Assembly: GCA_964358895.1 (NCBI GenBank)
Contig: CAYHPR010000003.1
Span: 14,473 to 78,472 of the forward strand
Direction of reading: 5' to 3'
Origin: Candidatus Micrarchaeota archaeon
GTDB taxonomy: Archaea > Micrarchaeota > Micrarchaeia > CABMEP01
Length of the DNA: 64,000 bases
In this document: piece after piece, positions 1 to 64,000 of the stretch
Layout of the letters: each line of letters begins with the position of its first letter
Numbering within the stretch: the stretch's first letter is position 1
The notes under the pieces: generated by a model
Databases searched by the model: none
What the model was told of the DNA's origin: nothing
The model's input: the letters and a program-made list of their open reading frames with translations, nothing else
Position numbers and translations under genes: made by a program

Positions 1-111
1 GCCAAAATAGGAATGACTGAAATTGTAATAAGTTTTTTTCTTAGTCCTTCGTGTTTCATTAAACTAGTAGTCTAAACACTTATTTATTGATTATCTCTCA
101 ATCATTTATGT

Positions 112-471
112 TTAGCTTATACTACTTTTTGCTTTTGTTTTGCTTTTTCGTATTGTTCCCGAGGTATATGTTGTTTGTAGATGAACTGGTACATTATCTA
201 GATTGGTGATAATAGGAAGAGCTTGTTTAGCAAGTTCAATAGCATCCCTTCTCACTCTGATAATGGCCAAATCTTTATCGAAAGTAATAACTCTAGCAAT
301 AATCTGTGAATAGCCAATTTCACCAACGAGTTTGAGTAAAGCAGCCGTTAGACCTCGTTCAAACTGTTCTTTAGTGAACGAATGTTCACAGTGGACTTTT
401 ATTGTAATATAACGCCATTTTTCTTTTAGAGTTGCTTTCATTAGCTCCCTTTTCTTAGATATCAAATCCAA
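112..471 (-). CDS. pop5: RNase P protein component 2 (Pop5/Rpp14 family)
   Basis: 119-aa ORF with the Pop5-type N-terminal motif (LKEKWRYITIKV resembles the RxRYL signature). Size and position beside Rpp30 and L15e match the archaeal superoperon context. The true start may be the internal Met at MKATLKEK. Confidence 0.6.
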   Translation of the reverse strand: MDLISKKRELMKATLKEKWRYITIKVHCEHSFTKEQFERGLTAALLKLVGEIGYSQIIARVITFDKDLAIIRVRRDAIELAKQALPIITNLDNVPVHLQTTYTSGTIRKSKTKAKSSIS

Positions 472-739
472 GCTGTTCTTTTATTAGTTTCTTTATTTCT
501 TGTGATTTTTCTGGATTCAGCGACACCTGTGTACCATAATGTGTTGGTTTTCTAAGAATAAATCTCTCTTTTATTAGTTTTTCAGCTAAGTCTTTAGCTA
601 GAGCTAGCCCATGTTTTCCTAATGATTGTGACTTGAATACTTTGAAAATATTTTCATACGCTGTATGACTTCCGCCCCATTTGCGTTTTCTAGCAAGTGA
701 AAATAAAAGTTGTGAACGGAGTCGGTCTTCATTATCCAT
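455..739 (-). CDS. hypothetical basic 94-aa protein
   Basis: Sits between Rpp30 and Pop5 on the same strand. No recognisable motif. The ORF is clean and lysine-rich. Confidence 0.35.
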   Translation of the reverse strand: MDNEDRLRSQLLFSLARKRKWGGSHTAYENIFKVFKSQSLGKHGLALAKDLAEKLIKERFILRKPTHYGTQVSLNPEKSQEIKKLIKEQLGFDI

Positions 740-789
740 TTGTTTACATCGATGTAAATATTTATATAGCTATAGGTTGTAAAGTAATA

Positions 790-1119
790 ATGGAAAAATC
801 ACCATTGTTGGAAGTTATAGGATATTCTGTAGAGAACAGAGTCATAGATTTTCTTATAGAAGGAAAGGGGACAGATTACACCAAAAAGGATATAGCAGAA
901 GGTTGCGATATAGCAAGACCTACGCTTTATAAAATACTTCCAAAATTAATAACAGAGGGAATAGTCAAACACACCAGAACTATAGGTAGAGCAATTTTGT
1001 ATAGTCTGGATGAAGAAAATGAAAAAGTGCAATTATTATTACAGTTAGAAACAATGCTACTTAAGAAGTCATTCGAAGAAGTAGAAAAATCAAAAGTTAA
1101 GGCACATGTTAGACATTAG
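790..1119 (+). CDS. winged-helix transcriptional regulator, opposite strand to the flanking genes
   Basis: About 110 aa from the ATG at 790 (MEKSPLLEV...). The pattern resembles small archaeal wHTH regulators (DIAEGCDIARPTLYKILPKLITEGIVKH...GRAILYSL). The upstream extension to 697 given by the ORF track overlaps the minus-strand gene and is probably spurious. Confidence 0.5.
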   Translation: MEKSPLLEVIGYSVENRVIDFLIEGKGTDYTKKDIAEGCDIARPTLYKILPKLITEGIVKHTRTIGRAILYSLDEENEKVQLLLQLETMLLKKSFEEVEKSKVKAHVRH

Positions 1120-1603
1120 GCCGAATTGACTTTAATGTCTCTTTATTGTCAGGATCTACAAGAGAACAAATTGCAACAATTTCTTCAGGAGTTCTTACGT
1201 TTATTTCGTTTTTAGCTAAAGTTGCAACACGTATTGCAACTTTGTAAGATTTGCAGAATTTTATGAACCTGCTTATCCGATTGATTGTGACTGCTCTCTG
1301 CAATCCTTCTTTTTCAAAGATATCTGAAAGTGCAATGAGCACTGGTTTTTCTTTATCATGTGCAGCAGCAAGAAATGCAACGTCCGTTTCATATGTTGTT
1401 AGGTAGAGAAGGTCAAAGAACCTAGCAGTTCTTTTCAGTTCCTCCGGGTTGTCTGATTTGGAAATTGCCGGTTTCTTCGTTATTCTGTCGGTCGGAGAAT
1501 AGATGTGAATGTCTTTACCGATTACCTGAACAGAAGAGAAGCCGTATTGATTAAATTTTTCAAAATTAAAGGAAACGATATCAGCAAATTTCGATTTAGG
1601 CAT
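1109..1603 (-). CDS. rnp3: RNase P protein component 3 (Rpp30/Rpp1-like TIM-barrel), short form
   Basis: The C-terminal 100 aa align by eye to Pyrococcus Rpp30: DVAFLAAAHDKEKPVLIALSDIF...RAVTINRISRFIKFCKSYKVAIRVATLAKNEINVRTPEEIVAICSLV against [23 protein letters not shown]...[47 protein letters not shown]. It lies between L15e and Pop5 as in the canonical superoperon. Confidence 0.55.
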   Translation of the reverse strand: MPKSKFADIVSFNFEKFNQYGFSSVQVIGKDIHIYSPTDRITKKPAISKSDNPEELKRTARFFDLLYLTTYETDVAFLAAAHDKEKPVLIALSDIFEKEGLQRAVTINRISRFIKFCKSYKVAIRVATLAKNEINVRTPEEIVAICSLVDPDNKETLKSIRPNV

Positions 1604-2117
1604 AAAGGCCCCTTGTCTTCCTTCCTAACCTTGTCATACCTCTAAATACACGTCCTTTTGGTAGAGTCAGACCCGTGAGTTTAGTGTCGACTAGAATAAT
1701 TTCAAAAAATTTGAGCATACCGTCAGAACCAACAAAGTATGAGTTAAGAACTTCAAGGTTTCTGAATGCTCTGGAAGCTCTCTCTTCAGCAATTAGTTGA
1801 AGTGATTTGTGTCTTGAGAAGAAACGACCCGTCTTTGACGGTTTCCTTCCTCTAAGCATCTTGATACGTTTGCGTTTTCCTCTCTTTACACGTACTCGGA
1901 CAACCACGTAACCTTTCTTTGCCTTGTAGCCCAGCGTGTGTGCTCTTGCGATATTTGTCGGTCTCTCAACACGTACCATCGGAGCTTCTTTTCTCCACTT
2001 AACGATTCTCTCCCGATAAATAGGCGAGCGTTCAGCATATTCGCTCTGGAACGTTTGTTGTATATGTTTATAAGAAGACATAATTATCTTTGATCCTTTA
2101 ACTGTGATTACTTTCAT
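1596..2117 (-). CDS. rpl15e: 50S ribosomal protein L15e
   Basis: Strong match to the archaeal L15e pattern (RPTNIARAHTLGYKAKKGYVVVRVRVKRGKRKR...EERASRAFRNLEVLNSYFVG...RVFRGMTRLGRKTRGL). Confidence 0.9.
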   Translation of the reverse strand: MKVITVKGSKIIMSSYKHIQQTFQSEYAERSPIYRERIVKWRKEAPMVRVERPTNIARAHTLGYKAKKGYVVVRVRVKRGKRKRIKMLRGRKPSKTGRFFSRHKSLQLIAEERASRAFRNLEVLNSYFVGSDGMLKFFEIILVDTKLTGLTLPKGRVFRGMTRLGRKTRGLYA

Positions 2118-2152
2118 CTAAAAGAATATAAGTCTAACGAATAAGCCTATAA

Positions 2153-3385
2153 CTAAAATTCTACGTGTTTACCAGTTCCAACTGTTTCATCAGTCGATTC
2201 TTTCTTTTCTTCGCTTATCCTTCTTTCAATTATTTCTCTCTTTTCAACTTTTTTTTCTTTTTCCTTTGGTTTTTTTTCTTCTTTCTGCCTTTTTTCACCG
2301 CTTATTTCATAAGATTGTTTTCGTTTTCCAATTTGTGTTTCGTAGAACTCATTGACTAGCCTGCTTGCTTCAGCAGCAATTTGGCTAGACCTATCTTTTT
2401 CTTCTTGCTCACTAAGCCATTTATTAAATTTAGTCACATATCTGTTCAAAATATCGTTTAACTTACTTTTTTCTCCGTAGTCTACAATGTCCTGAGGTTT
2501 CTTAGTCTTCTTTTTCTTGACCCATTCGTCCATAAACTCTTTTTTGAGTTGTTCGACTGTTTTTTCTTTTGGTCTTTGTGAGTCTATAAATGCAAGATAT
2601 TCCTCAATTGTTTTGTTTCCGCTCACTTTTCCTATAACTGCTTGAAATAAATTTTTTGCGTATCCCTCTGCGTCATTTCGCCATTTATCTTCGTCAGTTT
2701 GTGGCTCTATCTTTATCTCCTTTACATTTATTGTACGTACTTCATCCAATTTCTGATCAGTCAAGAATGCAAGGCAACTCGCTTGGCGGTTCATTTCAGT
2801 TATTGCATTTTCATATTCTGTCAATTCTTTAGGTTTCGGATAAGTGTTTTGATCACATTCTCTAAGTTTCCATCCGTTCGGCCCCCAATCCTCTTTATCC
2901 CATCTAGCTTCTTGTTTCCATTTCGAGTTAGCTAATGTAGTTCCTTTAGTATACTCTTCAATAACTGGTTTCATTCCAAGTTTTTCTATTATCCTACTTA
3001 TCGCCCCATATTCTGATTCTGTGAGAATAAGCATCAATTTTGCATCTTTATTTTCATCGATAAGAAGCTTGTTTAGTTCTCGGTATTGATTGACATCTAT
3101 CGATCTATCCTTTTGTTGATAGTCTATTTGTTTTAAACATACTTTTGTTTTATCAATCAGTGTCATTGTTTCTTTGTAATCGTGATTAAGTTCTTTGTTT
3201 TTTTTCTGAGCTTTTTTTTCAACTTCGTAATATACTGCCATTACTTTTTCTTTCGTTTCTGCAGGTAGGCTTTCTGTCATTTTGTTAACGATTGCGTTCC
3301 GTAGTTCCTGGCGTTTTCTGAAGGCTTCTTTTTCTGTATCTATTTTCGGTGTTAGTAGTCTCGACACTCCCATTTTATCGCTCAT
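2153..3385 (-). CDS. hypothetical highly charged K/E-rich protein (410 aa)
   Basis: Long clean ORF lying just upstream of L15e on the same strand. Low-complexity KEKEKK tail. No recognisable catalytic motif. Confidence 0.5.
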   Translation of the reverse strand: MSDKMGVSRLLTPKIDTEKEAFRKRQELRNAIVNKMTESLPAETKEKVMAVYYEVEKKAQKKNKELNHDYKETMTLIDKTKVCLKQIDYQQKDRSIDVNQYRELNKLLIDENKDAKLMLILTESEYGAISRIIEKLGMKPVIEEYTKGTTLANSKWKQEARWDKEDWGPNGWKLRECDQNTYPKPKELTEYENAITEMNRQASCLAFLTDQKLDEVRTINVKEIKIEPQTDEDKWRNDAEGYAKNLFQAVIGKVSGNKTIEEYLAFIDSQRPKEKTVEQLKKEFMDEWVKKKKTKKPQDIVDYGEKSKLNDILNRYVTKFNKWLSEQEEKDRSSQIAAEASRLVNEFYETQIGKRKQSYEISGEKRQKEEKKPKEKEKKVEKREIIERRISEEKKESTDETVGTGKHVEF

Positions 3386-3524
3386 ACATCAATATCCAGT
3401 TTTCATTTATAAATTAATGTGTTTTACAACTTATTCGGGAAAATTTCAATCCCAAAGGTATTTATATGAGAAACGCATAACGTATTTAGTTAAGGACGAG
3501 GCGTGTGGGCGCCAGAGGGATTAT

Positions 3525-4994
3525 ATGGTTTCGATATTTGGAAGAAAGAAAAATACTAATCAAACAGATGATTCGGATAAGGATCAAGTCCGTTCAATCG
3601 TTACGCGACTGAGTGAGCGAATAAATAGTTCTAAGACAGATCTTGCAGCAATACAGCCCCTTATCTCAAATAAAGTGGCTGAAAAAGAAGATCTTCTAAG
3701 ACAACAGGCAGAAGCTAGACTTAAGCAAGAAGGCATTGAATACGATATAGTTTATACTGTAAGAACGGTTAATGCAGAAGTAGATCAAAATAAAAAAGAT
3801 CAAACATTAGTGGAAGAGTTGGGAGCACGTAAAGCGCTTCTAGAAGTAAAATGCAAGGCTCTGCAAACTAATCTTGATGAAGAAGCAGCATATTTCGCTG
3901 ATTTGCAAAAAAAGCACGAAGCAAACGTGAAAGAACTTTCTGGTAAACTTAAAAAAGCAGAAGCAGCTCTTTCTGACATTAATTCAAAGGAAACAAAAGA
4001 GCTTGTCGATGCAATTGAGAGACGTTCAAAAGAAGTGAATGAGGCACGTGATCAATTGAAGTTGCTTAAAGTACTTGATGATAAATCTGAAAAGAAAGAA
4101 CAGGCACCTCTCTTTTCAGATTCAACAAAGAGAAAAATACGTAAATCTATTGTAGGCGTAGCCGTTGTAGCTGCTGTATTTGGTCTCTATAAATTAGTCG
4201 AATGGGGTACTAATAAGAAGCTAGAAAGCATAAGAAACGCTGCGAGAGAGGAGTTATTAATTGAAAATGCTAAACAACGGAAAGAAGAACGAAGAAAACT
4301 TGCTGAGCAGACGGCGAAAGAGGAACAAGAAAAGCAGGCAAGCTTAAGTGAAAAAGAGCGAAATATGTTGAAGTATAATGCTAGAATGCCATTACTTATA
4401 GAGGAGCTTAATAAGATTGCATCAGATAAGAAAAATTCAAGGAACAAATTAGCTAAAAGAATAATACAATTAATCAATGAAACAAGCCAAGATGAGTATA
4501 GAACCTTGGTTTTGTTCATAGGTCACGCAGAAAGAGACCTATACAAGCAGGGCTGGAATGGAGATTATAATCAAGACAATTCTCTTAACGATCTAAAAAA
4601 GTATATTCTTAAAGAAAGAGAAGTCGCACAGGAACGTGCTAAGCCAAAAAAGATAACCGAGACAAAAGAGGCGCCTAAACAAGAGTACACGGATGCCCAA
4701 ATACAAAATTCTAAAGAGGTTATGGCTCGTTTATTGGTCGATGTCGTAGAATTAAAAGGGCAAGTGCCAGTCATTAGAACTGCTGACAATGCCAATGAAG
4801 TACTGAAGATTTTGACCAATATCTATCAGGGATCCCTACAGTCAGATGGTGTCGAGTTCATTCCAAACGTAGAAGTTAGAAAAGACGAGAACTCAGAAAC
4901 AACTAATATCAAAAATTATCTTGGTAAGCGCAAGGTTGTTCGTATCAGAGTTGTGGGCGACAGCAAGCTTGAAGCACAGATAGTTAAAAGATAG
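3525..4994 (+). CDS. coiled-coil protein with one central TM helix and a conserved C-terminal module (paralog A)
   Basis: The ATG at 3525 avoids overlap with the upstream minus-strand gene. Heptad-rich, charged sequence. Central hydrophobic helix SIVGVAVVAAVFGLYKLV. The C-terminal 90 aa are about 50% identical to the C-terminus of the next gene (KEVM..KG..DNA..VL..LT..YQGS..GV.F.P....VR.RVVGDSKLEA). Confidence 0.6.
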   Translation: MVSIFGRKKNTNQTDDSDKDQVRSIVTRLSERINSSKTDLAAIQPLISNKVAEKEDLLRQQAEARLKQEGIEYDIVYTVRTVNAEVDQNKKDQTLVEELGARKALLEVKCKALQTNLDEEAAYFADLQKKHEANVKELSGKLKKAEAALSDINSKETKELVDAIERRSKEVNEARDQLKLLKVLDDKSEKKEQAPLFSDSTKRKIRKSIVGVAVVAAVFGLYKLVEWGTNKKLESIRNAAREELLIENAKQRKEERRKLAEQTAKEEQEKQASLSEKERNMLKYNARMPLLIEELNKIASDKKNSRNKLAKRIIQLINETSQDEYRTLVLFIGHAERDLYKQGWNGDYNQDNSLNDLKKYILKEREVAQERAKPKKITETKEAPKQEYTDAQIQNSKEVMARLLVDVVELKGQVPVIRTADNANEVLKILTNIYQGSLQSDGVEFIPNVEVRKDENSETTNIKNYLGKRKVVRIRVVGDSKLEAQIVKR

Positions 4995-5079
4995 TAGTTA
5001 AATCAATTTTACTATCTTTTATTTTCATGCCTTCCCGTAAACATTTAAAAGGGAGGAGTGATCTAATACTCGTGAGGTC

Positions 5080-6756
5080 ATGGGTGATCGTACGCCAGTG
5101 CAAGCACAAAAAAAAGTTGAACCAAAAGTTAGCGATGTGCATAAAGTTGATGCGTCACTAGACCTTCTGTCGCTTTGGGTTGAACAAGGAAGAGGACAAA
5201 AAGGAAAGTTGGAACCTAATCGAGTTGTCAGTGCGTTGCTAATCTCAGATGATTTAAAGAAAGGTAATCAGTCCGACAGTGGCTTTAGAAGCGAAAAAGA
5301 TGCAGAAAAAATATTCTCTACCCTAAAAAATGTCGTCGGGATAACAGAAAAAGGAACAGTGTTCGAATTTAAAACCCGAGACGATATTATGTATCGTACA
5401 CGTTTATTTTTAAATGGTGAAAAAAGTTTTGTTCAGATTACACCTCTGCTTTCTCCACCGTTGGATCTTGCAGATCTCGAAGTTCGTATGAACGGCAAGG
5501 GATCTACCTATGAAGATGCAGCATTCGCAGTCCGCTTTTTGGCCGAAGGTAAAGGAGCAAGTACAATTCTTGTTTTTGACAGCCGAGAAACAGCCGAGAA
5601 ATTTGCTGAACGTTTTTCTACTATTGCAGGCGTTACTAATTTCGAACAGAATAAAATAATCAAGGTCACTCCTCAAATGGGACGGCCGGTAAGTGTTAGG
5701 CAGGGTGGTAATAAAGTTATGTTTGCAGGAGATATCCGACTTATTTACAAAGAAATTTGGAACGAACTAAAAACGCAGTTTGGCCGTGATGAAAGCGATT
5801 TCAAGAGTAAACCATTCGATATTCAGTTAACTGTCAGAAATAAGAACGCATTGGATGTCGCATTAGATGCAATTATTTTGGCCGGTTTCATGTCTACCAA
5901 CCAGAAAGTAGAATACTTGAGAGACGTTAATGACAAACTTACTAATATTTCAGCTGTAATAAGGACGGATCCGAAGGAGTATAAGAACCTTCTTAATAAA
6001 ATGCTAAATCAGCAAAAAATTTGGATTAATACATTTGATAAGGCAGACAGGTCAACCAAAGAAAGAATTATTTTTGAACTTGAAGATGAGTGGCGTAAAG
6101 CAGCTCAAGAACTAATAATCGAAGGGCCAGCCCATTATCTATACAAAGATTTACGAACACTGCGAGGGAAGGACCTTAGGGAGCTAAGGAATACTTTCGC
6201 TCTTAAATTAGGGATGAAAAAATTAGAATCTCCTCCGCAACCCGAACCTTCAGTTAAGAAATCGACAGCCAAAACTGATGAACGGGAAGTCGAAAAATTC
6301 GTAGACATCAAAGGTAAAAATGAGGAGAAAATTTTGGAGCTGCAAAAGTCTGGAAAGGATGTTCCAGTCCTAGAAGTTTCAGAAAAAGAAGCAGATAAAA
6401 TATTACAAGGGCTTATGACATTTAGAAAAACAGAAGAAAAGAAGGGCGTAAAAGAAAAAGTAGAAGAAAAGGCAGAAAAACTAAAGTATTCCTCTGAGCA
6501 GGTTGAGTCAGCTAAAGAAGTCATGAGTCAATTAAAGAAAGATCTTGTGGATATGAAAGGTATTTCGGTTACAAGAAAAGTGGATAATGCATCTGTCGTT
6601 TTAAGTGTTTTGACGGATCTTTACCAAGGATCAGTTAAGCAAGAAGGAGTCACATTCACCCCCTCAGATCTGCAGAAATTTCTAAAGAAAAAAGTTATGC
6701 GTGTCAGAGTCGTTGGCGACAGTAAGCTTGAAGCAGAAGTCATGAAAGCAGATTAA
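5080..6756 (+). CDS. soluble coiled-coil protein with the same C-terminal module (paralog B)
   Basis: A GGGAGGAG ribosome-binding site sits 8-10 nt upstream of the ATG. 558 aa with no TM helix. The C-terminal 90 aa are conserved with paralog A (MRVRVVGDSKLEAEVMK). Confidence 0.65.
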   Translation: MGDRTPVQAQKKVEPKVSDVHKVDASLDLLSLWVEQGRGQKGKLEPNRVVSALLISDDLKKGNQSDSGFRSEKDAEKIFSTLKNVVGITEKGTVFEFKTRDDIMYRTRLFLNGEKSFVQITPLLSPPLDLADLEVRMNGKGSTYEDAAFAVRFLAEGKGASTILVFDSRETAEKFAERFSTIAGVTNFEQNKIIKVTPQMGRPVSVRQGGNKVMFAGDIRLIYKEIWNELKTQFGRDESDFKSKPFDIQLTVRNKNALDVALDAIILAGFMSTNQKVEYLRDVNDKLTNISAVIRTDPKEYKNLLNKMLNQQKIWINTFDKADRSTKERIIFELEDEWRKAAQELIIEGPAHYLYKDLRTLRGKDLRELRNTFALKLGMKKLESPPQPEPSVKKSTAKTDEREVEKFVDIKGKNEEKILELQKSGKDVPVLEVSEKEADKILQGLMTFRKTEEKKGVKEKVEEKAEKLKYSSEQVESAKEVMSQLKKDLVDMKGISVTRKVDNASVVLSVLTDLYQGSVKQEGVTFTPSDLQKFLKKKVMRVRVVGDSKLEAEVMKAD

Positions 6757-6855
6757 TGGCTCGTTCCGTTTATCCTATCTTCTAATTATCCGTTAGCCGT
6801 CGTCTATTGCATTGTATATTGAAAGACTTAAATAGGTAAAACGCACTAAATATTC

Positions 6856-9800
6856 ATGTACACAACGAGTTTCAGGTCTATTAAAGCAATTAAGAAGTTT
6901 ATACTGCATCCTGTACGTAAGTTCATCACTTATCCACTAGTTTCTACTTTTCTTATGTATAATACTGTTCTTGGAACAGATCTGTCCCAGGAGAATGACA
7001 AATATTTAAAAAGAACAATTGATGCTACTATTATGGGAAGTGAAAAGGATATGGGTGGAGTCGTTGCGCAGAAAAAAGAAGAGGTAAAACCAATTACTTC
7101 AGCTCCTACTGTTGTCGGTATTATTGAAAAAGAGATCTATTCTTATCATCAAGCGAATGAAGAAATAAATGGTTTCAAAAGACAAGGATTAGAAACGTTA
7201 AATCAGTTCGATTCCTTATTTAACAGATCAAAAAAGTTTAACAAAGAAAAATCTTCTCAATTTATCGATGCAGACGGTAAGCCACAGTTAAGAAAAGCAT
7301 TAGATTGGTTAAACAAGAATATTGCAAAATTTGAAGATGCTCCAAGAACTGATGCTTATTTTTTACAGCGTTCTCTTGAAATTTTGGGTAAGTTTGAGGC
7401 ATCGGAAGAAAAAGTATTGGATTTACTTAAAAAAGTAGACAAAAGTTTTCAAGAAATCGGAATGGTTGAAGAGGTTCGTACAGCCATAATTGAGCATTAT
7501 CTGCCCATTTTTTATCAGGCTGGAAATATAATTGCAAGTCAAGCAGACAAACGTTCCTATGATGTAGCCGAAGGTAATGCCGATAATTTAACTAAATCCA
7601 TAGATAGGTGGCACACATTCATAAGCAAGTCAGAGTTTACCAAAGAGGATGTTGAAAGTTTCGTTAATGAACAGGATAACTTAGAAAAAGAAAATAAGAA
7701 AAATCATAACCTAGAAATTGATTTGACTAATCCTAAAAATGATATCTCAGGCTTCACGGATTATTCTAAATTCAAGAGAGTACCATTCGACCCAGGCCTT
7801 AATTACATTGGCAAATACTATTCAGCTTTGTTCTCGATACAATTTGAGAAACCAGAAAAACTGAGGAATATTAACTGGTACTATTTAAGTCAGACAGATT
7901 TTGGGTACGCAACCAACGTTACATTCCAATTAATGGATCAAGTTTACCAAGAAGGACTTCAAAGTGTAACTATTGTTAAAAAAGCACTCGAAGATTCGGT
8001 AGGTAAAAAAGTCAAAAAAGAAGAATTCAGATCAAATGCATTCTTACCTGAACGATTTGGCACGATAAGCGATTATTACAAAACTCAGCACAGAGATCTC
8101 AAAAATTTTGTAGGGCAGAGTTTTGATGAGTGGGTCGACATGTATAATCCGCCATATCCTCTTTTAGTCAAACTTAGACTTAGATTAGGAGAGCTTTATA
8201 CAAAAAGCATTTATCATGCAGTTAGAAATGAGAAATCAGAATTCGACCGTAACAAGAAAAGTTCAGAGCAGTTAGTCGCTGTTTTTGAAGAGACACTAAA
8301 ATCTTCTAAAAAATATACTATTGAACAACTTAAGAAATTGAACGGCGTTATGTTGACAGCTAGATCCGCTTCAGGATCTGAGCTTAGAGACATATTGCAC
8401 GATCAGTACGGTCTTGGAAATTTTTACGATTGGTTGGTCTTAAACAAAATCGATGTTGCCAAACTTCTTCTAACTATTCCTATAATTGAACCAGGTAGCA
8501 AAGAAGAGGTTTATCTGCGACACCCTCTTTATGGAAAACTCATGGACGTTTTTGTTACTTCCGTTTTTTATCCTCTTTCGAAAGAGCAAAAACCAAATAT
8601 GCCTTACTTATCAAAGGAAGGCGAACGTTATCCTCTTTTTGGTAATGTTCCTTTTCGTGAATTCATAGTTGGATCTGATAAAAAGATTACTGAAAAGACA
8701 AAGGTATCTGAAGTTGACAAAATAATTGAAGAGAAAAATAAAACATTAATTCCACTGCCGCGTGATATAATCCTAAATGCGAGACAAAGTAAAGAAGATA
8801 TTTCATTCTCACCTGGAGACTCATCAGTTAATACAAAGGTTGCGATCCAACCATACACTTTCGATCTAGTTTCGCACAAATATTCTAAAACAGACAAGGT
8901 TCATGATGAAGAAGCAATCTCCTTTACACCTGGAGTAAGAACAACAATCTTCGGAGTTCCAGTCAATCTGACTATGTCAGACGAGTGGGGTGCAGATATC
9001 CCTGCGTATCTATTGAGAAATCCATTCGAAAAAGACTTTAGGAATCAGAGATGGGATGCATCCTATGAACAGGTTAAATTCACAAAAGATGATCAAACAA
9101 TCGAAATAACTTATTCAGACATAAGTAGTTTCGATCAATTCGTTCTCCAAAATAAAGGATGGAATAAAGAAGGAAATATATATTCCAAAGGGAAGTACAA
9201 GTTGACAATAGGTGAAAATGATTTCGTTTTGAGCGATACAAAGCAAGAAGTTTCCATTAAGATTCCAAAAGATTTTTCAGAGTATGCTAGACCAGAAGAT
9301 AAGGATAAAAAAAGAATTCGATACGGGACAGAGGGTGTTAAAGTAGACATGCCTAGATACTATGCAACTTTCAAATCAAACAAAGCACCCGTATCTGCTG
9401 AGATACCGTTGACATCTGCCCACGGAGATGTGCGTTTCATTAAGAGCTGGTTTTGGTTAAACAGATCTATTGTATCTGTGCCAGGAGACGGACTGAAGGC
9501 AGGACAGGACTTCCATGTTAAATCAATAGTTTCAAGAGAACCAACTCAAAGAACATTTTCTTTAGGTGTTAGAACTGGAGGATATTCAGCATATCAGACA
9601 AAAAGTGAGATTGAAACTAACTTACCTCCTTCTCTTTCAATTCAACCTCCAGTTTCTGTTTCTAGGACGATCAATCAGCAGCTTTCTTTTGTCAATACTG
9701 CATTTATTCCAAATCCGATAGTCTTGAAGAATTTGGGGATTAAAGCAGGAGATATTTTATCAGCTGCAGATTCATTGAAGAATTATGTAGATGTAATGCA

Positions 9801-10926
9801 ACAGAATGCTACAAATATTAATCACGGAAATGCAGAGCTTGAAGCATATCAGTTATCAGTTCACGAATTATTCACAAAACTTTATCCAAAAGCAAAGGTG
9901 TCTGGTGAAATTAAGAACGTACTTGATCAGTATGCAAGAGATGGGCTTCTCACTGACAAAGTGGTTAACGCGCTCAAAGATGCAAATCTGATCGCAATAC
10001 CAAACGGATCAACAACAGAAAGGACGGTTAAGCAGGACGTAAGTTTCAATATTCAATCATTCCTGCTTCGATTTACAAAAGTTAAAGGAGTTGTATTAGG
10101 TGCAGGTGGAGGATTCGGTGATGTTAAATTTGACTATGAAATAACTGCACCAGTTCCAAGAATGAAACAAGAGTATTCTTCACTATTGAAGAGAGACGTG
10201 TTCCTGCCAGAAACAGACAACGAAGGAAGGCCAATACTGGACAAAAAGACATTCAATTTTTCAACTTCTGAAAAGATTAAAGGGCCAATAATCCAGATTG
10301 AGGGCAAACGTACAGCTGCTAGAATGGAATGGTTATTTTCGGAATCTGTTGATGTAAAGAATCTTATCAAGTCCGGTCCAGCTGTTGCAGATGTTCCGAT
10401 CGATCTTTTCAAAAAGAAATACAACAGTATTCTCGATCTTGCACAATTGATAACTCTCCCGTTGGTTCCAACAATTAATTCAGTCAAAGTAACTGGCCAG
10501 CTCGGAGAAATGAGTTCATTAAGACTTGCTTGGGATGTTGCACACGTTCCTATGTCCGAACTTCCATTCTACGGACAAAAAATAGGCGAACAGGTATTGG
10601 ATCGATTCCCAAACTGGCTTAGAAGAATGATTCCAGAAGTTAAGGAGATTCCTTTTGGTGCAACAATCGGATTTGTTGCTGAGAAACAAAAGGCAGGAAG
10701 TATTGAGGTTGATTTTGAAAAATATGCGAATGCAAAGATCCAGTTTGGTCCAGAAGCTATCCGATTCTGGTGGATGACGACAGTCGGAAGAAAGGATCAA
10801 GAGATTAGGCAATATGGAATGTCTGTCGACCTTCAGCAAGCATTCCAAAAGAAATGGCTTCCACTCAGAGCATTTGCGTCTAAGGGACAAGACAATACGC
10901 ATATTGGTGTTGAACTAACTTGGTAA
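6856..10926 (+). CDS. giant orphan protein (about 1300 aa), no signal peptide, no P-loop
   Basis: Uninterrupted 4-kb ORF co-directional with and tightly spaced after paralogs A and B. No TM segment, no Walker A motif and no recognisable enzymatic motif. Ends in IGVELTW. The true start may be an internal Met, since the first 60 aa are odd. Confidence 0.6.
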   Translation: MYTTSFRSIKAIKKFILHPVRKFITYPLVSTFLMYNTVLGTDLSQENDKYLKRTIDATIMGSEKDMGGVVAQKKEEVKPITSAPTVVGIIEKEIYSYHQANEEINGFKRQGLETLNQFDSLFNRSKKFNKEKSSQFIDADGKPQLRKALDWLNKNIAKFEDAPRTDAYFLQRSLEILGKFEASEEKVLDLLKKVDKSFQEIGMVEEVRTAIIEHYLPIFYQAGNIIASQADKRSYDVAEGNADNLTKSIDRWHTFISKSEFTKEDVESFVNEQDNLEKENKKNHNLEIDLTNPKNDISGFTDYSKFKRVPFDPGLNYIGKYYSALFSIQFEKPEKLRNINWYYLSQTDFGYATNVTFQLMDQVYQEGLQSVTIVKKALEDSVGKKVKKEEFRSNAFLPERFGTISDYYKTQHRDLKNFVGQSFDEWVDMYNPPYPLLVKLRLRLGELYTKSIYHAVRNEKSEFDRNKKSSEQLVAVFEETLKSSKKYTIEQLKKLNGVMLTARSASGSELRDILHDQYGLGNFYDWLVLNKIDVAKLLLTIPIIEPGSKEEVYLRHPLYGKLMDVFVTSVFYPLSKEQKPNMPYLSKEGERYPLFGNVPFREFIVGSDKKITEKTKVSEVDKIIEEKNKTLIPLPRDIILNARQSKEDISFSPGDSSVNTKVAIQPYTFDLVSHKYSKTDKVHDEEAISFTPGVRTTIFGVPVNLTMSDEWGADIPAYLLRNPFEKDFRNQRWDASYEQVKFTKDDQTIEITYSDISSFDQFVLQNKGWNKEGNIYSKGKYKLTIGENDFVLSDTKQEVSIKIPKDFSEYARPEDKDKKRIRYGTEGVKVDMPRYYATFKSNKAPVSAEIPLTSAHGDVRFIKSWFWLNRSIVSVPGDGLKAGQDFHVKSIVSREPTQRTFSLGVRTGGYSAYQTKSEIETNLPPSLSIQPPVSVSRTINQQLSFVNTAFIPNPIVLKNLGIKAGDILSAADSLKNYVDVMQQNATNINHGNAELEAYQLSVHELFTKLYPKAKVSGEIKNVLDQYARDGLLTDKVVNALKDANLIAIPNGSTTERTVKQDVSFNIQSFLLRFTKVKGVVLGAGGGFGDVKFDYEITAPVPRMKQEYSSLLKRDVFLPETDNEGRPILDKKTFNFSTSEKIKGPIIQIEGKRTAARMEWLFSESVDVKNLIKSGPAVADVPIDLFKKKYNSILDLAQLITLPLVPTINSVKVTGQLGEMSSLRLAWDVAHVPMSELPFYGQKIGEQVLDRFPNWLRRMIPEVKEIPFGATIGFVAEKQKAGSIEVDFEKYANAKIQFGPEAIRFWWMTTVGRKDQEIRQYGMSVDLQQAFQKKWLPLRAFASKGQDNTHIGVELTW

Positions 10927-10982
10927 CCTGCGAAGAGCAGACATTAAAAAGATAAGTTACTTGATCTATAGATCCTGATTGT

Positions 10983-12755
10983 ATGTCGAAAAGTATCAAA
11001 GCTATAACGTGTATAAACACGAGATTATCCCAACGTTTTTCCTATCTATCAGTCTTCATTCTATTTCTAACATTTTTTTCGTTTTCAGGAACAGTTTCTG
11101 CACAATCCCGTACTCAAGTATACGTCGCACATTACGGCGATGTAGAGTATTACGGTATTTCACTTGGAAACAACTTCGCAGTTTCGCAAAATGCTAGTGT
11201 CGGAGGAACTGCAGTTACAAATGGATCAAATGTTTGTACAGGTTCTTCGTTGGACGTCACAGTGCTTAATGCCTCTACAACCACTGAACTGTCAAATTCA
11301 AAAGTATCCTGTGCTCTTGACTGTACAAGTCCTGATACCACTTCCGCTTTGACAGCGTTTCCTCTTCCGATATTATGGCAAAGTTCCGGTACATATTCAT
11401 CTAATGTTAATAGTTACTCTCCTCCGAATGCAGGGGATAGCTTTTGTAAGGGTCCGTTCGATACGCCACAGCCTCCAAATCCATTGGCACCCAACACAGA
11501 AAATGTGAATTACGATATAATAGGGATCGATAAAGGAACTGCACGTGCTAATTTAGGACTTTTCTGTTACGGAAGTACACAGACTTCACTTGATGGCTCT
11601 TCAGTTAGTTCACCAGTTGGTCTTAACACTAATGGATCAAAAACCTTGTTAAGTTCTATGATTGTCAACGAATGCTCCATGTTAGTTCGATCTTATGAGA
11701 ATCCAGGGTTCCAAGGCAAACCCTGGACTGCTGATTGTTTATATTCACCAGTTGGAGGATTTTTTCCTTTAACTACAGCGTCTACAACCACATTCAACGT
11801 TGTCAGAGGAGTTAATCTCACCGGCCCTTTTGGCAGTTACACTGCAAATCCAAGCAGCACAATGATCATCACTTTGCCAGTTACAAATACAGGCGATTTA
11901 GGTGCATCCGTTACAGGTATTTCACTTTCAGCAGGGTTCACAGTCAATAGTATTGTACCCGCACTTCCTGTAACCGTGGCTGCTGGTACTTCTACATCCT
12001 TCACAATTAATGCATCAACGCCCGCAGTAGCAGGAAATTACACTCCAAATGCCACAGTAACCTTCACTCCAACACCAGCAGCGATTGGTGCGTGTGGTGT
12101 GGCAGGTTCAACTGCAAGCGTATCGATCGGCAACATAGTAGTTGCGCCGGGTGTTGTGCCAGGCGGTGGCCCGAGTGGCGGTGGCCCTGGTTGCGTATCA
12201 GGTATCACTACTCCGCTCAGCATAACGATGCGAGCAACTCCAGCCTCTCTCCTTAATACACTACTTCTTTCTTCTCCACCAAATGTCAACAATGTTACAC
12301 TTGTTGCAGAAATAAGCAGGCCAAACAGCGGTTGCATCGGAAACGACATAAAAGCAAATATAACGGTTTACAGTTACAACGCATCCGGTCAACGCAATAT
12401 AGTGAGGTATAAATCTACAGATTTTTCATGCATTGATGCAGGCGTGTCTAGGAAGAATGCGAAAACATGTTATCCAGCATCCTCAGTTGATGGCAGCAAC
12501 TGTATTTATTCAATGTCACCGTCAAATAGTCCTGGTGTCAGTTCAGCATTTAATTTCACAGTCATACAGCCATTCCTTTATTCAGCAACACAATCTTCAG
12601 TTTGTCCGGCAGATCAATACGGAATATTCAACTCTCCTTTTTCCGATTCTATCTATGAGGCTGAGATTAGCATATCTGATCCAATCGCCTCTTCCACTCA
12701 GACACGTTCAACTTTCTTCGGAATCTACGGATTAACATGCCAAGAAAGAGCATAA
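10983..12755 (+). CDS. secreted Cys-rich, sequon-rich surface glycoprotein candidate
   Basis: N-terminal signal peptide (FSYLSVFILFLTFFSFSGTVSAQS). More than 25 N-x-S/T sequons, S/T/G/N/P-rich, and a GGGPSGGGPG linker. Locally GC-rich, about 60% in the 12.1-12.2 kb stretch. Confidence 0.6.
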   Translation: MSKSIKAITCINTRLSQRFSYLSVFILFLTFFSFSGTVSAQSRTQVYVAHYGDVEYYGISLGNNFAVSQNASVGGTAVTNGSNVCTGSSLDVTVLNASTTTELSNSKVSCALDCTSPDTTSALTAFPLPILWQSSGTYSSNVNSYSPPNAGDSFCKGPFDTPQPPNPLAPNTENVNYDIIGIDKGTARANLGLFCYGSTQTSLDGSSVSSPVGLNTNGSKTLLSSMIVNECSMLVRSYENPGFQGKPWTADCLYSPVGGFFPLTTASTTTFNVVRGVNLTGPFGSYTANPSSTMIITLPVTNTGDLGASVTGISLSAGFTVNSIVPALPVTVAAGTSTSFTINASTPAVAGNYTPNATVTFTPTPAAIGACGVAGSTASVSIGNIVVAPGVVPGGGPSGGGPGCVSGITTPLSITMRATPASLLNTLLLSSPPNVNNVTLVAEISRPNSGCIGNDIKANITVYSYNASGQRNIVRYKSTDFSCIDAGVSRKNAKTCYPASSVDGSNCIYSMSPSNSPGVSSAFNFTVIQPFLYSATQSSVCPADQYGIFNSPFSDSIYEAEISISDPIASSTQTRSTFFGIYGLTCQERA

Positions 12756-12848
12756 TCTACTACTTTTATGCGGTGTGAAACCACCGCTCTATTTTAACTA
12801 GAAATAAGTGCAAAACTTGTAAGCAGCACAATCATTAGATCAGATCAA

Positions 12849-13142
12849 GTGGGAACAGATATACTTATAAATAAGTGGGATGATATTATTAATATGACAA
12901 GTGGGGCCGAATATATTTTATTGCCGGTTGACAAAAAAGGCAGGATACATCTTCCAAAAAAGCTACGTGAAGACTTAGGCATTAGTGAGCACGTTGTTGC
13001 TGAAAAAGAATCAGATATGTTAATTCTTAAACCTACAAAGAAGATTTCAGATCCTCTAACATTTCTTACATCTTTTCAGATAAAAACAAAAAAGACTCCT
13101 GTCGAAATGAAGCGAGAGGCTGAGGAAGGATTTGGGAGATAA
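12849..13142 (+). CDS. AbrB/SpoVT/MazE-family antitoxin (VapB-like)
   Basis: Swapped-hairpin motif ILLPVDKKGRIHLPKKLREDLGISEH. Overlaps the downstream PIN gene by 11 nt. Confidence 0.55.
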   Translation: MGTDILINKWDDIINMTSGAEYILLPVDKKGRIHLPKKLREDLGISEHVVAEKESDMLILKPTKKISDPLTFLTSFQIKTKKTPVEMKREAEEGFGR

Positions 13143-13536
13143 GATGCGTTACTATCTTGATGCCGACATATTACTTGCTTTACTAAAGCAAAATGACCAT
13201 TTAAAGCAAAAAGCTAACAGATGGATTGCAGACAATAAAGACAAAAATGAACTAATAACTTCATCATTATCCTGTTTAGAAGTGTTATTCTATCTCTATA
13301 AAAACGGTCTGTCCGAAAATGCATTGGACATCATAAGGGCCATATCCATATTGTGCAAGGTTACTTATTTCAATTTTCAACATATAGAACAATCCATCAT
13401 TCTTTCTGAACATCACTCTCTTAGTCCAGCAGATTCTATACATGCAGTTCTGGCTATGAACTATGATGCAATTATTAGTAGTGATAAGTCATTTGATAAA
13501 GTTCATAATCTAACTCGGATCGATTTCACAGCTTAA
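13132..13536 (+). CDS. vapC: PIN-domain nuclease (VapC-like toxin)
   Basis: N-terminal YLDADILL with an acidic residue, a later SSLSCLEV, and a C-terminal DAIISSDKSFD. Acidic-residue spacing is typical of PIN domains. Translationally coupled to the upstream AbrB-like gene. Confidence 0.6.
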   Translation: MGDKMRYYLDADILLALLKQNDHLKQKANRWIADNKDKNELITSSLSCLEVLFYLYKNGLSENALDIIRAISILCKVTYFNFQHIEQSIILSEHHSLSPADSIHAVLAMNYDAIISSDKSFDKVHNLTRIDFTA

Positions 13537-13579
13537 GGATAAATTTAAAAGACCTCTATGAATATCTAGAGTAGATAGT

Positions 13580-14308
13580 ATGTTTGAAACATTCGGACAC
13601 TCATTGCAGGTTTATTTCAAGTACCTAACTATGATTCTTTTCTTTTCCATTCCTTTCGTTATTGCTCTCTTGCTTCCATATCTGTCGCCAGCACCAGTTT
13701 TCAGCGCGCTAGGAGGATACTTCTTAAGATCTGGAAGCCTTCCAGAGCTCCAATTAGCTGACTCTTTGATTATTATCGTTATTTCCCTTCTCTCCCTAGC
13801 CTTCCTTTCACTAGCACTCGTGGCAATCAATCTAGTAGTCAAGTCCAGCAGAACAAGAACAAAAGTAAGCGCAGAAGCCTTGAAAAGTTTAGGTAAATAC
13901 ACGGCAGTTGTACTTGCTATTTTTGTGGCTGTTAAGGTCGTTGAGACGCTGATCCTTCTTTATGTAATAGGTTCAGGTGTTTCAGAATTGCCAGTTTTCA
14001 TTTTCTCTTTCCTTTCCACATTAGGCCTTTTCTATGTGGCACCGGCAGTCGTTCTTGAGGAAAAGAAGCCGGCGCCTGCCTTTATCGCAAGTTACAAAAA
14101 TATCCTTATCAAGCCACTTCATTTCATCCTCTGGCTAGTAGTCGCATTCCTTCTGGTATATGTTGTTTCTTCAATCTCATTTGCACTTTTCACAGAAACA
14201 GCCCTTAGGCAAGGATTCATTGTTTTAGTCAATTCCTTATTCGTCCTGCCATTTCTAGTAATCCTTCAGGCACAGATGTATATCGCGAAGTATACGCTGA
14301 TAAAATAA
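13580..14308 (+). CDS. hypothetical polytopic membrane protein
   Basis: Six or more hydrophobic helices. No recognisable motif. Confidence 0.4.
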   Translation: MFETFGHSLQVYFKYLTMILFFSIPFVIALLLPYLSPAPVFSALGGYFLRSGSLPELQLADSLIIIVISLLSLAFLSLALVAINLVVKSSRTRTKVSAEALKSLGKYTAVVLAIFVAVKVVETLILLYVIGSGVSELPVFIFSFLSTLGLFYVAPAVVLEEKKPAPAFIASYKNILIKPLHFILWLVVAFLLVYVVSSISFALFTETALRQGFIVLVNSLFVLPFLVILQAQMYIAKYTLIK

Positions 14309-14338
14309 CTTAACCGAAATGACTAGTCTTAGTTTCAT

Positions 14339-15844
14339 TTATTTGGAGTCTATTTGTGTATGAAAAGTTACTTCACCTGTTTTATACTTCTGTTCTAACC
14401 AACTATATACTGTTTGCAAGTAAAATAATTTAGGACCTTTAGTAATCATCAACGGAAAATAATGTTCTATCAAAGGAACGCCTAGGGGCTCTTTCCATTC
14501 TCTCAATTCCTGGTAATACTGTTCAGTTTTATAAATTGAGTTATAAATTGGCCAAGGCGTAAATTGGTGTGATGAAAACATTACGGCTGTTGACAAAAGG
14601 AGAGTAATTACTATCAATTGTGTGTTTTGTTTATTTAATATTACGGACAACGGTAATGCTAGAAAAGGAAGCGTAGGGATAAGGTATCTCAAGCCAAAAT
14701 AATCTCCATGCCAATGATCTATGCCGCCAATAACTATTAAGAATGTAACAAATATCCCTAGGATAATAAATGTTAAGTTAGGGTCAATTTTATAAAAATA
14801 AAAAAAGCCAAATAATGCAAAAATAAGGATCGGCGAATAAATAAAAAGACCCTTATATGGGAAAATTAACATCCTGGTCATAATATTAAATAAATCTGGA
14901 CTTGTATATCTTCGATCAAAGATATGTGCGCTTTTTTCTATGATCTGGCCAATTATTTGAACCGGAGGGTTATAATCAATACTATTTTTTTCTTCGCAAA
15001 CATAGCTATAGCAATGGTAAGAGTAAGAAAGTGCTAATGGATTATCAAACGTATCAAAGTTGTAAATTAACAAGGGTAACACGCCTACGAAAATTCCGAT
15101 CAAGAAAAAAGACCAACTATTTTTGAATTTCAAGATTATATATCCAATCAAAAAGAAAGCAACAATCAGCTGCAAGTAATCAACAAAAATTGAAAACCCA
15201 ATTAATCCTCCAGTAAAAAGTTGCAGACTTATCTTTCTTTTAATCTCTTCAAATCTTGTATAAATTAAATAAAAGGCAAAAAACGAAAAGAAAACACCAA
15301 CATTATGAACTAATCCTGTCGAAGCATAATAAAAGAAAGAAGTGCCAGCTCCTATACTTATTGCTGTCAGCACAGCTGCAGATTGTGAATTGGTTATTTT
15401 TTTTGCTATTCTAAAAATTAAAATTAAGGTTAATGCACTTAATGGTGCTACTATCAGTGCTACCACAAAGCTATGTAGTATGAATTTTTTAAGATATTTA
15501 TAATAATCAGGTTGCTCTGTTTTTATTTTTTCAAATGAATTTTTGTCAAACCATGGAAGAATTTGATCAGATTGGATTATGGCGTATAACGGTACGGCCA
15601 TAAACGAAAGTCCAGGTGCTTTATCAGAGTAATAATTTCCGTTGTAGTAGGATTTATCAACTGCATTCCAAATAAACGAATTGATAACAAATGTATTTTT
15701 TTCTACGACTCCTTGAGTTAAAGCGTAGATAGTTTGTTCTTCTACCAGACTGGTTGTAAAAATTACGTAAACTAACCAAAAAGAAAGAGATATCAGAAAT
15801 TCTAGTTTTTTATCGGGAAAATTTAATCGACGCATGACTATCAA
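14339..15844 (-). CDS. GT-C fold glycosyltransferase (PMT/ArnT-like, GT39/GT83-type)
   Basis: About 12 TM helices. First-loop motif YSDKAPGLSFMAVPLY resembles the DKPPL motif of ArnT/PMT enzymes. Confidence 0.55.
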   Translation of the reverse strand: MIVMRRLNFPDKKLEFLISLSFWLVYVIFTTSLVEEQTIYALTQGVVEKNTFVINSFIWNAVDKSYYNGNYYSDKAPGLSFMAVPLYAIIQSDQILPWFDKNSFEKIKTEQPDYYKYLKKFILHSFVVALIVAPLSALTLILIFRIAKKITNSQSAAVLTAISIGAGTSFFYYASTGLVHNVGVFFSFFAFYLIYTRFEEIKRKISLQLFTGGLIGFSIFVDYLQLIVAFFLIGYIILKFKNSWSFFLIGIFVGVLPLLIYNFDTFDNPLALSYSYHCYSYVCEEKNSIDYNPPVQIIGQIIEKSAHIFDRRYTSPDLFNIMTRMLIFPYKGLFIYSPILIFALFGFFYFYKIDPNLTFIILGIFVTFLIVIGGIDHWHGDYFGLRYLIPTLPFLALPLSVILNKQNTQLIVITLLLSTAVMFSSHQFTPWPIYNSIYKTEQYYQELREWKEPLGVPLIEHYFPLMITKGPKLFYLQTVYSWLEQKYKTGEVTFHTQIDSK

Positions 15845-16055
15845 ATTATTGATAATATCCTTGTATAAACGTATCTAACATGCTCTCAAATACGGTCGGC
15901 AAATCTATCCTATCTGTCACCTTCCTCCTTAATCTAATTGTATAAGTGCAGTATACGCTAGTTATATGCTGATATAATACTCAGGTACATTATAATGTTT
16001 ACGCAGTCTACTTTAGATATCTATTAATAAGTTATATTCTTCTTAATAATCTCAT

Positions 16056-17735
16056 ATGCGTTTTATTTTTTTTAAACATCTAAGTAAGATTAATATGACT
16101 ATACTGCTAAGTCTTTTTTTATTTATTTTTTTGATACTAGGCTTGATTGAGATAAACAGCCTATCTTTTACAGTTGATGAACCTGCACATATAATTTCAG
16201 GGTTTTTATATAATACTGAAAAAGATTTTAGTTTTGAAAAAACACACCCTCCTTTAATAAAATTAATGGCTACAGCTATTCCTGCCGTTTTATTAGATCT
16301 AAAACGATCAGATACTGGAGAATATAGCATATCCAGATTTTTCTTTTATAACGAAGAAAACTTCGAAGAGTTAGTTTTTTTTTCTAGAGCATTTATTTTG
16401 TTATTGTCTATCTCTCTTATTATTTTTATTTATAAATTTTCCTCAGAACTTTCTAATTCTAAAATTGGGCTTTTTGCAGTATTTTTATATATCTTCGAAC
16501 CGACCATAATGGCTAATTCAACTTTAGTTACTACTGATTTCGGAGTAGTTATTTTTGTTTTTTTATCTATTTATTTTTTATATTACTTCAAAAAAAACTT
16601 ACATAAATGTGTCTCCTGGAAATTTTTATTCGCGTCATTTTTTTCGGTCGGACTTGCTATTACATCGAAATTTTCTGGGTTGCTGGTTATGCCTATCTGG
16701 TTAGTATTATTTTTTTATAAAAACAATTTAAGTCTATATAAAAAATTTTTTATTATTTTCATTTTTTTATTTACAATTCTACTCACTATTAATTTTTTAT
16801 ATTCTTTTGATCGAGATTATAAATTTGCATATGACTGTAATGAAAATAAAAGCAATTGCCTTATAATATTTAATACTCCTGTTTTTGTTCCATTACCTGA
16901 AAAATTTGTAGAAGGTTTAAATTTAGTCAGAATCCATGCTCAAACTGGACATCCAGCATATCTATTTGGTGAGTATTCAGAAAAAGGTTGGTGGTATTAC
17001 TATCCGATTGCCTTTTTTATAAAAACACCAATTCCATTATTATTATTTATATTTTTTGGAGTTTTATTTATACTTAGAAGAAAGCGTCCCGTCTTTTTAT
17101 TTTTAGTTGTACCCATACTTTTATTTCTATTCTTTTTTATGTTTTTTAATAAAATTAATATTGGAATTAGACACATATTACCCATATACCCTTTTCTAGT
17201 TATTCTAGCAAGTCATTCATTCTATCTTATTAAAAATAAATATATTTTTTTCTTACTTTTAATCTGGTATTTTCTTGCTTTTATTTCTGTTTTTCCATTT
17301 AATTTAACTTATTTTAATGAATTAATAGGTGGGCCTATTAATGGGCCGAAAGCTTTACTTGATTCAAATATAGACTGGGGGCAGGACCTTAAATTCACAA
17401 GAGATTACATAAATAATAATCAAATAAAAGAGTTCTATTACGGACGAGCTATTGAAGAAAATAGTATCTACCCTTTTTTACTATATATTGATTCTAATAA
17501 AATAATCAATAAGCCATTCTGTTATCAAAAGAAGATTGGAACCTATATAGTTAATGTTAACACACTATATGCGTTGTATGGTGTAGGTCCTGATGCAAAC
17601 TATTCTCACCAGACTAAAATTCCCCCCGATTTAACTATCTATCGTCCACCTGAAGACTGTTATATCTGGCTTCGCAATGAGACTCCAATTCATATTATAG
17701 GGAATTCGGTCTATGTATATAATTTAACCGAATAA
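16056..17735 (+). CDS. GT-C fold glycosyltransferase (PMT/ArnT-like)
   Basis: Motifs FTVDEPAHIISGF and KTHPPLIKLM match the DE...HPPL signature of GT39/ArnT. Many TM helices. An alternative start is the ATG at 16095. Confidence 0.6.
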   Translation: MRFIFFKHLSKINMTILLSLFLFIFLILGLIEINSLSFTVDEPAHIISGFLYNTEKDFSFEKTHPPLIKLMATAIPAVLLDLKRSDTGEYSISRFFFYNEENFEELVFFSRAFILLLSISLIIFIYKFSSELSNSKIGLFAVFLYIFEPTIMANSTLVTTDFGVVIFVFLSIYFLYYFKKNLHKCVSWKFLFASFFSVGLAITSKFSGLLVMPIWLVLFFYKNNLSLYKKFFIIFIFLFTILLTINFLYSFDRDYKFAYDCNENKSNCLIIFNTPVFVPLPEKFVEGLNLVRIHAQTGHPAYLFGEYSEKGWWYYYPIAFFIKTPIPLLLFIFFGVLFILRRKRPVFLFLVVPILLFLFFFMFFNKINIGIRHILPIYPFLVILASHSFYLIKNKYIFFLLLIWYFLAFISVFPFNLTYFNELIGGPINGPKALLDSNIDWGQDLKFTRDYINNNQIKEFYYGRAIEENSIYPFLLYIDSNKIINKPFCYQKKIGTYIVNVNTLYALYGVGPDANYSHQTKIPPDLTIYRPPEDCYIWLRNETPIHIIGNSVYVYNLTE

Positions 17736-18818
17736 TCAATATTTTATGATTTGTTCATAAAATATTTGTTGGTTTAAGGCTATTTTATCCCAGGTAAGTT
17801 GTCTTGCAAAAGTTCTAGCAGAATCTCCGAGTTTTTTTCTTAATTTTTTATTTTCGGACAGTAGTAATATTTTTTTTGCAAGATTATTTGAATTTAAATT
17901 TTTTAATATAATGCTTCTTTCAGATGATGCATTTGTTATTGCAGAGCTTGCAATAATCGGTTTACCGCATGCAAAACTTTCAAGTGATACTATCGGATCT
18001 CCTTCAAACCTAGACGGACAACATAAAAACATTGAATTTGAAATAAATGACAACTTTTTGTCACCATTCATACGGCCTACCATCCTTATTCTTTGTTCTA
18101 GCTTCATCTGTTTAATCATTTTTTCCAACTTATACTTCTGTAAACCGTCCCCTATAATTATAAGATTTAAATCGGTTTTATCTTTTATTTTTGCAAATGC
18201 ATCAATAAGAACATCCAATCCTTTTTGATATATGTCCAATCGTCCAATGTACAATATATAATCTTTTTCACTCCGTTTTAAATTTAAGAGTGTCTTGTCT
18301 ACTCCATTAGGTATTACCTTAATATTGGTTTTTTTACCTTTTCTTACTTGACATATCTTATTTTTAATATCCTCAGATACTACTATATAATTATCGTAAA
18401 ATTTAGGATAAATTTTTTCATAAAATTTTGCAATAATGCCTACGGGGCCATAAGCTAGGGCATGATTTTCATATATGTTGCAAATTGAACACACAGTCGG
18501 AATATCAGTTTTTTTAGGAAAAAATGGTGAGAATGCAGATACATCCTTTACCAATAAATCACAATCATTCGAATAGTTCATACTTTCAAGTGAAAAGGAT
18601 ATCTTATTTAAAATAAAATTAGAAGAAGGCCATCCCAGAAATTTATAACGGATATTCTCTAATTTTTTTTCTTTGGGCGAATAAGGATATCTCCCGCTAT
18701 AAACTGTTATTTCATTATTATTATTTAAACGTCTATAAATCTCATGCGTTCTAGACGCTTGTCCTCCATCAAGCCATGGGTTATTAAAACTATCATAAAT
18801 AAAATGTTTTATTCTCAT
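17736..18818 (-). CDS. GT4 family glycosyltransferase (GT-B)
   Basis: C-terminal RFEGDPIVSLESFACGKPIIAS matches the EX7E motif of retaining GT4 enzymes. Confidence 0.7.
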   Translation of the reverse strand: MRIKHFIYDSFNNPWLDGGQASRTHEIYRRLNNNNEITVYSGRYPYSPKEKKLENIRYKFLGWPSSNFILNKISFSLESMNYSNDCDLLVKDVSAFSPFFPKKTDIPTVCSICNIYENHALAYGPVGIIAKFYEKIYPKFYDNYIVVSEDIKNKICQVRKGKKTNIKVIPNGVDKTLLNLKRSEKDYILYIGRLDIYQKGLDVLIDAFAKIKDKTDLNLIIIGDGLQKYKLEKMIKQMKLEQRIRMVGRMNGDKKLSFISNSMFLCCPSRFEGDPIVSLESFACGKPIIASSAITNASSERSIILKNLNSNNLAKKILLLSENKKLRKKLGDSARTFARQLTWDKIALNQQIFYEQIIKY

Positions 18819-19082
18819 TGAATTATTTATACTTTAATTTATATAAACTTACTTTAATTAATTTGTAATCCCATTATTCAATGTTTCTCAGCGATAAAAA
18901 CGAAATCCGAAGAAAGAACCCATACAGTAAGTTTACCGAAGTGAAAAAGAAGGAAATGAAGCTAAAACTCATTGTTCACAATCTTATACTAAACTACGGA
19001 AAAACTTATTTTTCAGTCGTGAGGAGTTTTAACAGAGCCTACTAAAACAAATATTTAAATAGTAGTTAATCATATTATTCCT

Positions 19083-20402
19083 ATGAATAAATCCGTGAAA
19101 AAAGCAGTTATAGGGTTGTCAATTCTTTCTATTAGTTTTTCTTCATATCTATTAACCGAAACATTTAGGAGTAAAACTAATAAATTCGTCAAACAGGAAA
19201 ATATTATTGAACAGGCAGAAAAAAATATTGAAAAGATAAGAAAAGGAAAATTTATAATTAATTTTATAAATAAATCTGGTCAGCCAATAAAAAATACAGA
19301 CATTTCCGTTAATCAGTTATCGCATAATTTTAAATTCGGAGGAGCACTTAGTTTATATAACGATAAAAATTATGATAAATATAAAGAAGAATTCTTAAGT
19401 TTATTTAATTATGCAACTTTTGAAACGGCATTAAAATGGAAAATTTTAGAACCAACAATTAATGAATACGATTATGGCTGGGCGGATAATCTATTGGATT
19501 GGTGCAAAAAAAATAACATTGCAGTTAAAGGCCATGCTGTTTTATGGGGGAATAAAAAATGGGGTTTACCTGATTGGTTACAACATTTAGATAATAAAAA
19601 AGTTGAACAAAGAATTGATTTACATATTAAATCCATAATGAATAGATACAAAGATTACATTAAAATATGGGATATTATCAATGAACCATTGACGGATGAA
19701 TTTTTTGGAAATATTGCTAAAGATTATGCTGAAAACGCACTCATTACGGCACGTAAAATTGATCCTAAGGCTAAATTAGTTATTAATGAATTCGGAGTTA
19801 TACATAATAGAGCTAAAAGAGAAAGATTTTATACATACCTCAATAAACTAAAAGAAAAAAATATACCGTTCGATATTATTGGTTTACAAGCACATGAACC
19901 AGTCAATGGTTTTTTCGATTTTAATGAGGTTGCCAATACTTTAAATTATTTCGGAGCATTGGGAAAAGAAATACATATAACTGAATTTGCAGTTCAAACA
20001 AAAAATATTGATGGTTCTTATACTAATGTAGCCGAAAGCCTAATTCAAGGAAATTGGAACGACGATTTACAAGCGTATTATTATGAAAATTTTTATAAGA
20101 TATGTTTTGGTAATGAACATGTTAGTTCTATAACTCTCTGGGCTTTATTCGATGATCGATCATGGTTACTTGGAAGCGGCTTATTTGATAATTATTATAA
20201 GCAAAAAAAAGCATATTTTGTATTAAACAATCTAATAAATACAAAATGGAAAACCAAGGGGTTATATAAGACAAACAAAGAGGGTCAAATAAATTTCAAT
20301 GGTTTTTTTGGAAAATATTCAATAAAAGTTGAGGGATTTAAAACGGAGCACTTTATTAATTTAGAATCGGCCAACTTAACTTATAATCTCTCTATCGAAT
20401 AG
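19083..20402 (+). CDS. GH10-like glycoside hydrolase (beta-1,4-xylanase fold) with N-terminal signal anchor
   Basis: ALKWKILEP, WDIINEPL (acid/base Glu), LQAHEP and EIHITEFAV (nucleophile Glu) follow the order and spacing of GH10 catalytic motifs. Hydrophobic N-terminus. Confidence 0.6.
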   Translation: MNKSVKKAVIGLSILSISFSSYLLTETFRSKTNKFVKQENIIEQAEKNIEKIRKGKFIINFINKSGQPIKNTDISVNQLSHNFKFGGALSLYNDKNYDKYKEEFLSLFNYATFETALKWKILEPTINEYDYGWADNLLDWCKKNNIAVKGHAVLWGNKKWGLPDWLQHLDNKKVEQRIDLHIKSIMNRYKDYIKIWDIINEPLTDEFFGNIAKDYAENALITARKIDPKAKLVINEFGVIHNRAKRERFYTYLNKLKEKNIPFDIIGLQAHEPVNGFFDFNEVANTLNYFGALGKEIHITEFAVQTKNIDGSYTNVAESLIQGNWNDDLQAYYYENFYKICFGNEHVSSITLWALFDDRSWLLGSGLFDNYYKQKKAYFVLNNLINTKWKTKGLYKTNKEGQINFNGFFGKYSIKVEGFKTEHFINLESANLTYNLSIE

Positions 20403-20658
20403 AATAAACTAACGGGCGGCATTTAGACTTTTAAATAGTTTTCTTTCAAGAAGAAGAAAAAATTTGGATGAGCGTTTTTTTTTAATATTTAATTTTAGTT
20501 AAATTACCTCAGCAACTATCCAATTAACGTTAATTTTCTATGATAATTCAAAGAATATGTAATAAATCTAGTTAATTCATTTTCCATAATCTCTTATATT
20601 TTTATATTATCTTTAATACAGGAAACTATTAAAAAACATAAGTCTATCAAGTACTCTA

Positions 20659-21591
20659 ATGAATAAAAAAAAAATAATTTCAATAATAATTCCAACATAC
20701 TATTCCTCAGAAGTTATACTTCGTTGTTTAGAATCTCTTAAAAGTCAAACTTACAAAAATTTTGAAGTAATTATTGTAGATGGGCATTCTAACGATCATA
20801 TCGAAAAGATAATAAAAAATATTAACAACATAAAACTAAAGTTTATTGATATGGGGAAGAATGTTGGCTTTTCTAAGTTATCGAATTTTGGAAGAAAATT
20901 TTCTGAAGGTGATTATCTCTTTTTTCTTAATCCTGATACTGAACTAATTAATAAGAATACTCTTTCCGAGTTGATGGAGAAATTGAAGGAAAACCCTACG
21001 TTTGGAACAATTGGGCCGATTCAAATTCAGCATCATTCTGATCCATATCTAGTTAAATGGATTTATTCAATCCCTAAATTCGGTTTATTTAAATTTTTAC
21101 CAATTAACCAATATGTTCGTAATTTTTCTAAGGTTTTTTCAAGAGTGAAAGATAAACATAATATTCTATATGTTGATTATGTCCCTGGTTGTGCACTCCT
21201 GATAAAGAAATCAATTTTCGATTCGATAGGGGGATTTAATGAAACGTTTTTTCTATATTTTGAGGATACAGATTTATGTTTAAAGCTTTGGAAAAAAGGT
21301 TACACTCCTGTTTTATTAAAAAATTTATATATATTTCATCAAAGTGGACATACTGATAAATTTGTATCTTCTGATTTAAAGTTATTTCATTTTTGGAGAA
21401 GCAAAACAATATTTTATAGAATTTGGGGAATGGCTGCGATCCCTTTACAGATAGCTATCCTTTTAACCGATAGTTTAAGCTATCTTCTTTTAGGAAATAA
21501 GTTAAAAAGTATATTCGGAGCTGTTTTTGGTTTTTTTTATGGGTTATTTAATCTAAACGATTACAAACCAATAAATAAACTATTAAATTAA
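20659..21591 (+). CDS. GT2 family glycosyltransferase with C-terminal TM
   Basis: ISIIIPTYYSSEVILRCLESLKSQTY, VIIVDGHSND and FFLNPDTEL are typical of a GT2 N-terminal Rossmann half. Confidence 0.7.
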   Translation: MNKKKIISIIIPTYYSSEVILRCLESLKSQTYKNFEVIIVDGHSNDHIEKIIKNINNIKLKFIDMGKNVGFSKLSNFGRKFSEGDYLFFLNPDTELINKNTLSELMEKLKENPTFGTIGPIQIQHHSDPYLVKWIYSIPKFGLFKFLPINQYVRNFSKVFSRVKDKHNILYVDYVPGCALLIKKSIFDSIGGFNETFFLYFEDTDLCLKLWKKGYTPVLLKNLYIFHQSGHTDKFVSSDLKLFHFWRSKTIFYRIWGMAAIPLQIAILLTDSLSYLLLGNKLKSIFGAVFGFFYGLFNLNDYKPINKLLN

Positions 21592-21614
21592 AATAATCTT
21601 GGAAAAGTTTTACA

Positions 21615-22859
21615 ATGAACATATTAAGGATAATGCTTAACGCCCCTCCTTTTAAAGGTGGTGCAGAAAATAGAATACACGAAATTAGCAAAGTTCTTGC
21701 TAAAAAACATAAAATAACTGTATTAACTGGGGGTATTCCGGAAGGAAAAGAAAAAGTAGTAGACGGTATCAGATATATTTATTTTGGGGATATGAATATT
21801 TTTACAGGTTTTAAAAACGATTCTCTATCTGAAATGATAAAATGGTTAATCGATGTAAGTAGATACATCTTTTTTAAAAATATTAATATAAAACGATTTG
21901 AAGGTACTTATCTAAGGGCTATGGCAGATTGGTTAAACAAAAATGGAAAAGATTACGACATTATAATAAATGAATTTACGCCTGGGGCAATACGGCCAAT
22001 TTCCAATTACCCTTATAGTCTTAATGTAATACACTTAAGATATTCTTTATTTGATACATTCGAAAAGTCAACTAAATTTGGATGGAAATTTAATTGGTTA
22101 GAAGTCCCGTATTATTATCTATTTCAGCAATTTCTTTTTTTAACAAATAAAAATTTTATAGTTTGTAAGACTGATGATGCAAATGCAATACACTTTCTAA
22201 ATAAAAATGCAAAAATTAAAGTTATTCATCCTGCGGCTGATCCCAGCTTAAGGAAAGCAAAGACCGAAGAAAAAAATTTTATCTTATATATGGGTAGAAT
22301 AGATAAATACCAAAAAGGATTAGATCTACTTTTAGAAGCATTTGCTGAATTAAACTGCAAAGAAAAACTTGTTGTTGCAGGAGATGGTTATGATTTACTA
22401 GAACTTAAAGAAAAAGTTAAAGACTTAGATATAAAAAACAGAGTAAAGTTTGTTGGTTGGGTTGCTGGGAACAGTAAGAGGAAACTATTAACTAAATGTA
22501 AATTTGTTGTTATGCCTTCTAGAATAGAAGGATTAAGCCTCACATCTTTGGAGGCAGCTTATTGTGGAAAAGCAATTTTAGGCACTAATGCAGTTGCACA
22601 TGGCCTTCCAAACGTGTATTTAATTGAGTTGAATAAACAGGATATCTATCGGGGTTTAATTACTCTACTTAATAACTCCAAATTAAGGAAGAAATTAGGA
22701 AATAAAGGTAGAAAAGCAGCGAATAAATTTTCGTGGGAGAGTTCAGCAGGATTAGAAGAAGATTCATATAATCAAATTTTTAATAATAACAAATTAAAGA
22801 GCGAGATAACTGGTTTCGATGAAAATCTTAAGAATATTTTTAAACGCCCCTCCTTTTAA
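21615..22859 (+). CDS. GT4 glycosyltransferase, tandem copy 1 with junction-encoded C-terminus
   Basis: EX7E-type motif SRIEGLSLTSLEAAYCGKAILG. The body is identical to the downstream copy. The last 31 aa are encoded by the duplication junction and overlap the start of copy 2. Confidence 0.65.
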   Translation: MNILRIMLNAPPFKGGAENRIHEISKVLAKKHKITVLTGGIPEGKEKVVDGIRYIYFGDMNIFTGFKNDSLSEMIKWLIDVSRYIFFKNINIKRFEGTYLRAMADWLNKNGKDYDIIINEFTPGAIRPISNYPYSLNVIHLRYSLFDTFEKSTKFGWKFNWLEVPYYYLFQQFLFLTNKNFIVCKTDDANAIHFLNKNAKIKVIHPAADPSLRKAKTEEKNFILYMGRIDKYQKGLDLLLEAFAELNCKEKLVVAGDGYDLLELKEKVKDLDIKNRVKFVGWVAGNSKRKLLTKCKFVVMPSRIEGLSLTSLEAAYCGKAILGTNAVAHGLPNVYLIELNKQDIYRGLITLLNNSKLRKKLGNKGRKAANKFSWESSAGLEEDSYNQIFNNNKLKSEITGFDENLKNIFKRPSF

Positions 22860-23963
22860 AGGTGGTGCAGAAAATAGAATACACGAAATTAGCAAAGTTC
22901 TTGCTAAAAAACATAAAATAACTGTATTAACTGGGGGTATTCCGGAAGGAAAAGAAAAAGTAGTAGACGGTATCAGATATATTTATTTTGGGGATATGAA
23001 TATTTTTACAGGTTTTAAAAACGATTCTCTATCTGAAATGATAAAATGGTTAATCGATGTAAGTAGATACATCTTTTTTAAAAATATTAATATAAAACGA
23101 TTTGAAGGTACTTATCTAAGGGCTATGGCAGATTGGTTAAACAAAAATGGAAAAGATTACGACATTATAATAAATGAATTTACGCCTGGGGCAATACGGC
23201 CAATTTCCAATTACCCTTATAGTCTTAATGTAATACACTTAAGATATTCTTTATTTGATACATTCGAAAAGTCAACTAAATTTGGATGGAAATTTAATTG
23301 GTTAGAAGTCCCGTATTATTATCTATTTCAGCAATTTCTTTTTTTAACAAATAAAAATTTTATAGTTTGTAAGACTGATGATGCAAATGCAATACACTTT
23401 CTAAATAAAAATGCAAAAATTAAAGTTATTCATCCTGCGGCTGATCCCAGCTTAAGGAAAGCAAAGACCGAAGAAAAAAATTTTATCTTATATATGGGTA
23501 GAATAGATAAATACCAAAAAGGATTAGATCTACTTTTAGAAGCATTTGCTGAATTAAACTGCAAAGAAAAACTTGTTGTTGCAGGAGATGGTTATGATTT
23601 ACTAGAACTTAAAGAAAAAGTTAAAGACTTAGATATAAAAAACAGAGTAAAGTTTGTTGGTTGGGTTGCTGGGAACAGTAAGAGGAAACTATTAACTAAA
23701 TGTAAATTTGTTGTTATGCCTTCTAGAATAGAAGGATTAAGCCTCACATCTTTGGAGGCAGCTTATTGTGGAAAAGCAATTTTAGGCACTAATGCAGTTG
23801 CACATGGCCTTCCAAACGTGTATTTAATTGAGTTGAATAAACAGGATATCTATCGGGGTTTAATTACTCTACTTAATAACTCCAAATTAAGGAAGAAATT
23901 AGGAAATAAAGGTAGAAAAGCAGCGAATAAATTTTCGTGGGAGAGTTCAGCAGGATTAGAAGA
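21639..23963 (+). repeat. tandem direct duplication of two 1121-bp units (period 1204 bp, 83-bp junction) of a GT4 gene
   Basis: Every position I compared matches between the copies: 21657 with 22861, 21721 with 22925, 22621 with 23825 and 22751 with 23955. Divergence occurs only in the first 25 nt (MNILRIM against MKILRIF) and after ggattagaaga. Confidence 0.8.
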
Positions 23964-23991
23964 GGTCTATTATGCCGCATTACGCAAATGA
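22819..23991 (+). CDS. GT4 glycosyltransferase, tandem copy 2 with native C-terminus
   Basis: Same protein as 21615-22859 over about 373 aa. Ends EVYYAALRK. Confidence 0.7.
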   Translation: MKILRIFLNAPPFKGGAENRIHEISKVLAKKHKITVLTGGIPEGKEKVVDGIRYIYFGDMNIFTGFKNDSLSEMIKWLIDVSRYIFFKNINIKRFEGTYLRAMADWLNKNGKDYDIIINEFTPGAIRPISNYPYSLNVIHLRYSLFDTFEKSTKFGWKFNWLEVPYYYLFQQFLFLTNKNFIVCKTDDANAIHFLNKNAKIKVIHPAADPSLRKAKTEEKNFILYMGRIDKYQKGLDLLLEAFAELNCKEKLVVAGDGYDLLELKEKVKDLDIKNRVKFVGWVAGNSKRKLLTKCKFVVMPSRIEGLSLTSLEAAYCGKAILGTNAVAHGLPNVYLIELNKQDIYRGLITLLNNSKLRKKLGNKGRKAANKFSWESSAGLEEVYYAALRK

Positions 23992-23994
23992 ATT

Positions 23995-25137
23995 CTATTT
24001 TCTTTTTATCTCTTCATAGACTGCGAGCGTTTCATAAGCAGTTTTTTCCCAACTAAATTTTTTAGCTTGAGAGACGCCCATCTTTGACATTTTTTTTCTT
24101 AATTTTGTTGAGGACAGAACGTCTTCTATAGCATTAACAATTGAATCAATGTTGTGTGGATCCATATAATACGCTGAATTACCATAAATTTCCGGTAAAC
24201 TTGCAACATTAGAAGTTACAACAGGACATCCATACTGCATTGCTTCTAATACTGGCAGTCCAAAACCTTCATAGAATGAAGGATACACAAATAGATCGGC
24301 AGTATTATAAAATTCAGATATGTCTTCGTCTGAGAGGTACCCTAAATGAATGATTTCTTTATTAAGGTTATATTTTTTAATCAAATAAAATATTTCATTA
24401 TAAAGCCAACCTTTATCTCCAATAATTATAAGTTTATGCGGATATCGTTTCTTTTTTAATTTATAAAACGCTTTTATAAGCCCCGGAATATTCTTTCTTG
24501 GTTCAAGATTACCAACATACAATAAAAACGGAGAGTTTATTCCATACTTTTCTTTAATTGTTGAATTTTTTATAATTGATTTCGAAATTTTATTTACACC
24601 TAAATAAATTACAACAATTTTTTCTTCAAGTTTATTAATCTTTTTTCCGAATAGGTTAATTATGTCTTTTTTTGTTGCTTCCGATATAGCAATTATTTTC
24701 TTTGCTTTTTTTATTGAGCTAGTTCTTGCTCCATCTAAATAAATATTCTTATTCCATGAGGCGTGTAATCTAGGGTATAATAAGGTTGTAAGATCATGAA
24801 CTGTAAAAATTGCAGGCGTATAATTAATACAAGGGATATTATAAAAAGTCGAATGTAAAATGTCAACATCATATTTTAGATATCTAATAGGCATTACTAT
24901 TTGTTCCCAGATTGGACGTAGATAATTGTTTTCAATATTCCAGTTTGTCAAGTGTGTTGTAAAATTTTTTTTATCAAACTCTGATCGATAACTCTCACGT
25001 TTTACGAATACGTGGTATTCATTCTGTTTATCTATCTTAGATAATCCTCTTAAAAGATTGTAGGTAGTTCTACTGATGCCACTATTTTTAAATGTCGGTT
25101 CAAAGTACATAAGATGTGCATCAATGGCTATTCTCAT
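23995..25137 (-). CDS. GT4 family glycosyltransferase
   Basis: YPSFYEGFGLPVLEAMQYGCPVVTS is the canonical GT4 EX7E motif. Confidence 0.8.
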   Translation of the reverse strand: MRIAIDAHLMYFEPTFKNSGISRTTYNLLRGLSKIDKQNEYHVFVKRESYRSEFDKKNFTTHLTNWNIENNYLRPIWEQIVMPIRYLKYDVDILHSTFYNIPCINYTPAIFTVHDLTTLLYPRLHASWNKNIYLDGARTSSIKKAKKIIAISEATKKDIINLFGKKINKLEEKIVVIYLGVNKISKSIIKNSTIKEKYGINSPFLLYVGNLEPRKNIPGLIKAFYKLKKKRYPHKLIIIGDKGWLYNEIFYLIKKYNLNKEIIHLGYLSDEDISEFYNTADLFVYPSFYEGFGLPVLEAMQYGCPVVTSNVASLPEIYGNSAYYMDPHNIDSIVNAIEDVLSSTKLRKKMSKMGVSQAKKFSWEKTAYETLAVYEEIKRK

Positions 25138-26068
25138 GTTTTACTCCTCTTATACACATACTGTTTTGGATATCAATATCTTTAAATTCGTGCGGTCTTA
25201 AAAGTATATATAAAAATAAATATATTAGTTTCGAAAGCAAATTAACGATCCTTAATTTTAGAATTTTTTTAATATAATATAACGACAAATTAATCCCAGA
25301 AAATATCCCTTCTTTTACGCCGCCCCATTTATACGCAAATTTTGTACCTGTGACTATTAAATTAATAATTTTATTTAAATTTTTAGTCGGTTGAACTGCA
25401 ACATTAGTTAAATTTTTGTGTATAACCGCTACTTTAGAGTCGCAAAATATGTATTTCCCTTCTCTTCTTATTTTTAATGAGAGATCTATGTCTTCATGAA
25501 ACAAGAAGTATTGTTCATCAAATCCATCTAATTTATTAAATAATTTTTTACTGATTAAAAAATGCCCCCCAATAAGCGCATCAATTTTATGATATCTACC
25601 TGTTAGCTTTTTAAAAAATTTGATAAAACCTAAATAGCTCGCCTTTTTGATCTTGATACCATATACATAAACGGTTCTACCATTATGCATGGTAACTAAG
25701 CTTACTGGACTTATAGCACCTATACTCTCATTTTTATTAATCATATTTATAAGTTCCGTAGTAGTATTTCTTGAAATAAAAAAGACATCAGGATTTACAA
25801 AAAATAAAAATTCACCGCTTGATGCTTTAACTGCTTTGTTGCATCCCTTTCCAAAACCAATATTTTTATTAAGTTTAATGAGTTTATCTACTTTTTTTAT
25901 ATTGTCTACAATTTTTATTGTTTCATCCTGAGAATTATTGTCTAGTATGATAATCTCTTTTTTTGGATAGCTATCATTTACTATTCCAGCTATGCATCGC
26001 TCTATTGTTTCCTGAGAGTTATATGTAATAATAATATAGGAGATTTTTGGTAAAATTTTTATCACCAA
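25121..26068 (-). CDS. GT2 family glycosyltransferase
   Basis: ISYIIITYNSQETIERCIAG, IIILDNNSQDET and FFVNPDVFF. Confidence 0.7.
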   Translation of the reverse strand: MVIKILPKISYIIITYNSQETIERCIAGIVNDSYPKKEIIILDNNSQDETIKIVDNIKKVDKLIKLNKNIGFGKGCNKAVKASSGEFLFFVNPDVFFISRNTTTELINMINKNESIGAISPVSLVTMHNGRTVYVYGIKIKKASYLGFIKFFKKLTGRYHKIDALIGGHFLISKKLFNKLDGFDEQYFLFHEDIDLSLKIRREGKYIFCDSKVAVIHKNLTNVAVQPTKNLNKIINLIVTGTKFAYKWGGVKEGIFSGINLSLYYIKKILKLRIVNLLSKLIYLFLYILLRPHEFKDIDIQNSMCIRGVKHENSH

Positions 26069-27054
26069 TCTTTTAGTTTATTCTTATAGTAATTATAATA
26101 ATATACAAAAGATAACGTTGCACCGATTAAGTATGCATATTCATATGCAGGTATCAAAATTAAACCATAGATCCTCTTTTTAATATCTTTATTTTTTTTC
26201 ATAAAAATTTTTATTAAGTGTATTAAATAGAAAATATTTGAGAAAAATTTATTTAATAGCCAGGATAAGTTGTTTAATAGGCCATCCCTTTTCAAATTGA
26301 AATGGATAGGTACCTCCTGTTTATATCCATTGTAAGGATAAAAAAATCTTATATACTTTATTTGAGTAGGCATTGTATGGACTCCATACGTAAAATATTG
26401 TTTTAGGAATTTAAATACACGACCATTTTTAAGATGAGTAACTAACATCTGCTCATTTTTATAAAATACATAACCTCTTTCCATTAGTTTGCAATTGAAT
26501 TTTACATCCTCCCCTGCAGCATATCTCATTCTTTCGTCAAACGCATGCGTATCAAATATTTTTTTCTTGAATGCAATATTGCATGCTGGGCTTACAGCTA
26601 ATGAACTTTCTATAGCTTTAGTAATAAAAAATGCGTTTACTAATGTTTCTAAACTAGCTCGTTTGTTATAACGAGTTATGCCTACAATTGCTGAAGCATT
26701 TTTATAATTAGAAAATCCTTTTGAAATTTCATATAACCAATTAGAATGTGCAATGCAATCATCGTCTATAAATGCAACATATTTAAATTTTGCTTTTTTA
26801 ACACCAAAATTTCTTGCTGTAGCTGGACCTCTGTTTTTTTCTAATTTAAAATAGGAAAGTTTTAAAGAGTTATATCTCTTTAAAAAGTTTGGTAAATCTT
26901 CATATCTAGAATCGGTAGATCCATCATTCACAATAATAACTTCATAATGCTTTTTTTTATAAGTTTGTGAATTTATCGATTTAATACATCTTTTTAGTAA
27001 ATCATAATTATTGTAAGTAGGTATAATTACCGAAAGTTTATGCATATTAATCAA
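26062..27054 (-). CDS. GT2 family glycosyltransferase
   Basis: LSVIIPTYNNYDLLKRCIKSINSQTY, IIVNDGSTD and FIDDDC (DxD). Confidence 0.75.
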   Translation of the reverse strand: MINMHKLSVIIPTYNNYDLLKRCIKSINSQTYKKKHYEVIIVNDGSTDSRYEDLPNFLKRYNSLKLSYFKLEKNRGPATARNFGVKKAKFKYVAFIDDDCIAHSNWLYEISKGFSNYKNASAIVGITRYNKRASLETLVNAFFITKAIESSLAVSPACNIAFKKKIFDTHAFDERMRYAAGEDVKFNCKLMERGYVFYKNEQMLVTHLKNGRVFKFLKQYFTYGVHTMPTQIKYIRFFYPYNGYKQEVPIHFNLKRDGLLNNLSWLLNKFFSNIFYLIHLIKIFMKKNKDIKKRIYGLILIPAYEYAYLIGATLSFVYYYNYYKNKLKDW

Positions 27055-27163
27055 GAATTGTTATAATTGTTCAATAGTAGATAGTTTAGTTAATATATGT
27101 TTTATGCAGCTATAGTTATTAATAATCCTATGGAGTCTATAACATACAGTTTATGGTTTATTA

Positions 27164-27937
27164 GTGAGGATAATGGTCGATATCAATAAATATTTGGACG
27201 CATTGATTGAATTAGTCTTAGCCGAGTTTAAATTGGTATACCATAAGTCTATCCTCGGGCTCCTTTGGGCGTTCCTTAGTCCGCTATTAACTATGTTAAC
27301 TTTTTTTGTTATATTCTCTTTTTTTATTAATCTTGATATATTGAACTATCCGTTTTTTTTATTGCTTGGAATTCTAACTTGGAATTTTTTCAATAGTTCA
27401 ACTACTGCATGTGTTAATGCATTGGAACTGCGAAAAAGTTTGATTAAAAGCATTAATTTTCCAAGAGAGTTAATTATATTTAGTATTATAATAACCTTTA
27501 TTTTATCTTTGATATTTTATATATTAATATTCTTTGTATTAATGTTATTATTCAACCTGAATGTAGAACTAATTACGCTCATCCAATTTCCTTTGTTGGT
27601 AATTCCTTTAATCATATTCGCAACGGGTATTTCTTTAGCGTTGTCAGTTTTACAAACAAAGTTTAGAGATATTCAATACATATGGGGGTTTATATCTGGT
27701 TTGTTGTTTTTTATTACTCCCGTATTCTATTCTGTCTCAATGGTTCCCAATTGGTTAATGCCCTTATATTTATTAAATCCTTTAGCTGTAATAATAACTG
27801 AGTTACGAAATATAACTCTATTTGAAGCAAATATAAATCTGAGTAGTTTATTTTTAGTTTATGTCATAGTTTTAGTTACTTTATTTCTTGGCCATATCAT
27901 ATTTAAGAAGATTGAACCATCATTGGGTGAAGAATGA
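27164..27937 (+). CDS. ABC-2 type polysaccharide/O-antigen export permease (Wzm/TagG-like)
   Basis: Six TM helices and a size of about 257 aa. Immediately upstream of and overlapping a Wzt-like ATPase, the typical Wzm-Wzt arrangement. Confidence 0.65.
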   Translation: MRIMVDINKYLDALIELVLAEFKLVYHKSILGLLWAFLSPLLTMLTFFVIFSFFINLDILNYPFFLLLGILTWNFFNSSTTACVNALELRKSLIKSINFPRELIIFSIIITFILSLIFYILIFFVLMLLFNLNVELITLIQFPLLVIPLIIFATGISLALSVLQTKFRDIQYIWGFISGLLFFITPVFYSVSMVPNWLMPLYLLNPLAVIITELRNITLFEANINLSSLFLVYVIVLVTLFLGHIIFKKIEPSLGEE

Positions 27938-28662
27938 TCGAAATAAAAAATTTAAATAAAATATTTAAAGTGCCACATGAACGAAGAAAAACGTTATTTG
28001 AAACATTAGTAGGTGGAGTTAAAAGAGATTATGAACTAATCTATGCGTTGAAAGATATTAATCTACGTATATCTAGCGGTGAAGCGATAGGAATCATCGG
28101 TCCAAATGGATCTGGAAAAAGTACGTTATTAAGAATTATTTCTGGGATATACAAATCAACAAATGGGTCAATAAGTGTAAACGGTTCCGTGACACCTATC
28201 TTAGATCTAGGTGCAGGTTTACAGGATGATCTTAGCGGTAAGGAGAACATATATCTATATAGCACTCTTCTCGGTGTTCGTAGAAAGGAAATTGAAGAAA
28301 AGTTCGAGCACATAGTAGAATTTTCGGATATTAAAAAGTTTATCGACACTAGGGTGGAATATTACTCATACGGCATGAGGGCACGGCTTGCATTTTCTAT
28401 AGTTGCAAGTATTAATACAGATATACTTGTAAGCGATGAAATATATGCGGTTGGTGATATAAACTTTCAGCAAAAATGTCATAAAATGTTTAAAGAATTA
28501 AAAGAAAACGGTAAAACACTTATACTTGTATCTCATTCAACTTCAGATATACAAAATCTCTGTGATCGAGTGGTTCTTTTAGAGAATGGTCGGATTACTA
28601 TGGTAGATAAGCCAAAAAAAGTTATCAATTATTATACTAACAAATATCTAGTCAAAAAATAA
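27934..28662 (+). CDS. ABC transporter ATP-binding protein (Wzt/TagH-like)
   Basis: Walker A GIIGPNGSGKSTLL. The signature region is LSGKENIYLYSTLLG. Walker B ILVSDEIYAVGD. Confidence 0.8.
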   Translation: MIEIKNLNKIFKVPHERRKTLFETLVGGVKRDYELIYALKDINLRISSGEAIGIIGPNGSGKSTLLRIISGIYKSTNGSISVNGSVTPILDLGAGLQDDLSGKENIYLYSTLLGVRRKEIEEKFEHIVEFSDIKKFIDTRVEYYSYGMRARLAFSIVASINTDILVSDEIYAVGDINFQQKCHKMFKELKENGKTLILVSHSTSDIQNLCDRVVLLENGRITMVDKPKKVINYYTNKYLVKK

Positions 28663-28773
28663 TTAAATTTTATAAAAATGTAAAGGTATGGATTTTAAGT
28701 AGACGGAATGCTTAAAAATTAAACCGCCAGTATTAATGTGTGGCATATCCAGATTGTTTTTGAGTTGAGAGTT

Positions 28774-29643
28774 ATGAAGCCCGAAATATCTGTTCTAATA
28801 GTTACATATAATTCGGCAGGGTACATAGTTAACTGTCTAAAATCATTAGTTTCTTCAAAAAAAATAAATTTCGAAGTCATATTAATCGATAATAATTCAA
28901 CAGATAACACTTTGACCTTAATCAAAAATTATCCCGTAAAAATCATTAAAAATAATAAGAATATAGGTTTTGGTCCTGCAAATAACCTCGCCGCTAGACA
29001 CGCAAAAGGCGAGTATTTTTTTTTCCTTAATCCCGATTGTATATTAACTGATCAAAATCTTTTGTATAAACTTTATATAAAAATGGTGAAGAATAAACAT
29101 CTAGGCGTTGTTTCACCAAATTCATTTATGGATATTAATAATAACAAAGTACATTATTCTTTACCTTATGTTAATAGGTTTGGTGTGATTTATCATAATA
29201 TCAAATTTGAAGATTATAAAGGAAGAGGAATTACTGCGTATTCTAAAATAAATGGGCGTTCTGATCCGGAGTTATTATATACGGACTCAGTACGTGGAGC
29301 ACATCTATTTGTAAAAAAAGAACTTTTTGATAAATTGGGCGGTTTTGACGAATCATTTTTTTTGTATGGTGAGGAAACAGATCTATGTCTGCGCACTTGG
29401 AAAGCAGGTTATTCAGTTGGTATTTATCTAAACTGTTCAATCTATCATAAGGGGCTTTCAAGTCCAGGAATTTTTAATCGATATATTAGTTGGGTCAGTA
29501 GTCAAACAACCTTTATTAAAAAATGGGTCCCCTATGCTTTACCTTTGTGGTTTTTATTTTATCTTCCAATACGTACCTGGGAGAATACACTGGATTTGTT
29601 AAAATTTAAAAAAATGTGGAATACTAAAGTCAGTATTACCTAA
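28774..29643 (+). CDS. GT2 family glycosyltransferase
   Basis: ATG at 28774 (MKPEISVLIVTYNSAGYIVNCLKSL...ILIDNNSTDNT...FFLNPDC). Confidence 0.7.
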   Translation: MKPEISVLIVTYNSAGYIVNCLKSLVSSKKINFEVILIDNNSTDNTLTLIKNYPVKIIKNNKNIGFGPANNLAARHAKGEYFFFLNPDCILTDQNLLYKLYIKMVKNKHLGVVSPNSFMDINNNKVHYSLPYVNRFGVIYHNIKFEDYKGRGITAYSKINGRSDPELLYTDSVRGAHLFVKKELFDKLGGFDESFFLYGEETDLCLRTWKAGYSVGIYLNCSIYHKGLSSPGIFNRYISWVSSQTTFIKKWVPYALPLWFLFYLPIRTWENTLDLLKFKKMWNTKVSIT

Positions 29644-29742
29644 AGTAATCTAAGCATAACTCTCCTAGTTATTCATCTGTATAAATTAACATCTACTGGA
29701 AGCAATTTAAACTTACTTATTCGAAGAGCAAATAGTGAGCGA

Positions 29743-31035
29743 TTGGTAAATAAATTATTACATAATAACTTTAAAAAGTTTAAGAAAATATTTATTGAAC
29801 CTAGTGGTAATTTTATATTTTTATTTTTTGTAGCATTACTACTCTTTCTTACTATAAAAATAAGTTGTGCAGGTTTAAATGCAGATGAATATTCTTATTA
29901 TAATTTACTTAGATCTCTAATTGATTACGGAGATCTTACTCACCTTCCTAGTGAACTTTCCAGATTTATTTATCTGGCACAGCCCGGATATCCTATATTT
30001 ACTTACCCGATTTATTTACTAACTAATGAAGTTTATACTGTTTTTAACATATCTCTCAAGGAGATTGATAAAGATATTTGGCCAATAAATTACACTTTAG
30101 AACAGTTATACGATAAAGAAAAATTTTATGACAGTACGAACAAATTATTAGACGGTCGCCTCATAGTTAGTTTGTATGTGGTAAGTATACTCTTTTTTCT
30201 AATAGGTTTATATTTTCTTAGTCGAACTCTTCAGAATAAACTATTATTATTCTTATTTTTCTCAAGCCCAGGTCTTGTCGCACATTTTTTATATAATTTT
30301 ACTTATCCAACTTTTGTAGTTATAGGTTTAAATTCTTTGATAGTATTCTTATGGGTAAACAGCGCTAATAAAAACAACTATTTTTTACTTGGATTTATTC
30401 AAGGTCTTGCAGGCTTGGTAAGATATTCTACGTTAATCTTCTTACCTTTCTTTATTTTATTGCTCTTACAAGAAAAGAAAAAAAAGGAAGCATTGTTTTT
30501 AATTTTAGGATTTATCTGCGTTGCTTGGGTTTATTTATATATAAACTACGTATTTAGAGAAAATCCTATTGATTTAGGACAAAACTTTATTATTGAACGA
30601 TCAATAGTAAGCACAATTAATTCCGACCTATTAGAAAGTATAATTAAATTAACTAATCTTCAATATATTCTGGTTATTCCTGCGGGTTTCTTGTCCTTTT
30701 TCTATATTAAAAAAATGAACAGTAAATTTAAAATTTTAAAGCAGACTATGTTAGTTTATTTTTTAATTTTCTTTTTGATTTTAAGTGGATCTTATTATTA
30801 TTCTGCATTAAATCTTACATACGACACCAGTAGATATTTTAGTGAATTACTCCCAATAAGTTTATTATCGATCGATAAATTACCTACGCGCATACAGAGA
30901 TTAGTTTTGTTCGGAATACTTATCTTGACACCATTTAGTTATTTTTCATTTCCTTGGTTGGACAACGGCGGAAATAGTTGCATCTCATCTATTTTGGGAA
31001 ATTTAGGACATATGTTCGGATTAGTTCCTGAATAA
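29743..31035 (+). CDS. polytopic membrane protein, GT-C-like
   Basis: More than 10 TM helices. An acidic first loop (NADEYSYYNL) resembles the GT-C DE/DD motif. Confidence 0.4.
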   Translation: MVNKLLHNNFKKFKKIFIEPSGNFIFLFFVALLLFLTIKISCAGLNADEYSYYNLLRSLIDYGDLTHLPSELSRFIYLAQPGYPIFTYPIYLLTNEVYTVFNISLKEIDKDIWPINYTLEQLYDKEKFYDSTNKLLDGRLIVSLYVVSILFFLIGLYFLSRTLQNKLLLFLFFSSPGLVAHFLYNFTYPTFVVIGLNSLIVFLWVNSANKNNYFLLGFIQGLAGLVRYSTLIFLPFFILLLLQEKKKKEALFLILGFICVAWVYLYINYVFRENPIDLGQNFIIERSIVSTINSDLLESIIKLTNLQYILVIPAGFLSFFYIKKMNSKFKILKQTMLVYFLIFFLILSGSYYYSALNLTYDTSRYFSELLPISLLSIDKLPTRIQRLVLFGILILTPFSYFSFPWLDNGGNSCISSILGNLGHMFGLVPE

Positions 31036-31040
31036 TTTAT

Positions 31041-32561
31041 TTAGTTTCTTATCAATACAGAGTATCCCTTCATCCCAGTTATTTTTTCTGGTATTTCAGA
31101 GTTTATTACCTCTTTATACTTTTTTAAGCAGTCCCTATTAACGCCATTATAGCTTAAAAAATTTCCAGGTTTTAATTTTATTATAATATCGAACTCAATG
31201 TTTTCGCATTTGTTAACAACAATCTGTTCATCCCATAAACCTACTTTATCCAGATTCTGAAGGGTATAAGGATCGCCATACTCTATATCCTTATTTTTGT
31301 TAATACCCACAGAATATCCCTCTATGAAACTACTATTCTTATCTATGAGATACTCTTCGGTTTTTTTCATAATATCGGAATATTCCTTCAAATTTTCTTC
31401 GACATAATGATAAAAATTAAAAAAATTTGTCGGATCTAAACTTTCAATTAATGTGCTTTTTTCATATACATTAAACGGATAACCCTCTGGAGTGTCTTTT
31501 CCGAGAGGAGATGGGAAGATCACAAGAAAAATGAACACAAATACTAAGAGCATTTTCATATTCTGCCATTTATTTTTATTTTTTATTATTTCATAAATTA
31601 ATAAGGCAGTTCCGATAGTTAGTACAAACATTAATTCAAGATAATAATTTGTGTCGCTGCCAGTTTTACCGATTTTAATAAGTGAAATTAATATTAATAT
31701 TAGATAAATGCAAAGGAAAGGAGGTTTTCGCTTTATCAGTATATATGTGCCGCCAATTATAAATAATAAATTTTTCTGGAAAAATAAGAAGATTTTTTCA
31801 AAAAAGAACTCAAACGAATAGTTAATTCCAGGTATCGAATAGATTAAGGTGTGTAATACGTACTCTGATCTAGTCATATTCTCTAAAATCAATATAAATG
31901 CAGTTAGACTAATCATATATATAAAAATAATTTTTGTTAGACTTCTTTCATGGTTTAAAAATAAGTATATACATGCAGCTATGGGCCCAAGGATAAGCTC
32001 AGATTTAGTAAAAATCGCCAATATAAAGAAGATAATAGAAAAATAACAATTATTTTTACTCTTTTTATAATATAATATAAAATAAACACCTAATGCGGTA
32101 AATAAAATACCAAGCATATCAACTCTAAATAATGTTGACCATCTGAACACATACTCAGAAACGAAGAATAATAAAAATGAAATCAGACTTATACTTCTAT
32201 TTGAAGTTTCATTGTGAATAATTTTATATATAATTAATCCAATTAAAAGTGCGCTTATGAAGGATACTGCTCTTCCAACTATCAAGGATTTACCAATGAA
32301 AAGCATCGGTAGAGCCGAGAAGAGATAATAGACTGGGGGATAGAGCGTTACAGTAAACGGGCGTTCAAAAATATCAGTGTATAATCGGGATTCTTCATAC
32401 ATGCGTACGGTGTCCTGAAAGACATATGGTTCGATATAATTAATGTTATATTCAAATCCAAGAATCAATCCGGAATAAGCTAAAAATGCCATAAAATTAA
32501 CTAAAAGAATAGACAATACAATAATTATAGGAAACAAATACAAAAAATCTAAGCGTTTCAT
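31041..32561 (-). CDS. polytopic membrane protein with C-terminal soluble domain (GT-C or oligosaccharide-polymerase-like)
   Basis: About 11 TM helices followed by roughly 150 aa of hydrophilic C-terminus. No WWDYG motif, so probably not AglB. Confidence 0.4.
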   Translation of the reverse strand: MKRLDFLYLFPIIIVLSILLVNFMAFLAYSGLILGFEYNINYIEPYVFQDTVRMYEESRLYTDIFERPFTVTLYPPVYYLFSALPMLFIGKSLIVGRAVSFISALLIGLIIYKIIHNETSNRSISLISFLLFFVSEYVFRWSTLFRVDMLGILFTALGVYFILYYKKSKNNCYFSIIFFILAIFTKSELILGPIAACIYLFLNHERSLTKIIFIYMISLTAFILILENMTRSEYVLHTLIYSIPGINYSFEFFFEKIFLFFQKNLLFIIGGTYILIKRKPPFLCIYLILILISLIKIGKTGSDTNYYLELMFVLTIGTALLIYEIIKNKNKWQNMKMLLVFVFIFLVIFPSPLGKDTPEGYPFNVYEKSTLIESLDPTNFFNFYHYVEENLKEYSDIMKKTEEYLIDKNSSFIEGYSVGINKNKDIEYGDPYTLQNLDKVGLWDEQIVVNKCENIEFDIIIKLKPGNFLSYNGVNRDCLKKYKEVINSEIPEKITGMKGYSVLIRN

Positions 32562-32596
32562 AATTTATTTATCATATGCTATGTTTTAAACATAGT

Positions 32597-35266
32597 TTAT
32601 ATTATTCTTATAATCCGAATAATTTTTACTTTATCTTTTTCAAGTTCTGTTTCAAAATCTATTATTTTATCAATATTTAGTTGTACTTCAAAACCAAAAA
32701 ACCCAATCCCTTCTATAAGATTAATGATTCCTCCAGTTCTTTCCTGACCTATTAAGTTAATATCTATGGGCAAACGGTTGTTTAGGTTCCAGATTCTTTC
32801 ATTTCCTTCAATCTCTTCTGAGAATTCAATTTTTCCAGAAACATACATGCGCTCATTCAGATTGTTATATCCGTTTAGATCATTTATAGTAATGCTTGCA
32901 TTAATCCATGTCCAATTGGATGGAAGTTTCGGTTTAAGCATTAACGTGTTTGTTAAAGCATTGTAATCTGGGTCAGCAAATTTAAGATAAGCATCAGCAA
33001 AGAATGTTTCCGATTCCCAAGTATTTGGCCAGGCTGCTTCAAAAATAAATGGTTTAATTCCTGGTTTTTCTATTAAGCTAAACGTTGTATTGTCCTTCGG
33101 CTTAGCAATCTGCTCGGCCATTAAACCAAGGTGATCTGTGTGGTCTGCAATAAATTTAAGATAATTATGAGCTTCATCAATGTCATTTCCATTGTTTCTA
33201 TCAAACAGATACTGTGCAATCCAAACGCTACTTAATGTCCATGGGCCTCCATCATAATATACGTCCGCAAAGTCAGGACTATTGTCAGGTTTCTGTATGT
33301 CTCCCCATATATTAGTAAATCTATCCTGGCTATAATCTGTACTCTCTTCGTTGTAAATCCACGGATCCGTCCTGTATCTTATCGCCGAATAAGGTCCAAA
33401 ATAATCCATTTCATTATTAACCATTTTGAATTTGTTTTTTGGATCTTCAACAACACTTAAATCCGGGTTATTAAGATAATACTTTATTGCTTCAAACGTT
33501 TTTATTATTTTATCTTCGTTAGGTGCAAAAACATTTAGGGGGGTAACTGCGCCTAGCATAGAAATGTCAAGCACCTTTGATCGAGTAATATTATTACTAT
33601 ATCGAAAACTTCTTTTATGATTTATAGCGTGTAAATACCTTCCTTCTTTTTCTTCCCACATCTGTTCAAGACCTTGCTTGATCAATGTTTTTCTCTGTTG
33701 TCCTATATCTGCATCCTTTTTCTCTCCCTTTTCATTCGCTAAATTCTCTAATGCCTCAAGCCCTGCATAAACTGCTGCATTTGTATAGAAAAATGCACCA
33801 AACTTATCTTCCCATAATTCTTGTGAAAACATAAGACTTTCATTTTCCATAAAGTCAATCTGTCTACTCCAATACGTATCCTGATCATCATTTTCACTAG
33901 CTCCAAATGCCAAACTTTTTATTTGCTCATAATAACTAAAAATCAAATTATTTCCAGTTCGTTCATAATATTTCCATGTTGACCAAGGTATAAGCGCACC
34001 AGAATCTACTTGAACGTTTATCCAATCACTTTTCATTCCATCAGCATAGTACCGTTGTAAAAAATAAGTATTTCCCTGTCTGTTTATTATTTTCTCCGAT
34101 TTATTTACCCATTTTAGAAGTTCCACGAAATTATTCTGACCGTATTTCGACATTGTATCAAATACAAACGCTTCATCTCTTAGCCAAATACCTCTATACG
34201 CCCCACCAATAAGTCCTGCTAGATAAACTCCTCTTTCTTCATCAAAAAGTAAATTCGTTAGGATAAGAGCTCTTTTTGCAATGGCATCCATGTCTTTATC
34301 TGGTGTAGTCAAAGACGTTAGCGTTAATAAGAAATTTTTCCAATGTTTTTTAGTCAATTCTTCGAGTACATCTACTGACTGATTAACTAGCCACGTCTTG
34401 ATAGGAACTTCCCAGTAATAATATGCTTGAAAATCATCTTTATAAGGTCCATATGCTCCAATAACAAATAAAGTTACATCTTTAGTTTCATTAGGTTTTA
34501 GCTCTCCGATAGGCCAGGTTATTATTGTTAACGAATCATTTTGTTTCTTAATAACTGAATGTTTCTGAAAACTTAAAGTTTCAAAAAATAATGAAGCACC
34601 ATTTGTTTCAACATCATACCTAAGTATCGAATTGTTAGAAATCACTAACTGATCTTTATCTTTACCACCATTTATTGACCAATCTTCGAAGTAAAATAAA
34701 CTCACGTTTTTTATAGTAATCTCTCTCTCATTTTTTACTTGTATTTTTCTAATTATAAAATTAGTCAGCCTTTTGTTATCTGAATTTATCGGAAAGTTAA
34801 TCTCATCAGATTTTGGAGCAAAATCATTTATTTTTATACTGATCCCATTTTTATTTGCGTTGGTTTCCAAGATTGCCGTATCTTTAACGTACTCCTGTTT
34901 GTGGTTCCATTCGTCCGTGTTTAGCCAGTCTATATCTGGATTATTTTCATTAGTTTCGCTATAACCAAAAAAGTTTGACCAAATATTGAATTTCGCATAA
35001 CTAAATGTACTCTCTAAAGGCGTAGATCTCCCGTACATACTATTTTTTGAGGTCACCCCTAAATGTGGTGCAAAAATATCATATAATGTGCCGCGTTTAT
35101 CAATTATTGCCAGAATCTGACCATTTCCAATTATTCCATCTGGATTTCTTATATCCTCAGTATTTTTTGGCCATAAGTTTGTGTCATTATTTTCTTTCAA
35201 CTGCATTGCATTATTTAACGAAAAATTTAAAATCACAAAGATTATCAGCACACAGTACATTCTCAT
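32597..35266 (-). CDS. secreted GH15-like glycoside hydrolase (glucoamylase/glucodextranase superfamily), 889 aa
   Basis: N-terminal signal peptide. YRGIWLRDEAFVFDT resembles the GH15 W-x-RD-A/S motif. ELWEDKFGAFFYTNAAVYAGLEAL resembles the GH15 LWEE general-acid motif. Catalytic (alpha/alpha)6 barrel in the middle, flanked at both ends by roughly 300-400 aa of non-catalytic sequence. Confidence 0.5.
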   Translation of the reverse strand: MRMYCVLIIFVILNFSLNNAMQLKENNDTNLWPKNTEDIRNPDGIIGNGQILAIIDKRGTLYDIFAPHLGVTSKNSMYGRSTPLESTFSYAKFNIWSNFFGYSETNENNPDIDWLNTDEWNHKQEYVKDTAILETNANKNGISIKINDFAPKSDEINFPINSDNKRLTNFIIRKIQVKNEREITIKNVSLFYFEDWSINGGKDKDQLVISNNSILRYDVETNGASLFFETLSFQKHSVIKKQNDSLTIITWPIGELKPNETKDVTLFVIGAYGPYKDDFQAYYYWEVPIKTWLVNQSVDVLEELTKKHWKNFLLTLTSLTTPDKDMDAIAKRALILTNLLFDEERGVYLAGLIGGAYRGIWLRDEAFVFDTMSKYGQNNFVELLKWVNKSEKIINRQGNTYFLQRYYADGMKSDWINVQVDSGALIPWSTWKYYERTGNNLIFSYYEQIKSLAFGASENDDQDTYWSRQIDFMENESLMFSQELWEDKFGAFFYTNAAVYAGLEALENLANEKGEKKDADIGQQRKTLIKQGLEQMWEEKEGRYLHAINHKRSFRYSNNITRSKVLDISMLGAVTPLNVFAPNEDKIIKTFEAIKYYLNNPDLSVVEDPKNKFKMVNNEMDYFGPYSAIRYRTDPWIYNEESTDYSQDRFTNIWGDIQKPDNSPDFADVYYDGGPWTLSSVWIAQYLFDRNNGNDIDEAHNYLKFIADHTDHLGLMAEQIAKPKDNTTFSLIEKPGIKPFIFEAAWPNTWESETFFADAYLKFADPDYNALTNTLMLKPKLPSNWTWINASITINDLNGYNNLNERMYVSGKIEFSEEIEGNERIWNLNNRLPIDINLIGQERTGGIINLIEGIGFFGFEVQLNIDKIIDFETELEKDKVKIIRIIRII

Positions 35267-35278
35267 TTTATCTTGCTC

Positions 35279-35968
35279 TCATTTTTTATTAACACGAAAT
35301 ATTAATAGTTTTAAGAAAGTTTCAACCATGGCAATTAAGCTAAGTTTTGAGCCTGATTTTTCTTTCCAAATTATTGGGATAGAGGTTATGGTATAACCTT
35401 TATTCTTTGCTTTCCAAAGAATCTCTGCATCAAAACCCCAGCGTTCATTTTTTAAATTTTTAAATAACTCTCCTGCAATCTTTCTTTTAAAACCTTTTAT
35501 TCCAACTGCAACGTCATAATCAATCTCAAATAATATTTTGCTATACGCTCTATATATCTTACTAAGTTCCATTCTTAAAAACGATCGTTCCGTTTTCGAA
35601 TCTTTATGCATTCTATCTCCCAAAACTAAATCAAACGCAATAAGGCGACTTATCACGTTTTTGATTATTTCGGGGGAAATCGCGCCATCGGCATCTATAA
35701 AAATAATATTCTTTCCACTACTTAATTCTATCCCGGTTTTTATAGCGGCACCTTTGCCTTTATTTTTTTTATAATTATATAACTGTATATCTCGTTCTTT
35801 TTTTATAATTGATTTTATAATTATTTCAGTCCTATCCGTCGATCCATCATTAATTATTAAAATTTCCTTATCCTTTATTCCTTTTACAAATTTAATAAGT
35901 TTTATTAAAAATGGTTTTATTCTTTTTTCTTCATTATAAGCTGGTACGATTATAGTTAAGTTTTTCAT
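35279..35968 (-). CDS. dolichyl-phosphate glycosyltransferase (DPM1/AglD-like GT2)
   Basis: LTIIVPAYNEEKRI, IINDGSTDRT, GKGAAIKTG, FIDADGA, and a C-terminal FDAEILWKA typical of DPM synthase-like enzymes. Confidence 0.75.
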   Translation of the reverse strand: MKNLTIIVPAYNEEKRIKPFLIKLIKFVKGIKDKEILIINDGSTDRTEIIIKSIIKKERDIQLYNYKKNKGKGAAIKTGIELSSGKNIIFIDADGAISPEIIKNVISRLIAFDLVLGDRMHKDSKTERSFLRMELSKIYRAYSKILFEIDYDVAVGIKGFKRKIAGELFKNLKNERWGFDAEILWKAKNKGYTITSIPIIWKEKSGSKLSLIAMVETFLKLLIFRVNKK

Positions 35969-36054
35969 TTGTCACATTTAAGTGTTCATCTTTATCTATT
36001 TAACTAAGTACTTAATGGACATAGCCATAGACATAGAAACCTTTTTAAGTCTCA

Positions 36055-36312
36055 TTGAATTGTTATAACATGGCAAAAAAGACCAAGAGGGCGACAAAAA
36101 TGGCGAAAAAAGATTCAAGTCAACGAAACCAAGCAATCGGTATACTTATCTTAGCACTTATTGTGGCAGCTTTATTTGTGATTGTGGCAACAATTCCTCA
36201 GAGAACAACTCCGCAGACCGGAGCAGTTATCACAGGTGGTCAAGTTCAGCCACAAGTTACAAACGTATCTAAGCCATTGACAACGCTGCGCGTTGTTTAT
36301 ACTAAGTCGTAG
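36055..36312 (+). CDS. small single-pass membrane protein
   Basis: 85-aa ORF with a basic N-terminus and one TM helix (GILILALIVAALFVIVATI). Confidence 0.3.
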   Translation: MNCYNMAKKTKRATKMAKKDSSQRNQAIGILILALIVAALFVIVATIPQRTTPQTGAVITGGQVQPQVTNVSKPLTTLRVVYTKS

Positions 36313-36393
36313 AATTAGTTTTTAGAATTAGATTTTCGTTCTAGCTATCAGATCAACTTAAATATTATTTCTTTTCTTATTCTATTCTCAGGT

Positions 36394-38442
36394 ATGTTTA
36401 TGAAAGTTCCTAGGCTCCCTTATCCATTCATAGTAATATCTATTCTAGAATTATTCACACTGTTTGCTTATATAATCCCTTTTGTAGAAAAAAATAACCT
36501 TTACATCTGGGACATGGTCGGTCATTATTATTTGGCAGATTATTACAAAACAACTCTTTGGCCTCGTTTTGTAGGTTGGAACCCGCATTTTTTTGGAGGC
36601 TTTCCGCAAGGACAGTTCTATCCTCCATTATTCCATTGGTTAGTCGGAGGGATTGGTCAATTGACGGGTACATTCTGGGCATTTAAGCTGCTGACAGTTA
36701 TCGGGTTGCTTCTACCACCGTTCGCATTTCTTTATTTTGTTAGAAAACTCGGATTCAACGACAAAGAATCGGCACTTGCTGTGCTTTTCATGTTTCTTCC
36801 AATGATTTACGGATTTCATGGTGGCGGGTTCGAATCCACATTTAACATAGGTTTAGTAACTCAAGGTTTTTCTATTTCAATTTTATTTTTTTATTTAGGT
36901 GCTTTTATAAGTTCGTTAAGAAATAAGCGTTTCATATCATCAAGTATCTTTTTCGTATTGTTAGCACTCTCTCATTTTTACAGTACTTTTGCTGGAATCG
37001 TAGCAGCATTTGTAATTCTGTCGACCTTTTCTTTTACACAAACGCAGTTTGCTAAAGACTATTTTATTACGAGTTTTAAACATGCCTGCTTATCTTTAGC
37101 CCTTTTGAGTTTTTGGTTAATTCCGTTCATAGTTAATCTTCCATTCATTTCATCTTCTTATATCTCTGGTGAATTGCAGCCAATCTCCTCTGTAACGTTT
37201 TTTCTTTTATTGATCTCAATAATTGTCATAGCCAAAAATCAAGATAACCGGGCGTTTCTTGCGTTAGTCATTGCATTAGTCTTTCTTTTGTTATACGTTT
37301 TAGAATCAGTATTGACTAAATATCTGCCAATACAGTTGTATAGATTTTCTCTTTATCCGAGTATTTTTATTTCCGTTCCAGTGGGTATCTTGGCAGTTTA
37401 TCTAACGGGCAAAACGATTTCAAAATATTTTGGTCCATTTATAGAAAAAATAAAAATTTCAATAAATGAAGAAAAAATTTATCCATACCTGTCTGTTTTT
37501 TTTGTAGGCTTAACATTGTTTTTACTCTTTTCCGTACGTATATTTAATGTAGCAAATCCAGTCGGAACATTTGACATGAAACTCAATCTTCCTCTCGAGT
37601 TCGATTTTAGTTCAGGAAGAGTTCTAACAAATCCAATACAAAGCGATACAGGAGGACTTAATCCGATGTATCATATCGCTTCGCATCAAGTTGCATGGAA
37701 CGGAGCTGAGGAAGTCGGGGGACTTTTTGTTGAATCGACTCCGAATGCGGGTTACATTCAGCATATTAAACGTGAAATTGATCCAAGAGCGGCTAGCTGG
37801 GGCATCCCTACCTCATATATAACTGAAAATAAAGATGTTCTTTTGCCTTATCATGCAAAATATCTCGGAATCAGCTATATTTTGACAAATATAGACCCTA
37901 CATACTTCGAATCAATTTTTGGTAGATTATATTACTGGTATATAGATACGAATTCCGTATTCGGCATCTATAGATTAATTCATATCGCAGATAACAATGT
38001 GTTCGAAGTTCTTGATTATCAACCTGTCAAAGTTAATGGAGATTGGAGAGATGAGCAATTTGGTTGGTTCTTCGATGATCAAAGAATATCGAAGTTGATA
38101 ACTCCAGACGATGTCCCTTCAGTTGTAGGATCAAAAAATGTCACCGTTACGGTTTTGAGAAAAGAACCAGAACGAATAGAGTTGTTCATTAATTCTATGT
38201 CTCTTGTCCCAATTCATATTAAGATTCCCTATTATTCAAATTGGAATGCATACGTAAACGGCGTTAAGACGCAGATATATAAAGTTCCAGTAAATATGAT
38301 GCTTGTTTATGGAAGCGGAGTGGTTGAATTACGTTATGAACCAACTGCTTCAGATTATCTAGGTATGTTTATTAGTGCAATAGCAATTAGTTATTTGGCC
38401 TACGGTGTTATATTTGAAAAGAAAAATAAAAAAATTAAATAA
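36394..38442 (+). CDS. large polytopic membrane protein (GT-C/YfhO-like), 682 aa
   Basis: About 12 TM helices followed by a roughly 250-aa soluble C-terminal domain. No STT3 WWDYG motif. Confidence 0.4.
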   Translation: MFMKVPRLPYPFIVISILELFTLFAYIIPFVEKNNLYIWDMVGHYYLADYYKTTLWPRFVGWNPHFFGGFPQGQFYPPLFHWLVGGIGQLTGTFWAFKLLTVIGLLLPPFAFLYFVRKLGFNDKESALAVLFMFLPMIYGFHGGGFESTFNIGLVTQGFSISILFFYLGAFISSLRNKRFISSSIFFVLLALSHFYSTFAGIVAAFVILSTFSFTQTQFAKDYFITSFKHACLSLALLSFWLIPFIVNLPFISSSYISGELQPISSVTFFLLLISIIVIAKNQDNRAFLALVIALVFLLLYVLESVLTKYLPIQLYRFSLYPSIFISVPVGILAVYLTGKTISKYFGPFIEKIKISINEEKIYPYLSVFFVGLTLFLLFSVRIFNVANPVGTFDMKLNLPLEFDFSSGRVLTNPIQSDTGGLNPMYHIASHQVAWNGAEEVGGLFVESTPNAGYIQHIKREIDPRAASWGIPTSYITENKDVLLPYHAKYLGISYILTNIDPTYFESIFGRLYYWYIDTNSVFGIYRLIHIADNNVFEVLDYQPVKVNGDWRDEQFGWFFDDQRISKLITPDDVPSVVGSKNVTVTVLRKEPERIELFINSMSLVPIHIKIPYYSNWNAYVNGVKTQIYKVPVNMMLVYGSGVVELRYEPTASDYLGMFISAIAISYLAYGVIFEKKNKKIK

Positions 38443-39916
38443 TTTAAATAATTTAAATGTAGGGAGTTCTTTTAATCTCATAAATTTTTTGTTCAGTTTT
38501 TTTGATGCAAAAAAGATTGCATTTTTTTCATTTATCTTTTATTTTTTATTAATTCAGATTTATCCTTATAGGACATTTTTAGTGGGAGATGAAGTATTCT
38601 ATTATGATCAAGCTATAAAATTGCGCCAAGGTGTTATTGAAAACTTTCAAAATACTCAACCCTTCGCATATCCTGTATTTCTTGCAATAACTTTCATTTC
38701 TGATCTTACTATTCTTAGAATTATTAATTCAGCTATTGTATCTATCTCGGTCTACTTCCTATTTTTATATACTGAAAAGTTTTTCAGCAAAAAAACTGCA
38801 ACGTTATCTACCTTAATCTTTATAGTAAATCCTTGGACAGTTCAGATCGCTACGATATTATACACGGAATCTTTATTTCTTCTTTTTCTAATCCTCTCCT
38901 TCATCTTATATGAAAAATTTAAAGAAAAAAACGAGATCAAAATTTCGTTGTTGCTCGGATTATTTTTAGGACTTGCAATTGAAACTAGAATCGTAGGTAT
39001 CTTTTTACCCGCATTCTTCTTAATAAGATCTATTTTTGATCGGCGATTAACTAAATTTTTGCCAGCACTGGTTTTATCAATTTTAATTTTCTTACCGTAT
39101 CAAATACTAACTTCCGGAAAATTTATTCAAGAAAAAGTATACTGGACAGGATTTGACAGATACTTGTTCTCTTCCGCATTAGTAGAACTTTTTACAATTC
39201 CATTTGCTGAAAATCTACTTTTAGGTCCAGCAGTTATATCTATCGGAGTTTTTATGTTCGGTTTAGTCATTTTTTATGGAAGTTACTACCTATTTTATAA
39301 AAAATCAGATATAGTGTTTTTTATAATTTTGTTCACTACTGCGTTCACATTTACATCGAATTACCTATGGGGCAGATATTTTCTTCCACTGCTGCCCTTT
39401 TTTAGTATAGCAATCGTTTACGGTTACGAATTATCTAAAAAACTGAAAGAAAAGATTATCGAATACGGTTATTTGTTCTTCTTTATAATCTACTTTTCTA
39501 CTTCATTTATCGATGCGACAGGTGTATTATTCGGTTTCGAGAGGCCAATATTTTTATCATTTAATCGTTTTTATACAGTTCCTCCTTCAGGTTGTATGTT
39601 ATTAGATAAAGACTGGACGTTATATCACGGAGATATAAATTCAACAATTAATCTACCAAAATTTGATCAGTATGGAAATGCAGACTATCTAAAATCTGTT
39701 AGTATAAATGATTCTTATTCAAAGATTGTTGTATCAAACGGTGACGACGGTTATGAACTTTTTATCAATGATAATTTCATAGATAAAACACAAGATTCAG
39801 TTTTTAAGCCACATACAACTTACTATCAATTAAATCCCGGGGAGTATAACTTCAGATTTTTTGTATATAACCGTTACAATATAGGCGGGATAGGACAAGT
39901 GATGTTATGCAAGTGA
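38405..39916 (+). CDS. polytopic membrane protein, GT-C-like
   Basis: Acidic first loop (VGDEVFYYDQ). More than 10 TM helices. C-terminal soluble domain. Confidence 0.4.
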   Translation: MLYLKRKIKKLNNLNNLNVGSSFNLINFLFSFFDAKKIAFFSFIFYFLLIQIYPYRTFLVGDEVFYYDQAIKLRQGVIENFQNTQPFAYPVFLAITFISDLTILRIINSAIVSISVYFLFLYTEKFFSKKTATLSTLIFIVNPWTVQIATILYTESLFLLFLILSFILYEKFKEKNEIKISLLLGLFLGLAIETRIVGIFLPAFFLIRSIFDRRLTKFLPALVLSILIFLPYQILTSGKFIQEKVYWTGFDRYLFSSALVELFTIPFAENLLLGPAVISIGVFMFGLVIFYGSYYLFYKKSDIVFFIILFTTAFTFTSNYLWGRYFLPLLPFFSIAIVYGYELSKKLKEKIIEYGYLFFFIIYFSTSFIDATGVLFGFERPIFLSFNRFYTVPPSGCMLLDKDWTLYHGDINSTINLPKFDQYGNADYLKSVSINDSYSKIVVSNGDDGYELFINDNFIDKTQDSVFKPHTTYYQLNPGEYNFRFFVYNRYNIGGIGQVMLCK

Positions 39917-39920
39917 GTTT

Positions 39921-40019
39921 ATGAAAATGAAAAATAAAACTCAAATCAAAATTTCTATTGTTGTTCCAGCACACGACGGTCAAAGTTTTTTAGGAATAAC
40001 CGATTGTACGTGTTTATAA
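39921..40019 (+). pseudogene. truncated N-terminal remnant of a GT2 glycosyltransferase
   Basis: 32-codon ORF MKMKNKTQIKISIVVPAHDGQSF... carries the GT2 Rossmann start motif (compare VSIIVPAHNEE in the intact GT2 at 41024) and then stops. Confidence 0.5.
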
Positions 40020-40052
40020 CATTTACGGTATATATCCACCATACTTGGTAAT

Positions 40053-40652
40053 ATGTTCGGACGTTCGATAGTTCTTTCGGTTATCGGAAAGGGATACCGA
40101 ATAGAGCTTTTAGCTGTGCTTTTTGATTATCCAAGTAGAAAGTTTACTATCAATGAGCTAGCTAAGACGGCAGGAGTGCCAGTAATGACTGCACATAGGG
40201 CTGTAAGAGAATTTCAGAGATTAGGCCTCGTCGAAATAGAATCGATAGGCAAATCATTTGTTGTTACTTTGAACAAAAAGTCTAAGTTGGTTGAATCGTT
40301 AAAAAAACTTAGTCTCCCAGATCCATTTGTAGACGCAGCTAAAAAGTTTGCAAAAGAGATGTCAACTACCAAAGGGGTTGAAGAGATATATCTGTTTGGG
40401 AGCGTGGCTAAGAGAAAACATAAATTGACCAGCGATGTTGATCTCGCAGTAATTTACAATTCTGAAAAAATCACAAAAAAGGAAATTGAAACTAAATTGT
40501 CTGAAGCTGTCAGTAACATTTTATTAACTAATGCAATTAGGATAGTGCCATTGGCCATTACAAGAAGAGGAATGAAAACAGCTGCAGAAAGAGAATTTAT
40601 GAAAAGCGTATATGCCGGTGAATTGATATGGAAGGTTACGATCAAGCGTTAG
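40053..40652 (+). CDS. wHTH-fused minimal nucleotidyltransferase (MNT-type antitoxin)
   Basis: N-terminal winged helix. NTase motif LFGSVAKRKHKLTSDVDLAV (GS...D.D). Confidence 0.6.
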   Translation: MFGRSIVLSVIGKGYRIELLAVLFDYPSRKFTINELAKTAGVPVMTAHRAVREFQRLGLVEIESIGKSFVVTLNKKSKLVESLKKLSLPDPFVDAAKKFAKEMSTTKGVEEIYLFGSVAKRKHKLTSDVDLAVIYNSEKITKKEIETKLSEAVSNILLTNAIRIVPLAITRRGMKTAAEREFMKSVYAGELIWKVTIKR

Positions 40653-41023
40653 AGGAAGCAGAGGAATGGCTTTTATCCGCAAGAAATCTTTATTCAGTTG
40701 AAGTCAAAAAAGGAAGGAGAAGATATGCAGTTGTTGCAGCCCAGTGCATTCATTCAATTATAAGAGCTAACGACGCCTTATCTCTAAAGTTTTTGAATCA
40801 ACGAGCTAAGCAGCATTCTGATGCAGCAGTTCTTTTTTTGGAGCTCATCAAACGCAACAAGATAAAAAGTTCAGAAGCAAAATTCAGAGATATTCTTATC
40901 AAGACAGCAAGAGAAAAATCATCAATTGAATACTACGGAGAAGCAATAACTTCTGCAGAAGCTTCGAAATGGCTGGAGAATACTGAAAATTTTCTTAAGA
41001 TGACGAGGGAGTATTTATCATAG
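40628..41023 (+). CDS. HEPN-domain protein (toxin partner of MNT)
   Basis: All-helical, about 130 aa. QRAKQH is an R-x3-H motif, close to the HEPN Rx4-6H signature. Overlaps the upstream MNT gene by 25 nt. Confidence 0.5.
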   Translation: MEGYDQALEEAEEWLLSARNLYSVEVKKGRRRYAVVAAQCIHSIIRANDALSLKFLNQRAKQHSDAAVLFLELIKRNKIKSSEAKFRDILIKTAREKSSIEYYGEAITSAEASKWLENTENFLKMTREYLS

Positions 41024-41725
41024 TTGAAAAGATTTGATCTTATGCAAAATGTATCTATTATTGTTCCTGCGCATAATGAAGAAGCAAACATTCCAAACCT
41101 AGTACAGCAGCTTCATCGTTATCAGCCAGGCGCAGAAATAATAATTGTTGACGATCATTCAACCGATAAAACTGCAGAGGTTGTTAAAAAACTGGAGAAG
41201 AAGTACGAATTTCTTCGTCTTATCAAAAAGAAAGGTCCAAAGGGAAAGACAACTGCCTTACTTCAAGGTTTTACGGCCGCTAAGGGAGAGATCATCGGAA
41301 TGATTGATGCAGATCTCCAGTATCCTCCTTCAGCAATTCCGAAGATGGTGAAACTGATAAGAGAAGGTAAAGCAGATTTAGTAATAGGGAAAAGAATCTT
41401 TAAGGATCCTAACCTGTTCCGTAGATTTCTCTCCTTAGGTTTCACTTGGTTCTTCGGAAAATTTTTACTTGGAATTCCCGCGACAGACATTCAATCTGGG
41501 GAAAAAGTTTTCAGGAAGGAAATTCTTGATGACGTTGATGTTAAGGCAAGGAGATGGGGTTTTGATGTTGAATTTTTATTCAAGGCTAAGCAAGCAGGTT
41601 ACGGGATAGCAGAAGTACCTATCGTTTTTTCTGAAAGAAAGGCAGGAATGACTAAAATTAATGTGGTTAATACAATTATCGATCTTACAGCAACTGCTCT
41701 GAGACTTTTCGTTTTCAGAAGATAA
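41024..41725 (+). CDS. dolichyl-phosphate mannosyl/glucosyl-transferase-like GT2
   Basis: VSIIVPAHNEEANI, IIVDDHSTDKT, GMIDADLQYPP and FDVEFLFKAK. The track start is TTG; an alternative ATG lies at 41042. Confidence 0.75.
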   Translation: MKRFDLMQNVSIIVPAHNEEANIPNLVQQLHRYQPGAEIIIVDDHSTDKTAEVVKKLEKKYEFLRLIKKKGPKGKTTALLQGFTAAKGEIIGMIDADLQYPPSAIPKMVKLIREGKADLVIGKRIFKDPNLFRRFLSLGFTWFFGKFLLGIPATDIQSGEKVFRKEILDDVDVKARRWGFDVEFLFKAKQAGYGIAEVPIVFSERKAGMTKINVVNTIIDLTATALRLFVFRR

Positions 41726-41792
41726 ACTTATAAAAAATCAAAAAATTACAAAAAAATCGAAGAATTTTTAAAAAATGAAACAGGAGAAATGT

Positions 41793-41802
41793 TTATAAAT
41801 AG
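41793..41802 (+). promoter_or_regulatory. TATA-box-like element upstream of the large surface-protein gene
   Basis: TTTATAAATA lies about 50 nt upstream of the ATG at 41851 and is preceded by an A-rich stretch. Confidence 0.3.
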
Positions 41803-41850
41803 TAAAGGAACTAAGTTCTAATACAGTTTGGCAGAGCTAATGTGAATTGA

Positions 41851-44800
41851 ATGAAACAAAATAACGGCAAGTCAGATTTAGTGGTAAGAAAAATTAATCT
41901 TTTTTATCTTGCTGTCGGTTTGTTCACAGTTCTTATTATTGCAGGGCTTGTCAAGCTAACAGATTTTGCTTCATGTACAACTGGTTATGGTTACGGATAT
42001 GGGTTGGGTGCAGCATGTAAGTTAGGTGCATTTATCCTTGATACGTTGGCTCCAAGCATATCAAACCCACGCCTAGATATTAATAATAATATACTATTTG
42101 ATGTTAACGATCCTTACCAACAGTTCGAACAGCACGAATTCAATCCAACCGGCGTCTCCCAAGGTAAAACAACAAGTGATGCAAGTTTCAGGCCAACAAA
42201 CCGAATATTTATTAATGAATTATGGATCCCTGTAGGCGCACGTCCAACTGGATTGGCGAGCATACAATTTAAACCATTTCCGGATGCGCCAACGATAGGT
42301 TACGGTGTTACTGTGTCTGTAGTTGATGCATTAACTGGGCAAACATTAGCAACCCGTGATTTCGGTGTTATAAGTGGAGATGTAGTGGATATCAGTACTG
42401 CTTTATTATCTATTCTGCAATCTATAATGAGCAATAAGCAATGCAAAGAGAATGAATTCCATTTCTGCGTATTGAATTTTGTTTCTAGTGAAGGAAGAGT
42501 TGAGGTAAGAACAGGAGAAGAATTTATCGGCCGACAATTTACACTCATTTACGATTACGCATCCGGCCTTAACTACCCAGAAACACTTGATTTCAGCGGA
42601 ATCAATGCGTTCCTCAACCCAAGAACAATCAGCACATTCAGTGATGGAAAAAGCAGCAAAGAAATAGCGTTTCAATCTGAACTAGGCGAAGATATCGTTA
42701 ATGTTAATATTCCGAAGGATTCTCTTGTTTATGACTTAACATTACTATTCAAGAAAACAATAATTGATCAGCCAGCTCTTGGATCAACTGTAACGCTGCG
42801 ATCTGCAGATGCATTCGGAGTAGTTCAAAGCGGTGTTATTCAAAGTTTCACTATAACTGAGCCAACAACAATTGACAGATTAGTATTATACAGTCTTTCC
42901 AGACAATCAGGTACTGGTGGGCCATTAGCCATTGCATTGTATGATGGATCTCCATTTGCTTCTAGTAATACTTATATGACTACATCAGTTGCACCAACCG
43001 AAGTTGGAAATACGATAAAGAATTATGCTATTGACTTTTCACCTGTTACTCTGCAGCCAGGTACATATTACATAAGAGCAACTGCAGGTCCAACCGCTGA
43101 TGGTAAATGGGTGTTAAGTATGTCAGGAGACGCAATAGATGCGTATACGGGTGGTGTAGCATATTTCATTCAACCAGATGTTGGCAGTGTACAAATTACT
43201 AAGGATCTTTCATTTTCACTCCGAGGATCCGGGGCACCTCCAAATCTTAAGGTTGACATAGGTAACGATGGAACAATTGAATCAGGCCAATTTGATCTGA
43301 GTTCATACCTCTCCAACTGTTTTGTTGTTGATGTAACTGAAGAAGGGAAGGTTTGTCAGATTCCAATAGGAATTTCTGCCGATGGTGGAGCAGCAGAGGT
43401 TAGTGTTAGTATCTCTTATCAGAATGTCCCAATAATCTATAGAGGATGTGAACTCCTAACTGTGTTAGGTGGACGAGACATCTTTGAGCCAGTCGGCGAC
43501 AGAAATGGGGGCGCATCAAGTTATCTTTATTCAGACGGCGAAGTCAATGTTGTTAGAACTTGTAAAGCTATAGGCTTTGATCCATCCACCGTTAAAGGAC
43601 TTCGTGTGAAGGACAGAGCACTCAATACAAGAGATGTCGGCGTTCAACTTATAATTGACAGGACACCTCCTGTTACTACTGCAACAGTAGATCCAACTGC
43701 ACCAGGAAGTGGATGGTATAATTCAGCTACAACTTCCGGATTCGGTGCTCAGACAATCGCCGTATTACTTACTTCTGTCGATCCAATCGTACAAGGTGAA
43801 ACAACAACTGGAGTCAAACAAGTCAATTATATTGTTGATGCAGGACCAACTCAAACGTCACTTACTTCCGTAGTTTCGTTCCCAATCAGTGGTGAAGGAA
43901 TTCATTCGGTTCAGTTTTATGCAACTGATAACGCAAACAATGCAGAGCAGACAAAGACACTTGTACCTGCAATTAAGATTGATACCAGATCGCCAATTAC
44001 AACTGCCAACAATCCACAAACAAGTGGTAGCTGGAGCAACGTGCCTGTTACAGTTACATTCAGTTCTGCTGACGACACAGCTGTAACAAGTGATGTTTCA
44101 GGATTCGCAGGCACATTCGCATGTGTTGATCAAACTAATACTTGCGATCCATTCGCAAGTGTGACAAACGTAGTCCCAGGATCAACAACTGTATCTGCTG
44201 AAGGCAGAAACTATGTTAGATACGGGTCAGTGGATGTAGCAGATAACAAAGAAGTAGTCAAGTCAACAACTGTTCAGATCGATTACACAGCACCTGTCAC
44301 AACTTCATTAACAACTGGAACAGTGCAAGGTTCTCCATTCAACCTTGAGCCAAACTTATACTACTTAGACAGCGCAACTGTGACTTTGACAGCCACAGAT
44401 CCATTGCCAGTCGGTGTTAACCTCCAGTCCGGTGTAGCTGATACGCAATATTGTGTTGATCAAACCGATACGTGCACTCCATCAACAAGCGGCACATCTG
44501 TAGGTGTCACAACACAAGGAATCAATTACGTCAGATTCAACTCTGTTGACAATGCAAACAACGCTGAAACAGTCAAATCGATTGTAGTTAGAATTAACAA
44601 GGATAGTGACGGAGACGGTGTTTACGATAATTTTGATGCATGTCCAACCACAACCGGACCATATCAGGGATGTCCAGTTGGAGACAAGAACCATGTTGAC
44701 TTACACATCATAGACCAAGCTAAACGTGGTGACTGCAATGGAGCAGGAAGCTGTAAGTTCCCAATTGAGGGTGCAACAGTCAAAGTATTCAACAGAAATG

Positions 44801-45627
44801 ATGCAACATTCCAATCATTATACGGTGGAAAGAACCCATCTGGAACATTATACCCAACCATATACGAGGGTTCAGCTGGTTGGATAGGTGCAAACGTACC
44901 ATTATACAGCCTGTTAGGTTACAGCTGCAAGACTAACGCAGCAGGTGACTGTACAGCTGGTGAAGCAGCAGTTGGTGACTATTTGGTTATAGTTAAGCAT
45001 GTTGATCCAGAGACCAACACAAAGGTATACAGCGGCAAGCCGAAGAGCCCAGGTGACTTTATCAGTGGAGTAGCCACAAAGGAATTCCAGATCATTAAGA
45101 CAATCACAAAGACAGGTACGATTGACTTCAAAGGTGGCAGTAAGACACAATTCGTAGGATCTTTGCTTGAAGTTGTTTATCCGGATTACGCAATCTGGCA
45201 AAATTCATTGGAGTTCTATCCATTCATCTTCACATCCGACAGCGCATGGACAGCTGATGTTTGTGTGATGGTTCCAGAAGGATACAAAGTCGTTTCACCT
45301 GGTGAATGCACACAAGTCTTTGTAGCTGGTGAGACAAAGGAAATTGTATTCGAAGTTACTCACGTCGCTAGCCCAGAACCAAATGTCGAAGTATCATTGA
45401 AGGCAAAGGCACCATCTGGAAAGGTTACTGAACAAACATTGTCAATCAGTGGAGTAAGAGTTGCAACACTTGAAGGTCAAGTCAGACAGATCCAGGAGCA
45501 GTCAAAGGTTGGCGCAGTTTCAACAACTGCTCTGATTGCAATAGCAATCTTCGTAGTTCTAGTCGTAGTTAGCATTGTATTGCTAATGAGAAGAGAGAAG
45601 GGTGAAGAAGGCACTGAGACACAGTAA
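41851..45627 (+). CDS. large cell-surface protein (1258 aa) with N-terminal signal anchor, repeated beta-domains, a Ca-binding-like DxDxDG motif and a C-terminal TM anchor
   Basis: N-terminal hydrophobic segment and a GYGYGYG stretch. Three repeats of about 100 aa ending in ...NYVR(Y/F).SVD.A(N/D)N.E..K. DSDGDGVYDN. C-terminal TM VSTTALIAIAIFVVLVVVSIVLL plus a charged tail. Thr-rich. Confidence 0.65.
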   Translation: MKQNNGKSDLVVRKINLFYLAVGLFTVLIIAGLVKLTDFASCTTGYGYGYGLGAACKLGAFILDTLAPSISNPRLDINNNILFDVNDPYQQFEQHEFNPTGVSQGKTTSDASFRPTNRIFINELWIPVGARPTGLASIQFKPFPDAPTIGYGVTVSVVDALTGQTLATRDFGVISGDVVDISTALLSILQSIMSNKQCKENEFHFCVLNFVSSEGRVEVRTGEEFIGRQFTLIYDYASGLNYPETLDFSGINAFLNPRTISTFSDGKSSKEIAFQSELGEDIVNVNIPKDSLVYDLTLLFKKTIIDQPALGSTVTLRSADAFGVVQSGVIQSFTITEPTTIDRLVLYSLSRQSGTGGPLAIALYDGSPFASSNTYMTTSVAPTEVGNTIKNYAIDFSPVTLQPGTYYIRATAGPTADGKWVLSMSGDAIDAYTGGVAYFIQPDVGSVQITKDLSFSLRGSGAPPNLKVDIGNDGTIESGQFDLSSYLSNCFVVDVTEEGKVCQIPIGISADGGAAEVSVSISYQNVPIIYRGCELLTVLGGRDIFEPVGDRNGGASSYLYSDGEVNVVRTCKAIGFDPSTVKGLRVKDRALNTRDVGVQLIIDRTPPVTTATVDPTAPGSGWYNSATTSGFGAQTIAVLLTSVDPIVQGETTTGVKQVNYIVDAGPTQTSLTSVVSFPISGEGIHSVQFYATDNANNAEQTKTLVPAIKIDTRSPITTANNPQTSGSWSNVPVTVTFSSADDTAVTSDVSGFAGTFACVDQTNTCDPFASVTNVVPGSTTVSAEGRNYVRYGSVDVADNKEVVKSTTVQIDYTAPVTTSLTTGTVQGSPFNLEPNLYYLDSATVTLTATDPLPVGVNLQSGVADTQYCVDQTDTCTPSTSGTSVGVTTQGINYVRFNSVDNANNAETVKSIVVRINKDSDGDGVYDNFDACPTTTGPYQGCPVGDKNHVDLHIIDQAKRGDCNGAGSCKFPIEGATVKVFNRNDATFQSLYGGKNPSGTLYPTIYEGSAGWIGANVPLYSLLGYSCKTNAAGDCTAGEAAVGDYLVIVKHVDPETNTKVYSGKPKSPGDFISGVATKEFQIIKTITKTGTIDFKGGSKTQFVGSLLEVVYPDYAIWQNSLEFYPFIFTSDSAWTADVCVMVPEGYKVVSPGECTQVFVAGETKEIVFEVTHVASPEPNVEVSLKAKAPSGKVTEQTLSISGVRVATLEGQVRQIQEQSKVGAVSTTALIAIAIFVVLVVVSIVLLMRREKGEEGTETQ

Positions 45628-45630
45628 TTC

Positions 45631-45700
45631 TTTTTTTCATTTTTTTATTTTTATTTTTTGTTTTTTCTTTTCGTTTTTCAATTCGTTTTTCATTCTTTTG
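45631..45700 (+). terminator. T-tract transcription terminator region
   Basis: Oligo-T runs (TTTTTTT, TTTTTTTATTTTTATTTTTTGTTTTTT) begin immediately after the stop codon, the typical form of archaeal intrinsic termination. Confidence 0.5.
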
Positions 45701-45762
45701 TATAAGCTTAGTATAACTCTCTGAGCCATAAGGTTTAAAATATTATACTATAGCATATTGTA

Positions 45763-46302
45763 TTGATCTATATGGTTCAATTATTTAAACTATTAAATAG
45801 TGCGGTAGCAAGCAGAGTTCTTTTGTTTTTCTTAAAAAGCCCTACAAAAAAAGCCTACGCAGGAAAAATACTAAAAGAGATGGAGATATCGAAGAAGAGC
45901 CTTTTCGATTCCTTAGTTAAACTCAAAGGAGAGGGATATCTGGATGCAACACAGATAGGTAGAACTATTTCCTACTCATTGAATCGAAACAATCCGGTCG
46001 TTAAACAATTAAAAATTCTTTTGACACTTTCTGAGTTAGTTCCAAAGATTAAGCATTTTGAAGGCAAGGCAGAAGCCTACTTATACGGTTCTGCTGCAAG
46101 AGGCGAAGATACAGAAAGCAGCGATTTAGACCTTTTGATTATAAGCAAAATGGGGAAGGTAGAACTCATGCATAGCGTAAGGGAGATGTCTAAAGAAAAA
46201 ACAAAGTTTGTGATTCTGACTCCAATAGAATATGCAAGGCTTGCGCATAGCGATACACCGTTTTACGAAAGAATAGAAAAAGACAAGATAAGGTTGGTTT
46301 AA
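45763..46302 (+). CDS. wHTH-fused minimal nucleotidyltransferase (MNT-type antitoxin), second copy
   Basis: NTase motif YLYGSAARGEDTESSDLDLLI. N-terminal wHTH. Confidence 0.6.
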   Translation: MIYMVQLFKLLNSAVASRVLLFFLKSPTKKAYAGKILKEMEISKKSLFDSLVKLKGEGYLDATQIGRTISYSLNRNNPVVKQLKILLTLSELVPKIKHFEGKAEAYLYGSAARGEDTESSDLDLLIISKMGKVELMHSVREMSKEKTKFVILTPIEYARLAHSDTPFYERIEKDKIRLV

Positions 46303-46721
46303 TGGATGTAGAAAAATTTATTGAAAAGGGATTTATCAAGAAGATAGAGCCATCAAAAGATCTGGTGATCAAAGAGTTTAAAGAAGCAGATTACGATCTG
46401 TCAAAGGCAAAAAAGGCAATTATTGACGAAGATTTTAAATGGGCTACGGTTAAAGCATATTATGCTATCTTCCATTCTGCAAAGGCAATCTTATTCAGTT
46501 TAGGATTACAAGAGAAAACACATTTCATTGTAGGAGAAGTTTTGAAAGAACTTAGTAAAGATGGTAAATTAGAATCAAATTATACCGATGTATTCAATGC
46601 AGCATTAGCCGCAAGAGAGGACGCCGACTATCATTACGAATATTCCGATAAAACAGCAAAAGAATTGGTGACAATGGCAGTAGATTTTGTCAAAAGGATG
46701 AAGAAAATGGACTTGATGTGA
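46302..46721 (+). CDS. HEPN-domain protein
   Basis: REDADYH is an R-x5-H HEPN motif. All-alpha. Start overlaps the MNT stop. Confidence 0.55.
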   Translation: MDVEKFIEKGFIKKIEPSKDLVIKEFKEADYDLSKAKKAIIDEDFKWATVKAYYAIFHSAKAILFSLGLQEKTHFIVGEVLKELSKDGKLESNYTDVFNAALAAREDADYHYEYSDKTAKELVTMAVDFVKRMKKMDLM

Positions 46722-46727
46722 TGATTT

Positions 46728-47714
46728 ATGCTTAAAATATTTTTATTCCTTTTTAGTTTAGCAATCATCGGAGTGCTTGTTTACCTTAGCGATCCAACGA
46801 AGCTATTAGGTTATTTGTCAAAGGTTGACCTATCAACTATATTCATACTTCTAGTTATTAGTCTTCTAGCCTTGTTTATCCGTGTCTACAGACTTCAGTT
46901 CCTGCTTAGTAAAAAATACAAAATTAGCTATCGTTCACTGTTTCCAATTTACATGTACGGTCTCGCATTAAGCAACATTATTCCAGGCCGCGTATCTGAA
47001 CCTGTAAGGGCTTTGTTGCTTAAGATTATCGATAAAATTCCTCTTTCTTTCTCTCTTGGAGCTGTTTTTCTGGAGCGTCTTAGCGATATGATAGTTATCC
47101 TTCTCTTTTCGTTGCTAGCTTTCTATTTCGTTAATGCATCAGTCTTCATTATTCCTTTTGCAGTCATCCTAGCCTCAATTTTGATAGTCATCTTTACGTC
47201 TCAGCATCCATTGACAAAACAGGGTGTCTTCATTATCCTTGATACATTAAAGATGGGGAAACATAAAAAGATCTTCTCAACTCTTCTTACCGAGGTCAAG
47301 GTCTCAAAAGCCTTTATTTATCCATTGGCCATGTCTTTCGCAGTCTGGTTGATAGACGGGTATATGTTTTACTTCGCACTTCAGGCAGTTGGGGCCGAAG
47401 TCAATTTCTTTGCGGTTCTCGGCTTTTTCACTCTCTCACTTATTGTAGGTTTAGTTAGCTTCCTTCCGGGCGGATTAGGTTCATTTGAAGCTGCAATGGC
47501 ACTGTTGTTATCCTATACAGGTACAGAATACTCATTAGCATTAGCCGGTGTCATTTTGGCACGTCTATTCTTTGTATGGCTTGTTGTACTCGGTGGCGTT
47601 CTATCTTCTTTAGCAATCAAACAAGAGAATCTCAAAGAGATGCAAAAGCAGTCAATGAGCTTCTTAAACCATGGAAAGAATAGCAAAAATAGCAGCAAAA
47701 AGAACAAGCGATAA
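46728..47714 (+). CDS. flippase-like membrane protein (UPF0104 / LPG-synthase-TM family)
   Basis: Eight TM helices. Signature LPGGLGSFEAAMALLL matches the PGGxGxxE motif of the family often paired with GT2 dolichyl-phosphate glycosyltransferases. Confidence 0.55.
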   Translation: MLKIFLFLFSLAIIGVLVYLSDPTKLLGYLSKVDLSTIFILLVISLLALFIRVYRLQFLLSKKYKISYRSLFPIYMYGLALSNIIPGRVSEPVRALLLKIIDKIPLSFSLGAVFLERLSDMIVILLFSLLAFYFVNASVFIIPFAVILASILIVIFTSQHPLTKQGVFIILDTLKMGKHKKIFSTLLTEVKVSKAFIYPLAMSFAVWLIDGYMFYFALQAVGAEVNFFAVLGFFTLSLIVGLVSFLPGGLGSFEAAMALLLSYTGTEYSLALAGVILARLFFVWLVVLGGVLSSLAIKQENLKEMQKQSMSFLNHGKNSKNSSKKNKR

Positions 47715-47785
47715 AACCTAATTCTTCATCCGACAGCGTCGACAGAAAGCCATATATATCTTTTCTACTTAGTAAACTGATTCAA

Positions 47786-48892
47786 ATGTTTGTTAATTCG
47801 ACCAAAGCAGGGCAGACAGATAACAACATAGTCTCTTCTGCTTCTTCTGTTTTTATCAAAAAACAACCCGCCAGTCTACCCTGTATTCAGGCTGATTTTC
47901 TAACTAAGTCAAAATCATTTGTTCTGCACAAAAAAACTAAATCAAATGGGATTGAAAAGGAGACAATTCTGCTTAGGCCTGCCTCAGAATCCGATAGTAT
48001 GGAGATAGTCCGAGTTCATAATGAAGCCTGGAAGAATGAGCAACTTTTTGCAACAGTTCAACAGTTTTCCTCCCGCTTTAAGATTTTTCCAGAAGGCCAA
48101 ATAGCCGCGTATAACGAACGCGGAGACTCGATCGGAGTTATAAGTTCTTTTATAGCTGATTGGACATTTGACAGATCCAGTTTGTTTGTCACGCAAAATG
48201 ACAAGTTCGAGCTTACGTGGTCCAACGCCACAGGAAACGGGTTTCTCACAACTCATGATCCAAACGGAAACACGCTTGTTTGTCCATCTGTTGCAGTTAG
48301 GCAAGATTATCAAAAATATGGGATTGCCAAACAGTTAGTCCTTTTTCAAAAAGAGCTTGCAATCTTTTTAGGCGTCAAGCAGCTTGTTGCATACAGCCGA
48401 CCAGCTTCTTATGACGAGTATTGTAAACTTACCAACAGTGGTGTTTCGATAGATATGAATTATTACATCTATGTTACGCGTAAGGCAGAAAAAGTGTCAG
48501 AACTGGTTGAAAGGTATAAACAAACGAATCCTTCGGCAAATGCTGGCGAAATAGAAGAATATACGCAAGAAATCAAAAAGGAAACTGGTGCAGCACCATA
48601 TTTTGAATGGGCTGAGCGGAAAGGGAAAAGCGTAGGTAGAGGTTCTTTTCTAGATTATACTAAGATAAGAAAGCCTTACGATACTGCATTCGGTCTTATC
48701 CATATTCAAAATGGTGCGTTTCCAATAAAACTGATTCCGAATGGCAGGCCAGCCGACTGGGAAGCAAGAGGATGGATAGTTATTACTGAATATCCGTTAC
48801 CTGTGAGAGGTTCGGATGGAAATGAAGGAATCACTGCATTAGAAATGCAACCTAAAGAAAGTAGTACGATTTTTCAACAGCAGCAACAATGA
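47786..48892 (+). CDS. GNAT-like N-acetyltransferase domain protein with about 150-aa C-terminal extension (start uncertain)
   Basis: LLRPASESDSMEIVRVHNEAW resembles the start of GNAT motif C/D. VAVRQDYQKYGIAKQLV resembles the motif A Q/RxxGxG/A pattern. The first roughly 55 codons given by the ORF track may be untranslated. An AAAGGAG lies at 47957. Confidence 0.4.
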   Translation: MFVNSTKAGQTDNNIVSSASSVFIKKQPASLPCIQADFLTKSKSFVLHKKTKSNGIEKETILLRPASESDSMEIVRVHNEAWKNEQLFATVQQFSSRFKIFPEGQIAAYNERGDSIGVISSFIADWTFDRSSLFVTQNDKFELTWSNATGNGFLTTHDPNGNTLVCPSVAVRQDYQKYGIAKQLVLFQKELAIFLGVKQLVAYSRPASYDEYCKLTNSGVSIDMNYYIYVTRKAEKVSELVERYKQTNPSANAGEIEEYTQEIKKETGAAPYFEWAERKGKSVGRGSFLDYTKIRKPYDTAFGLIHIQNGAFPIKLIPNGRPADWEARGWIVITEYPLPVRGSDGNEGITALEMQPKESSTIFQQQQQ

Positions 48893-48985
48893 ATCACCTG
48901 CTGGAGTAAAGAGTTATAAAGCTTATTTGATAACATATTTACAGATAGAAACGAAAAAGACTAATTAATTATTCGAGGTTTTATT

Positions 48986-49699
48986 ATGTATCCAGTGCAA
49001 CCATCAGCTTATGATCGAGCCATTACTGTTTTCTCACCTGATGGTAGACTATTTCAGGTTGAATATGCAAAAGAAGCAGTCCGAAGAGGAGCAACGGCCA
49101 TCGGTTTAGCAAGCAATGATGGTATTGTTTTGATTGCACATAAAACAAAACCATCAAAACTTATTGTTCCTATTTCACTAAAGAAAATTTTCGAAGTTGA
49201 TGATCACGTAGCTATAGTGGCATCTGGTCTAGTTGCGGATGCAAGAAGACTTATTGATATGGCAAGAATAGAAGCACAACGATACCGCTACACCTACAAT
49301 GAGGCTGCAGATGTTGAATATTTGGCTAAGCACATAGCAGATCAAATGCAGCTTTACACCCAATACGGTGGTGCAAGACCATTCGGTGTCTCACTTATCT
49401 TTGGAGGAGTTGATTCAAATCCAAAGCTTTTCGAAGCTGAACCAAGCGGTGCATTAATTGGTGCCAAGGCATCTGTTATCGGTGCAGGAAAAACTGAGGT
49501 AACTGAATATCTTGAGAAAGAATACAGCGAATCAATGTCAGTCGAAGAACTTACTACTTTAGGATTCAAAGCAATGAAGCAAGTGCCAGAGATGAAGCTT
49601 AAGACAGACATATTTGATGTTGGAGTTATACCTACATCTTCGAAGAAATTCGAACTTCTTCCAATGGAAAAAGTAAATTCTTATGTTTCTAAAGCATGA
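48986..49699 (+). CDS. psmA: proteasome subunit alpha
   Basis: AYDRAITVFSPDGRLFQVEYA and VASGLVADAR...YTQYGGARPFGVSLIFGG show near-identical blocks to the Thermoplasma acidophilum PsmA sequence. Confidence 0.95.
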   Translation: MYPVQPSAYDRAITVFSPDGRLFQVEYAKEAVRRGATAIGLASNDGIVLIAHKTKPSKLIVPISLKKIFEVDDHVAIVASGLVADARRLIDMARIEAQRYRYTYNEAADVEYLAKHIADQMQLYTQYGGARPFGVSLIFGGVDSNPKLFEAEPSGALIGAKASVIGAGKTEVTEYLEKEYSESMSVEELTTLGFKAMKQVPEMKLKTDIFDVGVIPTSSKKFELLPMEKVNSYVSKA

Positions 49700-49742
49700 T
49701 TAATTAGCTTTTGTTGAAATAAATAATAAAAAGAAGGAGATA

Positions 49743-49762
49743 CTAAGAACCTTGGTTCTTAG
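49743..49762 (+). promoter_or_regulatory. perfect palindrome CTAAGAACC-TT-GGTTCTTAG immediately 5' of the SBDS ribosome-binding site
   Basis: Nine-bp perfect arms, followed by GGGTGAG and 5 nt later the ATG at 49773. The same core recurs at 53604. Confidence 0.5.
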
Positions 49763-49772
49763 GGTGAGTTGA

Positions 49773-50468
49773 ATGGGTTCTTTAGAAAAGTCTGTAGTAG
49801 CCCGTATAGAAATTAAAGGAGAAAAATTTGAGATTTTCGTAGATCCGAATCTTGCGTTAGATTTCAGACTCGGAAAGAAAACAGATTTCGCTAATGTTAT
49901 GGTTGTAGAAGAGATATTCTCTGATGTGAAGAAAGGTGAACATCAATCTGACGAGAAATTGAAAAAGTTTTTCGGAACTACAAATGTACTCGATGTTGCT
50001 AAGAAAATTGTAAAAGATGGTGACGTTCCAATAACAACCGAACAACGAAAACAGATGGTTGAAGAGAAAAGAAAAAAAATAATTGCAATTCTTTCACGTG
50101 AAACAATTGATCCGCGAACGGGTGCACCGCATCCGCCGCAGCGGATTGAGAGAGCGTTGGAAGAAGTAAGAATTCACGTTGATCCGTTCAAGCCTGCTGA
50201 AGCCCAAGTTAATGAAGCTTTAGCAGCACTTCGGCCGATTCTGCCGATGAAGTTTGAACATGCGCGTTTCGCAGTGAAAATTCCTTCAGATGTTGCTCAG
50301 AAAGTTTATGGAGCATTGAAGGAATATACTATTCAACAGGAAGAATGGGCAAGTGACGGTTCGCTGATGGTTGTGGTCGAAATGCCTGCGGGAATGCAAT
50401 CGGATTTTTTCGATCGCATCAACAGGTTAACTGCTGGTCGAGCTCAGACAAAAGAAATGAAAAAATAA
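49773..50468 (+). CDS. sdo1: SBDS/Sdo1 ribosome maturation protein
   Basis: Characteristic start [18 protein letters not shown]. Size 231 aa. Conserved position after psmA. Confidence 0.85.
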
Positions 50469-50509
50469 AAATAAGAAAAAAAATAATGATTTTACGGAGA
50501 TGAGTTTAT

Positions 50510-51199
50510 ATGACAAAATTAGTTATTCCAGGAGATATGTTAACTGAAAAAGTTATAAGAAGTCCTTACGTATTTATACGAGAAGGAAAAAGCTTTGCAG
50601 CTGTTATCGGAACATTTGATTCTGAAAATGAGAGATTTGTTCCGCTCAAAGGTGCATACTTGCCTCAACTTGGAGATGTAGTAATAGGTGCAGTTGAAGA
50701 AGAAAAAGTGATTGGTTACCAGATTGATTTATTCGCACCATACAAAGGTTTAATTTTTTCAAGAGGACTTAGATCAGCACTTTCTCAGGGAGATATCATA
50801 TCCGCAGAGATTTCAGAAGTTTCAGAAGTCAAAGATGTGATTCTTGACAGACCGCGCACATTGCGCGGAGGACAAATTGTATTTATTCCACCAACAAAGG
50901 TATCGCGTATTATAGGAAAGCAGATGTCAATGTTGCAGTTGTTGCAGAGAGGAACAGGTTGTGAAATCTTTGTAGGAAAGAATGGAGTAGTTTGGGTTAA
51001 AGGACAAAATGCTAGTAAAGCAATTGAAACGATTCTAAAGATTGAACGTGAATCACACACGCGAGGATTGACAGAAAGAATACAAAAATATTTAGGTGTT
51101 GAGTCAATGCCAACAATGAGTCAAGCTTCTAGTGTGTCAGAAACACGACAGGAGCGAGCACCACCAAGAGAAGGAAGAGAGTCTAGTTCCTTTGATTAA
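50510..51199 (+). CDS. rrp4: exosome RNA-binding cap subunit Rrp4 (S1 + KH)
   Basis: N-terminal domain, then an S1-like region, then a KH GxxG (GKNGVVWV). No Zn-ribbon, so Rrp4 rather than Csl4. Operon position fits. Confidence 0.75.
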   Translation: MTKLVIPGDMLTEKVIRSPYVFIREGKSFAAVIGTFDSENERFVPLKGAYLPQLGDVVIGAVEEEKVIGYQIDLFAPYKGLIFSRGLRSALSQGDIISAEISEVSEVKDVILDRPRTLRGGQIVFIPPTKVSRIIGKQMSMLQLLQRGTGCEIFVGKNGVVWVKGQNASKAIETILKIERESHTRGLTERIQKYLGVESMPTMSQASSVSETRQERAPPREGRESSSFD

Positions 51200-51247
51200 A
51201 TAGGAGATATATTTGTTAAGAAATTATGATTTTATAGAGGTGAAATT

Positions 51248-52027
51248 ATGGTAGGCGGAGAAAGTCCAATTCCATTGTTTGTAAATGGAAAGAGACTGGA
51301 CGGAAGAAGTCCAGATGATATGAGAGAAGTAAGTATTGTTGCAGGACCACTGAATAAAGCAGATGGTAGTGCTTATCTGGAACTTGGTAAGAATAAGGTA
51401 CTTGTTGGAGTGTTTGGACCACGTGAAGTGTTTCCAAAGCATCAGACAGATCCATACAAAGCAGTTGTCAGATGCATATACAGAATGGCACCATTTTCAA
51501 CTGAAGAACATGGAAGAACTAGACCAAACAGAAGATCGATAGAAATTTCAAAAGTTATCCGTGAAGTGTTTGAAAATGTGATCGTGCGCGAAATTTATCC
51601 AAAGACGGCAATCGAAATCTATATAGAAATTCTTGAATCGAACGGCAGTACGCGTGTAGCAGGTCTCACAGCTGCATCAGTAGCTCTTGCAAATGCAGGA
51701 ATTCCAATGAAAGACTTGCCTGTAGCTGTATCTGTTGGAAAGATCGACGGTAAGATTGCAGTTGATATGATGAAAGAAGAGGATAATTTTGGTCAGGCAG
51801 ATATGCCAATAGCAATTAAGCCTACAACTGGTGAAATCCTTTTGCTTCAAATGGATGGGAAGATGACGGGCGAAGAGTTTGCGAAAGCCATTGATATGGC
51901 ATTCAAGGCATCTGTAGGTGTTCATGAGAAACAGATTGCAGCACTGAAATCATACTACGAAAAAATCGAATCAGAGATTTCAGAGAACGGAGCAAGCGGA
52001 CAGATCGGACCGATCGAAAAAGTATAG
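51248..52027 (+). CDS. rrp41: exosome RNase PH subunit Rrp41
   Basis: RLDGRSPDDMREV at the N-terminus and an RNase PH fold length of 259 aa. Follows rrp4. Confidence 0.85.
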   Translation: MVGGESPIPLFVNGKRLDGRSPDDMREVSIVAGPLNKADGSAYLELGKNKVLVGVFGPREVFPKHQTDPYKAVVRCIYRMAPFSTEEHGRTRPNRRSIEISKVIREVFENVIVREIYPKTAIEIYIEILESNGSTRVAGLTAASVALANAGIPMKDLPVAVSVGKIDGKIAVDMMKEEDNFGQADMPIAIKPTTGEILLLQMDGKMTGEEFAKAIDMAFKASVGVHEKQIAALKSYYEKIESEISENGASGQIGPIEKV

Positions 52028-52064
52028 ACTGTGTAACGGCTATGAATTAAAATTATAGAATAAG

Positions 52065-52841
52065 GTGATATGCATGATATCAGATGAATTGAGAAAAAGT
52101 ACGGTTGTTGAGTTTGCAAAAACCGACAAAAGACTTGATGGAAGAGGTTTGAAAGATTATAGAACTATCACAATTGAAAGAAATGTGATTGGTACTGCAG
52201 AAGGTTCTGCACGTGTCAAGATTGGGGATACAACTGTTTTAGCAGGTGTTAAAATTGATCCGATCGAGCCATACGAGGACAGACCAAACGAAGGAACATT
52301 GGCAGTTGACGCTGAATTCCTTGCACTAGCACATGAAACATTTGAACCTGGCCAACCAGGTGAAGATGCGATTGAACTTGCTAGAATAGTAGATAGAGGA
52401 ATCAGATCAGCCGAGGCAATCGATGTTAAGTCACTATTTATTGAAGCTGGTAAGGCTTGGGGCGTATACGTTGACCTTTACGTGCTTGACAACGATGGAA
52501 ACTTAATAGATGCAGCCGCCTTAGCAGCTGTAAACGCTCTGCAAGGAATGAAAGTACCAAAACTAGTTGATGGTAACGCTGTTAGAGTTAAGCCAACGCC
52601 AATGAATCTTAAGACAATACCAACTTATTGCACATATGTTAAAGTTGGTGATAAGATTCTCTCCGATCCAACTTACACTGAAGAGGCTGCTGCGGATGCA
52701 AGAATAACCTTTTCAGTAGGAGACAATATGCTATATGCGATTCAGAAGTCTGGCAGCGGTGCATTCACAAAGGCTGAAATCTTAGGTATGTTCGATCAAT
52801 CCTTGACAATCAGGAAACAATTATTAACCTATATCAAGTAA
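52065..52841 (+). CDS. rrp42: exosome subunit Rrp42
   Basis: RLDGRGLKDYRTITIE and RNase PH-like domain organisation. Follows rrp41. Confidence 0.85.
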   Translation: MICMISDELRKSTVVEFAKTDKRLDGRGLKDYRTITIERNVIGTAEGSARVKIGDTTVLAGVKIDPIEPYEDRPNEGTLAVDAEFLALAHETFEPGQPGEDAIELARIVDRGIRSAEAIDVKSLFIEAGKAWGVYVDLYVLDNDGNLIDAAALAAVNALQGMKVPKLVDGNAVRVKPTPMNLKTIPTYCTYVKVGDKILSDPTYTEEAAADARITFSVGDNMLYAIQKSGSGAFTKAEILGMFDQSLTIRKQLLTYIK

Positions 52842-52910
52842 TATATCTAGAACAAGCTATAGTGTTAATCTAGTACAAATAACTAAAATCTAGTACAAAC
52901 AAATGATATT

Positions 52911-53153
52911 ATGACATCCTACGCGGTTCGTGGTGGAAGATCTGTCAAGATAAGGCTTCAAGCAGTAGCCAAGCTTCTTAGGACAAAGCAGAAGTGTCCT
53001 AGATGCGAAAAGAAACTGCTGAAGCGAATAAATACAGGTGTTTGGAAATGCAAGTCTTGTGGTAGTACATTCGCAGGAGGCGCTTACGCCCCAACAACCT
53101 CTGCAGGAGAAGTAGGTGCTAGAATTATTTCAGATTTTAATAAGAATAAGTGA
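52911..53153 (+). CDS. rpl37ae: 50S ribosomal protein L37ae
   Basis: CPRC...CKSCG zinc ribbon, 80 aa. RTKQKCPRCEKK...TGVWKCKSCGSTFAGGAYAP is the canonical L37ae sequence. Confidence 0.9.
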   Translation: MTSYAVRGGRSVKIRLQAVAKLLRTKQKCPRCEKKLLKRINTGVWKCKSCGSTFAGGAYAPTTSAGEVGARIISDFNKNK

Positions 53154-53181
53154 AGATATAGTTTATGGAGATGATGATGTT

Positions 53182-53310
53182 ATGTATACATGTGCAAACT
53201 GTAGTAAGGAAATAGAGTCGATAGACAATTTCGTTAGATGCCCATATTGCGCATGGCGCATTCTTTACAAACCTTCATTACCTATCTCTAGGACAATCAA
53301 GACAGATTAG
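53182..53310 (+). CDS. rpoP: DNA-directed RNA polymerase subunit P (Rpo12/RpoP)
   Basis: MYTCANCSKE...VRCPYCAWRIL is a CxxC...CxxC zinc ribbon of about 43 aa. The ORF-track start at 53116 overlaps L37ae and is likely an artefact. Confidence 0.75.
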   Translation: MYTCANCSKEIESIDNFVRCPYCAWRILYKPSLPISRTIKTD

Positions 53311-53340
53311 ATTGTCACAGGAGTCTGAAGATAGTTTCGG

Positions 53341-53580
53341 ATGACAGAGATGAAAACAATTATAGAAATTCCTTTTGAAGATAGTAAGCTGGCAAAAAAT
53401 GCTTACAAAGTTCTGCAAGGGGAGCTCACATTCAAAAAAAGAGCAGCACCAAGTGTAAAAATCGTAGGAAAAAGTATTGTAGTAACGATAAATGCTGATG
53501 ACATATCTGCATTGCATGCAGCAACTGGATCGTTCATGCGTGCATTGAAAGTAATATTTTCTGTTCAATCAACGAAATAA
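53341..53580 (+). CDS. pcc1: KEOPS complex subunit Pcc1-like
   Basis: 79 aa, predicted alpha/beta. Sits in the conserved superoperon slot between rpoP and prefoldin beta where Pcc1 (COG2892) lies in most archaea. Confidence 0.5.
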   Translation: MTEMKTIIEIPFEDSKLAKNAYKVLQGELTFKKRAAPSVKIVGKSIVVTINADDISALHAATGSFMRALKVIFSVQSTK

Positions 53581-53603
53581 ATTACAGATGTAGGAAGGAG
53601 ATA

Positions 53604-53624
53604 GTAAGAACCAATGGTTCTTAC
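53604..53624 (+). promoter_or_regulatory. perfect palindrome GTAAGAACC-AAT-GGTTCTTAC immediately 5' of the prefoldin-beta ribosome-binding site
   Basis: Nine-bp perfect arms share the core AAGAACC...GGTTCTT with 49743-49762. Followed by GGTGAC and 4 nt later the ATG at 53634. Confidence 0.5.
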
Positions 53625-53633
53625 GGTGACGAA

Positions 53634-53958
53634 TATGGCTCAAGAAAGAGAAGAAATGGAAAATTATCAAGTGGCACAACAGCAACTTCAGTTTCTTATG
53701 TTACAAAAGCAACAGATGAAGATGCAGTCGGAAGAAATTGATCACGCTCTTAAAGAAATTGAGAAGGCGAAAGGAGATTCTTACAGAATTGTAGGTCCAA
53801 TCCTAATGCAATCGTCAAAAGATGAGATAGTTAAAGATCTGCAGGAAAAGAAATCATTGTTCGAGTCTAGGATTGAGATTCTTAACAAGCAAGAAGACAG
53901 GCTAAAGAAATCTTTAATGGATGTACGAAAAGCAATGGAAAAACCTGACAGAAATTAG
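53634..53958 (+). CDS. pfdB: prefoldin subunit beta
   Basis: Coiled-coil, beta-hairpin, coiled-coil organisation (QQLQFLMLQKQQMKMQ...RIVGPILMQSSKDEIVKDLQEK...EILNKQE), about 108 aa. Start moved from the track value 53614, which lies inside the palindrome, to the RBS-preceded ATG at 53634. Confidence 0.8.
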
Positions 53959-53983
53959 TCCAATTCACTAGTTAATTCCATTC

Positions 53984-54283
53984 TTACTTAAACCTGTATT
54001 CGTACGTCTTTAGATCTATTTTTTCATTTTTTATTTTTATTCCGTCCCTTTTAAGAAGTTCTACCTTCTTTTTCAGACCTTCAGAATATCCTCCAAGTCT
54101 TCCATCAGAGTTTATCACTCTGTAACATGGAACTCTCTTAGGATGCTTATTCTTATTCAGTGCATTTCCAACTGCCCTATACGCTTCTGATCCAATCGAT
54201 TTTGCAAGTTCCTTGTAAGTTGTAACTTTGCCTCTTGAAACCTTCATTAGATTTTGGTAGATCCTATCAGAGAAACTTTGCAT
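53984..54283 (-). CDS. MGMT/Ogt C-terminal-domain-only protein (alkyltransferase-like), active-site variant PCYR
   Basis: 99 aa. Aligns with the Ogt C-terminal domain (YRAVGNALNKN...VPCYRVINSDGRLGGY). The canonical motif is PCHRV, and here His is replaced by Tyr. No N-terminal domain. Confidence 0.6.
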   Translation of the reverse strand: MQSFSDRIYQNLMKVSRGKVTTYKELAKSIGSEAYRAVGNALNKNKHPKRVPCYRVINSDGRLGGYSEGLKKKVELLKRDGIKIKNEKIDLKTYEYRFK

Positions 54284-54330
54284 ACTTTATCAAAACAGTG
54301 TATATTTTTAAAGATCAGCGAAATCTATTT

Positions 54331-55134
54331 ATGACTGTCCAATTGGAGATAATATTTATACAATCATTTTTCTTATTTGCTATCACACTTTTGATTTGGT
54401 TGTTTCAGTCATATTTTGTTCTGAGATTTGCTAGAAAATACGTTTATCCCACTCTTTACAAAAACAAACTTACAGAATGGTTTATAGCAGAAGCATCTAT
54501 CCTTCTTCATGAGGCAAGTCATTTTCTCTCAGTCTTTTTCACAGGTTCAACAGTTGAACTGAAGGAATCGTACATTACGTCTAGAGCCGGCCGAGTAGCT
54601 GCAGTTAGAGAAGAATCTATCTTTGGTTGGATCTCTTCAGTAATAGCTGCGTTTTCACCATCAGTCCTTCCTCCATTATTTTTCTCCATTCTTCTCATTC
54701 TCATAACTGGACAGCAACTGAATATTGCTGATTTATTTCTCTATCAAGATACTTTAGACCAAACACTTCAGGATTTAGGGAAAACAATACAGACAACTTT
54801 ATTACCTGCCATCAAGCTCCTTTACTTTTCTTTGTTTCGTTTTGATGTGATAACGATTGTTCTTTTTTATCTTCTCATCATCTGTTCGATTGCAGCAGGA
54901 CCAAGCGAAGGGGATTGGCAAGCAGCCGTAGAGCTTTTTGCATCTCCATTATCCATGCTGGCAATGTTAGGTGTATTCATTCTGTTAAACTATCTTTTTG
55001 CTTATTTTAATATAGGGTTCTTTGTGCCAGCAATAATCTTACTACTATTCCTTTTAGTTGTTGTTTTAACTGGTATTTTTATTGCATTTATTGTTGTAAA
55101 ATTATTAGAATTAGTTTTTCAAAGAATTAGTTAA
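54331..55134 (+). CDS. polytopic membrane protein with HExxH motif (putative intramembrane zinc metalloprotease)
   Basis: LLHEASHFL lies within or near a TM helix. About seven TM segments. The ATG at 54331 avoids overlap with the MGMT-like gene. Confidence 0.35.
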   Translation: MTVQLEIIFIQSFFLFAITLLIWLFQSYFVLRFARKYVYPTLYKNKLTEWFIAEASILLHEASHFLSVFFTGSTVELKESYITSRAGRVAAVREESIFGWISSVIAAFSPSVLPPLFFSILLILITGQQLNIADLFLYQDTLDQTLQDLGKTIQTTLLPAIKLLYFSLFRFDVITIVLFYLLIICSIAAGPSEGDWQAAVELFASPLSMLAMLGVFILLNYLFAYFNIGFFVPAIILLLFLLVVVLTGIFIAFIVVKLLELVFQRIS

Positions 55135-55161
55135 GCATGGCAAAGATAGTTGTAACCTAAT

Positions 55162-56091
55162 TTACGTTTGGTCTACGTATGTCTTTATTCCTTTGACAAA
55201 TTTAATTGCACTAACTCCTGCATTGCAACCTTCTCCAACAGATTTTGCAACCTGGACATTCCCGCCCGTACAGCTTCCAGCTGCATAAACTCCTTCAAGA
55301 TTTGTTTTTCCATCTCTATCGATAACAAGAAATCCTTCATCCATTATTATTCCAAGTTTGTTTGAAAAATCAAGACCTGTCGCTGTGCCCATTGCAACAA
55401 AAACAGCATTTATACTCATCTCAGATCCGTCAGCCATCTGAAGTGATTCAACCCTTTCCTTACCTTTGATAGAAACAGCCTTTCCAGTTATCATCTTTAC
55501 ATTTTTCTTTTTGAGTTCTTCCATAAGCTGCGGTGTAATTTCAAATGCTGTTCTCTGAGAGATTAATGCCACATTCGGTGTCAGGCCAGTCATTTCTATT
55601 GCTTCTTCAGCAGCTAGGTTGCCGTGGCCAACAATGGCAACAGTCTTTCCCTTATAGAAAAAGCCGTCACAACTTACGCAGTAATGTACTCCCTTTCCTT
55701 TGAATGCTTCTTCTCCTTCAGCACCAGATTTCTTGTATTGTGTTCCTGTCGCGAGTATTAATGTCTTTGTTCTGAATTCCCTTGCGTCTGAAGTTTTAAT
55801 CTTGAAAGTTTTTGTTTCTTCTTCCTGAACAGAATTAACAATTTCACCTGGCATAATCACTTCTGCCCCATATTCCTTTACTTGCTCGATTCCTCTTTCA
55901 AGTATATCGATTCCTGTTTTATGATTTAGTCCAATATAATTACCAACATTCTCTGCATCAGCAAACATGCTGTCTTTTATGTCACCAATAACCAGTGTCT
56001 TAAGTCCAGCTCTTGCAGTATAAACTGCAGCGGTCAAGCCAGCCATTCCAATTCCAATTACAATTGTATCATAAATCGGTAGTTCTACCAT
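55162..56091 (-). CDS. trxB: thioredoxin-disulfide reductase
   Basis: FAD-binding GIGMAGLTAA. Redox-active CVSCDG. NAD(P)-binding GHGNLAAEEA. About 309 aa. Confidence 0.85.
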   Translation of the reverse strand: MVELPIYDTIVIGIGMAGLTAAVYTARAGLKTLVIGDIKDSMFADAENVGNYIGLNHKTGIDILERGIEQVKEYGAEVIMPGEIVNSVQEEETKTFKIKTSDAREFRTKTLILATGTQYKKSGAEGEEAFKGKGVHYCVSCDGFFYKGKTVAIVGHGNLAAEEAIEMTGLTPNVALISQRTAFEITPQLMEELKKKNVKMITGKAVSIKGKERVESLQMADGSEMSINAVFVAMGTATGLDFSNKLGIIMDEGFLVIDRDGKTNLEGVYAAGSCTGGNVQVAKSVGEGCNAGVSAIKFVKGIKTYVDQT

Positions 56092-56125
56092 ATTTGCTTT
56101 TGGTATAATGTATTTAATTATTTAT

Positions 56126-56428
56126 CTAAAAGCTGTCTGCAGTTTTATGCAGCATTTTTTTGGCAGTTTGTAGAGCTTGTTTTCCTTCCTTAGTAATAGT
56201 ATAATATATCCGTCTTCCTTTCTCAGTTTTTTTGACATATCCTTCATTTTCTAATTTGTAAAGTACGACGTAAGGTGTGATAAAACCAGGGATCCACCCA
56301 AATTCTTTTTCTATTTCATCTGCCACAGTGTATCCGTGCAGTTTTCTTTTCGAAACCAAGGATAAGATATATATCCACGTATTTGAGCGTGTTAAGCTGT
56401 CCTCTAAACGTTCGAGCGGTTTTACCAT
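56126..56428 (-). CDS. PadR-family transcriptional regulator
   Basis: ILSLVSKRKLHGYTVADEIEKEFG...YVVLYKLENEGYV is the PadR wHTH signature. Confidence 0.75.
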   Translation of the reverse strand: MVKPLERLEDSLTRSNTWIYILSLVSKRKLHGYTVADEIEKEFGWIPGFITPYVVLYKLENEGYVKKTEKGRRIYYTITKEGKQALQTAKKMLHKTADSF

Positions 56429-56481
56429 ATCTGAATGTTGAGAGGTAGGCTTATATATTTTATGTCCGTGAAGTATTTTAC

Positions 56482-57780
56482 GTGTATAAAACAGTTATAG
56501 AAAAACCTAACGGCAAACTCGGCGTGTTACTTGTAGGACTTGGTGCAGTGAGCACTACATTTATTGCAGGAGTTGAATCTATCAAGAAAGGACAAGCCAA
56601 ACCTTTTGGCAGCCTTACACAGATGCAGACCATTCGTATAGGCAAACGTACCGAAGGAAAATCACCATTGATTAAAGATTTTGTTCCATTAGCTAAACTT
56701 GATGATTTAGTTTTCGGAGCATGGGACCCAATTCCTGACGATGCTTATACTGCTGCATTAAAGGCAGGAGTTTTAGAGGAAGAATTGCTGAAAAAGGTGA
56801 AAACTGAGCTCATTAAAATAAAACCAATGTCTGCAGTATTTGATAGCAAGTATGTTCGCAATTTATCTGGCAGCAATATAAAGAAAAATAAAAATAAGTT
56901 CGAATTAGCTGGAGCCTTGATAAAAGATATTAAAGCATTTATGAAAAATAGCAGATGTGAGAGAGCAGTCATGGTTTGGTGTGGTTCTACAGAAATTTAT
57001 GTTGAACAAAAGGACTGTCACAAATCTATCAAATCCTTTGAAAATGCTATGGAAAGAAATGCCGAAGAAATTACACCTTCAATGATCTATGCCTATGCAG
57101 CAATAAAGTGCGGAGTTCCTTTTGCAAACGGCTCACCAAATCTTACAGTTGATGTTCCTGCAATTGTTGAATTAGCTAAACTACATAATGTGCCAATTGT
57201 AGGAAAAGATTTCAAAACAGGTCAGACTCTTATGAAAACTGTATTAGCACCTGCATTGAAGGCAAGAATGCTTGGTTTGAATGGATGGTTTTCAACAAAT
57301 ATTCTGGGGAATCGCGACGGTCTTGTTCTTGAAGATCCAGAAAGTTTTAAGACAAAACAAAAATCAAAGTTATCTGTTTTGGATAACATTCTGCAGCCTA
57401 AAATCTATCCGGATCTGTATGGAAAATTTAAGCATATTGTAAATATTAATTATTATCCTCCCCGTGGTGACAGCAAGGAAGGTTGGGATAATATAGACAT
57501 CTTCGGTTGGTTAGGATACCCTATGCAGATCAAAATCAATTTTCTATGTCGCGATTCAATTCTTGCAGCTCCAATTGTACTAGATCTTGTTCTTTTCATG
57601 GATCTCGCAAAGCGAAGTGGTATGAGCGGAGTTCAGGAGTGGTTATCATTCTATTTCAAAAGTCCTATGACTTCGGGTAGTTATCCTGAACATGACCTTT
57701 TTATTCAACACATGATGCTCAAAAACAAGTTACGCAGTTTGATGAGTGCACCTTTAGTCACACATCACGAGTTAGATTAG
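56482..57780 (+). CDS. ino1: myo-inositol-1-phosphate synthase (archaeal type), GTG start
   Basis: N-terminal Rossmann segment LGVLLVGLGAVSTT. Conserved FSTNILGNRDG and GKDFKTGQTLMKTVLAPAL blocks resemble the archaeal MIPS core. Confidence 0.65.
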   Translation: MYKTVIEKPNGKLGVLLVGLGAVSTTFIAGVESIKKGQAKPFGSLTQMQTIRIGKRTEGKSPLIKDFVPLAKLDDLVFGAWDPIPDDAYTAALKAGVLEEELLKKVKTELIKIKPMSAVFDSKYVRNLSGSNIKKNKNKFELAGALIKDIKAFMKNSRCERAVMVWCGSTEIYVEQKDCHKSIKSFENAMERNAEEITPSMIYAYAAIKCGVPFANGSPNLTVDVPAIVELAKLHNVPIVGKDFKTGQTLMKTVLAPALKARMLGLNGWFSTNILGNRDGLVLEDPESFKTKQKSKLSVLDNILQPKIYPDLYGKFKHIVNINYYPPRGDSKEGWDNIDIFGWLGYPMQIKINFLCRDSILAAPIVLDLVLFMDLAKRSGMSGVQEWLSFYFKSPMTSGSYPEHDLFIQHMMLKNKLRSLMSAPLVTHHELD

Positions 57781-57810
57781 TATTTAACTATTTCTCTGCA
57801 ACTTTATTTC

Positions 57811-58953
57811 ATGCAAGTTGAAGCAAGCCCTCTTTGGCCGCATAATACTGATTTTCCGAAGCTAGCAGGAGACCTTAAAGTTGATGTAGCGATAGTCGGC
57901 GGAGGAATAGCCGGAATTTCTTCTGCGTTTTTTCTTGGATTGAGAGGTTACAAAGTTGCACTTGTTGAATCGGAACAAATAGCATCTGCAGCAACAGGTG
58001 CCAGTTCTGGTACACTTTTTTATGGAAGTGAAACAGATTTTCAGGAATCCATTAAGCGCTATGGTATTGATTCTGCTAAAGCACTTTTCAGTGAAACAAA
58101 GAGTGGAATAGAATTCATGATTGATCTGATCAAGAAAGAGAATATTTCTTGTGGGCTGCGAGAACCCGGGATAATATTCGCAGCGAAAAATGAAGCAGAA
58201 GCTGCTTATTTAGAAAAAGAACAGGAAACTGCTAAGCAGTTTGGAATAAATGGGAAAATTCTTGATAGCAATGAAATTGCAAATGTGTTCAAAGGTAAAC
58301 AGTTCATTTCTGGAGCAGAATATTACTGTGGACAAATTCATCCTGGTCAATTTGTTGGAGCTATTAGTCAGATAATCAATCCAAGATTTGGCGTCCAGAT
58401 TTATGAGAATACTCCTATGTTGAGCTACAGTGATAACGGGGCGAGTGCGATAGTTAAGACAGAGAACGGTAGCATAAAAGCTGACAAAGTTATTGTAGCT
58501 ACAAACATCAAACCATTCTACGGACTTGAAAAACACTTTTTTGTTGAGAACAGCACAGTTATCCCTAGCAAACATCTTGGCGACAGAGTCAAAGAGATTA
58601 TGCCAGTTGACAAAATAATCGAAACTCTTGAAGAGAAATACGATATTATGTATCTGCAAGAAGGTCGTCTTTTCTTAGAGCTTTACAGTGCAAAAGGAGC
58701 CCAGGAAAAGATAAAGGAATATTTTCCTTCTTGGTTGGAATTCGATATCAATGGCCAGTGGGGTGATTCTTGGTCTAAGACAAAGGATATGCTACCTATC
58801 GTTGGTCATGTCACATCAAATATTATCGCACAGGTTGCAATGGGTGATCAAGGAATAGTTATGGGATTCACTACGGGCAGACGAATGGCAGACATAATAG
58901 AAAAGAAATCCGATCCATTTATCGAAATGCTTTCACCTAAACGTTTTGGCTAA
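57811..58953 (+). CDS. FAD-dependent oxidoreductase (DadA/glycine-oxidase-like)
   Basis: Dinucleotide-binding motif VDVAIVGGGIAGISSAFFL...VALVE. About 380 aa. Confidence 0.65.
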   Translation: MQVEASPLWPHNTDFPKLAGDLKVDVAIVGGGIAGISSAFFLGLRGYKVALVESEQIASAATGASSGTLFYGSETDFQESIKRYGIDSAKALFSETKSGIEFMIDLIKKENISCGLREPGIIFAAKNEAEAAYLEKEQETAKQFGINGKILDSNEIANVFKGKQFISGAEYYCGQIHPGQFVGAISQIINPRFGVQIYENTPMLSYSDNGASAIVKTENGSIKADKVIVATNIKPFYGLEKHFFVENSTVIPSKHLGDRVKEIMPVDKIIETLEEKYDIMYLQEGRLFLELYSAKGAQEKIKEYFPSWLEFDINGQWGDSWSKTKDMLPIVGHVTSNIIAQVAMGDQGIVMGFTTGRRMADIIEKKSDPFIEMLSPKRFG

Positions 58954-59024
58954 CATTCCCTCTCTAATAAAAGGCTTTTCTTGCAATTATTACTGAGAGT
59001 ATTTGAATACATATTAGTGATTTT

Positions 59025-60209
59025 ATGGTTAAATCAGGTAAGAAAATTCACGTTATTTCTGAACGAACGGCTGAACTTCCGCGCACAATCTTTTCACGGT
59101 TTATCGGCATGCGAGACAAAAATATTATTTCACTTGGTCCCGGTGAGCCTGATTTTTCAACACCTGCTAATGTTAATGCAGCTGCAAAACGTGCAATAGA
59201 TAAGGGATATACTGGTTACACGAGGTCTGAAGGTCTTATCGAACTAAGGGAAGCTATTTCAAGGAAAATTAAGCGAGAAAATAATCTTAGATTAGATGAT
59301 CCAGAAAAGAATATCCATGTGACTACTGGTTCTACTGAGGGAATCCTAATGTCTGTCCTTGCAGCGATAGATCCGACCGAGGATGTACTTGTTCCAAATC
59401 CAGGTTTCCTTGCTTATACTCCTACAATAGAACTTGTTGATGTGCAAGCAACCAGTTACATGCTAAACGATGAATCTGGTTTCCAGATTGATGTCGATAA
59501 GCTAAAAAAATTAATTACCCCAAAAACGCTTGGAATTATAGTTAACACTCCTTCAAACCCTACTGGCACAGTTCTTTCTAGAAAAGTACTTGAGGAAATT
59601 GCAGACATGGCAATTGAAAACGACTTAACAATTATCAGTGACGAAGCATACGAAGCTTTTGCGTTTGGAAAATCTAAGCATATTTCTATTGGTTCCTTCA
59701 ACGGACTTGAGAACCACGTCATCAGCCTTTATTCAGTTTCTAAGACCTATGCAATGCCTGGCTGGCGTATCGGTTATGTGGTTGCACCTGAAAAAGTAAT
59801 TGAAAGTATGAACAAAATGCACACTTACACCACGCTTTGTGCACCGTCTATCTCTCAGTTTGCAGCTATTGAAGCGCTAACTGGTCCCCAACAGATTGTA
59901 AAGAAAATGAGTAATGAGTATGATAGAAGAAGAAAATTTATTTTGAAGCGAATTAAAGAGATAAATGGTCTCGAAGTGAAAGTTGAGCCAGAAGGAGCAT
60001 TCTATGTATTCCCAAGATTCGATATCGGAAAGAAAATGACTTCAGAACAATTTTCACTCTGGTTGCTGGACAAGGCTAAAGTCGTAACGATTCCAGGTAC
60101 GGAATTCGGATCAGGGGGTCAAGGTTTCATCAGATTAAGTTATGCAACTAATATGAAAAAGATTGAAATTGCAATGGACAGAATTGAGAAACTTCTTGGA
60201 AGTAGTTAG
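59025..60209 (+). CDS. PLP-dependent aminotransferase class I (aspartate aminotransferase-like)
   Basis: SVSKTYAMPGWRIGY is the PLP-lysine motif SxSKxxxxxGxRxGY. TPSNPTG. About 394 aa. Confidence 0.8.
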   Translation: MVKSGKKIHVISERTAELPRTIFSRFIGMRDKNIISLGPGEPDFSTPANVNAAAKRAIDKGYTGYTRSEGLIELREAISRKIKRENNLRLDDPEKNIHVTTGSTEGILMSVLAAIDPTEDVLVPNPGFLAYTPTIELVDVQATSYMLNDESGFQIDVDKLKKLITPKTLGIIVNTPSNPTGTVLSRKVLEEIADMAIENDLTIISDEAYEAFAFGKSKHISIGSFNGLENHVISLYSVSKTYAMPGWRIGYVVAPEKVIESMNKMHTYTTLCAPSISQFAAIEALTGPQQIVKKMSNEYDRRRKFILKRIKEINGLEVKVEPEGAFYVFPRFDIGKKMTSEQFSLWLLDKAKVVTIPGTEFGSGGQGFIRLSYATNMKKIEIAMDRIEKLLGSS

Positions 60210-60224
60210 GAAAGAAGTGATAAT

Positions 60225-60983
60225 ATGGCAATTCAAATTAAACAAGAACAACCGCAAGCATCTGATAAACTTCTAATGGTATTCGGTATAGCTATTGTGC
60301 TTTTTGTGTTTGTATTGCTGCTTTTGATTTTTCTAGGAAAACCCTCTGCACAAAAAATTACAAATGATACTAATGCAACAACCCCGGCGGTTGAAGTTAC
60401 TAATCAAACTTCTTCAATATCAACTTCACCTTTTGGCAGCAGCAGTTCAAAAACGCCTGTCAGTATTGCAGGTAAACCAATTTATGGTGCATCAAATCCA
60501 AAAGTTTTACTTGTTGTTTTCGACGATTTTCAATGTCCATTCTGCTCACGTTTTCATCCTTCTGTTAAGCAAGCACTTTCAGATCATCCTTCATCACTTG
60601 GTTTGGTTATCAAAAATTTTCCATTAAGTATTCATGAAAATGCAAGAAAGGCGGCAGAAGCTTACGAATGTGCTCTTGATCAAGGAAACGAATTCGGTCT
60701 CAAAATGGCAGATACACTCTTCCTCAGTCAATCGGATTTATCCGAATCAGCGTTGAAAAGTTATGCTAAAAATATAGGTTTAGATCCAATTAAATTTGAT
60801 TCTTGTTTGGCTTCTGGAGTAAAAGCATCACTTATTGAAACAGATTATCAAGAAGGTATTTCTTTAGGTGTTTCAGGAACTCCGACCTCATTTATCGGTA
60901 ATCAAAAGATTGTTGGCGCTCAGCCTTATTCTGTCCTTAAGCAGGCCATTGACGCTGAATTGGTAAAAGCTACAGCAGATTAA
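60225..60983 (+). CDS. membrane-anchored DsbA-like thiol-disulfide oxidoreductase
   Basis: N-terminal TM anchor. FQCPFCSRFHP is a CxxC motif in a thioredoxin fold. Thr/Ser-rich linker. Confidence 0.65.
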   Translation: MAIQIKQEQPQASDKLLMVFGIAIVLFVFVLLLLIFLGKPSAQKITNDTNATTPAVEVTNQTSSISTSPFGSSSSKTPVSIAGKPIYGASNPKVLLVVFDDFQCPFCSRFHPSVKQALSDHPSSLGLVIKNFPLSIHENARKAAEAYECALDQGNEFGLKMADTLFLSQSDLSESALKSYAKNIGLDPIKFDSCLASGVKASLIETDYQEGISLGVSGTPTSFIGNQKIVGAQPYSVLKQAIDAELVKATAD

Positions 60984-61650
60984 ATGCCCACACTAGTGCA
61001 GCATAAAGAAGAACTCCATAAAAGAACCATGACGGCCTTCCTTTTTTACCAGATGGGATTTCATCACGTACTACGACATAGAATATTGCCCCAACTGCGA
61101 AGGCAAACAAATAATTGAAGACTGAAGAATAATCTGGAAGAAGAGAAGGTGCAACCGCGCCAAATATTGGTGCCGATGCAAGAAGTACAGCTGCAACTGT
61201 AGATCGTTGTAAAACGGAAGGTAACTTTTCAAGCAGTGTAGTGCTGAATAATGTATGGACAGCGACAGGGATCAAGAAGAGTAAAAGTGCTACGGGATTC
61301 GCCTGAAAGAAATAGAATGCAACTCCGCTGAGGAAGTTGTAAATCAAGAACACTATGGTATGTATGGCATACACTTTTTCTGCTGCACTGACCGAATAAC
61401 CTCTTTGGCTGAAATATTTTTCTACCATGTGAACTAGCACAAAACCTGCAAGGACAATATAAAATTCTAGTGGAAGTCCCTTTACGTTACCATAAACTGC
61501 TGGAAAAAGAGTTAGAAACATGTACGAAACCATCATTCCTGCAGCAAATGAAATAAGTGTAGGTTTCTTCGGTATTTTTTCTGTTATTTTTTCAGAGAAA
61601 AAAGTAATAAGTGTTAGTATTACTGCTGCAATAAATCCAAACACTCTCAT
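60970..61650 (-). CDS. hypothetical polytopic membrane protein
   Basis: About seven TM helices. No confident family motif. ZIP-transporter motifs were checked and are not present. Confidence 0.35.
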   Translation of the reverse strand: MRVFGFIAAVILTLITFFSEKITEKIPKKPTLISFAAGMMVSYMFLTLFPAVYGNVKGLPLEFYIVLAGFVLVHMVEKYFSQRGYSVSAAEKVYAIHTIVFLIYNFLSGVAFYFFQANPVALLLFLIPVAVHTLFSTTLLEKLPSVLQRSTVAAVLLASAPIFGAVAPSLLPDYSSVFNYLFAFAVGAIFYVVVRDEIPSGKKGRPSWFFYGVLLYAALVWAFNLL

Positions 61651-61712
61651 CGCCCCATTTCTTTTTGTAGTTGTGTTTTAAACATTTATCTTCTATACTC
61701 TTACATAAGACT

Positions 61713-62375
61713 ATGGTACATTTATTAGCATTAGCGTTTCCTGCTGGGGTTGCAGCATTTTTTAACCCCTGTGGATTTATCGTCCTTGTTGCTTACGTAA
61801 CTAATTATCTTAAAGAAAAAAACTTTAAGGAAGGAAGTTGGAAAGCGATGGTCGAGGGGGCAAAAGCAGGGATACTCGCAACAATTGGATTTGTCTTACT
61901 TTTTGTTTCAGTTGGTATGGCGTTCACATTTTTAGGAAGAGGGTTGGCGCTTTTTATTCCTCAATTCATTTCTTTGGTTGGAGTTGGACTTATTCTGCTC
62001 GGAATAGGCTACTGGTTCGGCAAGATATATCTATCCGTTCCAACAGCTACACCAACTGAGAAAAGACCTTCATTTGTATTCTATGGCATATTCTACGCAA
62101 TAGCTTCATTAGGTTGCGTTCTTCCGATATTTTTAGCAGTTCTTTCTGCTTCTCTCACTGAATCAGTTCAAGATGCATTTCTGGTTTTTGTTACGTATGC
62201 CATTGGAATGGGAACTGCAATGATCACTGTGACTTCTATTCTTGCGTTTTCAAAAGAAACTATTATCGGCTACACAAAGAAAATAGAACCACACATAGAT
62301 AAGCTCAATGCAGTCGTACTTATCCTTGTCGGGACTTATCTCATACTAAGAAACTATTTCGGAGTACCGATCTAA
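61713..62375 (+). CDS. CcdA/DsbD-family transmembrane thiol-disulfide transfer protein
   Basis: FFNPCGFIVLVAYV and a later SLGCVLPIF carry the two TM cysteines typical of CcdA. ATG at 61713. Confidence 0.55.
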   Translation: MVHLLALAFPAGVAAFFNPCGFIVLVAYVTNYLKEKNFKEGSWKAMVEGAKAGILATIGFVLLFVSVGMAFTFLGRGLALFIPQFISLVGVGLILLGIGYWFGKIYLSVPTATPTEKRPSFVFYGIFYAIASLGCVLPIFLAVLSASLTESVQDAFLVFVTYAIGMGTAMITVTSILAFSKETIIGYTKKIEPHIDKLNAVVLILVGTYLILRNYFGVPI

Positions 62376-62391
62376 TACAGGTAGGGATTAG

Positions 62392-63126
62392 ATGAAAAAG
62401 GTCCGGAAGGTATCTATAGTATTGTTTTTAATTATCTTCATATATGGTTGTATTCAGTTAGAGCAGAACATGAATGCAGGTGAAATAGATATGACAAGTT
62501 CAGATATTGATCTTACAACTTCCGATGGGGTAAACATAAAGGCAACCTACTACAAGGGAAATTCTTCAAATGGCATAGTTCTTTTACACATGTTATCTCG
62601 GACAAGAAAGGACTGGGAACCATTCGCAAATGAGCTTCAGGGAAAAGGATACAATGTAATCTCAATTGATCTTAGAGGACATGGCCAATCGAATCTTAAT
62701 TGGCAGTCCTTTAATTCTAGAGATTTCAATAATATGATTGAAGATGTCAGGGCATCAAAAGATTTTCTTAATGCAAAAGGAGCAAGAGTAATAGCAATAA
62801 TCGGTGCGAGTGTAGGTGCTAATGTTGCACTTAACTATGCTGCAACAGATTCAGAGATTAAGACAGTCATAATGCTTTCACCAGGTCTTGATTACAGAGG
62901 AGTTAAAACAAACGAGACAATCCGTAACTTTAATGGACCTACCCTTCTTGTAACTAGTTCAGAAGATCTTTATTCTGTAGAGAGTGCATCTAAACTGCAT
63001 AAACTTTCTGTTTCAAAAGATACGAAGCTAGAAACATATGACAATGCAGGTCATGGGACCGAGATGCTTAAGGAAAAGAAACTTCCAACGTTGATATTTA
63101 ATTGGCTGTCTAAACATCTTAAGTAG
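62392..63126 (+). CDS. alpha/beta-hydrolase fold protein with signal anchor
   Basis: IAIIGASVGANVAL is the nucleophile elbow GxSxG. A His lies near the C-terminus (AGHGTEM). Confidence 0.55.
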   Translation: MKKVRKVSIVLFLIIFIYGCIQLEQNMNAGEIDMTSSDIDLTTSDGVNIKATYYKGNSSNGIVLLHMLSRTRKDWEPFANELQGKGYNVISIDLRGHGQSNLNWQSFNSRDFNNMIEDVRASKDFLNAKGARVIAIIGASVGANVALNYAATDSEIKTVIMLSPGLDYRGVKTNETIRNFNGPTLLVTSSEDLYSVESASKLHKLSVSKDTKLETYDNAGHGTEMLKEKKLPTLIFNWLSKHLK

Positions 63127-63142
63127 AGTCATTCAAATTTAG

Positions 63143-63859
63143 GTGTCATACATGTCAATGATGGAGCTTAGTTTTTTAGCTGCATTTATTGGGGGATTAA
63201 TTTCTTTCTTTTCTCCATGTGTTGTTCCATTGATGCCAATATTCATTGCCTATCTCTCTGGCATAAAGCCAACAGAAATTGAAAAGAAAAAGGGTAAGAG
63301 CCAGAAAACAAAAGTATTCTCAAATGCTGTAGCATTCGTTATTGGTTTTTCCATCGTCTTTATTATGCTGGGAACGATCGTTGGACTGTTGAGCCAAAGT
63401 TTTCCTGGCTTTAGATCAATTCTCTCAAAAGTAGGGGGTGTCATTATTATTGCGCTAGGTCTGCAGACTCTTGGTCTTATCAATATTCCATTTCTGTCTA
63501 CGTCCTATAGAGTTAACGTAGAACGAATAACACCTTCTTATCTCAGTTCAGTTCTTATAGGTGGAGCTTTTGCGATTGGCTGGACACCTTGTGTCAGCGG
63601 AATTCTTGCATCAATATTTGTGCTAGCAAGCGTTAGTGCGTCAGCAATAGACGGAGCAGTGTTATTGGCAGTATATTCCGCCGGATTCGCCATCCCCTTT
63701 CTTATTTTAGGTTACTTCACATCTGAAGCAACTTCTTACATCAACAAATACAACAAATATCTGGGCATAGCAAACATAATAGCTGGAATCTTACTGATAA
63801 TCTTAGGAATTATTGTTTTTACTGAAAGATTTCAGGAACTTATCAGCAGATTAATCTGA
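63143..63859 (+). CDS. ccdA: cytochrome c-type biogenesis / thiol-disulfide transfer protein CcdA
   Basis: FFSPCVVPLMPIFIAYLSG and GWTPCVSGILASIF are the classic CcdA paired-Cys TM motifs. Confidence 0.75.
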   Translation: MSYMSMMELSFLAAFIGGLISFFSPCVVPLMPIFIAYLSGIKPTEIEKKKGKSQKTKVFSNAVAFVIGFSIVFIMLGTIVGLLSQSFPGFRSILSKVGGVIIIALGLQTLGLINIPFLSTSYRVNVERITPSYLSSVLIGGAFAIGWTPCVSGILASIFVLASVSASAIDGAVLLAVYSAGFAIPFLILGYFTSEATSYINKYNKYLGIANIIAGILLIILGIIVFTERFQELISRLI

Positions 63860-63881
63860 TGAGAGTATCGAGTCGGATAGA

Positions 63882-64000
63882 ATGTCTAAAAATTTTAAGA
63901 TTACCAAACGTCTTATAACTCTTATAGTAGTACTGATAATAATCGGTTTAACCATTTTCTTTTTGGAAAGTACTAAGCCTAGTAATTTTCAAACAAAGCA
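63882..64000 (+). CDS. membrane-anchored protein, 5' partial (runs off the window)
   Basis: ATG at 63882. MSKNFKITKRLITLIVVLIIIGLTIFF is a signal anchor. This position after ccdA is often occupied by a TlpA/ResA-like thioredoxin. Confidence 0.3.
   Translation, partial: MSKNFKITKRLITLIVVLIIIGLTIFFLESTKPSNFQTK

Follow-up and report, generated by a model that had tools for sequence, protein, structure and literature searches.

A giant singleton protein among orphan neighbours in a groundwater Micrarchaeota genome

The window analysed here, a 64,000-nucleotide stretch of contig CAYHPR010000003.1 from a Candidatus Micrarchaeota archaeon (assembly GCA_964358895.1), carries five consecutive orphan genes within about 10.6 kb (positions 2153-12755). 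The largest of them spans 1,356 uninterrupted codons plus a stop (4,071 nt), and its product is referred to below as the giant protein; the other four are its neighbours p410, p570, p558 and p590. The block contains the following features:

2153..3385, minus strand: orphan gene p410, 40% charged and K/E-rich, divergent to the rest of the block
3525..4994, plus strand: orphan gene p570, K/E-rich, with one central transmembrane (TM) helix, IVGVAVVAAVFGLYKLV
4671-4991, plus strand: C-terminal module of p570, common to p558
5080..6756, plus strand: orphan gene p558, soluble and Cys-free, with the same C-terminal module as p570
6460-6753, plus strand: C-terminal module of p558, 43-49% identical to that of p570
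6828..6834, plus strand: TATA-like box TTAAATA, 28 nt upstream of the giant gene's ATG
6856..10926, plus strand: coding sequence of the giant protein, a 1,356-aa singleton orphan (ATG start; 154.9 kDa, pI 8.75)
6922..6978, plus strand: uncharged, weakly hydrophobic stretch FITYPLVSTFLMYNTVLGT (residues 23-41), preceded by a basic N-terminus
7033..7035, plus strand: Met60, an alternative start, with a TATA-like TTTAAA at -28
10983..12755, plus strand: orphan gene p590, 56 nt downstream of the giant gene, with a strong signal peptide

The p570 frame opens at 3282, with a likely start at 3525 that yields a protein of 489 aa, and the module it shares with p558 coincides with DNA repeat D1. The p590 protein is rich in S/T/G/N (42%), contains 16 Cys and is presumably secreted to the surface, while export signals are absent from p558 and p410. 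Each of the five genes has its own TATA-like box. Around the block, some 45 kb harbor many glycosyltransferases and an S-layer-like protein. A VapBC pair, separate from the block and about 1.9 kb downstream, represents the sole defence-like genes nearby; the variable region elsewhere contains a HEPN/nucleotidyltransferase pair.

The giant ORF is a genuine gene, intact and native to this groundwater archaeon of the Micrarchaeota (DPANN), as shown by its uninterrupted codons, a coding signal in the annotated frame throughout, native codon usage, a TATA-like box at -28 and an identical copy from an independent assembly. It is the longest ORF of the window, exactly as the first-pass annotation had it, the runner-up being a 1,258-aa frame at 41851-45627. 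Since wrong-frame and antisense ORFs overlapping in the region reach at most about 130 aa, its length is far beyond chance. Scored by codon-usage log-likelihood, the annotated frame came out on top in all 44 sliding windows. With GC1/2/3 values of 0.47/0.34/0.30, the gene matches the core genes, and both its codon usage and its GC content are native in a genome of 35-36% GC. The earlier remark that its composition is less biased than that of the island genes was also borne out (GC 0.34-0.40 versus 0.26-0.30 in the 16-33 kb island).

The TTAAATA box is a candidate archaeal promoter that would give rise to a leaderless or short-leader transcript. Boxes of this kind occur 21-39 nt upstream of many window genes, as compared to a base rate of only 2.5% of in-ORF positions for such TATA-like hexamers. 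A ribosome-binding site had been proposed as a guide to whether an internal Met is the true start. No Shine-Dalgarno-like motif was found in the sequence before Met1, while Met60 has a TATA-like box at -28 just as Met1 does. Codons 1-59 carry an in-frame coding signal (-3.88 versus -4.39 and -4.73); a shorter isoform from Met60, devoid of the hydrophobic stretch, may exist.

The second copy of the gene resides on ENA contig Hain_H52_02um_R2_13138 (L081), an independent groundwater assembly from Hainich, which is 100% identical to the window over 5.27 kb with the sole exception of a 10-N scaffold gap. This gap has produced a spurious split gene call, and we rejected the frameshift or pseudogene that the split seemed to suggest as an artefact of it; neither the window copy nor L081 contains a frameshift. 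In our collection the full-length protein is present as record P0005, its source being a 90,269-bp NCBI contig. Population variants for a dN/dS estimate were not available, as every cluster is a singleton and the one further contig has the same sequence.

Judged by sequence, the giant protein is a strict singleton with zero detectable relatives among about 15 billion known proteins. Profiles from Pfam-A, NCBIfam, PHROGs and PADLOC placed neither it nor any of its four neighbours in a family, the best profile match of the giant protein being Pfam DUF762 (E = 0.085; 12.9 bits versus a cut-off of 25). A sequence search of the PDB returned no real match, only chance coiled-coil hits of the giant protein to haemagglutinin HA2 (E = 0.4-0.7) and nothing for the neighbours. 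Searching 5.8 billion clusters by word index gave no match to the giant protein. More generally, word-indexed searches with the giant protein, with a giant orphan of the related genome LFW-242_1 as a bridge, or with the p570/p558 module recovered the query's own record or nothing; metagenome contigs held no homologue of the module either. When residues 157-1356 were compared exhaustively by phmmer with 1.84 billion representatives, a single match emerged, the protein's own 50-aa fragment; residues 1-156 were covered by the word-indexed search alone. No relatives of the giant protein were seen in genome, viral (IMG/VR) or metagenome contigs, and tblastn found no match among phages and archaeal viruses (50,697 records) or in a set of 72,556 plasmids.

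These searches strongly support the first-pass description of an orphan without recognisable motifs, and make the case more extreme than the sequence alone could reveal. Neither a housekeeping homologue nor a frameshift, which that annotation had named as counting against its reading, was found. DPANN genomes commonly encode hypothetical proteins restricted to one lineage. What is new here is the sequence, in its total absence of detectable relatives, as opposed to a mechanism demonstrated to be new. One practical warning arises from the cluster to which the giant protein belongs. It comprises the full-length protein and the 50-aa fragment, with no other member, and because the fragment, a product of the scaffold gap, represents the cluster, a search of cluster representatives is blind to the full-length protein.

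Regular expressions found no Walker A/B, HExxH, GxSxG, DEAD, CxxC, LPxTG or PGF motif in the giant protein, nor any nuclease, NTPase or protease motif, and no 19-residue window reached a Kyte-Doolittle (KD) value of 1.6. The earlier statement that Walker motifs, HExxH and TM helices are lacking is thereby confirmed. Pfam likewise detected no PKD, CARDB or Ig adhesion domains. The protein contains no Cys (9.9 expected; P about 5e-5), and self-BLAST revealed no internal repeat. Charged residues make up 27.1%, N-glycosylation sequons occur at chance level, and the overall composition resembles that of the genome's soluble enzymes, opposite to that of its two clearly secreted proteins. Since catalytic and NTPase motifs are missing and low complexity affects only 51 of 1,356 residues (4%), we read the giant protein as probably non-enzymatic and folded.

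The signal peptide deserves more caution. By a crude hydropathy comparison, the only basis for our judgement, the best 12-residue KD value within residues 23-41 is 1.56, which lies inside the range of soluble controls and below the 2.4-2.8 of three genuine signal peptides (those of p590, the 1,258-aa protein and the L001 giant). The earlier claim that no signal peptide is present is thus likely to be correct, though short of certain, the doubt coming from residues 23-41 themselves, which could be a weak signal-anchor or just a buried helix.

Moment analysis of the sequence divides the protein into four predicted regions:

7036..8775, plus strand: residues 61-640, mainly amphipathic alpha-helical half (helical hydrophobic-moment z = 4.7 versus shuffles)
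8776..9735, plus strand: residues 641-960, beta-rich with amphipathic strands (period-2 moment z = 3.6)
9736..10005, plus strand: residues 961-1050, short helical segment between both beta-rich parts (low-confidence AlphaFold2 model and moment analysis)
10006..10923, plus strand: residues 1051-1356, mixed beta/alpha C-terminal region (beta windows z = 2.1-3.0) with the glycine loop and HIGVELTW

The helical moment holds up per 150-aa block across residues 61-640 (z = 2.4-4.0), and the period-2 moment of residues 751-900 reaches z = 2.7. AlphaFold2 was run on the single sequence without an alignment, separately for residues 1-640 and 640-1356. With pLDDT values of only 31-33 (33.4 and 30.6, respectively), no fold can be assigned. 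The secondary structure of these low-confidence models agrees with the moment-based architecture: residues 1-640 are almost wholly helical (though at pLDDT 33), strands appear in 641-960, and helices lie at model residues 298-403 (937-1042 of the protein). Taken together, we infer an N-terminal half (about 600 residues) that is helical and a C-terminal half (about 700 residues) rich in beta structure. Both sequence landmarks mentioned in the first-pass annotation exist, namely the glycine loop GAGGGFGDVKFDYEIT at residue 1082 (10099-10146) and the C-terminal IGVELTW, which forms the end of ...THIGVELTW.

Using the ribosomal protein gene L15e as an anchor for synteny in 80 archaeal loci, we found a comparable arrangement in LFW-242_1 alone, which is also the closest genome (81% L15e identity). 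There, a giant protein of 1,225 aa (P0002), likewise a singleton, adjoins L15e on the same relative strand as the giant gene does here, in the company of two orphans of about 500 aa. The two giants are similar in size and near-identical in composition (28.5% charged residues in LFW-242_1 versus 27.1%), with one Cys in the mature part of the LFW-242_1 protein versus none. Both show a helical N-terminal tendency and a beta-like C-terminal part, and both end in an aromatic residue (...SFKLLGGYKF versus ...GVELTW). They differ in that the LFW-242_1 giant has a strong signal peptide where ours lacks a convincing one; in addition, its neighbouring genes are in another order and orientation with no detectable homology to those of our block, and its genome has 57% GC as opposed to 35-36%. 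BLASTP between the two giants was not significant (best E = 2.3), nor was shuffle-calibrated Smith-Waterman alignment (z = 0.86 over the full length and -0.9 over the last 350 aa). Homology was not demonstrable; the likeness is positional and compositional only. The comparison also disqualifies composition as a decisive classifier of localisation, because the LFW-242_1 giant, alike in position and composition, is exported. By the same token, the composition of the giant protein looks cytoplasmic but fails to establish the cytoplasmic location given in the first-pass annotation.

Giant proteins have been described in other DPANN archaea. The SPEARE-type giants of Nanohaloarchaeota (SVXNc_0300, 9,409 aa) are membrane-anchored surface proteins with a proposed role in host interaction; they possess a Sec signal peptide, tandem Ig/fibronectin-like domains, a VirB4/TraG-like ATPase domain and a pI of about 4, and a VirB4-like ATPase gene adjoins them (PMC10266531). 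Like our protein, they are very large, organism-specific and encoded in a variable region of an approximately 1-Mb DPANN genome. However, they are 6-7 times longer and acidic (pI 8.75 here), and the giant protein shares none of their distinguishing features, having no convincing Sec signal, Pfam domain, Walker A/B motif, internal repeat or adjacent VirB4-like gene. In the micrarchaeote Mia14, strain-specific secreted surface-layer proteins carry PKD, beta-propeller (Kelch/YVTN) and CARDB domains (PMC5498576). These come from the same phylum and are also large, strain-specific and a noticeable share of a small genome; by contrast, our protein has no Pfam domain, a weak N-terminal signal and a composition unlike that of the window's secreted proteins.

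Our best guess for the giant protein is a structural role in a complex of the envelope or of host contact. More precisely, we give a probability of roughly 0.4 to its being a fast-evolving, non-enzymatic structural protein of a lineage-specific membrane- or envelope-associated complex formed with its four orphan neighbours. In such a complex, p570 would serve as a membrane-spanning, coiled-coil-like anchor, p558 as its soluble paralogue with the same C-terminal docking module and p590 as a component secreted to the surface, while the giant protein would provide the scaffold or the contact element. Evolution of the block would be so rapid that homology is lost, which one expects of envelope or host-contact proteins in episymbiotic DPANN archaea. 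The envelope context is suggested by the p570 TM helix, the p570/p558 module, the p590 signal peptide, and the glycosyltransferases and S-layer-like protein nearby, and fast evolution at this position by the different 1,225-aa singleton beside L15e in LFW-242_1. Counting against a complex are the separate TATA-like boxes of the five genes, which no homology links together; counting against an envelope role are the soluble-like composition and the lack of a convincing signal peptide, TM helix or adhesion domain. A putatively host-dependent archaeon with a genome of about 1 Mb thus spends 4 kb on one protein and about 10.6 kb on five proteins without relatives. In the nearest sampled genome, another giant orphan takes its place, which is the pattern expected of fast-evolving partner-contact or virus-resistance machinery, the least understood part of ultra-small archaeal biology.

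The first-pass annotation had favored a cytoplasmic structural scaffold or a component of a defence or virus-derived system. From the large size, non-repetitive sequence, lack of catalytic or NTPase motifs and coiled-coil-like neighbours, we infer that a structural scaffold is indeed the most plausible class. Whether such a scaffold works in the cytoplasm, or belongs to a new defence system whose partners might be the coiled-coil-like neighbours or the toxin-antitoxin pair close by, is another matter. This we consider unlikely, albeit deserving of consideration. The lack of convincing export features in the giant protein, their absence from p558 and p410, the composition that the giant protein shares with the window's soluble proteins, the proximity of VapBC and the HEPN/nucleotidyltransferase pair elsewhere in the variable region fit such a role. 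Against it, the PADLOC profiles were silent on all five proteins, motifs of nucleases, NTPases or proteases and Walker motifs are absent from the giant protein, one member of the block is secreted and another spans the membrane, and the LFW-242_1 analogue of the same composition is exported. Five consecutive orphans close to a toxin-antitoxin pair might also be the remnant of an integrated archaeal virus or mobile element, with the giant ORF encoding a virion or element structural protein, all the more as archaeal viruses are rich in orphan genes. We consider this improbable. GC and codon usage are native, none of the scanned proteins matched an integrase, a capsid or a packaging protein, the window contains no tRNA gene, att-like flanking repeats are absent, and nothing matched among the viral contigs, phage and archaeal-virus records or plasmids searched. 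With every hallmark absent, a mobile-element origin was rejected, and a defence or virus-derived assignment finds no support.

A non-functional ORF, either a decaying pseudogene or untranslated, has a negligible likelihood in our estimation. While the lack of homologues leaves purifying selection without evidence, a 4,071-nt open frame at 36% GC, where spurious ORFs are so short, cannot persist unselected. The uniform codon signal over the full length, the promoter-like box, the small share of low complexity and the scaffold-gap origin of the apparent split in L081 all argue in the same direction.

A more far-reaching version of the envelope reading starts from the C-terminus. Bacterial outer-membrane beta-barrels and autotransporters carry a C-terminal beta-signal ending in an aromatic residue; BAM machinery is not known from archaea. 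Like these proteins, the giant protein is Cys-free with amphipathic C-terminal strands, and its end, HIGVELTW, fits the pattern polar-x-G-x-x-hydrophobic-x-aromatic. Unlike them, it has no strong signal peptide and no outer-membrane protein, autotransporter or TamB-like match in Pfam or NCBIfam. Amphipathic beta periodicity in the C-terminal part is only modestly raised (z = 2.1-3.0), and the AlphaFold2 model of residues 640-1356 had a pLDDT of 30.6. One could imagine the block as a new envelope-spanning or host-contact apparatus, with the giant protein exported non-classically and held by a beta-barrel-like C-terminal anchor with a bacterial-type beta-signal, and with the LFW-242_1 giant as its hyper-diverged counterpart; we deem this very improbable. 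If true, it would mean a beta-barrel membrane protein in an archaeon. Against a base rate of 0.5% per position, the HIGVELTW pattern is found at the end of one of the 55 window proteins, five of which end in an aromatic residue.

The longest ORF of the window, at 6856-10926 on the forward strand, runs from an ATG through 1,356 codons to a stop codon; as the first-pass annotation had stated, no other gene there matches it in length, the runner-up (41851-45627) coding for 1,258 aa. In this AT-rich stretch, no spurious ORF that overlaps a real gene exceeds ~130 aa. Scored with a codon table built from the window's conserved genes, the annotated frame gave -3.85 per codon versus -4.43 and -4.66 in the other two frames, and it ranked top in 44/44 sliding 60-codon windows, so the frameshift that had been flagged for checking is absent. 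The GC content at the three codon positions (GC1/GC2/GC3 = 0.47/0.34/0.30) matches that of core genes, and low complexity affects just 51 residues. Overall, the gene's GC of 0.34-0.40 resembles the core part of the window (40-64 kb) and is unlike the 16-33 kb island (0.26-0.30), in keeping with the earlier remark that its composition is less biased than that of the island genes. A pseudogene is effectively excluded by the in-frame codon signal throughout and the lack of a frameshift. The gene is real, intact and native, and has no detectable relatives.

Two candidate start regions deserve attention:

6828-6834, forward strand: TATA-like TTAAATA, 28 nt upstream of the ATG
7033, forward strand: Met60, an in-frame ATG with its own TATA-like TTTAAA at -28

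A ribosome-binding site had been suggested as a way to tell whether an internal Met is the true start; no Shine-Dalgarno-like motif precedes the first ATG. A TATA-like box without such a motif is what one typically sees at archaeal genes whose transcripts are leaderless or have a short leader; the same arrangement precedes many genes in the window, and TATA-like hexamers occur at just 2.5% of comparable in-ORF positions. Codons 1-59 show in-frame codon signal, which supports Met1 as the start. The box before Met60 is a possible internal promoter, from which a shorter isoform without the weakly hydrophobic N-terminus might be made.

Judged by its sequence, the protein has no known relation. Pfam-A, NCBIfam, PHROGs and PADLOC yielded no family, and a PDB sequence search gave chance coiled-coil matches only. 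There was no match in a word-indexed search of 5.8 billion clusters, while an exhaustive phmmer search with residues 157-1356 against 1.84 billion representatives recovered only the protein's own 50-aa fragment. Relatives were likewise absent from 185,579 species genomes, IMG/VR and JGI metagenome contigs, and tblastn matched none of 50,697 phage and archaeal-virus records or 72,556 plasmids. Neither a paralogue within the window nor an internal repeat was found. The description of a motif-free orphan thus held in profile, PDB, protein-cluster, genome, metagenome, viral and plasmid searches; with no relative in these databases, there is no housekeeping homologue either. DPANN genomes commonly encode orphan proteins, and we take the novelty here to be an absence of relatives, not a demonstrated mechanism.

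Just one further copy of the locus is public, on ENA contig Hain_H52_02um_R2_13138 (ERZ1292622), which derives from groundwater (0.2-um filtered) sampled at Hainich well H52. This contig corresponds to window positions 8359-13628 and is 100% identical apart from a 10-N scaffold gap, which stands for 11 bases at 10742-10752. Because of this gap, the gene caller reported two separate pieces, of 805 and 50 aa. The shorter one represents a 90% cluster that also contains the full-length record (P0005, whose source is a 90,269-bp NCBI contig); the protein is therefore hidden from representative-based searches, and the first search returned no trace of the query itself.

The predicted protein (154.9 kDa, pI 8.75, GRAVY -0.47) contains no Cys, versus 9.9 expected from the window's other proteins (P ~5e-5). 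A regex scan found no Walker A/B, HExxH, GxSxG, DEAD/H, CxxC, LPxTG or PGF motif, and 19-residue windows stay below the usual threshold for a transmembrane (TM) helix (maximum KD hydropathy 1.54), which agrees with the first reading of the sequence on Walker motifs, HExxH and TM helices. The glycine loop GAGGGFGDVKFDYEIT (residue 1082) and the IGVELTW end (...HIGVELTW) that it had pointed out were both located. By shuffle-calibrated hydrophobic-moment analysis, the protein divides as follows:

Residues 61-640: amphipathic helical segment (z = 4.7)
Residues 641-960: beta-amphipathic segment (z = 3.6)
Residues 961-1050: short helical stretch
Residues 1051-1356: mixed beta/alpha segment (beta windows, z = 3.0)

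Structure prediction, also proposed earlier, was of limited use: two AlphaFold models agree with these segments in secondary structure but give no usable fold (mean pLDDT 30.6 and 33.4, pTM 0.19), a low confidence expected because no alignment went in. The terminal HIGVELTW fits the pattern polar-x-G-x-x-hydrophobic-x-aromatic, which is the bacterial outer-membrane beta-signal. Given its base rate (0.5% of positions; C-terminal in 1/55 window proteins), we regard this match as a lead, not evidence. That the Cys-free, beta-rich C-terminal part would anchor the protein in the archaeal envelope as a beta-barrel is highly improbable; if true, it would be remarkable.

The gene lies in a block with four further orphans, for which profile, PDB and phage/plasmid searches also gave no relatives. 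These and the genes on either side are:

112-471, reverse strand: Pop5, left flank
1109-1603, reverse strand: RNase P Rpp30, left flank
1596-2117, reverse strand: L15e, left flank
2153-3385, reverse strand: p410, orphan, 40% charged residues
3525-4994 (likely), forward strand: p570, orphan, K/E-rich, single central TM helix
4671-4991, forward strand: shared C-terminal module in p570
5080-6756, forward strand: p558, orphan, soluble, Cys-free, no TM helix
6460-6753, forward strand: shared C-terminal module in p558
10983-12755, forward strand: p590, orphan, signal peptide, 42% S/T/G/N, 16 Cys
12849-13536: VapB/VapC pair (AbrB/MazE-like and PIN), right of the block

PMT-type glycosyltransferases and then a low-GC glycosyltransferase island follow the VapB/VapC pair. 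For p570, translation more likely begins at ATG 3525 (489 aa), because ORFs from TTG 3282 (mechanical ORF) and ATG 3417 (public gene call, 525 aa) run into p410 or the region of its TATA-like promoter (3386-3445). The ~100-aa module common to p570 and p558 (43-49% identity; ...VRIRVVGDSKLEA...) shows up at the DNA level too, as repeat D1 (4932-4976 and 6691-6735), and the databases searched contain no relative of it.

The nearest match of the L15e protein is 'uncultured archaeon LFW-242_1' (81%), followed by Micrarchaeota MAGs (49-60%). Described as an 'LFWA-III related' MAG of the Micrarchaeota, LFW-242_1 measures 0.97 Mb and has 57% GC (PMC8561730), versus 35-36% GC here despite the 81% L15e identity. 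Its L15e is adjoined by a 1,225-aa singleton, P0002, on the same relative strand as our gene, and by two orphans, 476 and 514 aa long (contig CABMEP010000062.1, 2997-9805). P0002 is similar to the 1,356-aa protein in length and composition, runs roughly from helix to beta as that protein does and likewise ends on an aromatic residue (...SFKLLGGYKF), but differs in its strong signal peptide. The arrangements are analogous, yet homology was undetectable by BLASTP (best E = 2.3), by Smith-Waterman (z = 0.86 over the full length and -0.9 over the last 350 residues, no different from an unrelated control) or with a profile of the p570/p558 module against the LFW-242_1 neighbours. Other Micrarchaeota loci have no conserved gene at this position, which may either hold genes diverging beyond recognition or be a hot spot gaining unrelated large genes.

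The N-terminus of the 1,356-aa protein is basic and followed by 19 uncharged residues, with a best 12-residue hydropathy of 1.56, inside the range of soluble controls, versus 2.4-2.8 in three genuine signal peptides. The earlier call of no signal peptide is thus probably right. In composition (27% charged, 16.7% K+E, sequon density at chance) the protein matches the window's soluble enzymes and is the opposite of two clearly secreted window proteins (9-17% charged, Cys-rich). However, P0002 pairs its strong signal with nearly the same composition (28.5% charged, 15.8% K+E and, in the mature part, a single Cys), so composition is unable to exclude export.

We favor, with a probability of roughly 0.4, a non-enzymatic structural protein that would form a lineage-specific membrane/envelope complex with its neighbors, a reading that draws on the TM and secreted proteins in the block, the docking-like module, the envelope-biogenesis neighborhood and the extreme divergence. 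Such divergence is typical of the proteins with which DPANN archaea build their surface or contact a host; examples are strain-specific surface proteins in Mia14 (PMC5498576) and, in Nanohaloarchaeota, giant proteins of the SPEARE type (PMC10266531). The protein itself falls outside both groups because it was found to have no convincing signal peptide, no Ig/PKD/CARDB domains and no VirB4-like ATPase.

The first-pass annotation, whose observation is confirmed, had proposed a scaffold or a defence or virus-derived component, and this interpretation is partly supported. A cytoplasmic scaffold or defence component seems rather unlikely to us: the scaffold is plausible, but PADLOC returned nothing in favor of defence. 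Viral or mobile-element origin, for which viral searches were equally empty, is improbable given the native codon usage, the lack of an integrase match among the proteins scanned, the absence of a tRNA gene and att repeat from the window, and the absence of similarity to viral sequences.

PsmA, SBDS, Rrp4, Rrp41 and Rrp42 (48986-52841, forward strand) identify the window as archaeal chromosomal DNA. The archaeal 'exosome superoperon' is split, with Pop5, Rpp30 and L15e (112-2117, reverse strand) ~47 kb from the PsmA-Rrp42 set; between the halves lie the orphan block, toxin-antitoxin pairs, a glycosylation island and an S-layer-like gene. A second toxin-antitoxin-type pair, nucleotidyltransferase and HEPN, is at 45763-46721. 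The island (16000-33000, GC 26-30%) carries many glycosyltransferases (PMT_2, GT1/GT4, GT2) and a GH10 xylanase-like gene (19083-20402); almost identical Pfam scores of its adjacent GT4 genes (21615-22859 and 22819-23991) suggest a tandem duplication. Just past it, 32597-35266 encodes an 889-aa GH15-like protein. The second giant (41851-45627, forward strand; 1,258 aa) has no Pfam match. Rich in S/T/G, it contains 20 Cys, an N-terminal hydrophobic signal or anchor and a C-terminal TM anchor (...ALIAIAIFVVLVVVSIVLLMRREKG), and resembles a surface protein of the S-layer type.

Follow-up and report, generated by a model that had tools for sequence, protein, structure and literature searches.

A low-GC block of surface-glycan enzymes, rich in GT-C candidates, in a probable groundwater Micrarchaeota archaeon

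The classical role of PMT-type GT-C enzymes is protein O-mannosylation, and the broad PMT_2 family also holds lipid- and glycan-modifying enzymes (ArnT-like). AT-rich, locus-specific evolution is common in O-antigen, capsule and agl clusters. Three-component extracytoplasmic glycosylation coupled to ABC-dependent glycans has already been described (PMC11127046). The locus considered here lies in a 64,000-nucleotide window (the whole stretch of DNA analysed) from a DPANN-type archaeon, probably of the Micrarchaeota, in Hainich groundwater. The source is a low-coverage metagenome of the Hainich H52 sample, with contig names giving cov_3 to cov_5, and no species-level relative was found among 185,579 GTDB representative genomes. 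A low-GC block consisting almost wholly of surface-glycan enzymes is set amid archaeal housekeeping genes, with L15e and RNase P p30 to its left and proteasome alpha, SBDS and exosome subunits to its right (Table 1). On balance, we lean towards reading the whole as a horizontally acquired cell-surface glycosylation island of ~25.7 kb that follows a 'build inside, export, decorate outside' logic.

Composition and borders of the block

Two-breakpoint least-squares segmentation of GC content in 100-bp bins places the block at 14301-40000, essentially where the first-pass annotation had seen a sharp drop (14.3-40.0 kb), and explains 34% of the GC variance, against at most 4% in 200 permutations. 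GC content is 29.8% across 14339-40019, whereas the left flank has 37.4% and the right flank 38.3%; per gene it is 26.6-34.9% for the 19 island genes and 31.9-43.1% for flank genes (Mann-Whitney p=4e-9). The shift affects all codon positions (GC1 36 vs 48%, GC2 29 vs 35%, GC3 24 vs 31%) and the encoded proteins, in which the combined share of F, Y, N, K and I rises from 29 to 41%, in line with the enrichment already noticed. Tetranucleotide signatures normalised for composition are likewise non-uniform, correlating at r=0.39 between island and flanks and at r=0.875 between the two flanks. GC content is graded within the island, at about 28.5% in the ~14.3/16-33 kb core and 32.7% at 32.8-40.0 kb, so the 26-28% first proposed suits only the 16-33 kb core; core genes of up to ~60% were an overestimate, the per-gene maximum in the window being 43% and the richest 300-bp window, at 11951, 54%. 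Protein family does not account for the shift, since the paralogous GT2 genes 35279 and 41024 (35% identity) have 28% GC (GC1 34%) and 38% GC (GC1 50%) respectively.

Both borders are sharp, each lying no more than about 100 bp from a gene end. Neither is marked by an integrase, a tRNA or an att-like repeat. The left-most island gene is 14339 (31.4% GC). The right border carries the truncated GT2 remnant that the annotation had reported: a GT2 N-terminal motif has four matches in six frames of the window, namely three real GT2 starts and 39921, where 0.03 would be expected by chance. This genuine GT2 5' stub occupies the place where a GT2 starts in a related Micrarchaeota MAG (L004), with the GC breakpoint at 40000, and probably represents a recombination scar. 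An NTase/HEPN-like pair of toxin-antitoxin type separates the island from the core GT2 41024; the pair has flank GC and is missing from the equivalent position in L004.

Table 1. Features of the island and its neighbourhood (genes are cited in the text by first coordinate).
Feature	Coordinates	Strand	Basis or remark
PIN-domain (VapC-like) toxin gene	13132..13536	+	Pfam PIN E=2e-13; close to left island border
GT-C (PMT_2-type), 501 aa, about 10 TM	14339..15844	-	Pfam PMT_2 27.7 bits (cut-off 26.1)
GT-C (PMT/PMT_2-type), 559 aa, about 9 TM	16056..17735	+	Pfam PMT 39.1, PMT_2 33.9 bits, both above cut-off
GT4 (GT-B fold), cytoplasmic, 360 aa	17736..18818	-	Pfam Glycos_transf_1 E=4e-31, Glyco_transf_4
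Secreted GH10-family glycoside hydrolase, 439 aa	19083..20402	+	Pfam Glyco_hydro_10 E=8e-61
GT2, 310 aa, C-terminal hydrophobic segment	20659..21591	+	Pfam Glycos_transf_2 E=4e-25
GT4, tandem copy A	21615..22859	+	Pfam Glycos_transf_1 E=6e-27
GT4, tandem copy B	22819..23991	+	
GT4, 380 aa	23995..25137	-	Pfam Glycos_transf_1 E=2e-43
GT2, 315 aa	25121..26068	-	Pfam Glycos_transf_2 E=1e-22
GT2, 330 aa	26062..27054	-	Pfam Glycos_transf_2 E=3e-32
Wzm-type ABC-2 permease, 257 aa	27164..27937	+	Pfam ABC2_membrane E=1e-16
Wzt-type ABC ATPase, 242 aa	27934..28662	+	Pfam ABC_tran
GT2, 301 aa	28738..29643	+	Pfam Glycos_transf_2 E=1e-27
Near-orphan polytopic membrane protein, 430 aa	29743..31035	+	hhalign to island PMT_2 proteins
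GT-C (PMT_2-type), 506 aa	31041..32561	-	Pfam PMT_2 E=6.5e-14, 52.9 bits
Secreted/anchored GH15-like glycoside hydrolase, 889 aa	32597..35266	-	Pfam Glyco_hydro_15 29.4 bits (cut-off 22)
Short soluble GT2, Dpm1/AglJ/PpgS-like, 229 aa, 28% GC	35279..35968	-	Pfam Glycos_transf_2 E=5e-29
Small unannotated ORF, 80 aa, basic N-terminus and one TM, 42.8% GC	36070..36312	+	Read from sequence
Predicted GT-C-fold enzyme, YfhO/PTPS_related kind, 682 aa	36394..38442	+	AF2 and Foldseek
GT-C (PMT_2/PMT-type), 503 aa	38405..39916	+	Pfam PMT_2 41 bits, PMT 29.9 bits
GT2 remnant, 32 codons, 'KISIVVPAHDGQ'	39921..40019	+	Motif scan; marks right breakpoint of island
NTase (MNT-like, HTH and Polbeta) with small HEPN-like partner	40053..41023	+	Pfam Polbeta, NTP_transf_2
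Core Dpm1/AglJ-like GT2, 233 aa, 38% GC	41024..41725	+	Pfam Glycos_transf_2 E=3e-36
Large surface protein, 1,258 aa	41851..45627	+	N-terminal TM or signal, C-terminal TM anchor
Flippase-like membrane protein (MprF N-terminal/LPG_synthase_TM type)	46728..47714	+	Pfam LPG_synthase_TM E=4e-44

Enzymes of the island and its neighbours

Six polytopic proteins are GT-C candidates. Pfam assigns four of them and a predicted fold the fifth; the sixth is assigned by profile-profile comparison only. For each of the six, 7-10 TM segments are predicted, and the sequence shows an acidic motif following TM1 ('VDEP' in 16056). Pfam PMT_2/PMT thresholds are passed by 14339, 16056, 31041 and 38405; 14339 also has a sub-threshold NCBIfam match to the LA_3751/3752 putative GT family (E=3.7e-13) and 31041 a weak one to Agl23. 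The fifth candidate, 36394 (34.9% GC), has about nine TM segments, an external domain of 260 aa that is rich in beta structure, and a TM at the C-terminus. Its AlphaFold2 (AF2) model (pLDDT 84.9, pTM 0.88) predicts a GT-C fold, with GT-C enzymes throughout Foldseek PDB ranks 1-21; these include STT3/AglB/PglB (E~1e-5), AftA, ArnT, ALG12, DPY19, ALG9 and Pmt4, at TM-scores of about 0.4. Four of its 19 family members match PTPS_related and two match YfhO, and the sequence has neither a WWDxG motif nor a Pfam STT3 match. It overlaps by 38 nt with 38405, the final intact island gene. The sixth, 29743, has no Pfam match and otherwise weak sub-threshold ones only, and aligns with the island PMT_2 proteins in hhalign (95.9% probability, E=6e-9, 225 columns). 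Just three distant relatives were found among 1.84 billion representatives, one of them a PMT_2/PMT protein. In 29743, D48 and D64 after TM1 are invariant, and the confidence of its AF2 model (pLDDT 45) is too low for use. By its sequence it is probably a divergent GT-C. Against a crude background of 43 loci of at least 15 kb around homologous Dpm1-like GT2 genes, each with at most one detectable GT-C region, the GT-C number is unusual beside an ABC-exporter route, which supports the first impression of richness.

The cytoplasmic enzymes include four GT4 genes, as first counted, and five intact GT2 genes, the Dpm1-like 35279 among them rather than additional to six; the sixth intact GT2 gene, 41024, has normal GC and is located beyond the island. 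No GT2, GT4, Wzm or Wzt protein attains an NCBIfam equivalog cut-off. GT2 protein 20659 has paralogs in 28738 (37% identity), which weakly matches GlfT1 and a rhamnosyltransferase, and 25121 (36%). The sequence of 35279 makes it a candidate polyprenyl-phosphate-sugar synthase, its full-length sub-threshold NCBIfam matches being PpgS, dolichyl-phosphate hexose transferase, AglJ and ArnC. The best matches of 41024, also sub-threshold, are AglJ (E=7.5e-26) and dolichyl-phosphate hexose transferase; its ortholog in L004 is 63% identical, and, though outside the low-GC block, it is likely linked in function to the island GT-C enzymes. Among the GT4 genes, 17736 has Agl16 as its top, sub-threshold NCBIfam match, and the tandem pair is a perfect duplicate: 21639-22759 and 22843-23963 match at 100% identity with a period of 1204 nt, and the C-terminal tail of copy A runs across the junction into copy B. 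Two independent assemblies, L086 and L087, reproduce both the duplication and the 82-nt junction unique to it.

Pfam matches bear out the annotated exporter and two secreted glycosidases. The adjacent wzm and wzt genes overlap by 4 nt; Wzm has the galactan export permease Wzm/RfbD as its top NCBIfam match, and Wzt, a nucleotide-binding domain without the C-terminal carbohydrate-binding domain (short type), has galactan export Wzt/RfbE (E=1e-55) and TagH, all sub-threshold. The GH10 enzyme has an N-terminal hydrophobic signal-like segment, and its closest non-self relatives, at most 34% identical, come from degradative loci that also encode fucosidases and GH2, GH92 and GH95 enzymes, which would count towards a mosaic origin of the island. 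The GH15-like enzyme has an N-terminal hydrophobic segment and a sub-threshold NCBIfam match to 'oligosaccharide amylase' (E=8e-46).

Right of the island, 46728 exceeds the NCBIfam TIGR00374 'flippase-like domain' cut-off (102.9 against 43.2 bits) and is a candidate flippase for lipid-linked sugars, and 41851 is a candidate glycosylation substrate. The latter contains no N-x-S/T sequon, compared with 11 expected, and a homolog is sequon-enriched; this absence is perhaps of more interest than the island itself.

Origin of the block

Other copies are retrievable only on short contigs of the replicate H52 assemblies; these are at least 99.7% identical, and the differences are N-runs from scaffolding or a few SNPs. 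An artefact of assembly or binning that fused DNA of a different, ~28% GC organism to an archaeal contig would suit the abrupt composition change and the low coverage of the metagenome, but is scarcely credible. The left junction, including that between 14339 and 13580, is reproduced in the independent contig L002 (13497-16160, 99.8%; replicate assembly R2) and the right in L001 (38854-44023, 99.96%; R2) and L090 (37341-48076, 99.7%; R3). Together with L003, which covers Wzm, and L086/L087, these contigs cross the two junctions and the interior with no less than 99.7% identity; interior and flank contigs have similar coverage (3-5x), and a flank protein has a 100% identical copy on a 90-kb NCBI contig. 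As independent assemblies cross both junctions, the island is not a chimera and is physically continuous with the chromosome. Also improbable, if less so, is an old resident locus without horizontal acquisition, in which fast-evolving, weakly expressed surface-glycan genes became AT-rich under AT-biased mutation. The absence of integrase, tRNA and att repeats and the graded GC content are consistent with this, as is the lack of an identifiable donor; the nearest relatives of island genes are only 25-48% identical, so no donor lineage can be named. The 36394-38405-GT2 arrangement is also common to distant relatives: the overlapping pair recurs in L085 (46% and 41% identity), and in L004 a 38405-like gene, with conserved C-terminus, directly adjoins the 41024-like GT2. 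Since the right-hand 3.5 kb recurs in this way, a portion of the island is not random cargo but a conserved module, and its presence on the low-GC contigs L004 (29.7%) and L091 (31.8%) means that some of the signal could be a gene-family trait rather than a signature of transfer. However, the pair has 36.6% GC in L085, which shows that these genes are not inherently low in GC, and in L084, another Hainich archaeon, a 36394-like gene lies beside EF-1alpha and S10 without a GT block. The tetranucleotide signature far from both flanks, the sharp borders, with a GT2 stub near an intact ortholog of normal GC, and the 12-percentage-point movement of GC1 and amino-acid usage, which needs long evolution at low GC, all argue further against residence. 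The glycosylation-island reading survives for a foreign block of surface-glycan enzymes, with its right-hand end qualified as a conserved module. We infer that ~14.3-33 kb evolved for long in a lower-GC genome before horizontal acquisition as a mosaic; 36.4-39.9 kb is a GT-C pair kept as a module in distant relatives.

Proposed pathway and comparison with known systems

In the favoured reading of an export-and-decorate island, four GT2 and four GT4 Leloir enzymes would build a glycan on a polyprenyl or dolichyl carrier at the cytoplasmic face, and the short-type Wzm/Wzt transporter would export it. The Dpm1/AglJ-like 35279 and 41024 would produce dolichyl-phosphate-monosaccharide donors, which may be flipped by 46728 and then used by the six extracytoplasmic GT-C enzymes to extend or branch the exported glycan; these enzymes could alternatively, or in addition, attach O-linked sugars to surface proteins, 41851 for example. 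Trimming or release of the product would fall to the two secreted hydrolases, GH10 and GH15-like. Substrates, donors and step order are all proposals. The pathway as seen here is incomplete because no initiating phosphoglycosyltransferase (WecA/AglH or WbaP type), nucleotide-sugar synthesis gene, GtrA-/MATE-type flippase or AglB turned up in the island or the window. It is possible, though rather unlikely, that the locus serves mainly protein glycosylation and not a polysaccharide pathway, the GT-C enzymes modifying surface proteins, above all 41851, from dolichyl-phosphate or dolichyl-pyrophosphate donors, with the GT2 and GT4 enzymes making a lipid-linked oligosaccharide that Wzm/Wzt flips. 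Four GT-C proteins do match O-mannosyltransferase families (PMT/PMT_2), but PMT_2 extends to ArnT-like modifiers of lipids and glycans; the top structural neighbours of 36394 are oligosaccharyltransferases, but at the low TM-scores and without the STT3 hallmarks noted above. In L084 a 41851-like gene directly follows the 36394-like GT-C, the composition of 41851 (19% Ser/Thr, sequon-free) is compatible with O- rather than N-linked decoration, and the best match of 41024, AglJ, is an S-layer glycoprotein glycosylation enzyme. Conversely, eight cytoplasmic glycosyltransferases with a galactan/teichoic-acid-like ABC-2 exporter suit a polymer better, and two secreted glycosidases are commoner in polysaccharide loci.

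A polymeric glycocalyx is a reasonable inference, though the acceptor need not be a polymer given the classical role of PMT-type GT-C enzymes, which may equally glycosylate proteins here. The 25.7-kb region is a well-equipped case of an already known type of genomic island and not a new type of system; its proposed 'export-then-decorate' logic is the same as that of mycobacterial arabinogalactan and of the bacterial three-component systems.

Composition, continuity and source population of the island

Unbiased two-breakpoint segmentation of GC content delimits a low-GC block at 14301-40000 and explains 34% of the variance (R2 0.34), compared with at most 4% across 200 permutations. This agrees with the low-GC surface-glycan island that the first-pass annotation had placed at 14339-40019, and the windowed GC and tetranucleotide analyses proposed there as a check found a non-uniform composition. 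GC content is 29.8% for 14339-40019, compared with 37.4% in the left flank and 38.3% in the right, and each of the 19 intact island genes lies between 26.6 and 34.9%. The 26-28% originally given for the island fits individual genes and the 16-33 kb core (28.5%) but not the whole block, and the core genes of about 60% GC that it was set against do not occur, the window maximum being 54% in a single 300-bp window. Finer segmentation separates 14.6-32.8 kb (28.6% GC) from 32.8-40.0 kb (32.7% GC). The drop affects every codon position (GC1 36 vs 48%, GC2 29 vs 35% and GC3 24 vs 31%, island vs flank) and extends to the encoded proteins, in which the combined share of F, Y, N, K and I rises from 29% of residues in the flanks to 41%, in line with the enrichment described earlier. 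With base composition normalised, tetranucleotide usage correlates at r=0.39 between island and flanks, compared with 0.875 between the two flanks and 0.71 between the island halves. Protein family does not account for the shift: two homologous short GT2 genes differ by location (28% GC for 35279 in the island, 38% for 41024 in the core; genes are named by their start coordinate), and the polytopic membrane proteins of the flanks, 13580 and 46728, have a GC content of 38-41%. A deviating signature and sharp borders, both expected of a horizontally acquired genomic island, are present. No tRNA or tmRNA was found across the window, no integrase or transposase domain among island proteins, no repeat of at least 13 nt common to the two border zones and no structured RNA at the island borders. 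Promoter and terminator scanning relied on a sigma-70 consensus from bacteria, which carries no information for an archaeal genome.

A chimeric or misassembled origin of the block is ruled out, as two replicate assemblies supply contigs that cross each border and cover interior stretches (see table); coverage, taken from contig names, is 3-5x and equal inside and outside the island. The replicate assemblies derive from the 0.2 um fraction of well H52 of the Hainich groundwater observatory (ENA ERZ1292621 and ERZ1292622, reached by exact-protein look-ups). Copies from this well differ by N-runs and a handful of SNPs, and the shorter gene calls in two of the contigs, L087 and L090, proved to be caused by scaffold N-runs rather than strain variation. 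An identical copy (100%) of the flank protein 41851 is present on a 90-kb NCBI contig. The Hainich virome paper contains nothing specific to the island.

Features of the island and its flanks, with same-population contigs that cover them (window positions)
Feature	Position	Remarks
Ribosomal protein L15e and RNase P p30-like gene	1-2 kb	Left flank, housekeeping
PIN-domain gene	13132-13536	Near left border
GT4 genes (n=4)	17736, 21615, 22819, 23995	Gene starts
Intact GT2 genes inside block (n=5)	20659, 25121, 26062, 28738, 35279	Gene starts; 35279 short, Dpm1-like
Wzm (ABC2_membrane)	27164-27937	Flanked by GT2 genes
Wzt (ABC_tran)	27934-28662	4-nt overlap with Wzm; short type, without carbohydrate-binding domain
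GT2 remnant	39921-40019	32 codons (MKMKNKTQIKISIVVPAHDGQS...); 4 nt past the 38405 stop
HTH-NTase and small HEPN-like partner	40053-41023	Right border; missing from the equivalent site in the Micrarchaeota MAG contig L004
Second NTase/HEPN pair	45763-46721	Downstream of 41851
Proteasome-alpha / SBDS / Rrp4 / Rrp41 / Rrp42 run	49-53 kb	Right flank, housekeeping
Thioredoxin reductase, myo-inositol-1-phosphate synthase, others	after 53 kb	Right flank
Same-population contig L002	13497-16160	99.8% identity to window
Same-population contig L086	20167-24359	99.98% identity to window
Same-population contig L087	22705-25556	Matches window
Same-population contig L003	27676-30979	99.8% identity to window
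Same-population contig L090	37341-48076	99.7% identity to window
Same-population contig L001	38854-44023	99.96% identity to window

No species-level syntenic relative was found among 185,579 GTDB representatives, metagenome contigs and homologs of 41851. A search of the GTDB representatives with the GT2 41024 returned a 'Candidatus Micrarchaeota' MAG as best match (63% identity, on a 3.1-kb contig), followed by CPR bacteria at ~45% identity. From these few genes, the host was taken to be of DPANN type and probably a micrarchaeote. The profile search of metagenome contigs gave one 6.9-kb contig with unrelated genes upstream, and the search with 41851 recovered solely itself and relatives at 29% identity. 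The sequences that could be retrieved were same-population replicates (at least 99.7% identity) and distant relatives (40-63% at the amino acid level) on short contigs.

The left flank also encodes two adjacent large proteins (3282-4994 and 5080-6756, both +) that have no Pfam match and share a near-identical C-terminal motif, …V(V/M)R(I/V)RVVGDSKLEA…, which suggests a paralogous pair. Further along, 10983-12755 (+) encodes a secreted-looking protein of 590 aa with 26% Ser/Thr, no Pfam match and 12 sequons against 10 expected; local GC is higher here than anywhere else in the window, at 43% for the gene and 54% for a 300-bp stretch at 11951.

Borders, duplication and history of the island

A regular-expression pattern for the N-terminal strand and PAxN motif of GT2 proteins bears out the truncated GT2 gene that the first-pass annotation had placed at the end of the island. 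Scanned over all six frames across the window, it matched at four places, namely three genuine GT2 starts and the ORF at 39921-40019, with 0.03 matches expected by chance. In L004, a Micrarchaeota MAG contig, a 38405-like gene overlaps a 41024-like GT2, and the remnant sits exactly where that GT2 starts. The two genes are directly joined in L004, whereas in the window the interval between 38405 and 41024 holds the stub and an NTase/HEPN-like pair of flank GC, and the GC breakpoint coincides with the end of the stub. The stub, the arrangement in L004 and the position of the breakpoint together show that the right border is a scar left by rearrangement within the 5' end of a GT2 gene, and a clean example of recombination at an island edge. 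Either incoming low-GC DNA ended at this point, or a toxin-antitoxin cassette was inserted here together with a second copy of a GT2 gene. Toxin-antitoxin-type genes bracket both the island and the surface-protein gene 41851.

Part of the block is shared with distant relatives. The 36394/38405 pair, with overlapping reading frames, is also present in the distant-relative contig L085 (46% and 41% identity; contig GC 36.6%). Upstream of the 36394-like genes, the neighbours vary from relative to relative, being EF-1alpha and S10 in another Hainich archaeon (L084) and unrelated ORFs in L085 and in a further distant-relative contig, L091. As the neighbours differ in every case, the left 22 kb of glycosyltransferase genes lie outside the conserved module, at this phylogenetic distance. 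Relatives of the island GH10 (19083) reach at most 34% identity and sit in loci for degradation, among numerous fucosidases and GH2, GH92 and GH95 enzymes, which points to a mosaic origin of the island; the GH10 may have been recruited from a catabolic context. No donor lineage can be named, given that the closest relatives of GH10, 36394 and 29743 are at 34%, 46% and 25% identity. In six CPR loci (L006, L028, L043, L049, L051 and L054), a Dpm1-like GT2 homolog is situated at ~10.0 kb, followed by GT4 genes at ~13.6-14.6 kb and a 14339-like GT-C at ~18.4-20.3 kb; this spacing indicates that the GT2-GT4-GT-C cluster recurs in ultra-small bacteria as well.

Within the island, a 1121-nt stretch is repeated without a mismatch in the neighbouring GT4 genes 21615 and 22819 (21639-22759 = 22843-23963, period 1204). 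The two copies have seven differences in their first 25 nt and unrelated 3' tails, and the reading frame of the first copy continues through a unique 82-nt junction into the second. An assembly artefact is ruled out, as the 1121-nt repeat and the 82-nt junction are also found in two independent assemblies (same-population contigs L086 and L087). The pattern suggests that a duplication, or gene conversion between the adjacent paralogs, took place very recently, and provides an example of how glycosyltransferase islands diversify.

GT-C enzymes, exporter and accompanying genes

The six GT-C candidates form three neighbouring pairs (14339/16056, 29743/31041 and 36394/38405), each protein having 7-10 hydrophobic segments and, by sequence reading, D/E motifs straight after TM1. 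The initial count of six GT-C proteins stands for four of them (14339, 16056, 31041 and 38405), which exceed the Pfam PMT_2 and/or PMT gathering score, and by predicted fold for 36394; 29743 is a probable candidate only, and neither of these last two has a curated GT-C family match above threshold. Six such genes in 25.7 kb compare with at most one detectable region in each of 43 loci (15 kb or longer) built around homologous GT2 genes, a crude and sensitivity-limited background. The density of GT-C genes is unusual, and so is their pairing with an ABC exporter in an archaeon.

Among the 19 sequences of the 36394 family, four match PTPS_related and two match YfhO, and 36394 itself has no family match. 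Asp is absent from the invariant and near-invariant columns of the family, and is the majority residue only in a consensus stretch, 'D..GHY'. An AlphaFold2 model built from the 19 sequences (pLDDT 84.9, pTM 0.88) was searched against the PDB with Foldseek, where ranks 1-21 were all GT-C structures (best E 1.7e-5, TM ~0.4), led by STT3/AglB/PglB (E ~1e-5) and followed by AftA, ArnT, ALG12, DPY19, ALG9 and Pmt4. An identity as AglB was rejected: the sequence has no WWD, and hence no WWDxG motif, and no Pfam or NCBIfam match to STT3 or AglB, so that only the GT-C fold is common. On its modelled fold, 36394 is a GT-C enzyme and not AglB. Immediately upstream of it, the largest intergenic gap of the island contains an unannotated ORF (36070-36312, +) of 80 aa with a Lys/Arg-rich N-terminus and one TM, which at 42.8% GC makes a local GC bump.

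The polytopic 430-aa protein 29743 (29743-31035, +) is among the most isolated sequences of the window and nearly an orphan. Three distant relatives (E 1e-4 or weaker) were retrieved from 1.84 billion cluster representatives, one of which is a PMT_2/PMT protein. Residues D48 and D64 are invariant, and a profile of 29743 with the two other relatives aligned to the island PMT_2 proteins by hhalign at 95.9% probability over 225 collinear columns. Its LA_3751/2 match is sub-threshold, sequence and profile searches of the PDB gave nothing meaningful, and an AF2 model from a four-sequence alignment was unusable (pLDDT 45). From these alignments, 29743 is a probable, though unproven, GT-C.

The soluble enzymes and the exporter largely follow the first-pass annotation, which had listed four GT4 genes, a Wzm/Wzt exporter and two secreted glycosidases, all of which were recovered; its six GT2 genes plus a separate DPM1-like gene reduce to five intact GT2 genes in the block, 35279 included. 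Overlapping ABC-2 permease and ATPase genes lie inside the glycosyltransferase locus, with no equivalog-level identity to a characterised exporter in NCBIfam: the sub-threshold best matches are to the mycobacterial galactan exporter subunits, at 63 bits for Wzm (cut-off 380) and 188 bits for Wzt (cut-off 400), and Wzt also matches TagH (174 bits vs cut-off 320). The short soluble GT2s 35279 and 41024 align over their full length to the PpgS, dolichyl-phosphate hexose transferase, AglJ and ArnC models, below every equivalog cut-off. Both predicted glycosidases pass their family thresholds and have a hydrophobic N-terminal segment, namely the GH10 19083 (Glyco_hydro_10, 206 bits) and the GH15-like 32597 (Glyco_hydro_15, 29.4 bits vs cut-off 22). 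Two loci with GH10 relatives at 34% identity (L088 and L089) are polysaccharide-degradation loci with alpha-L-fucosidases, GH2, GH32, GH92 and GH95. Sub-threshold best names among the locus genes include AglJ, Agl16, AglG and Agl23, and no pathway candidate reaches an equivalog threshold. Window ORFs of at least 100 aa include no WecA/AglH-type (Glycos_transf_4) or Bac_transf phosphoglycosyltransferase, which may be encoded elsewhere, and the window holds no nucleotide-sugar genes, GtrA or MATE flippase, or AglB. Nor does the island contain a flippase, its gaps being at most 425 nt with no small 4-TM ORF; the flippase-like 46728 (MprF-N type), above the NCBIfam TIGR00374 threshold, lies 7 kb outside it.

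A candidate pathway, its rival and known systems

These enzyme classes would most likely fit a route in which a glycan is built inside, exported and decorated outside. Leloir-type GT2 and GT4 enzymes would make a lipid-linked glycan in the cytoplasm, and Wzm/Wzt would carry it out. The Dpm1/AglJ/PpgS-like GT2s 35279 and 41024, the latter just outside the island, would produce dolichyl-phosphate sugars, which 46728 may flip; the six GT-C enzymes would then use the flipped sugars externally, on the exported glycan and/or on proteins, and the secreted hydrolases would finally trim the product or set it free. In the main functional rival, the GT-C enzymes act as protein glycosyltransferases. This reading is favoured by the membership of four of them in protein O-mannosyltransferase families, by the fold of 36394, which is closest to oligosaccharyltransferases, and by L084, in which a 41851-like gene directly follows a 36394-like gene. 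As with the GT39 PMTs and actinobacterial Pmt, a Dpm1-like candidate donor synthase and a Ser/Thr-rich surface protein are nearby. The island PMT-type proteins nevertheless differ from eukaryotic PMTs in having no MIR luminal domains, and the PMT_2 family covers non-protein acceptors too. For the build-export-decorate route, a compact, physically verified set of cytoplasmic glycosyltransferases, ABC exporter, candidate lipid-sugar synthases and six GT-C candidates predicts an archaeal 'export-then-decorate' pathway. DPANN archaea live attached to other cells, so that recognition of the host and escape from viruses probably depend on their surface glycans; we know of almost no experimental work on how these glycans are made.

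The most promising lead concerns the potential acceptor. The surface protein 41851 (41851-45627, +) comprises 1,258 aa, of which 19% are Ser or Thr and 61 residues are Asn, and has a hydrophobic segment at the N-terminus and a membrane anchor at the C-terminus. It contains no N-x-S/T sequon against 10.9 expected, and zero was reached in none of 2,000 shuffles. Its two N-P-[ST] sites are non-glycosylatable, N-x-[AG] and D-x-[ST], taken as controls, occur as often as expected, and the sequon counts of the other secreted proteins of the window are likewise as expected. P0034, a distant homolog of equal architecture (29% identity), has 24 sequons vs 5.7 expected. These counts suggest that N-glycosylation of the main surface protein has been selected against in this lineage. 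A sequon-free protein beside a locus rich in PMT-type enzymes makes a switch of glycosylation mode directly testable. It is improbable, though worth stating, that envelope glycosylation as a whole was re-tooled, with 41851 purged of sequons and an acquired GT-C, synthase and exporter set giving an O-linked and/or polymeric coat. If so, the archaeon would have its own equivalent of the mycobacterial 'export-then-decorate' envelope pathway, and would be a natural case of surface glycosylation switching between N-linked and GT-C-mediated modes, with viruses or host recognition as a possible source of the selective pressure on an episymbiont.

Low-GC surface-glycan islands are familiar in prokaryotic populations, for example in Salinibacter ruber and Alteromonas macleodii (PMC2800850, PMC3542563). 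Among DPANN, glycosyltransferase-bearing islands occur in 'Ca. Mancarchaeum' Mia14, a Micrarchaeota relative (PMC5498576), and lower-GC islands in nanohaloarchaea (PMC10266531). Metagenomic islands are defined by variability at the population level, and the first-pass annotation had likened the block to hypervariable glycosylation islands. The present island resembles such flexible glycosylation or metagenomic islands in its sub-genomic GC, dominance of surface glycosyltransferases, housekeeping surroundings, toxin-antitoxin genes at the edges, and internal paralogy and duplication. However, it has no mobility genes, its six GT-C candidates far exceed usual reports, and one portion of it is a conserved module also found in distant relatives. 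It extends an established pattern of low-GC glycosyltransferase islands in bacteria, archaea and DPANN, and opens no new one.

Three-component extracytoplasmic systems (GtrA/GtrB/GtrC, CsbB/GtcA/YfhO, ArnC/ArnT and PPPRS/MATE/GT136) include bacterial ones attached to ABC-dependent O antigens, which give a clear precedent for the logic of the route (PMC11127046). The island likewise places a Dpm1-like GT2 and GT-C proteins, one from a family with YfhO and PTPS_related matches, beside an ABC-dependent glycan locus. In contrast to those systems, it has no GtrA- or MATE-type flippase, its flippase-like candidate being external, and its six GT-C candidates share two candidate donor synthases, where those systems pair the components one to one. 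The AglB oligosaccharyltransferase, the AglJ/AglD dolichyl-phosphate-sugar synthases and soluble Agl glycosyltransferases make up the archaeal Agl N-glycosylation clusters. The island resembles them in the sub-threshold Agl names, the structural closeness of 36394 to STT3/AglB and the large surface protein adjoining, but 36394 lacks the STT3 Pfam match and WWDxG, the window lacks AglB and 41851 lacks N-x-S/T sites. In mycobacterial arabinogalactan and LAM synthesis, GlfT1/2 (GT2) build, Wzm/Wzt export and the GT-C enzymes Emb, Aft and PimE act with polyprenyl-phosphate sugars. A single locus here similarly combines GT2/GT4 enzymes, Wzm/Wzt, a PpgS/Dpm1-like candidate synthase and several GT-C candidates, with AftA among the structural neighbours of 36394 and galactan exporter subunits as the best matches of Wzm/Wzt. 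However, the host is archaeal, the carrier would be of the dolichol type, every match is below the equivalog threshold, and there are no Emb/Aft (Arabinose_trans) matches, galactofuranose or arabinose precursor genes, or peptidoglycan acceptor. On this comparison, the mycobacterial parallel is an analogy of logic, not membership.

Follow-up and report, generated by a model that had tools for sequence, protein, structure and literature searches.

Short extragenic palindromes of the REP/BIME type are known from Enterobacteria and Pseudomonas, where they are RAYT-associated. They are multi-copy, carry a short conserved flank at the foot of the stem, and occur within operons and between convergent genes; the hairpin motif described here, which was found twice in an archaeal exosome superoperon, shares these properties. 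In mRNA, REP elements act as barriers to 3'-to-5' exonucleases and leave cistrons that differ in stability, which is comparable to the role proposed below. They differ from the motif in being species-specific, imperfect and linked to a Y1 transposase, with GTAG as their flank rather than a Shine-Dalgarno (SD)-like GGAGAU. The motif, in contrast, keeps one stem across phyla and domains and adjoins tRNA 5' ends.

The 5' stabilisers of Gram-positive bacteria, such as cryIIIA STAB-SD and the leader stem-loops of ermC and aprE, combine a leader hairpin with an SD-like sequence that has no cognate start codon, in hosts that have 5'-to-3' exonucleases. The pairing of SD-like sequence and hairpin recalls the motif, but these stabilisers are single-gene elements, have no conserved stem sequence and are not known from sites before tRNAs or in introns. 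In Haloferax, a tRNA-like element upstream of 5S rRNA is cut by tRNase Z, as part of a wider tRNA-punctuation model. As with the motif, a structure lies immediately 5' of a stable RNA, and cleavage at its 3' edge gives the mature 5' end; for the motif, such cleavage is only proposed, and its hairpin of 9 bp with a 2-3-nt loop has no T-loop or acceptor-like features. CRISPR repeat hairpins (Cas6e/Cas6f) resemble the motif in their unit of ~28-30 nt, sequence-specific stem and single-stranded flank, and Cas6 cuts them at the 3' base of the stem, where the proposed end at the motif would also lie. The motif differs in its solitary copies, with no arrays or spacers, no cas genes seen nearby and no typical repeat termini. 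The lambda nut and rrn boxA-boxB elements likewise place a conserved single-stranded box beside a hairpin, in rRNA leaders and spacers and in stable-RNA operons. The loop of boxB is recognised, however, whereas the motif conserves its stem and leaves its loops free to vary; order and sequence also differ, and we know of no archaeal equivalent of boxA-boxB antitermination. The split ribosome-binding sites of phage T4 genes 38 and 25 have a hairpin between SD and AUG that draws the two together, which resembles two members of the present family (L035 and L076). They differ from the superoperon copies, where another canonical SD follows the stem, and from the family at large, which is also found ahead of non-coding RNAs. 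No family matching the motif was present in Rfam, and no paper on the motif was found.

The window, a 64-kb stretch of a Micrarchaeota (DPANN) contig from Hainich groundwater, carries the gene order PsmA-SBDS-Rrp4-Rrp41-Rrp42-L37ae-RpoP-Pcc1-prefoldin beta, which matches the exosome superoperon named in the original prediction. That prediction described palindromes at 49743-49762 and 53604-53624, each before a ribosome-binding site. Both were found there, each followed by GGTGA, a 5-nt spacer and ATG. The features of the two leaders are as follows.

49716..49724, + strand: GAAATAAAT block of copy 1, A/T-rich, from pairwise leader alignment
49733..49742, + strand: GAAGGAGATA, SD-like flank 5' of the copy 1 stem, single-stranded (consensus in the family AGGAG(A/T)T-N)
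49743..49762, + strand: hairpin copy 1, CTAAGAACC / TT / GGTTCTTAG
49763..49775, + strand: SBDS start region, with GGTGA SD at 49763-49767, 5-nt spacer and ATG at 49773-49775
49776..49785, + strand: third half-site GGTTCTTTAG, within SBDS codons 2-4
53574..53582, + strand: GAAATAAAT block of copy 2, overlapping the Pcc1 stop codon at 53578-53580
53594..53603, + strand: GAAGGAGATA, SD-like 5' flank of copy 2, an exact 10-mer match
53604..53624, + strand: hairpin copy 2, GTAAGAACC / AAT / GGTTCTTAC
53625..53637, + strand: prefoldin beta start region, with GGTGA at 53625-53629, 5-nt spacer and likely ATG at 53635-53637

The window contains exactly two matches to TAAGAACC-N1-6-GGTTCTTA, where 100 dinucleotide shuffles gave an expectation of 0.00, and the exact 10-mer GAAGGAGATA, identical upstream of both palindromes, is found only at these two sites. 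Both copies are exact and would not be expected by chance. Pairwise alignment of the leaders identified GAAATAAAT further upstream as common to both. Since similarity reaches upstream through GAAGGAGATA and GAAATAAAT, the duplicated unit spans ~45-60 nt; the predicted palindromes are real, but the 20 nt first noted falls short of the full common unit, GAAGGAGATA-N-TAAGAACC-(2-3 nt)-GGTTCTTA-N'-GGTGA-5 nt-ATG. The GAAATAAAT block of copy 1 may be partly ancestral spacer sequence; in a comparison with the window spacer, GTTGAA(A/T)T was present in relative L004, which lacks the motif. The sequence of copy 1 is not an assembly artefact, because two independent replicate assemblies (L149 and L150) were identical over 2,214 nt that include it.

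RNA folding predicted both hairpins to be stable with GGTGA unpaired, in agreement with the earlier view that they leave the ribosome-binding site free. Copy 1 was predicted to form 8 bp with a CUUG loop (-8.9 kcal/mol) and copy 2 to form 9 bp (-11.3 kcal/mol, z = -4.3); the covariance-model scores were 48.9 and 45.1 bits, respectively. The half-site GGTTCTTTAG is able to pair with the 5' arm of copy 1, enclosing SD and AUG, and the MFE structure of the 101-nt leader uses this pairing (z = +0.39). Its codons are also present in relative L001, which lacks the motif, and the half-site is probably coincidental coding sequence. The second ATG, which lies at 53635-53637 and not, as first given, at 53634, is probably the prefoldin start: it has GGTGA at the same 5-nt distance as SBDS does, which makes the choice a reasonable one. 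Alignment of prefoldin N-termini was uninformative for start choice.

A palindrome scan over 185,579 species genomes returned at least 118 loci. Among the matches listed, 48 were archaeal, mostly DPANN and often several per genome; the same palindrome was enriched in DPANN archaea and was also found in CPR bacteria and some Clostridia. Of the 48 archaeal matches listed, 41 had G[GA]AG at 3-6 nt from the stem on one side and not the other, and none had it on both. The flank consensus was AGGAG(A/T)T, and the palindrome nearly always has (A)GGAG(A/T)T before it, on a single side. It is well supported that both superoperon sites carry copies of one compact motif, ~28-30 nt long and most simply read as an RNA stem-loop formed by the GGAG strand, and that its family extends over DPANN archaea and has versions among CPR bacteria and some Clostridia. 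The layout is equally well supported: a single-stranded SD-like (A)GGAG(A/U)U, one variable nucleotide, and a 9-bp stem in which a covarying pair closes UAAGAACC/GGUUCUUA around a small variable loop. The original prediction missed both the conserved SD-like 5' flank and the family membership across DPANN archaea and some bacteria.

Covariation supported the RNA-hairpin reading. When canonical and variant copies were aligned, 98.1% of cells paired and seven of the nine stem pairs showed changes on both sides, the variants having been picked with a pairing filter that did not exclude A.C variants. The observed values were reached in 0 of 500 shuffles, and slid controls paired at 35-51%. Each clear one-mismatch variant with the flank (L017, L114, L119, L141 and L144) had a mismatch that reads as G.T along the GGAG strand and as A.C along the opposite one; across related copies the helix is kept by compensatory changes and by G.U pairs in the sense strand. 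Loops, or arm spacings, measured 2, 3, 4, 5 and 26 nt, and one contig (L113) held canonical and compensated stem variants together. A stem-loop on the GGAG strand was therefore favoured over a dimer operator, because variants remain paired, G.U pairs fall on one strand and loops vary.

It is very unlikely that the motif is a dimeric transcription-factor operator or core-promoter element co-regulating growth genes (tRNAs, ribosomal proteins, the exosome operon), which would include internal promoters ahead of SBDS and prefoldin. The palindrome is perfect and extra half-sites lie near several loci, but variable half-site spacing, the mixture of stems in L113 and strand-asymmetric mismatches disfavour the dimeric regulator raised earlier. 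The motif lies at ~-1 to -28 from tRNA +1 or leaderless-type ATGs, where archaeal repressors and core promoters sit, and A/T-rich blocks are found upstream of both window copies. At the TATA position relative to the abutting tRNA +1, however, is AGGAGWT and not an A/T-rich box, which weakens the case for an internal core promoter, and a conserved TTTTAAA 33 nt upstream of the flank (L056 and L114, by eye) places the motif inside the transcript. Copies between convergent genes and within introns, and versions in bacteria, whose transcription machinery differs, also argue against such an element.

Residence of the motif in non-coding spacers, namely pre-tRNA leaders, tRNA introns, an rRNA spacer, mRNA leaders, trailers and intercistronic gaps, is well supported. 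The stem adjoins tRNA +1 in L054, L056, L114 and L141 (ARAGORN or Rfam) and in L026, L048, L105, L112 and L138 (by eye); in L145 it adjoins another apparently structured RNA (by eye). The motif lies within tRNA introns in L078 and L083 (ARAGORN) and L081 (by eye) and, in L140, within the intron of a tRNA-Ala that sits in an rRNA-operon spacer (by eye). In L035 and L076 it stands 1-2 nt ahead of an ATG, which opens the C-terminal half of a split-intein LonB in the former and a DUF357 gene in the latter. Elsewhere it precedes the SD and start codon of RadA, and it also lies upstream of L7Ae, of L18e and of an apparent ATP-synthase c subunit (the last by eye). All eight bacterial copies checked were in sense orientation, downstream of rplL (four copies), aspS, mnmG, pheT and pyrI. 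Orientation relative to co-directional neighbours was not uniform (~16 sense and ~8 antisense, by table reading with crude ORF calls), and in convergent-gene spacers of L053, L092, L113, L142 and L148 the TAA of the hairpin is the opposite-strand stop codon. Orthologous copies stay intact while their flanks diverge (89-97% versus 60-87% identity).

The motif was absent from the relatives L001, L004 and L007, whose SBDS is 69-84% identical, which indicates that it was gained by the lineage of the window and, as close relatives do without it, that it is dispensable here. The window spacer has ~41 nt more than that of L004 (by eye). Insertion of a copy into each of two superoperon spacers in this Micrarchaeota lineage, psmA/SBDS and pcc1/prefoldin, is well supported, as is its position just upstream of a GGTGA ribosome-binding site that either existed or was co-inserted. 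The gain of a ~41-60 nt insert at two sites, with extra common flanking similarity, would also fit a selfish or domesticated DNA palindromic repeat, comparable to REP/BIME or to miniature inverted-repeat elements. A single-stranded DNA hairpin would be copied by an HUH/Y1-type or other enzyme with the GGAG flank as guide or cleavage site, and RNA effects, if any, would be secondary. The motif is multi-copy per genome, in both orientations and in 5', 3' and convergent spacers; partial local copies, truncated tandem units and one head-to-head pair occur near some loci, and L023 and L134 carry a ~80 nt block with a duplicated tRNA 3' end on either side. Furthermore, the conserved flank at the stem foot resembles REP GTAG, and one-strand G.T pairing fits single-stranded DNA too. 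We nevertheless consider such a repeat unlikely. The families matched among 110 neighbouring proteins were housekeeping ones, and no transposase, RAYT or integrase was among the best 25 of the 84 Pfam families matched, which also sets the motif apart from REP elements. It was absent from the phage and plasmid collections scanned, and its stem sequence is kept over archaeal phyla and bacteria, whereas REP families are confined to species. Conserved orthologous copies and the precise abutment of the stem against tRNA +1 point to selection on function.

At 9 of 10 positions the flank agrees with the SD complement of a relative's 16S 3' end (...GATCACCTCCA). As a standby site or as a split ribosome-binding site, it could recruit the 30S subunit. 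The hairpin, once closed, would bring the flank beside the start codon, an arrangement known from phage T4 gene 38, or would boost the GGTGA downstream. In L035 and L076 the flank is the only SD-like sequence, many neighbour genes are highly expressed, and in the window GGAGATGA serves as an ordinary SD at Rrp4. A translation-initiation module of this kind is nonetheless quite unlikely, as the same motif occurs at tRNAs, another RNA, introns and an rRNA spacer, sites at which translation plays no part. Stem and start codon are 2 to ~55 nt apart and thus lack a fixed geometry for translation; a canonical GGTGA is already present 5 nt ahead of the ATG at both window copies, and the conserved stem sequence is left unexplained.

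The motif RNA could itself be the product: trimming of leaders, introns, spacers and mRNA remnants would in every case yield the same small RNA of ~35-40 nt (single-stranded AGGAGAU and a 3' hairpin), with a role in trans such as base-pairing to the 16S anti-SD or titration of a protein. The motif is found in excised or discarded RNA segments, its abutment on tRNA +1 would yield a leader fragment ending in the hairpin, and some copies are antisense to both neighbours, implying independent transcription. L017 has two copies in one 222-nt spacer, one of them a G.U variant. This account has little chance of being correct: it is entirely inferential, close relatives lack the window copies, and no dedicated promoter or terminator pattern was found at the copies.

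We favour, tentatively and at slightly less than an even chance, a reading of the motif as punctuation in transcripts, in which the hairpin would mark or protect RNA ends by a putative mechanism. A simple stability hairpin would need neither a phylum- and domain-wide stem sequence nor an SD-like flank, and RNase P would make tRNA 5' ends with or without a hairpin; non-uniform orientation, convergent-gene copies, variable distances between stem and start codon, and dispensability in close relatives also count against punctuation. The compensatory changes and sense-strand G.U pairs support the intra-operon processing or stability element suggested by the original prediction, the stability role itself being putative.

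Under transcript punctuation, RNA 3' of the stem would have a defined 5' end, made by RNase P at tRNAs, by some endonuclease elsewhere, or by transcription start. The upstream fragment would then terminate in the stem, which may block 3'-to-5' decay by the exosome, and the SD-like flank could serve in 30S binding or protein recognition; cleavage site, exonuclease block and stability role are all conjectural. In the window, the operon mRNA would be split at ~49762/49763 and 53624/53625, with predicted RNA 5' ends at ~49763 before SBDS and ~53625 before prefoldin beta. The downstream mRNAs would be left beginning at their own SD, and the stability of the psmA and L37ae-RpoP-Pcc1 segments would be uncoupled from that of the SBDS-exosome and prefoldin segments.

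Inspection of the window sequence located two hairpins within the exosome superoperon, whose order by Pfam is PsmA, SBDS, Rrp4, Rrp41, Rrp42, L37ae, RpoP, Pcc1 and prefoldin beta. Both lay exactly where the original prediction had placed a pair of palindromes, and they were joined by a third half-site that it had not mentioned:

49743-49762, + strand: hairpin copy 1, CTAAGAACC-TT-GGTTCTTAG, before SBDS
53604-53624, + strand: hairpin copy 2, GTAAGAACC-AAT-GGTTCTTAC, before prefoldin beta
49776-49785: third half-site GGTTCTTTAG (GGT TCT TTA G), a repeat of the 3' arm within SBDS codons 2-4

Both copies were exact for the 8-nt arms TAAGAACC and GGTTCTTA with a loop of 2-3 nt, and copies 1 and 2 differ in the ninth, closing pair of the stem (C-G and G-C, respectively). 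Each copy occupies a non-coding position beside the 5' boundary of a gene and is followed by GGTGA, a 5-nt spacer and ATG; the stem ends lie 10 nt from the SBDS and prefoldin ATGs, with GGTGA directly between. The identity of the two copies reaches upstream beyond the palindromes, which had been missed originally: an identical GAAGGAGATA lies 5' of both (49733-49742 and 53594-53603) and occurs nowhere else in the window, and GAAATAAAT is common to both farther upstream.

The pattern TAAGAACC-N1-6-GGTTCTTA occurred twice in the 64 kb window and had no match in 100 dinucleotide-preserving shuffles. Using R1, a covariance model that we built from 36 copies of the motif, copies 1 and 2 scored 48.9 and 45.1 bits, respectively, inside the range of the 36 training copies and the other copies. 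Because the next match in the window reached just 13.6 bits (E = 2.6), the window holds only these two copies. Replicate assemblies from Hainich well H52 (ERZ1292622 and ERZ1292621) were identical to the window over 2,214 nt, copy 1 included, indicating that the sequence is real; together with natural variation among orthologous copies, this ruled out an assembly or adapter artefact. Rfam 15 gave no gathering-score match in the window and no match with E<=5 at either motif site (49600-53750); in the related loci scanned, too, the motif was unmatched, which ruled out a known RNA family. A description of the motif was not found in a full-text literature search. The paired palindromes are part of a longer shared unit and, far from being an isolated curiosity of the exosome operon, they belong to a widespread motif family that is conserved and supported by covariation.

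The distribution of the family was assessed by scanning one genome per species, 185,579 species in all, for TAAGAACC-N2-3-GGTTCTTA. The scan returned at least 118 loci, and 48 of the matches listed were archaeal by record title. These were mostly from DPANN lineages (Woese-, Pace-, Nano-, Parv- and Micrarchaeota), in which single genomes often held several loci; a few Nitrososphaeria, one Bathyarchaeota and one Thermoplasmata made up the rest. Of the 48 archaeal matches listed, 41 had G[GA]AG on one side of the stem only, at a distance of 3-6 nt, and none had it on both. Stacking of the copies gave the oriented consensus (T)AGGAG(A/T)T-N-R-TAAGAACC-loop-GGTTCTTA-Y, in which the one-sided flank (A)GGAG(A/T)T ends 2 nt before the 8-nt arm, that is, one nucleotide before the 9-bp stem, as it does in both window copies. 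Searching metagenomes with the Micrarchaeota-type flank retrieved 14 loci, none of which was an orthologous SBDS or prefoldin motif site. An enrichment of the half-site AAGAACC throughout the genome was also considered and dropped, as its count outside palindromes in DPANN loci (57) equalled expectation (57.7); enrichment in these loci was restricted to <=100 nt from a full motif copy.

A similar unit was found in bacteria, with one additional nucleotide separating GGAG from the stem. In CPR bacteria it comes after another hairpin, just downstream of rplL in four genomes and among tRNAs in others, and in a few uncultured Oscillospiraceae and Christensenellales MAGs it recurs many times, downstream of aspS, mnmG, pheT and pyrI. 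The remaining bacterial matches listed, including all those from cultured isolates, had no flank and look like chance palindromes. In seven loci of G+C-rich uncultured Oscillospiraceae and Pullichristensenella (L019, L024, L033, L042, L070, L079 and L130), the motif lies within long repetitive non-coding regions that hold further hairpins, which differ between copies yet are still self-complementary; L130 carries 106-nt inverted repeats ~1.7 kb apart. These regions may represent a separate structured RNA or repeat family.

The palindromes had originally been read either as RNA hairpins or as a DNA site for a dimeric regulator, and covariation had been proposed as a check. Variant copies were retrieved from other loci with R1 and a pattern search, and included the following:

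L113, two copies, with a canonical copy in the same contig: paired stem variant TAAGAAAC/GTTTCTTA
L119 and L114: paired stem variant TCGGAACC/GGTTCTGA
L141: paired stem variant TAGGAACC/GGTTTCTA
L099: paired stem variant TAAAGACC/GGTCTTTA
L139: paired stem variant AGGGAACC/GGTTCCCT
L061: copy with a 26-nt loop

When 24 distinct copies, some canonical and some variant, were aligned, standard pairs filled 98.1% of cells and changes on both sides were seen in 7 of the 9 pairs, values that none of 500 shuffles reached; sliding the partner column by 1-3 lowered pairing to 35-51%. The ninth pair, across 45 copies, was A-T in 31, G-C in 8, C-G in 1 and G-T in 1, with non-pairs in 4. The variants in the covariation count were picked through a pairing filter, one that would have let A.C variants in, and the clear one-mismatch flanked variants (L017, L114, L119, L141 and L144) were all G.T on the GGAG strand, equivalent to A.C on the other. 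Loops across the family measured 2, 3, 4, 5 or 26 nt. Maintained pairing, the strand asymmetry of G.T and the range of loop lengths together argue for base pairing within a single strand, namely the GGAG strand. RNA would be the simplest reading of such pairing, with single-stranded DNA as the alternative. Fixed half-site spacing and strand-independent recognition, as expected of a dimeric operator, were not found: the spacing varies, and single mismatches are confined to G.T on the GGAG strand. An operator or promoter was graded the least likely of the rival explanations, and we consider it improbable.

The most conspicuous position of the motif is at tRNAs. The 9-bp stem adjoins tRNA +1 in four loci confirmed with tools (L054, L056, L114 and L141) and, by eye, that of multi-intron tRNAs in five more (L026, L048, L105, L112 and L138); among the genome-scan matches listed, all Micrarchaeota copies but those of the window have this position. 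In L145 the stem adjoins what by eye is an apparently structured RNA, which Rfam does not recognise. Other copies reside within tRNA introns (L078 and L083 by ARAGORN, L081 by eye), and in L140, a Micrarchaeota-like contig, the motif is in the T-loop intron of the rRNA-operon spacer tRNA-Ala (by eye). This tRNA-Ala has two introns by eye, and the SSU match of the L140 operon (4008-10727) spans 2,920 nt, implying large insertions. An internal promoter, which had been among the original suggestions, was rejected on geometry as far as a core promoter is concerned: in an archaeal BRE/TATA promoter the TATA box is A/T-rich and has its centre ~26 nt before the start of transcription, whereas at stems adjoining tRNA +1 positions -28 to -22 read AGGAGWT. 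In L056 and L114 a conserved TTTTAAA box was seen by eye 33 nt upstream of the flank, a position from which transcription would start a few nucleotides before AGGAG and the motif would therefore lie within the pre-tRNA leader.

Copies were also found before protein-coding genes. The stem ends 1-2 nt from the ATG of a DUF357 gene in L076. In L035 it ends equally close to the ATG of the C-terminal LonB half, in a LonB that a split intein appears to divide. The L035 locus (Woesearchaeota, 5314-8000) consists of an N-extein plus intein-N ORF, a decayed spacer of ~720 nt, the motif and then the ATG, which appears to open the intein-C and C-extein part. The motif precedes the SD and start of RadA in L060 and, by eye, of an ATP-synthase c subunit in L139, a locus that shares the hairpin-N-SD-ATG layout of the window copies. 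L18e, L7Ae and a PPIase have it farther away, at 30-55 nt before the gene. The position relative to start codons, which had been proposed as a check, thus differs among protein genes. The 110 proteins flanking DPANN copies gave housekeeping matches, including FtsZ (three times), S10 (twice), S7, S12, S19e, S28e, thermosome and AlaRS. In DPANN archaea the family is set apart by its link with the introns and 5' ends of tRNAs and with the leaders of housekeeping genes. Copies that do not fit a simple sense-strand picture were also present: some follow a co-oriented gene at a distance of 45-90 nt, those in L053, L092, L113, L142 and L148 lie between convergent genes with the hairpin TAA as the stop codon of the opposite-strand gene, and about 8 are apparently antisense to both neighbours by crude ORF calls.

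A widespread palindrome of this kind could be a REP-like DNA element, which we regard as doubtful. REP/BIME repeats are species-specific and high in copy number and have a cognate Y1 (RAYT/TnpA) gene that mobilises them. In contrast, the same stem is shared by Woese-, Pace-, Nano-, Parv- and Micrarchaeota, Nitrososphaeria and bacteria, and only 2 copies occur in the 64 kb window. As to the Y1 gene, no transposase was among the 25 most frequent of the 84 Pfam families matched by the 110 flanking proteins. The motif was 89-97% identical in orthologous pairs (L056/L114, L078/L081, L142/L148 and the repeated block of L023/L134) compared with 60-87% for the 60-nt flanks. This greater conservation of the motif indicates, at the level of sequence comparison, purifying selection and not recent selfish spread alone. 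Searches of 50,697 phage and 72,556 plasmid records gave no convincing motif match (all partial, E >= 1), and with no transposase among the listed flanking families a mobile-element origin was set aside as unlikely. Flanked copies (GGGAGATCG-TAAGAACC-GTA-GGTTCTTA) were present in three related low-GC IMG/VR contigs classified as viral (L013, L015 and L016), and L011 carries another copy. Such contigs could belong to viruses that infect small archaea, or they could be cellular and wrongly classified.

Several loci carried repeated or rearranged units. A BIME-like arrangement was seen in L144 (2520-2575), where two motif copies lie head to head and their flanks form the palindrome CTCCTAGGAG. 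One Woesearchaeota genome has a motif block of ~80 nt after two different tRNAs (L023 6950-7120 and L134 5360-5480). A duplicated fragment of a tRNA 3' end (AATCCGGGCTGCGGCG) and a T-run come after each block and have the look of a scar from integration or duplication. In L135, L136, L138 and L146, one of them a contig of 759 kb, 2-3 tandem truncated units (GGGAGATAATAAGAACCGTAGACAAGTTAAAAG, flank and 5' arm only) come before the full motif; next to it, downstream, L135 and L138 have a tRNA and L136/L146 have unidentified sequence. Such truncated copies of 33-37 nt, in some Micrarchaeota contigs, were the only tandem units. CRISPR repeats form regular arrays with unique spacers, whereas the motif loci listed have a single palindrome each, except L070 (two, 687 nt apart). 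Bacterial intrinsic terminators have a G+C-rich stem and a U-tract, whereas the stems in the window are rich in A and U, and GGGUGA or CGGUGA comes after them; UUUUU follows the stem in some family members (L061 and L117).

As RNA, copy 1 is predicted to form 8 bp with a CUUG loop (-8.9 kcal/mol) and copy 2 to form 9 bp (-11.3 kcal/mol, z = -4.3), with GGUGA and AUG unpaired in both hairpins. When 101 nt were folded, the MFE structure instead joined the 5' arm of copy 1 to SBDS codons 2-4, with the SD and AUG enclosed. This riboswitch-like pairing is probably coincidental, since the fold was no better than shuffles (z = +0.39) and the codons are present in L001, a relative that lacks the motif. 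The 16S 3' end of a relative (...GAUCACCUCCA) identifies GGUGA as a canonical SD. Compared with the full SD complement, the flank consensus AGGAGAUGAU agrees at 9 of 10 positions; GGAGATGA serves as an ordinary SD at Rrp4. This likeness would suit a translational standby site or split ribosome-binding site, an unlikely reading of a family whose distances to start codons vary and which has many members at tRNAs. It would also suit a trans-acting small RNA that mimics the SD, which we consider improbable. A STAB-SD 5' stabiliser has an SD-like sequence near the 5' end of the transcript and lacks a start codon at SD distance. The sequence part of this description fits the window copies, in which the first start codons come 12-13 nt after GGAG, in the loop. 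Neither arm was found in the 16S or 23S of a Micrarchaeota relative, which removed rRNA mimicry, and a reverse-complement likeness to the 16S 3' end (GAACC-N3-GGUU...AUCACCUCC) was set aside, as the G.U pairs favour the opposite strand.

The start codons in the loops were also considered. TTG at 49752 opens a 6-codon ORF ending with TGA just before the SBDS ATG, and ATG at 53614, in the copy 2 loop and 13 nt after GGAG, is in frame with prefoldin. A uORF or N-terminal extension was rejected, as no coding signal was supported and loops are not conserved across the family. For prefoldin, the original choice of the second ATG is favoured by its GGTGA 5 nt upstream, the same as at SBDS, with the coordinate corrected from 53634 to 53635; alignment with two relatives, in which N-termini are not conserved, does not separate 53614 from 53635.

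The window SBDS protein has a 100% identical database entry, from a 90 kb NCBI/ENA contig, and its nearest relatives are named Micrarchaeota or Micrarchaeia. The closest available relatives, L001/L002 and L004 (SBDS 84% identity) and L007 (69%), keep the operon and lack the motif. By eye, L004 has CTTTTGTTGAATT|GTTGAGTTAA... at the place of the window spacer, where the window has CTTTTGTTGAAAT, ~41 extra nt with the flank and hairpin, and then GGTGAGTTGA. From these extra nucleotides, the motif looks like an insertion acquired in the window lineage. L001 has its own hairpins (1540-1607 and 2360-2424) just before the psmA and SBDS SDs, ACGGGCGGA...TCCGCCGT and ACGGAC-AAG-GTCCGT, respectively, which may be a lineage-specific counterpart of the motif.

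Elsewhere in the window, tandem paralogous ORFs of 414 and 390 aa (21615-23991), 97% identical over their first 300 nt with the copies 1,204 nt apart, suggest that a gene was recently duplicated in tandem. An NTP_transf_2 nucleotidyltransferase ORF and, after it, a HEPN-domain ORF (45763-46718), separated from the downstream superoperon by a few genes, look like a toxin-antitoxin-like pair. A perfect 12-bp palindrome at 17738-17766, AATATTTTATGA/TCATAAAATATT, unrelated to the motif in sequence, lies exactly between the convergent genes 16056-17735 (+) and 17736-18818 (-) and looks like a bidirectional 3'-end hairpin.

The reading we prefer is that the motif would act as a transcript-punctuation element. 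That stems throughout the family adjoin mature 5' ends suggests that a defined species would begin just 3' of the stem, and the stem would be the 3'-terminal structure of the upstream RNA, where it would resist the exosome. In the window, RNA ends would be expected at ~49762/49763 and 53624/53625, downstream mRNAs would start at their SD, and the psmA and L37ae-RpoP-Pcc1 segments would differ in stability from SBDS-exosome and prefoldin. The proposal of an RNA hairpin involved in processing was borne out in part, in that pairing is maintained and one strand is favoured; the function, punctuation included, is inferred from sequence. More broadly, and tentatively, the motif could be an RNA signal shared across domains (DPANN, CPR and some Clostridia), in which a sequence-specific factor reading single-stranded AGGAGAU and the UAAGAACC/GGUUCUUA stem would define tRNA, small RNA and mRNA 5' ends, either without RNase P or together with it; leaders, introns and spacers might in addition give rise to one shared small RNA that mimics the SD.

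To our knowledge, RNA metabolism in DPANN archaea is essentially uncharted, including how tRNAs are matured, how operon transcripts are split and how expression is controlled with few regulators. A 28-nt motif that is conserved, covariation-supported and kept across phyla, at tRNA 5' ends, within tRNA introns and an rRNA spacer and in front of genes for ribosome biogenesis, the proteasome and chaperones, offers a concrete handle on it, predicting RNA ends at ~49763 and 53625 in the window and a trans-acting reader. Its presence in CPR bacteria and some Clostridia raises the question of convergence versus horizontal spread. If only a REP-like selfish palindrome, the motif would still be an unusually widely shared one; if the cross-domain signal is true, it would be a general transcript-punctuation system in ultra-small prokaryotes.
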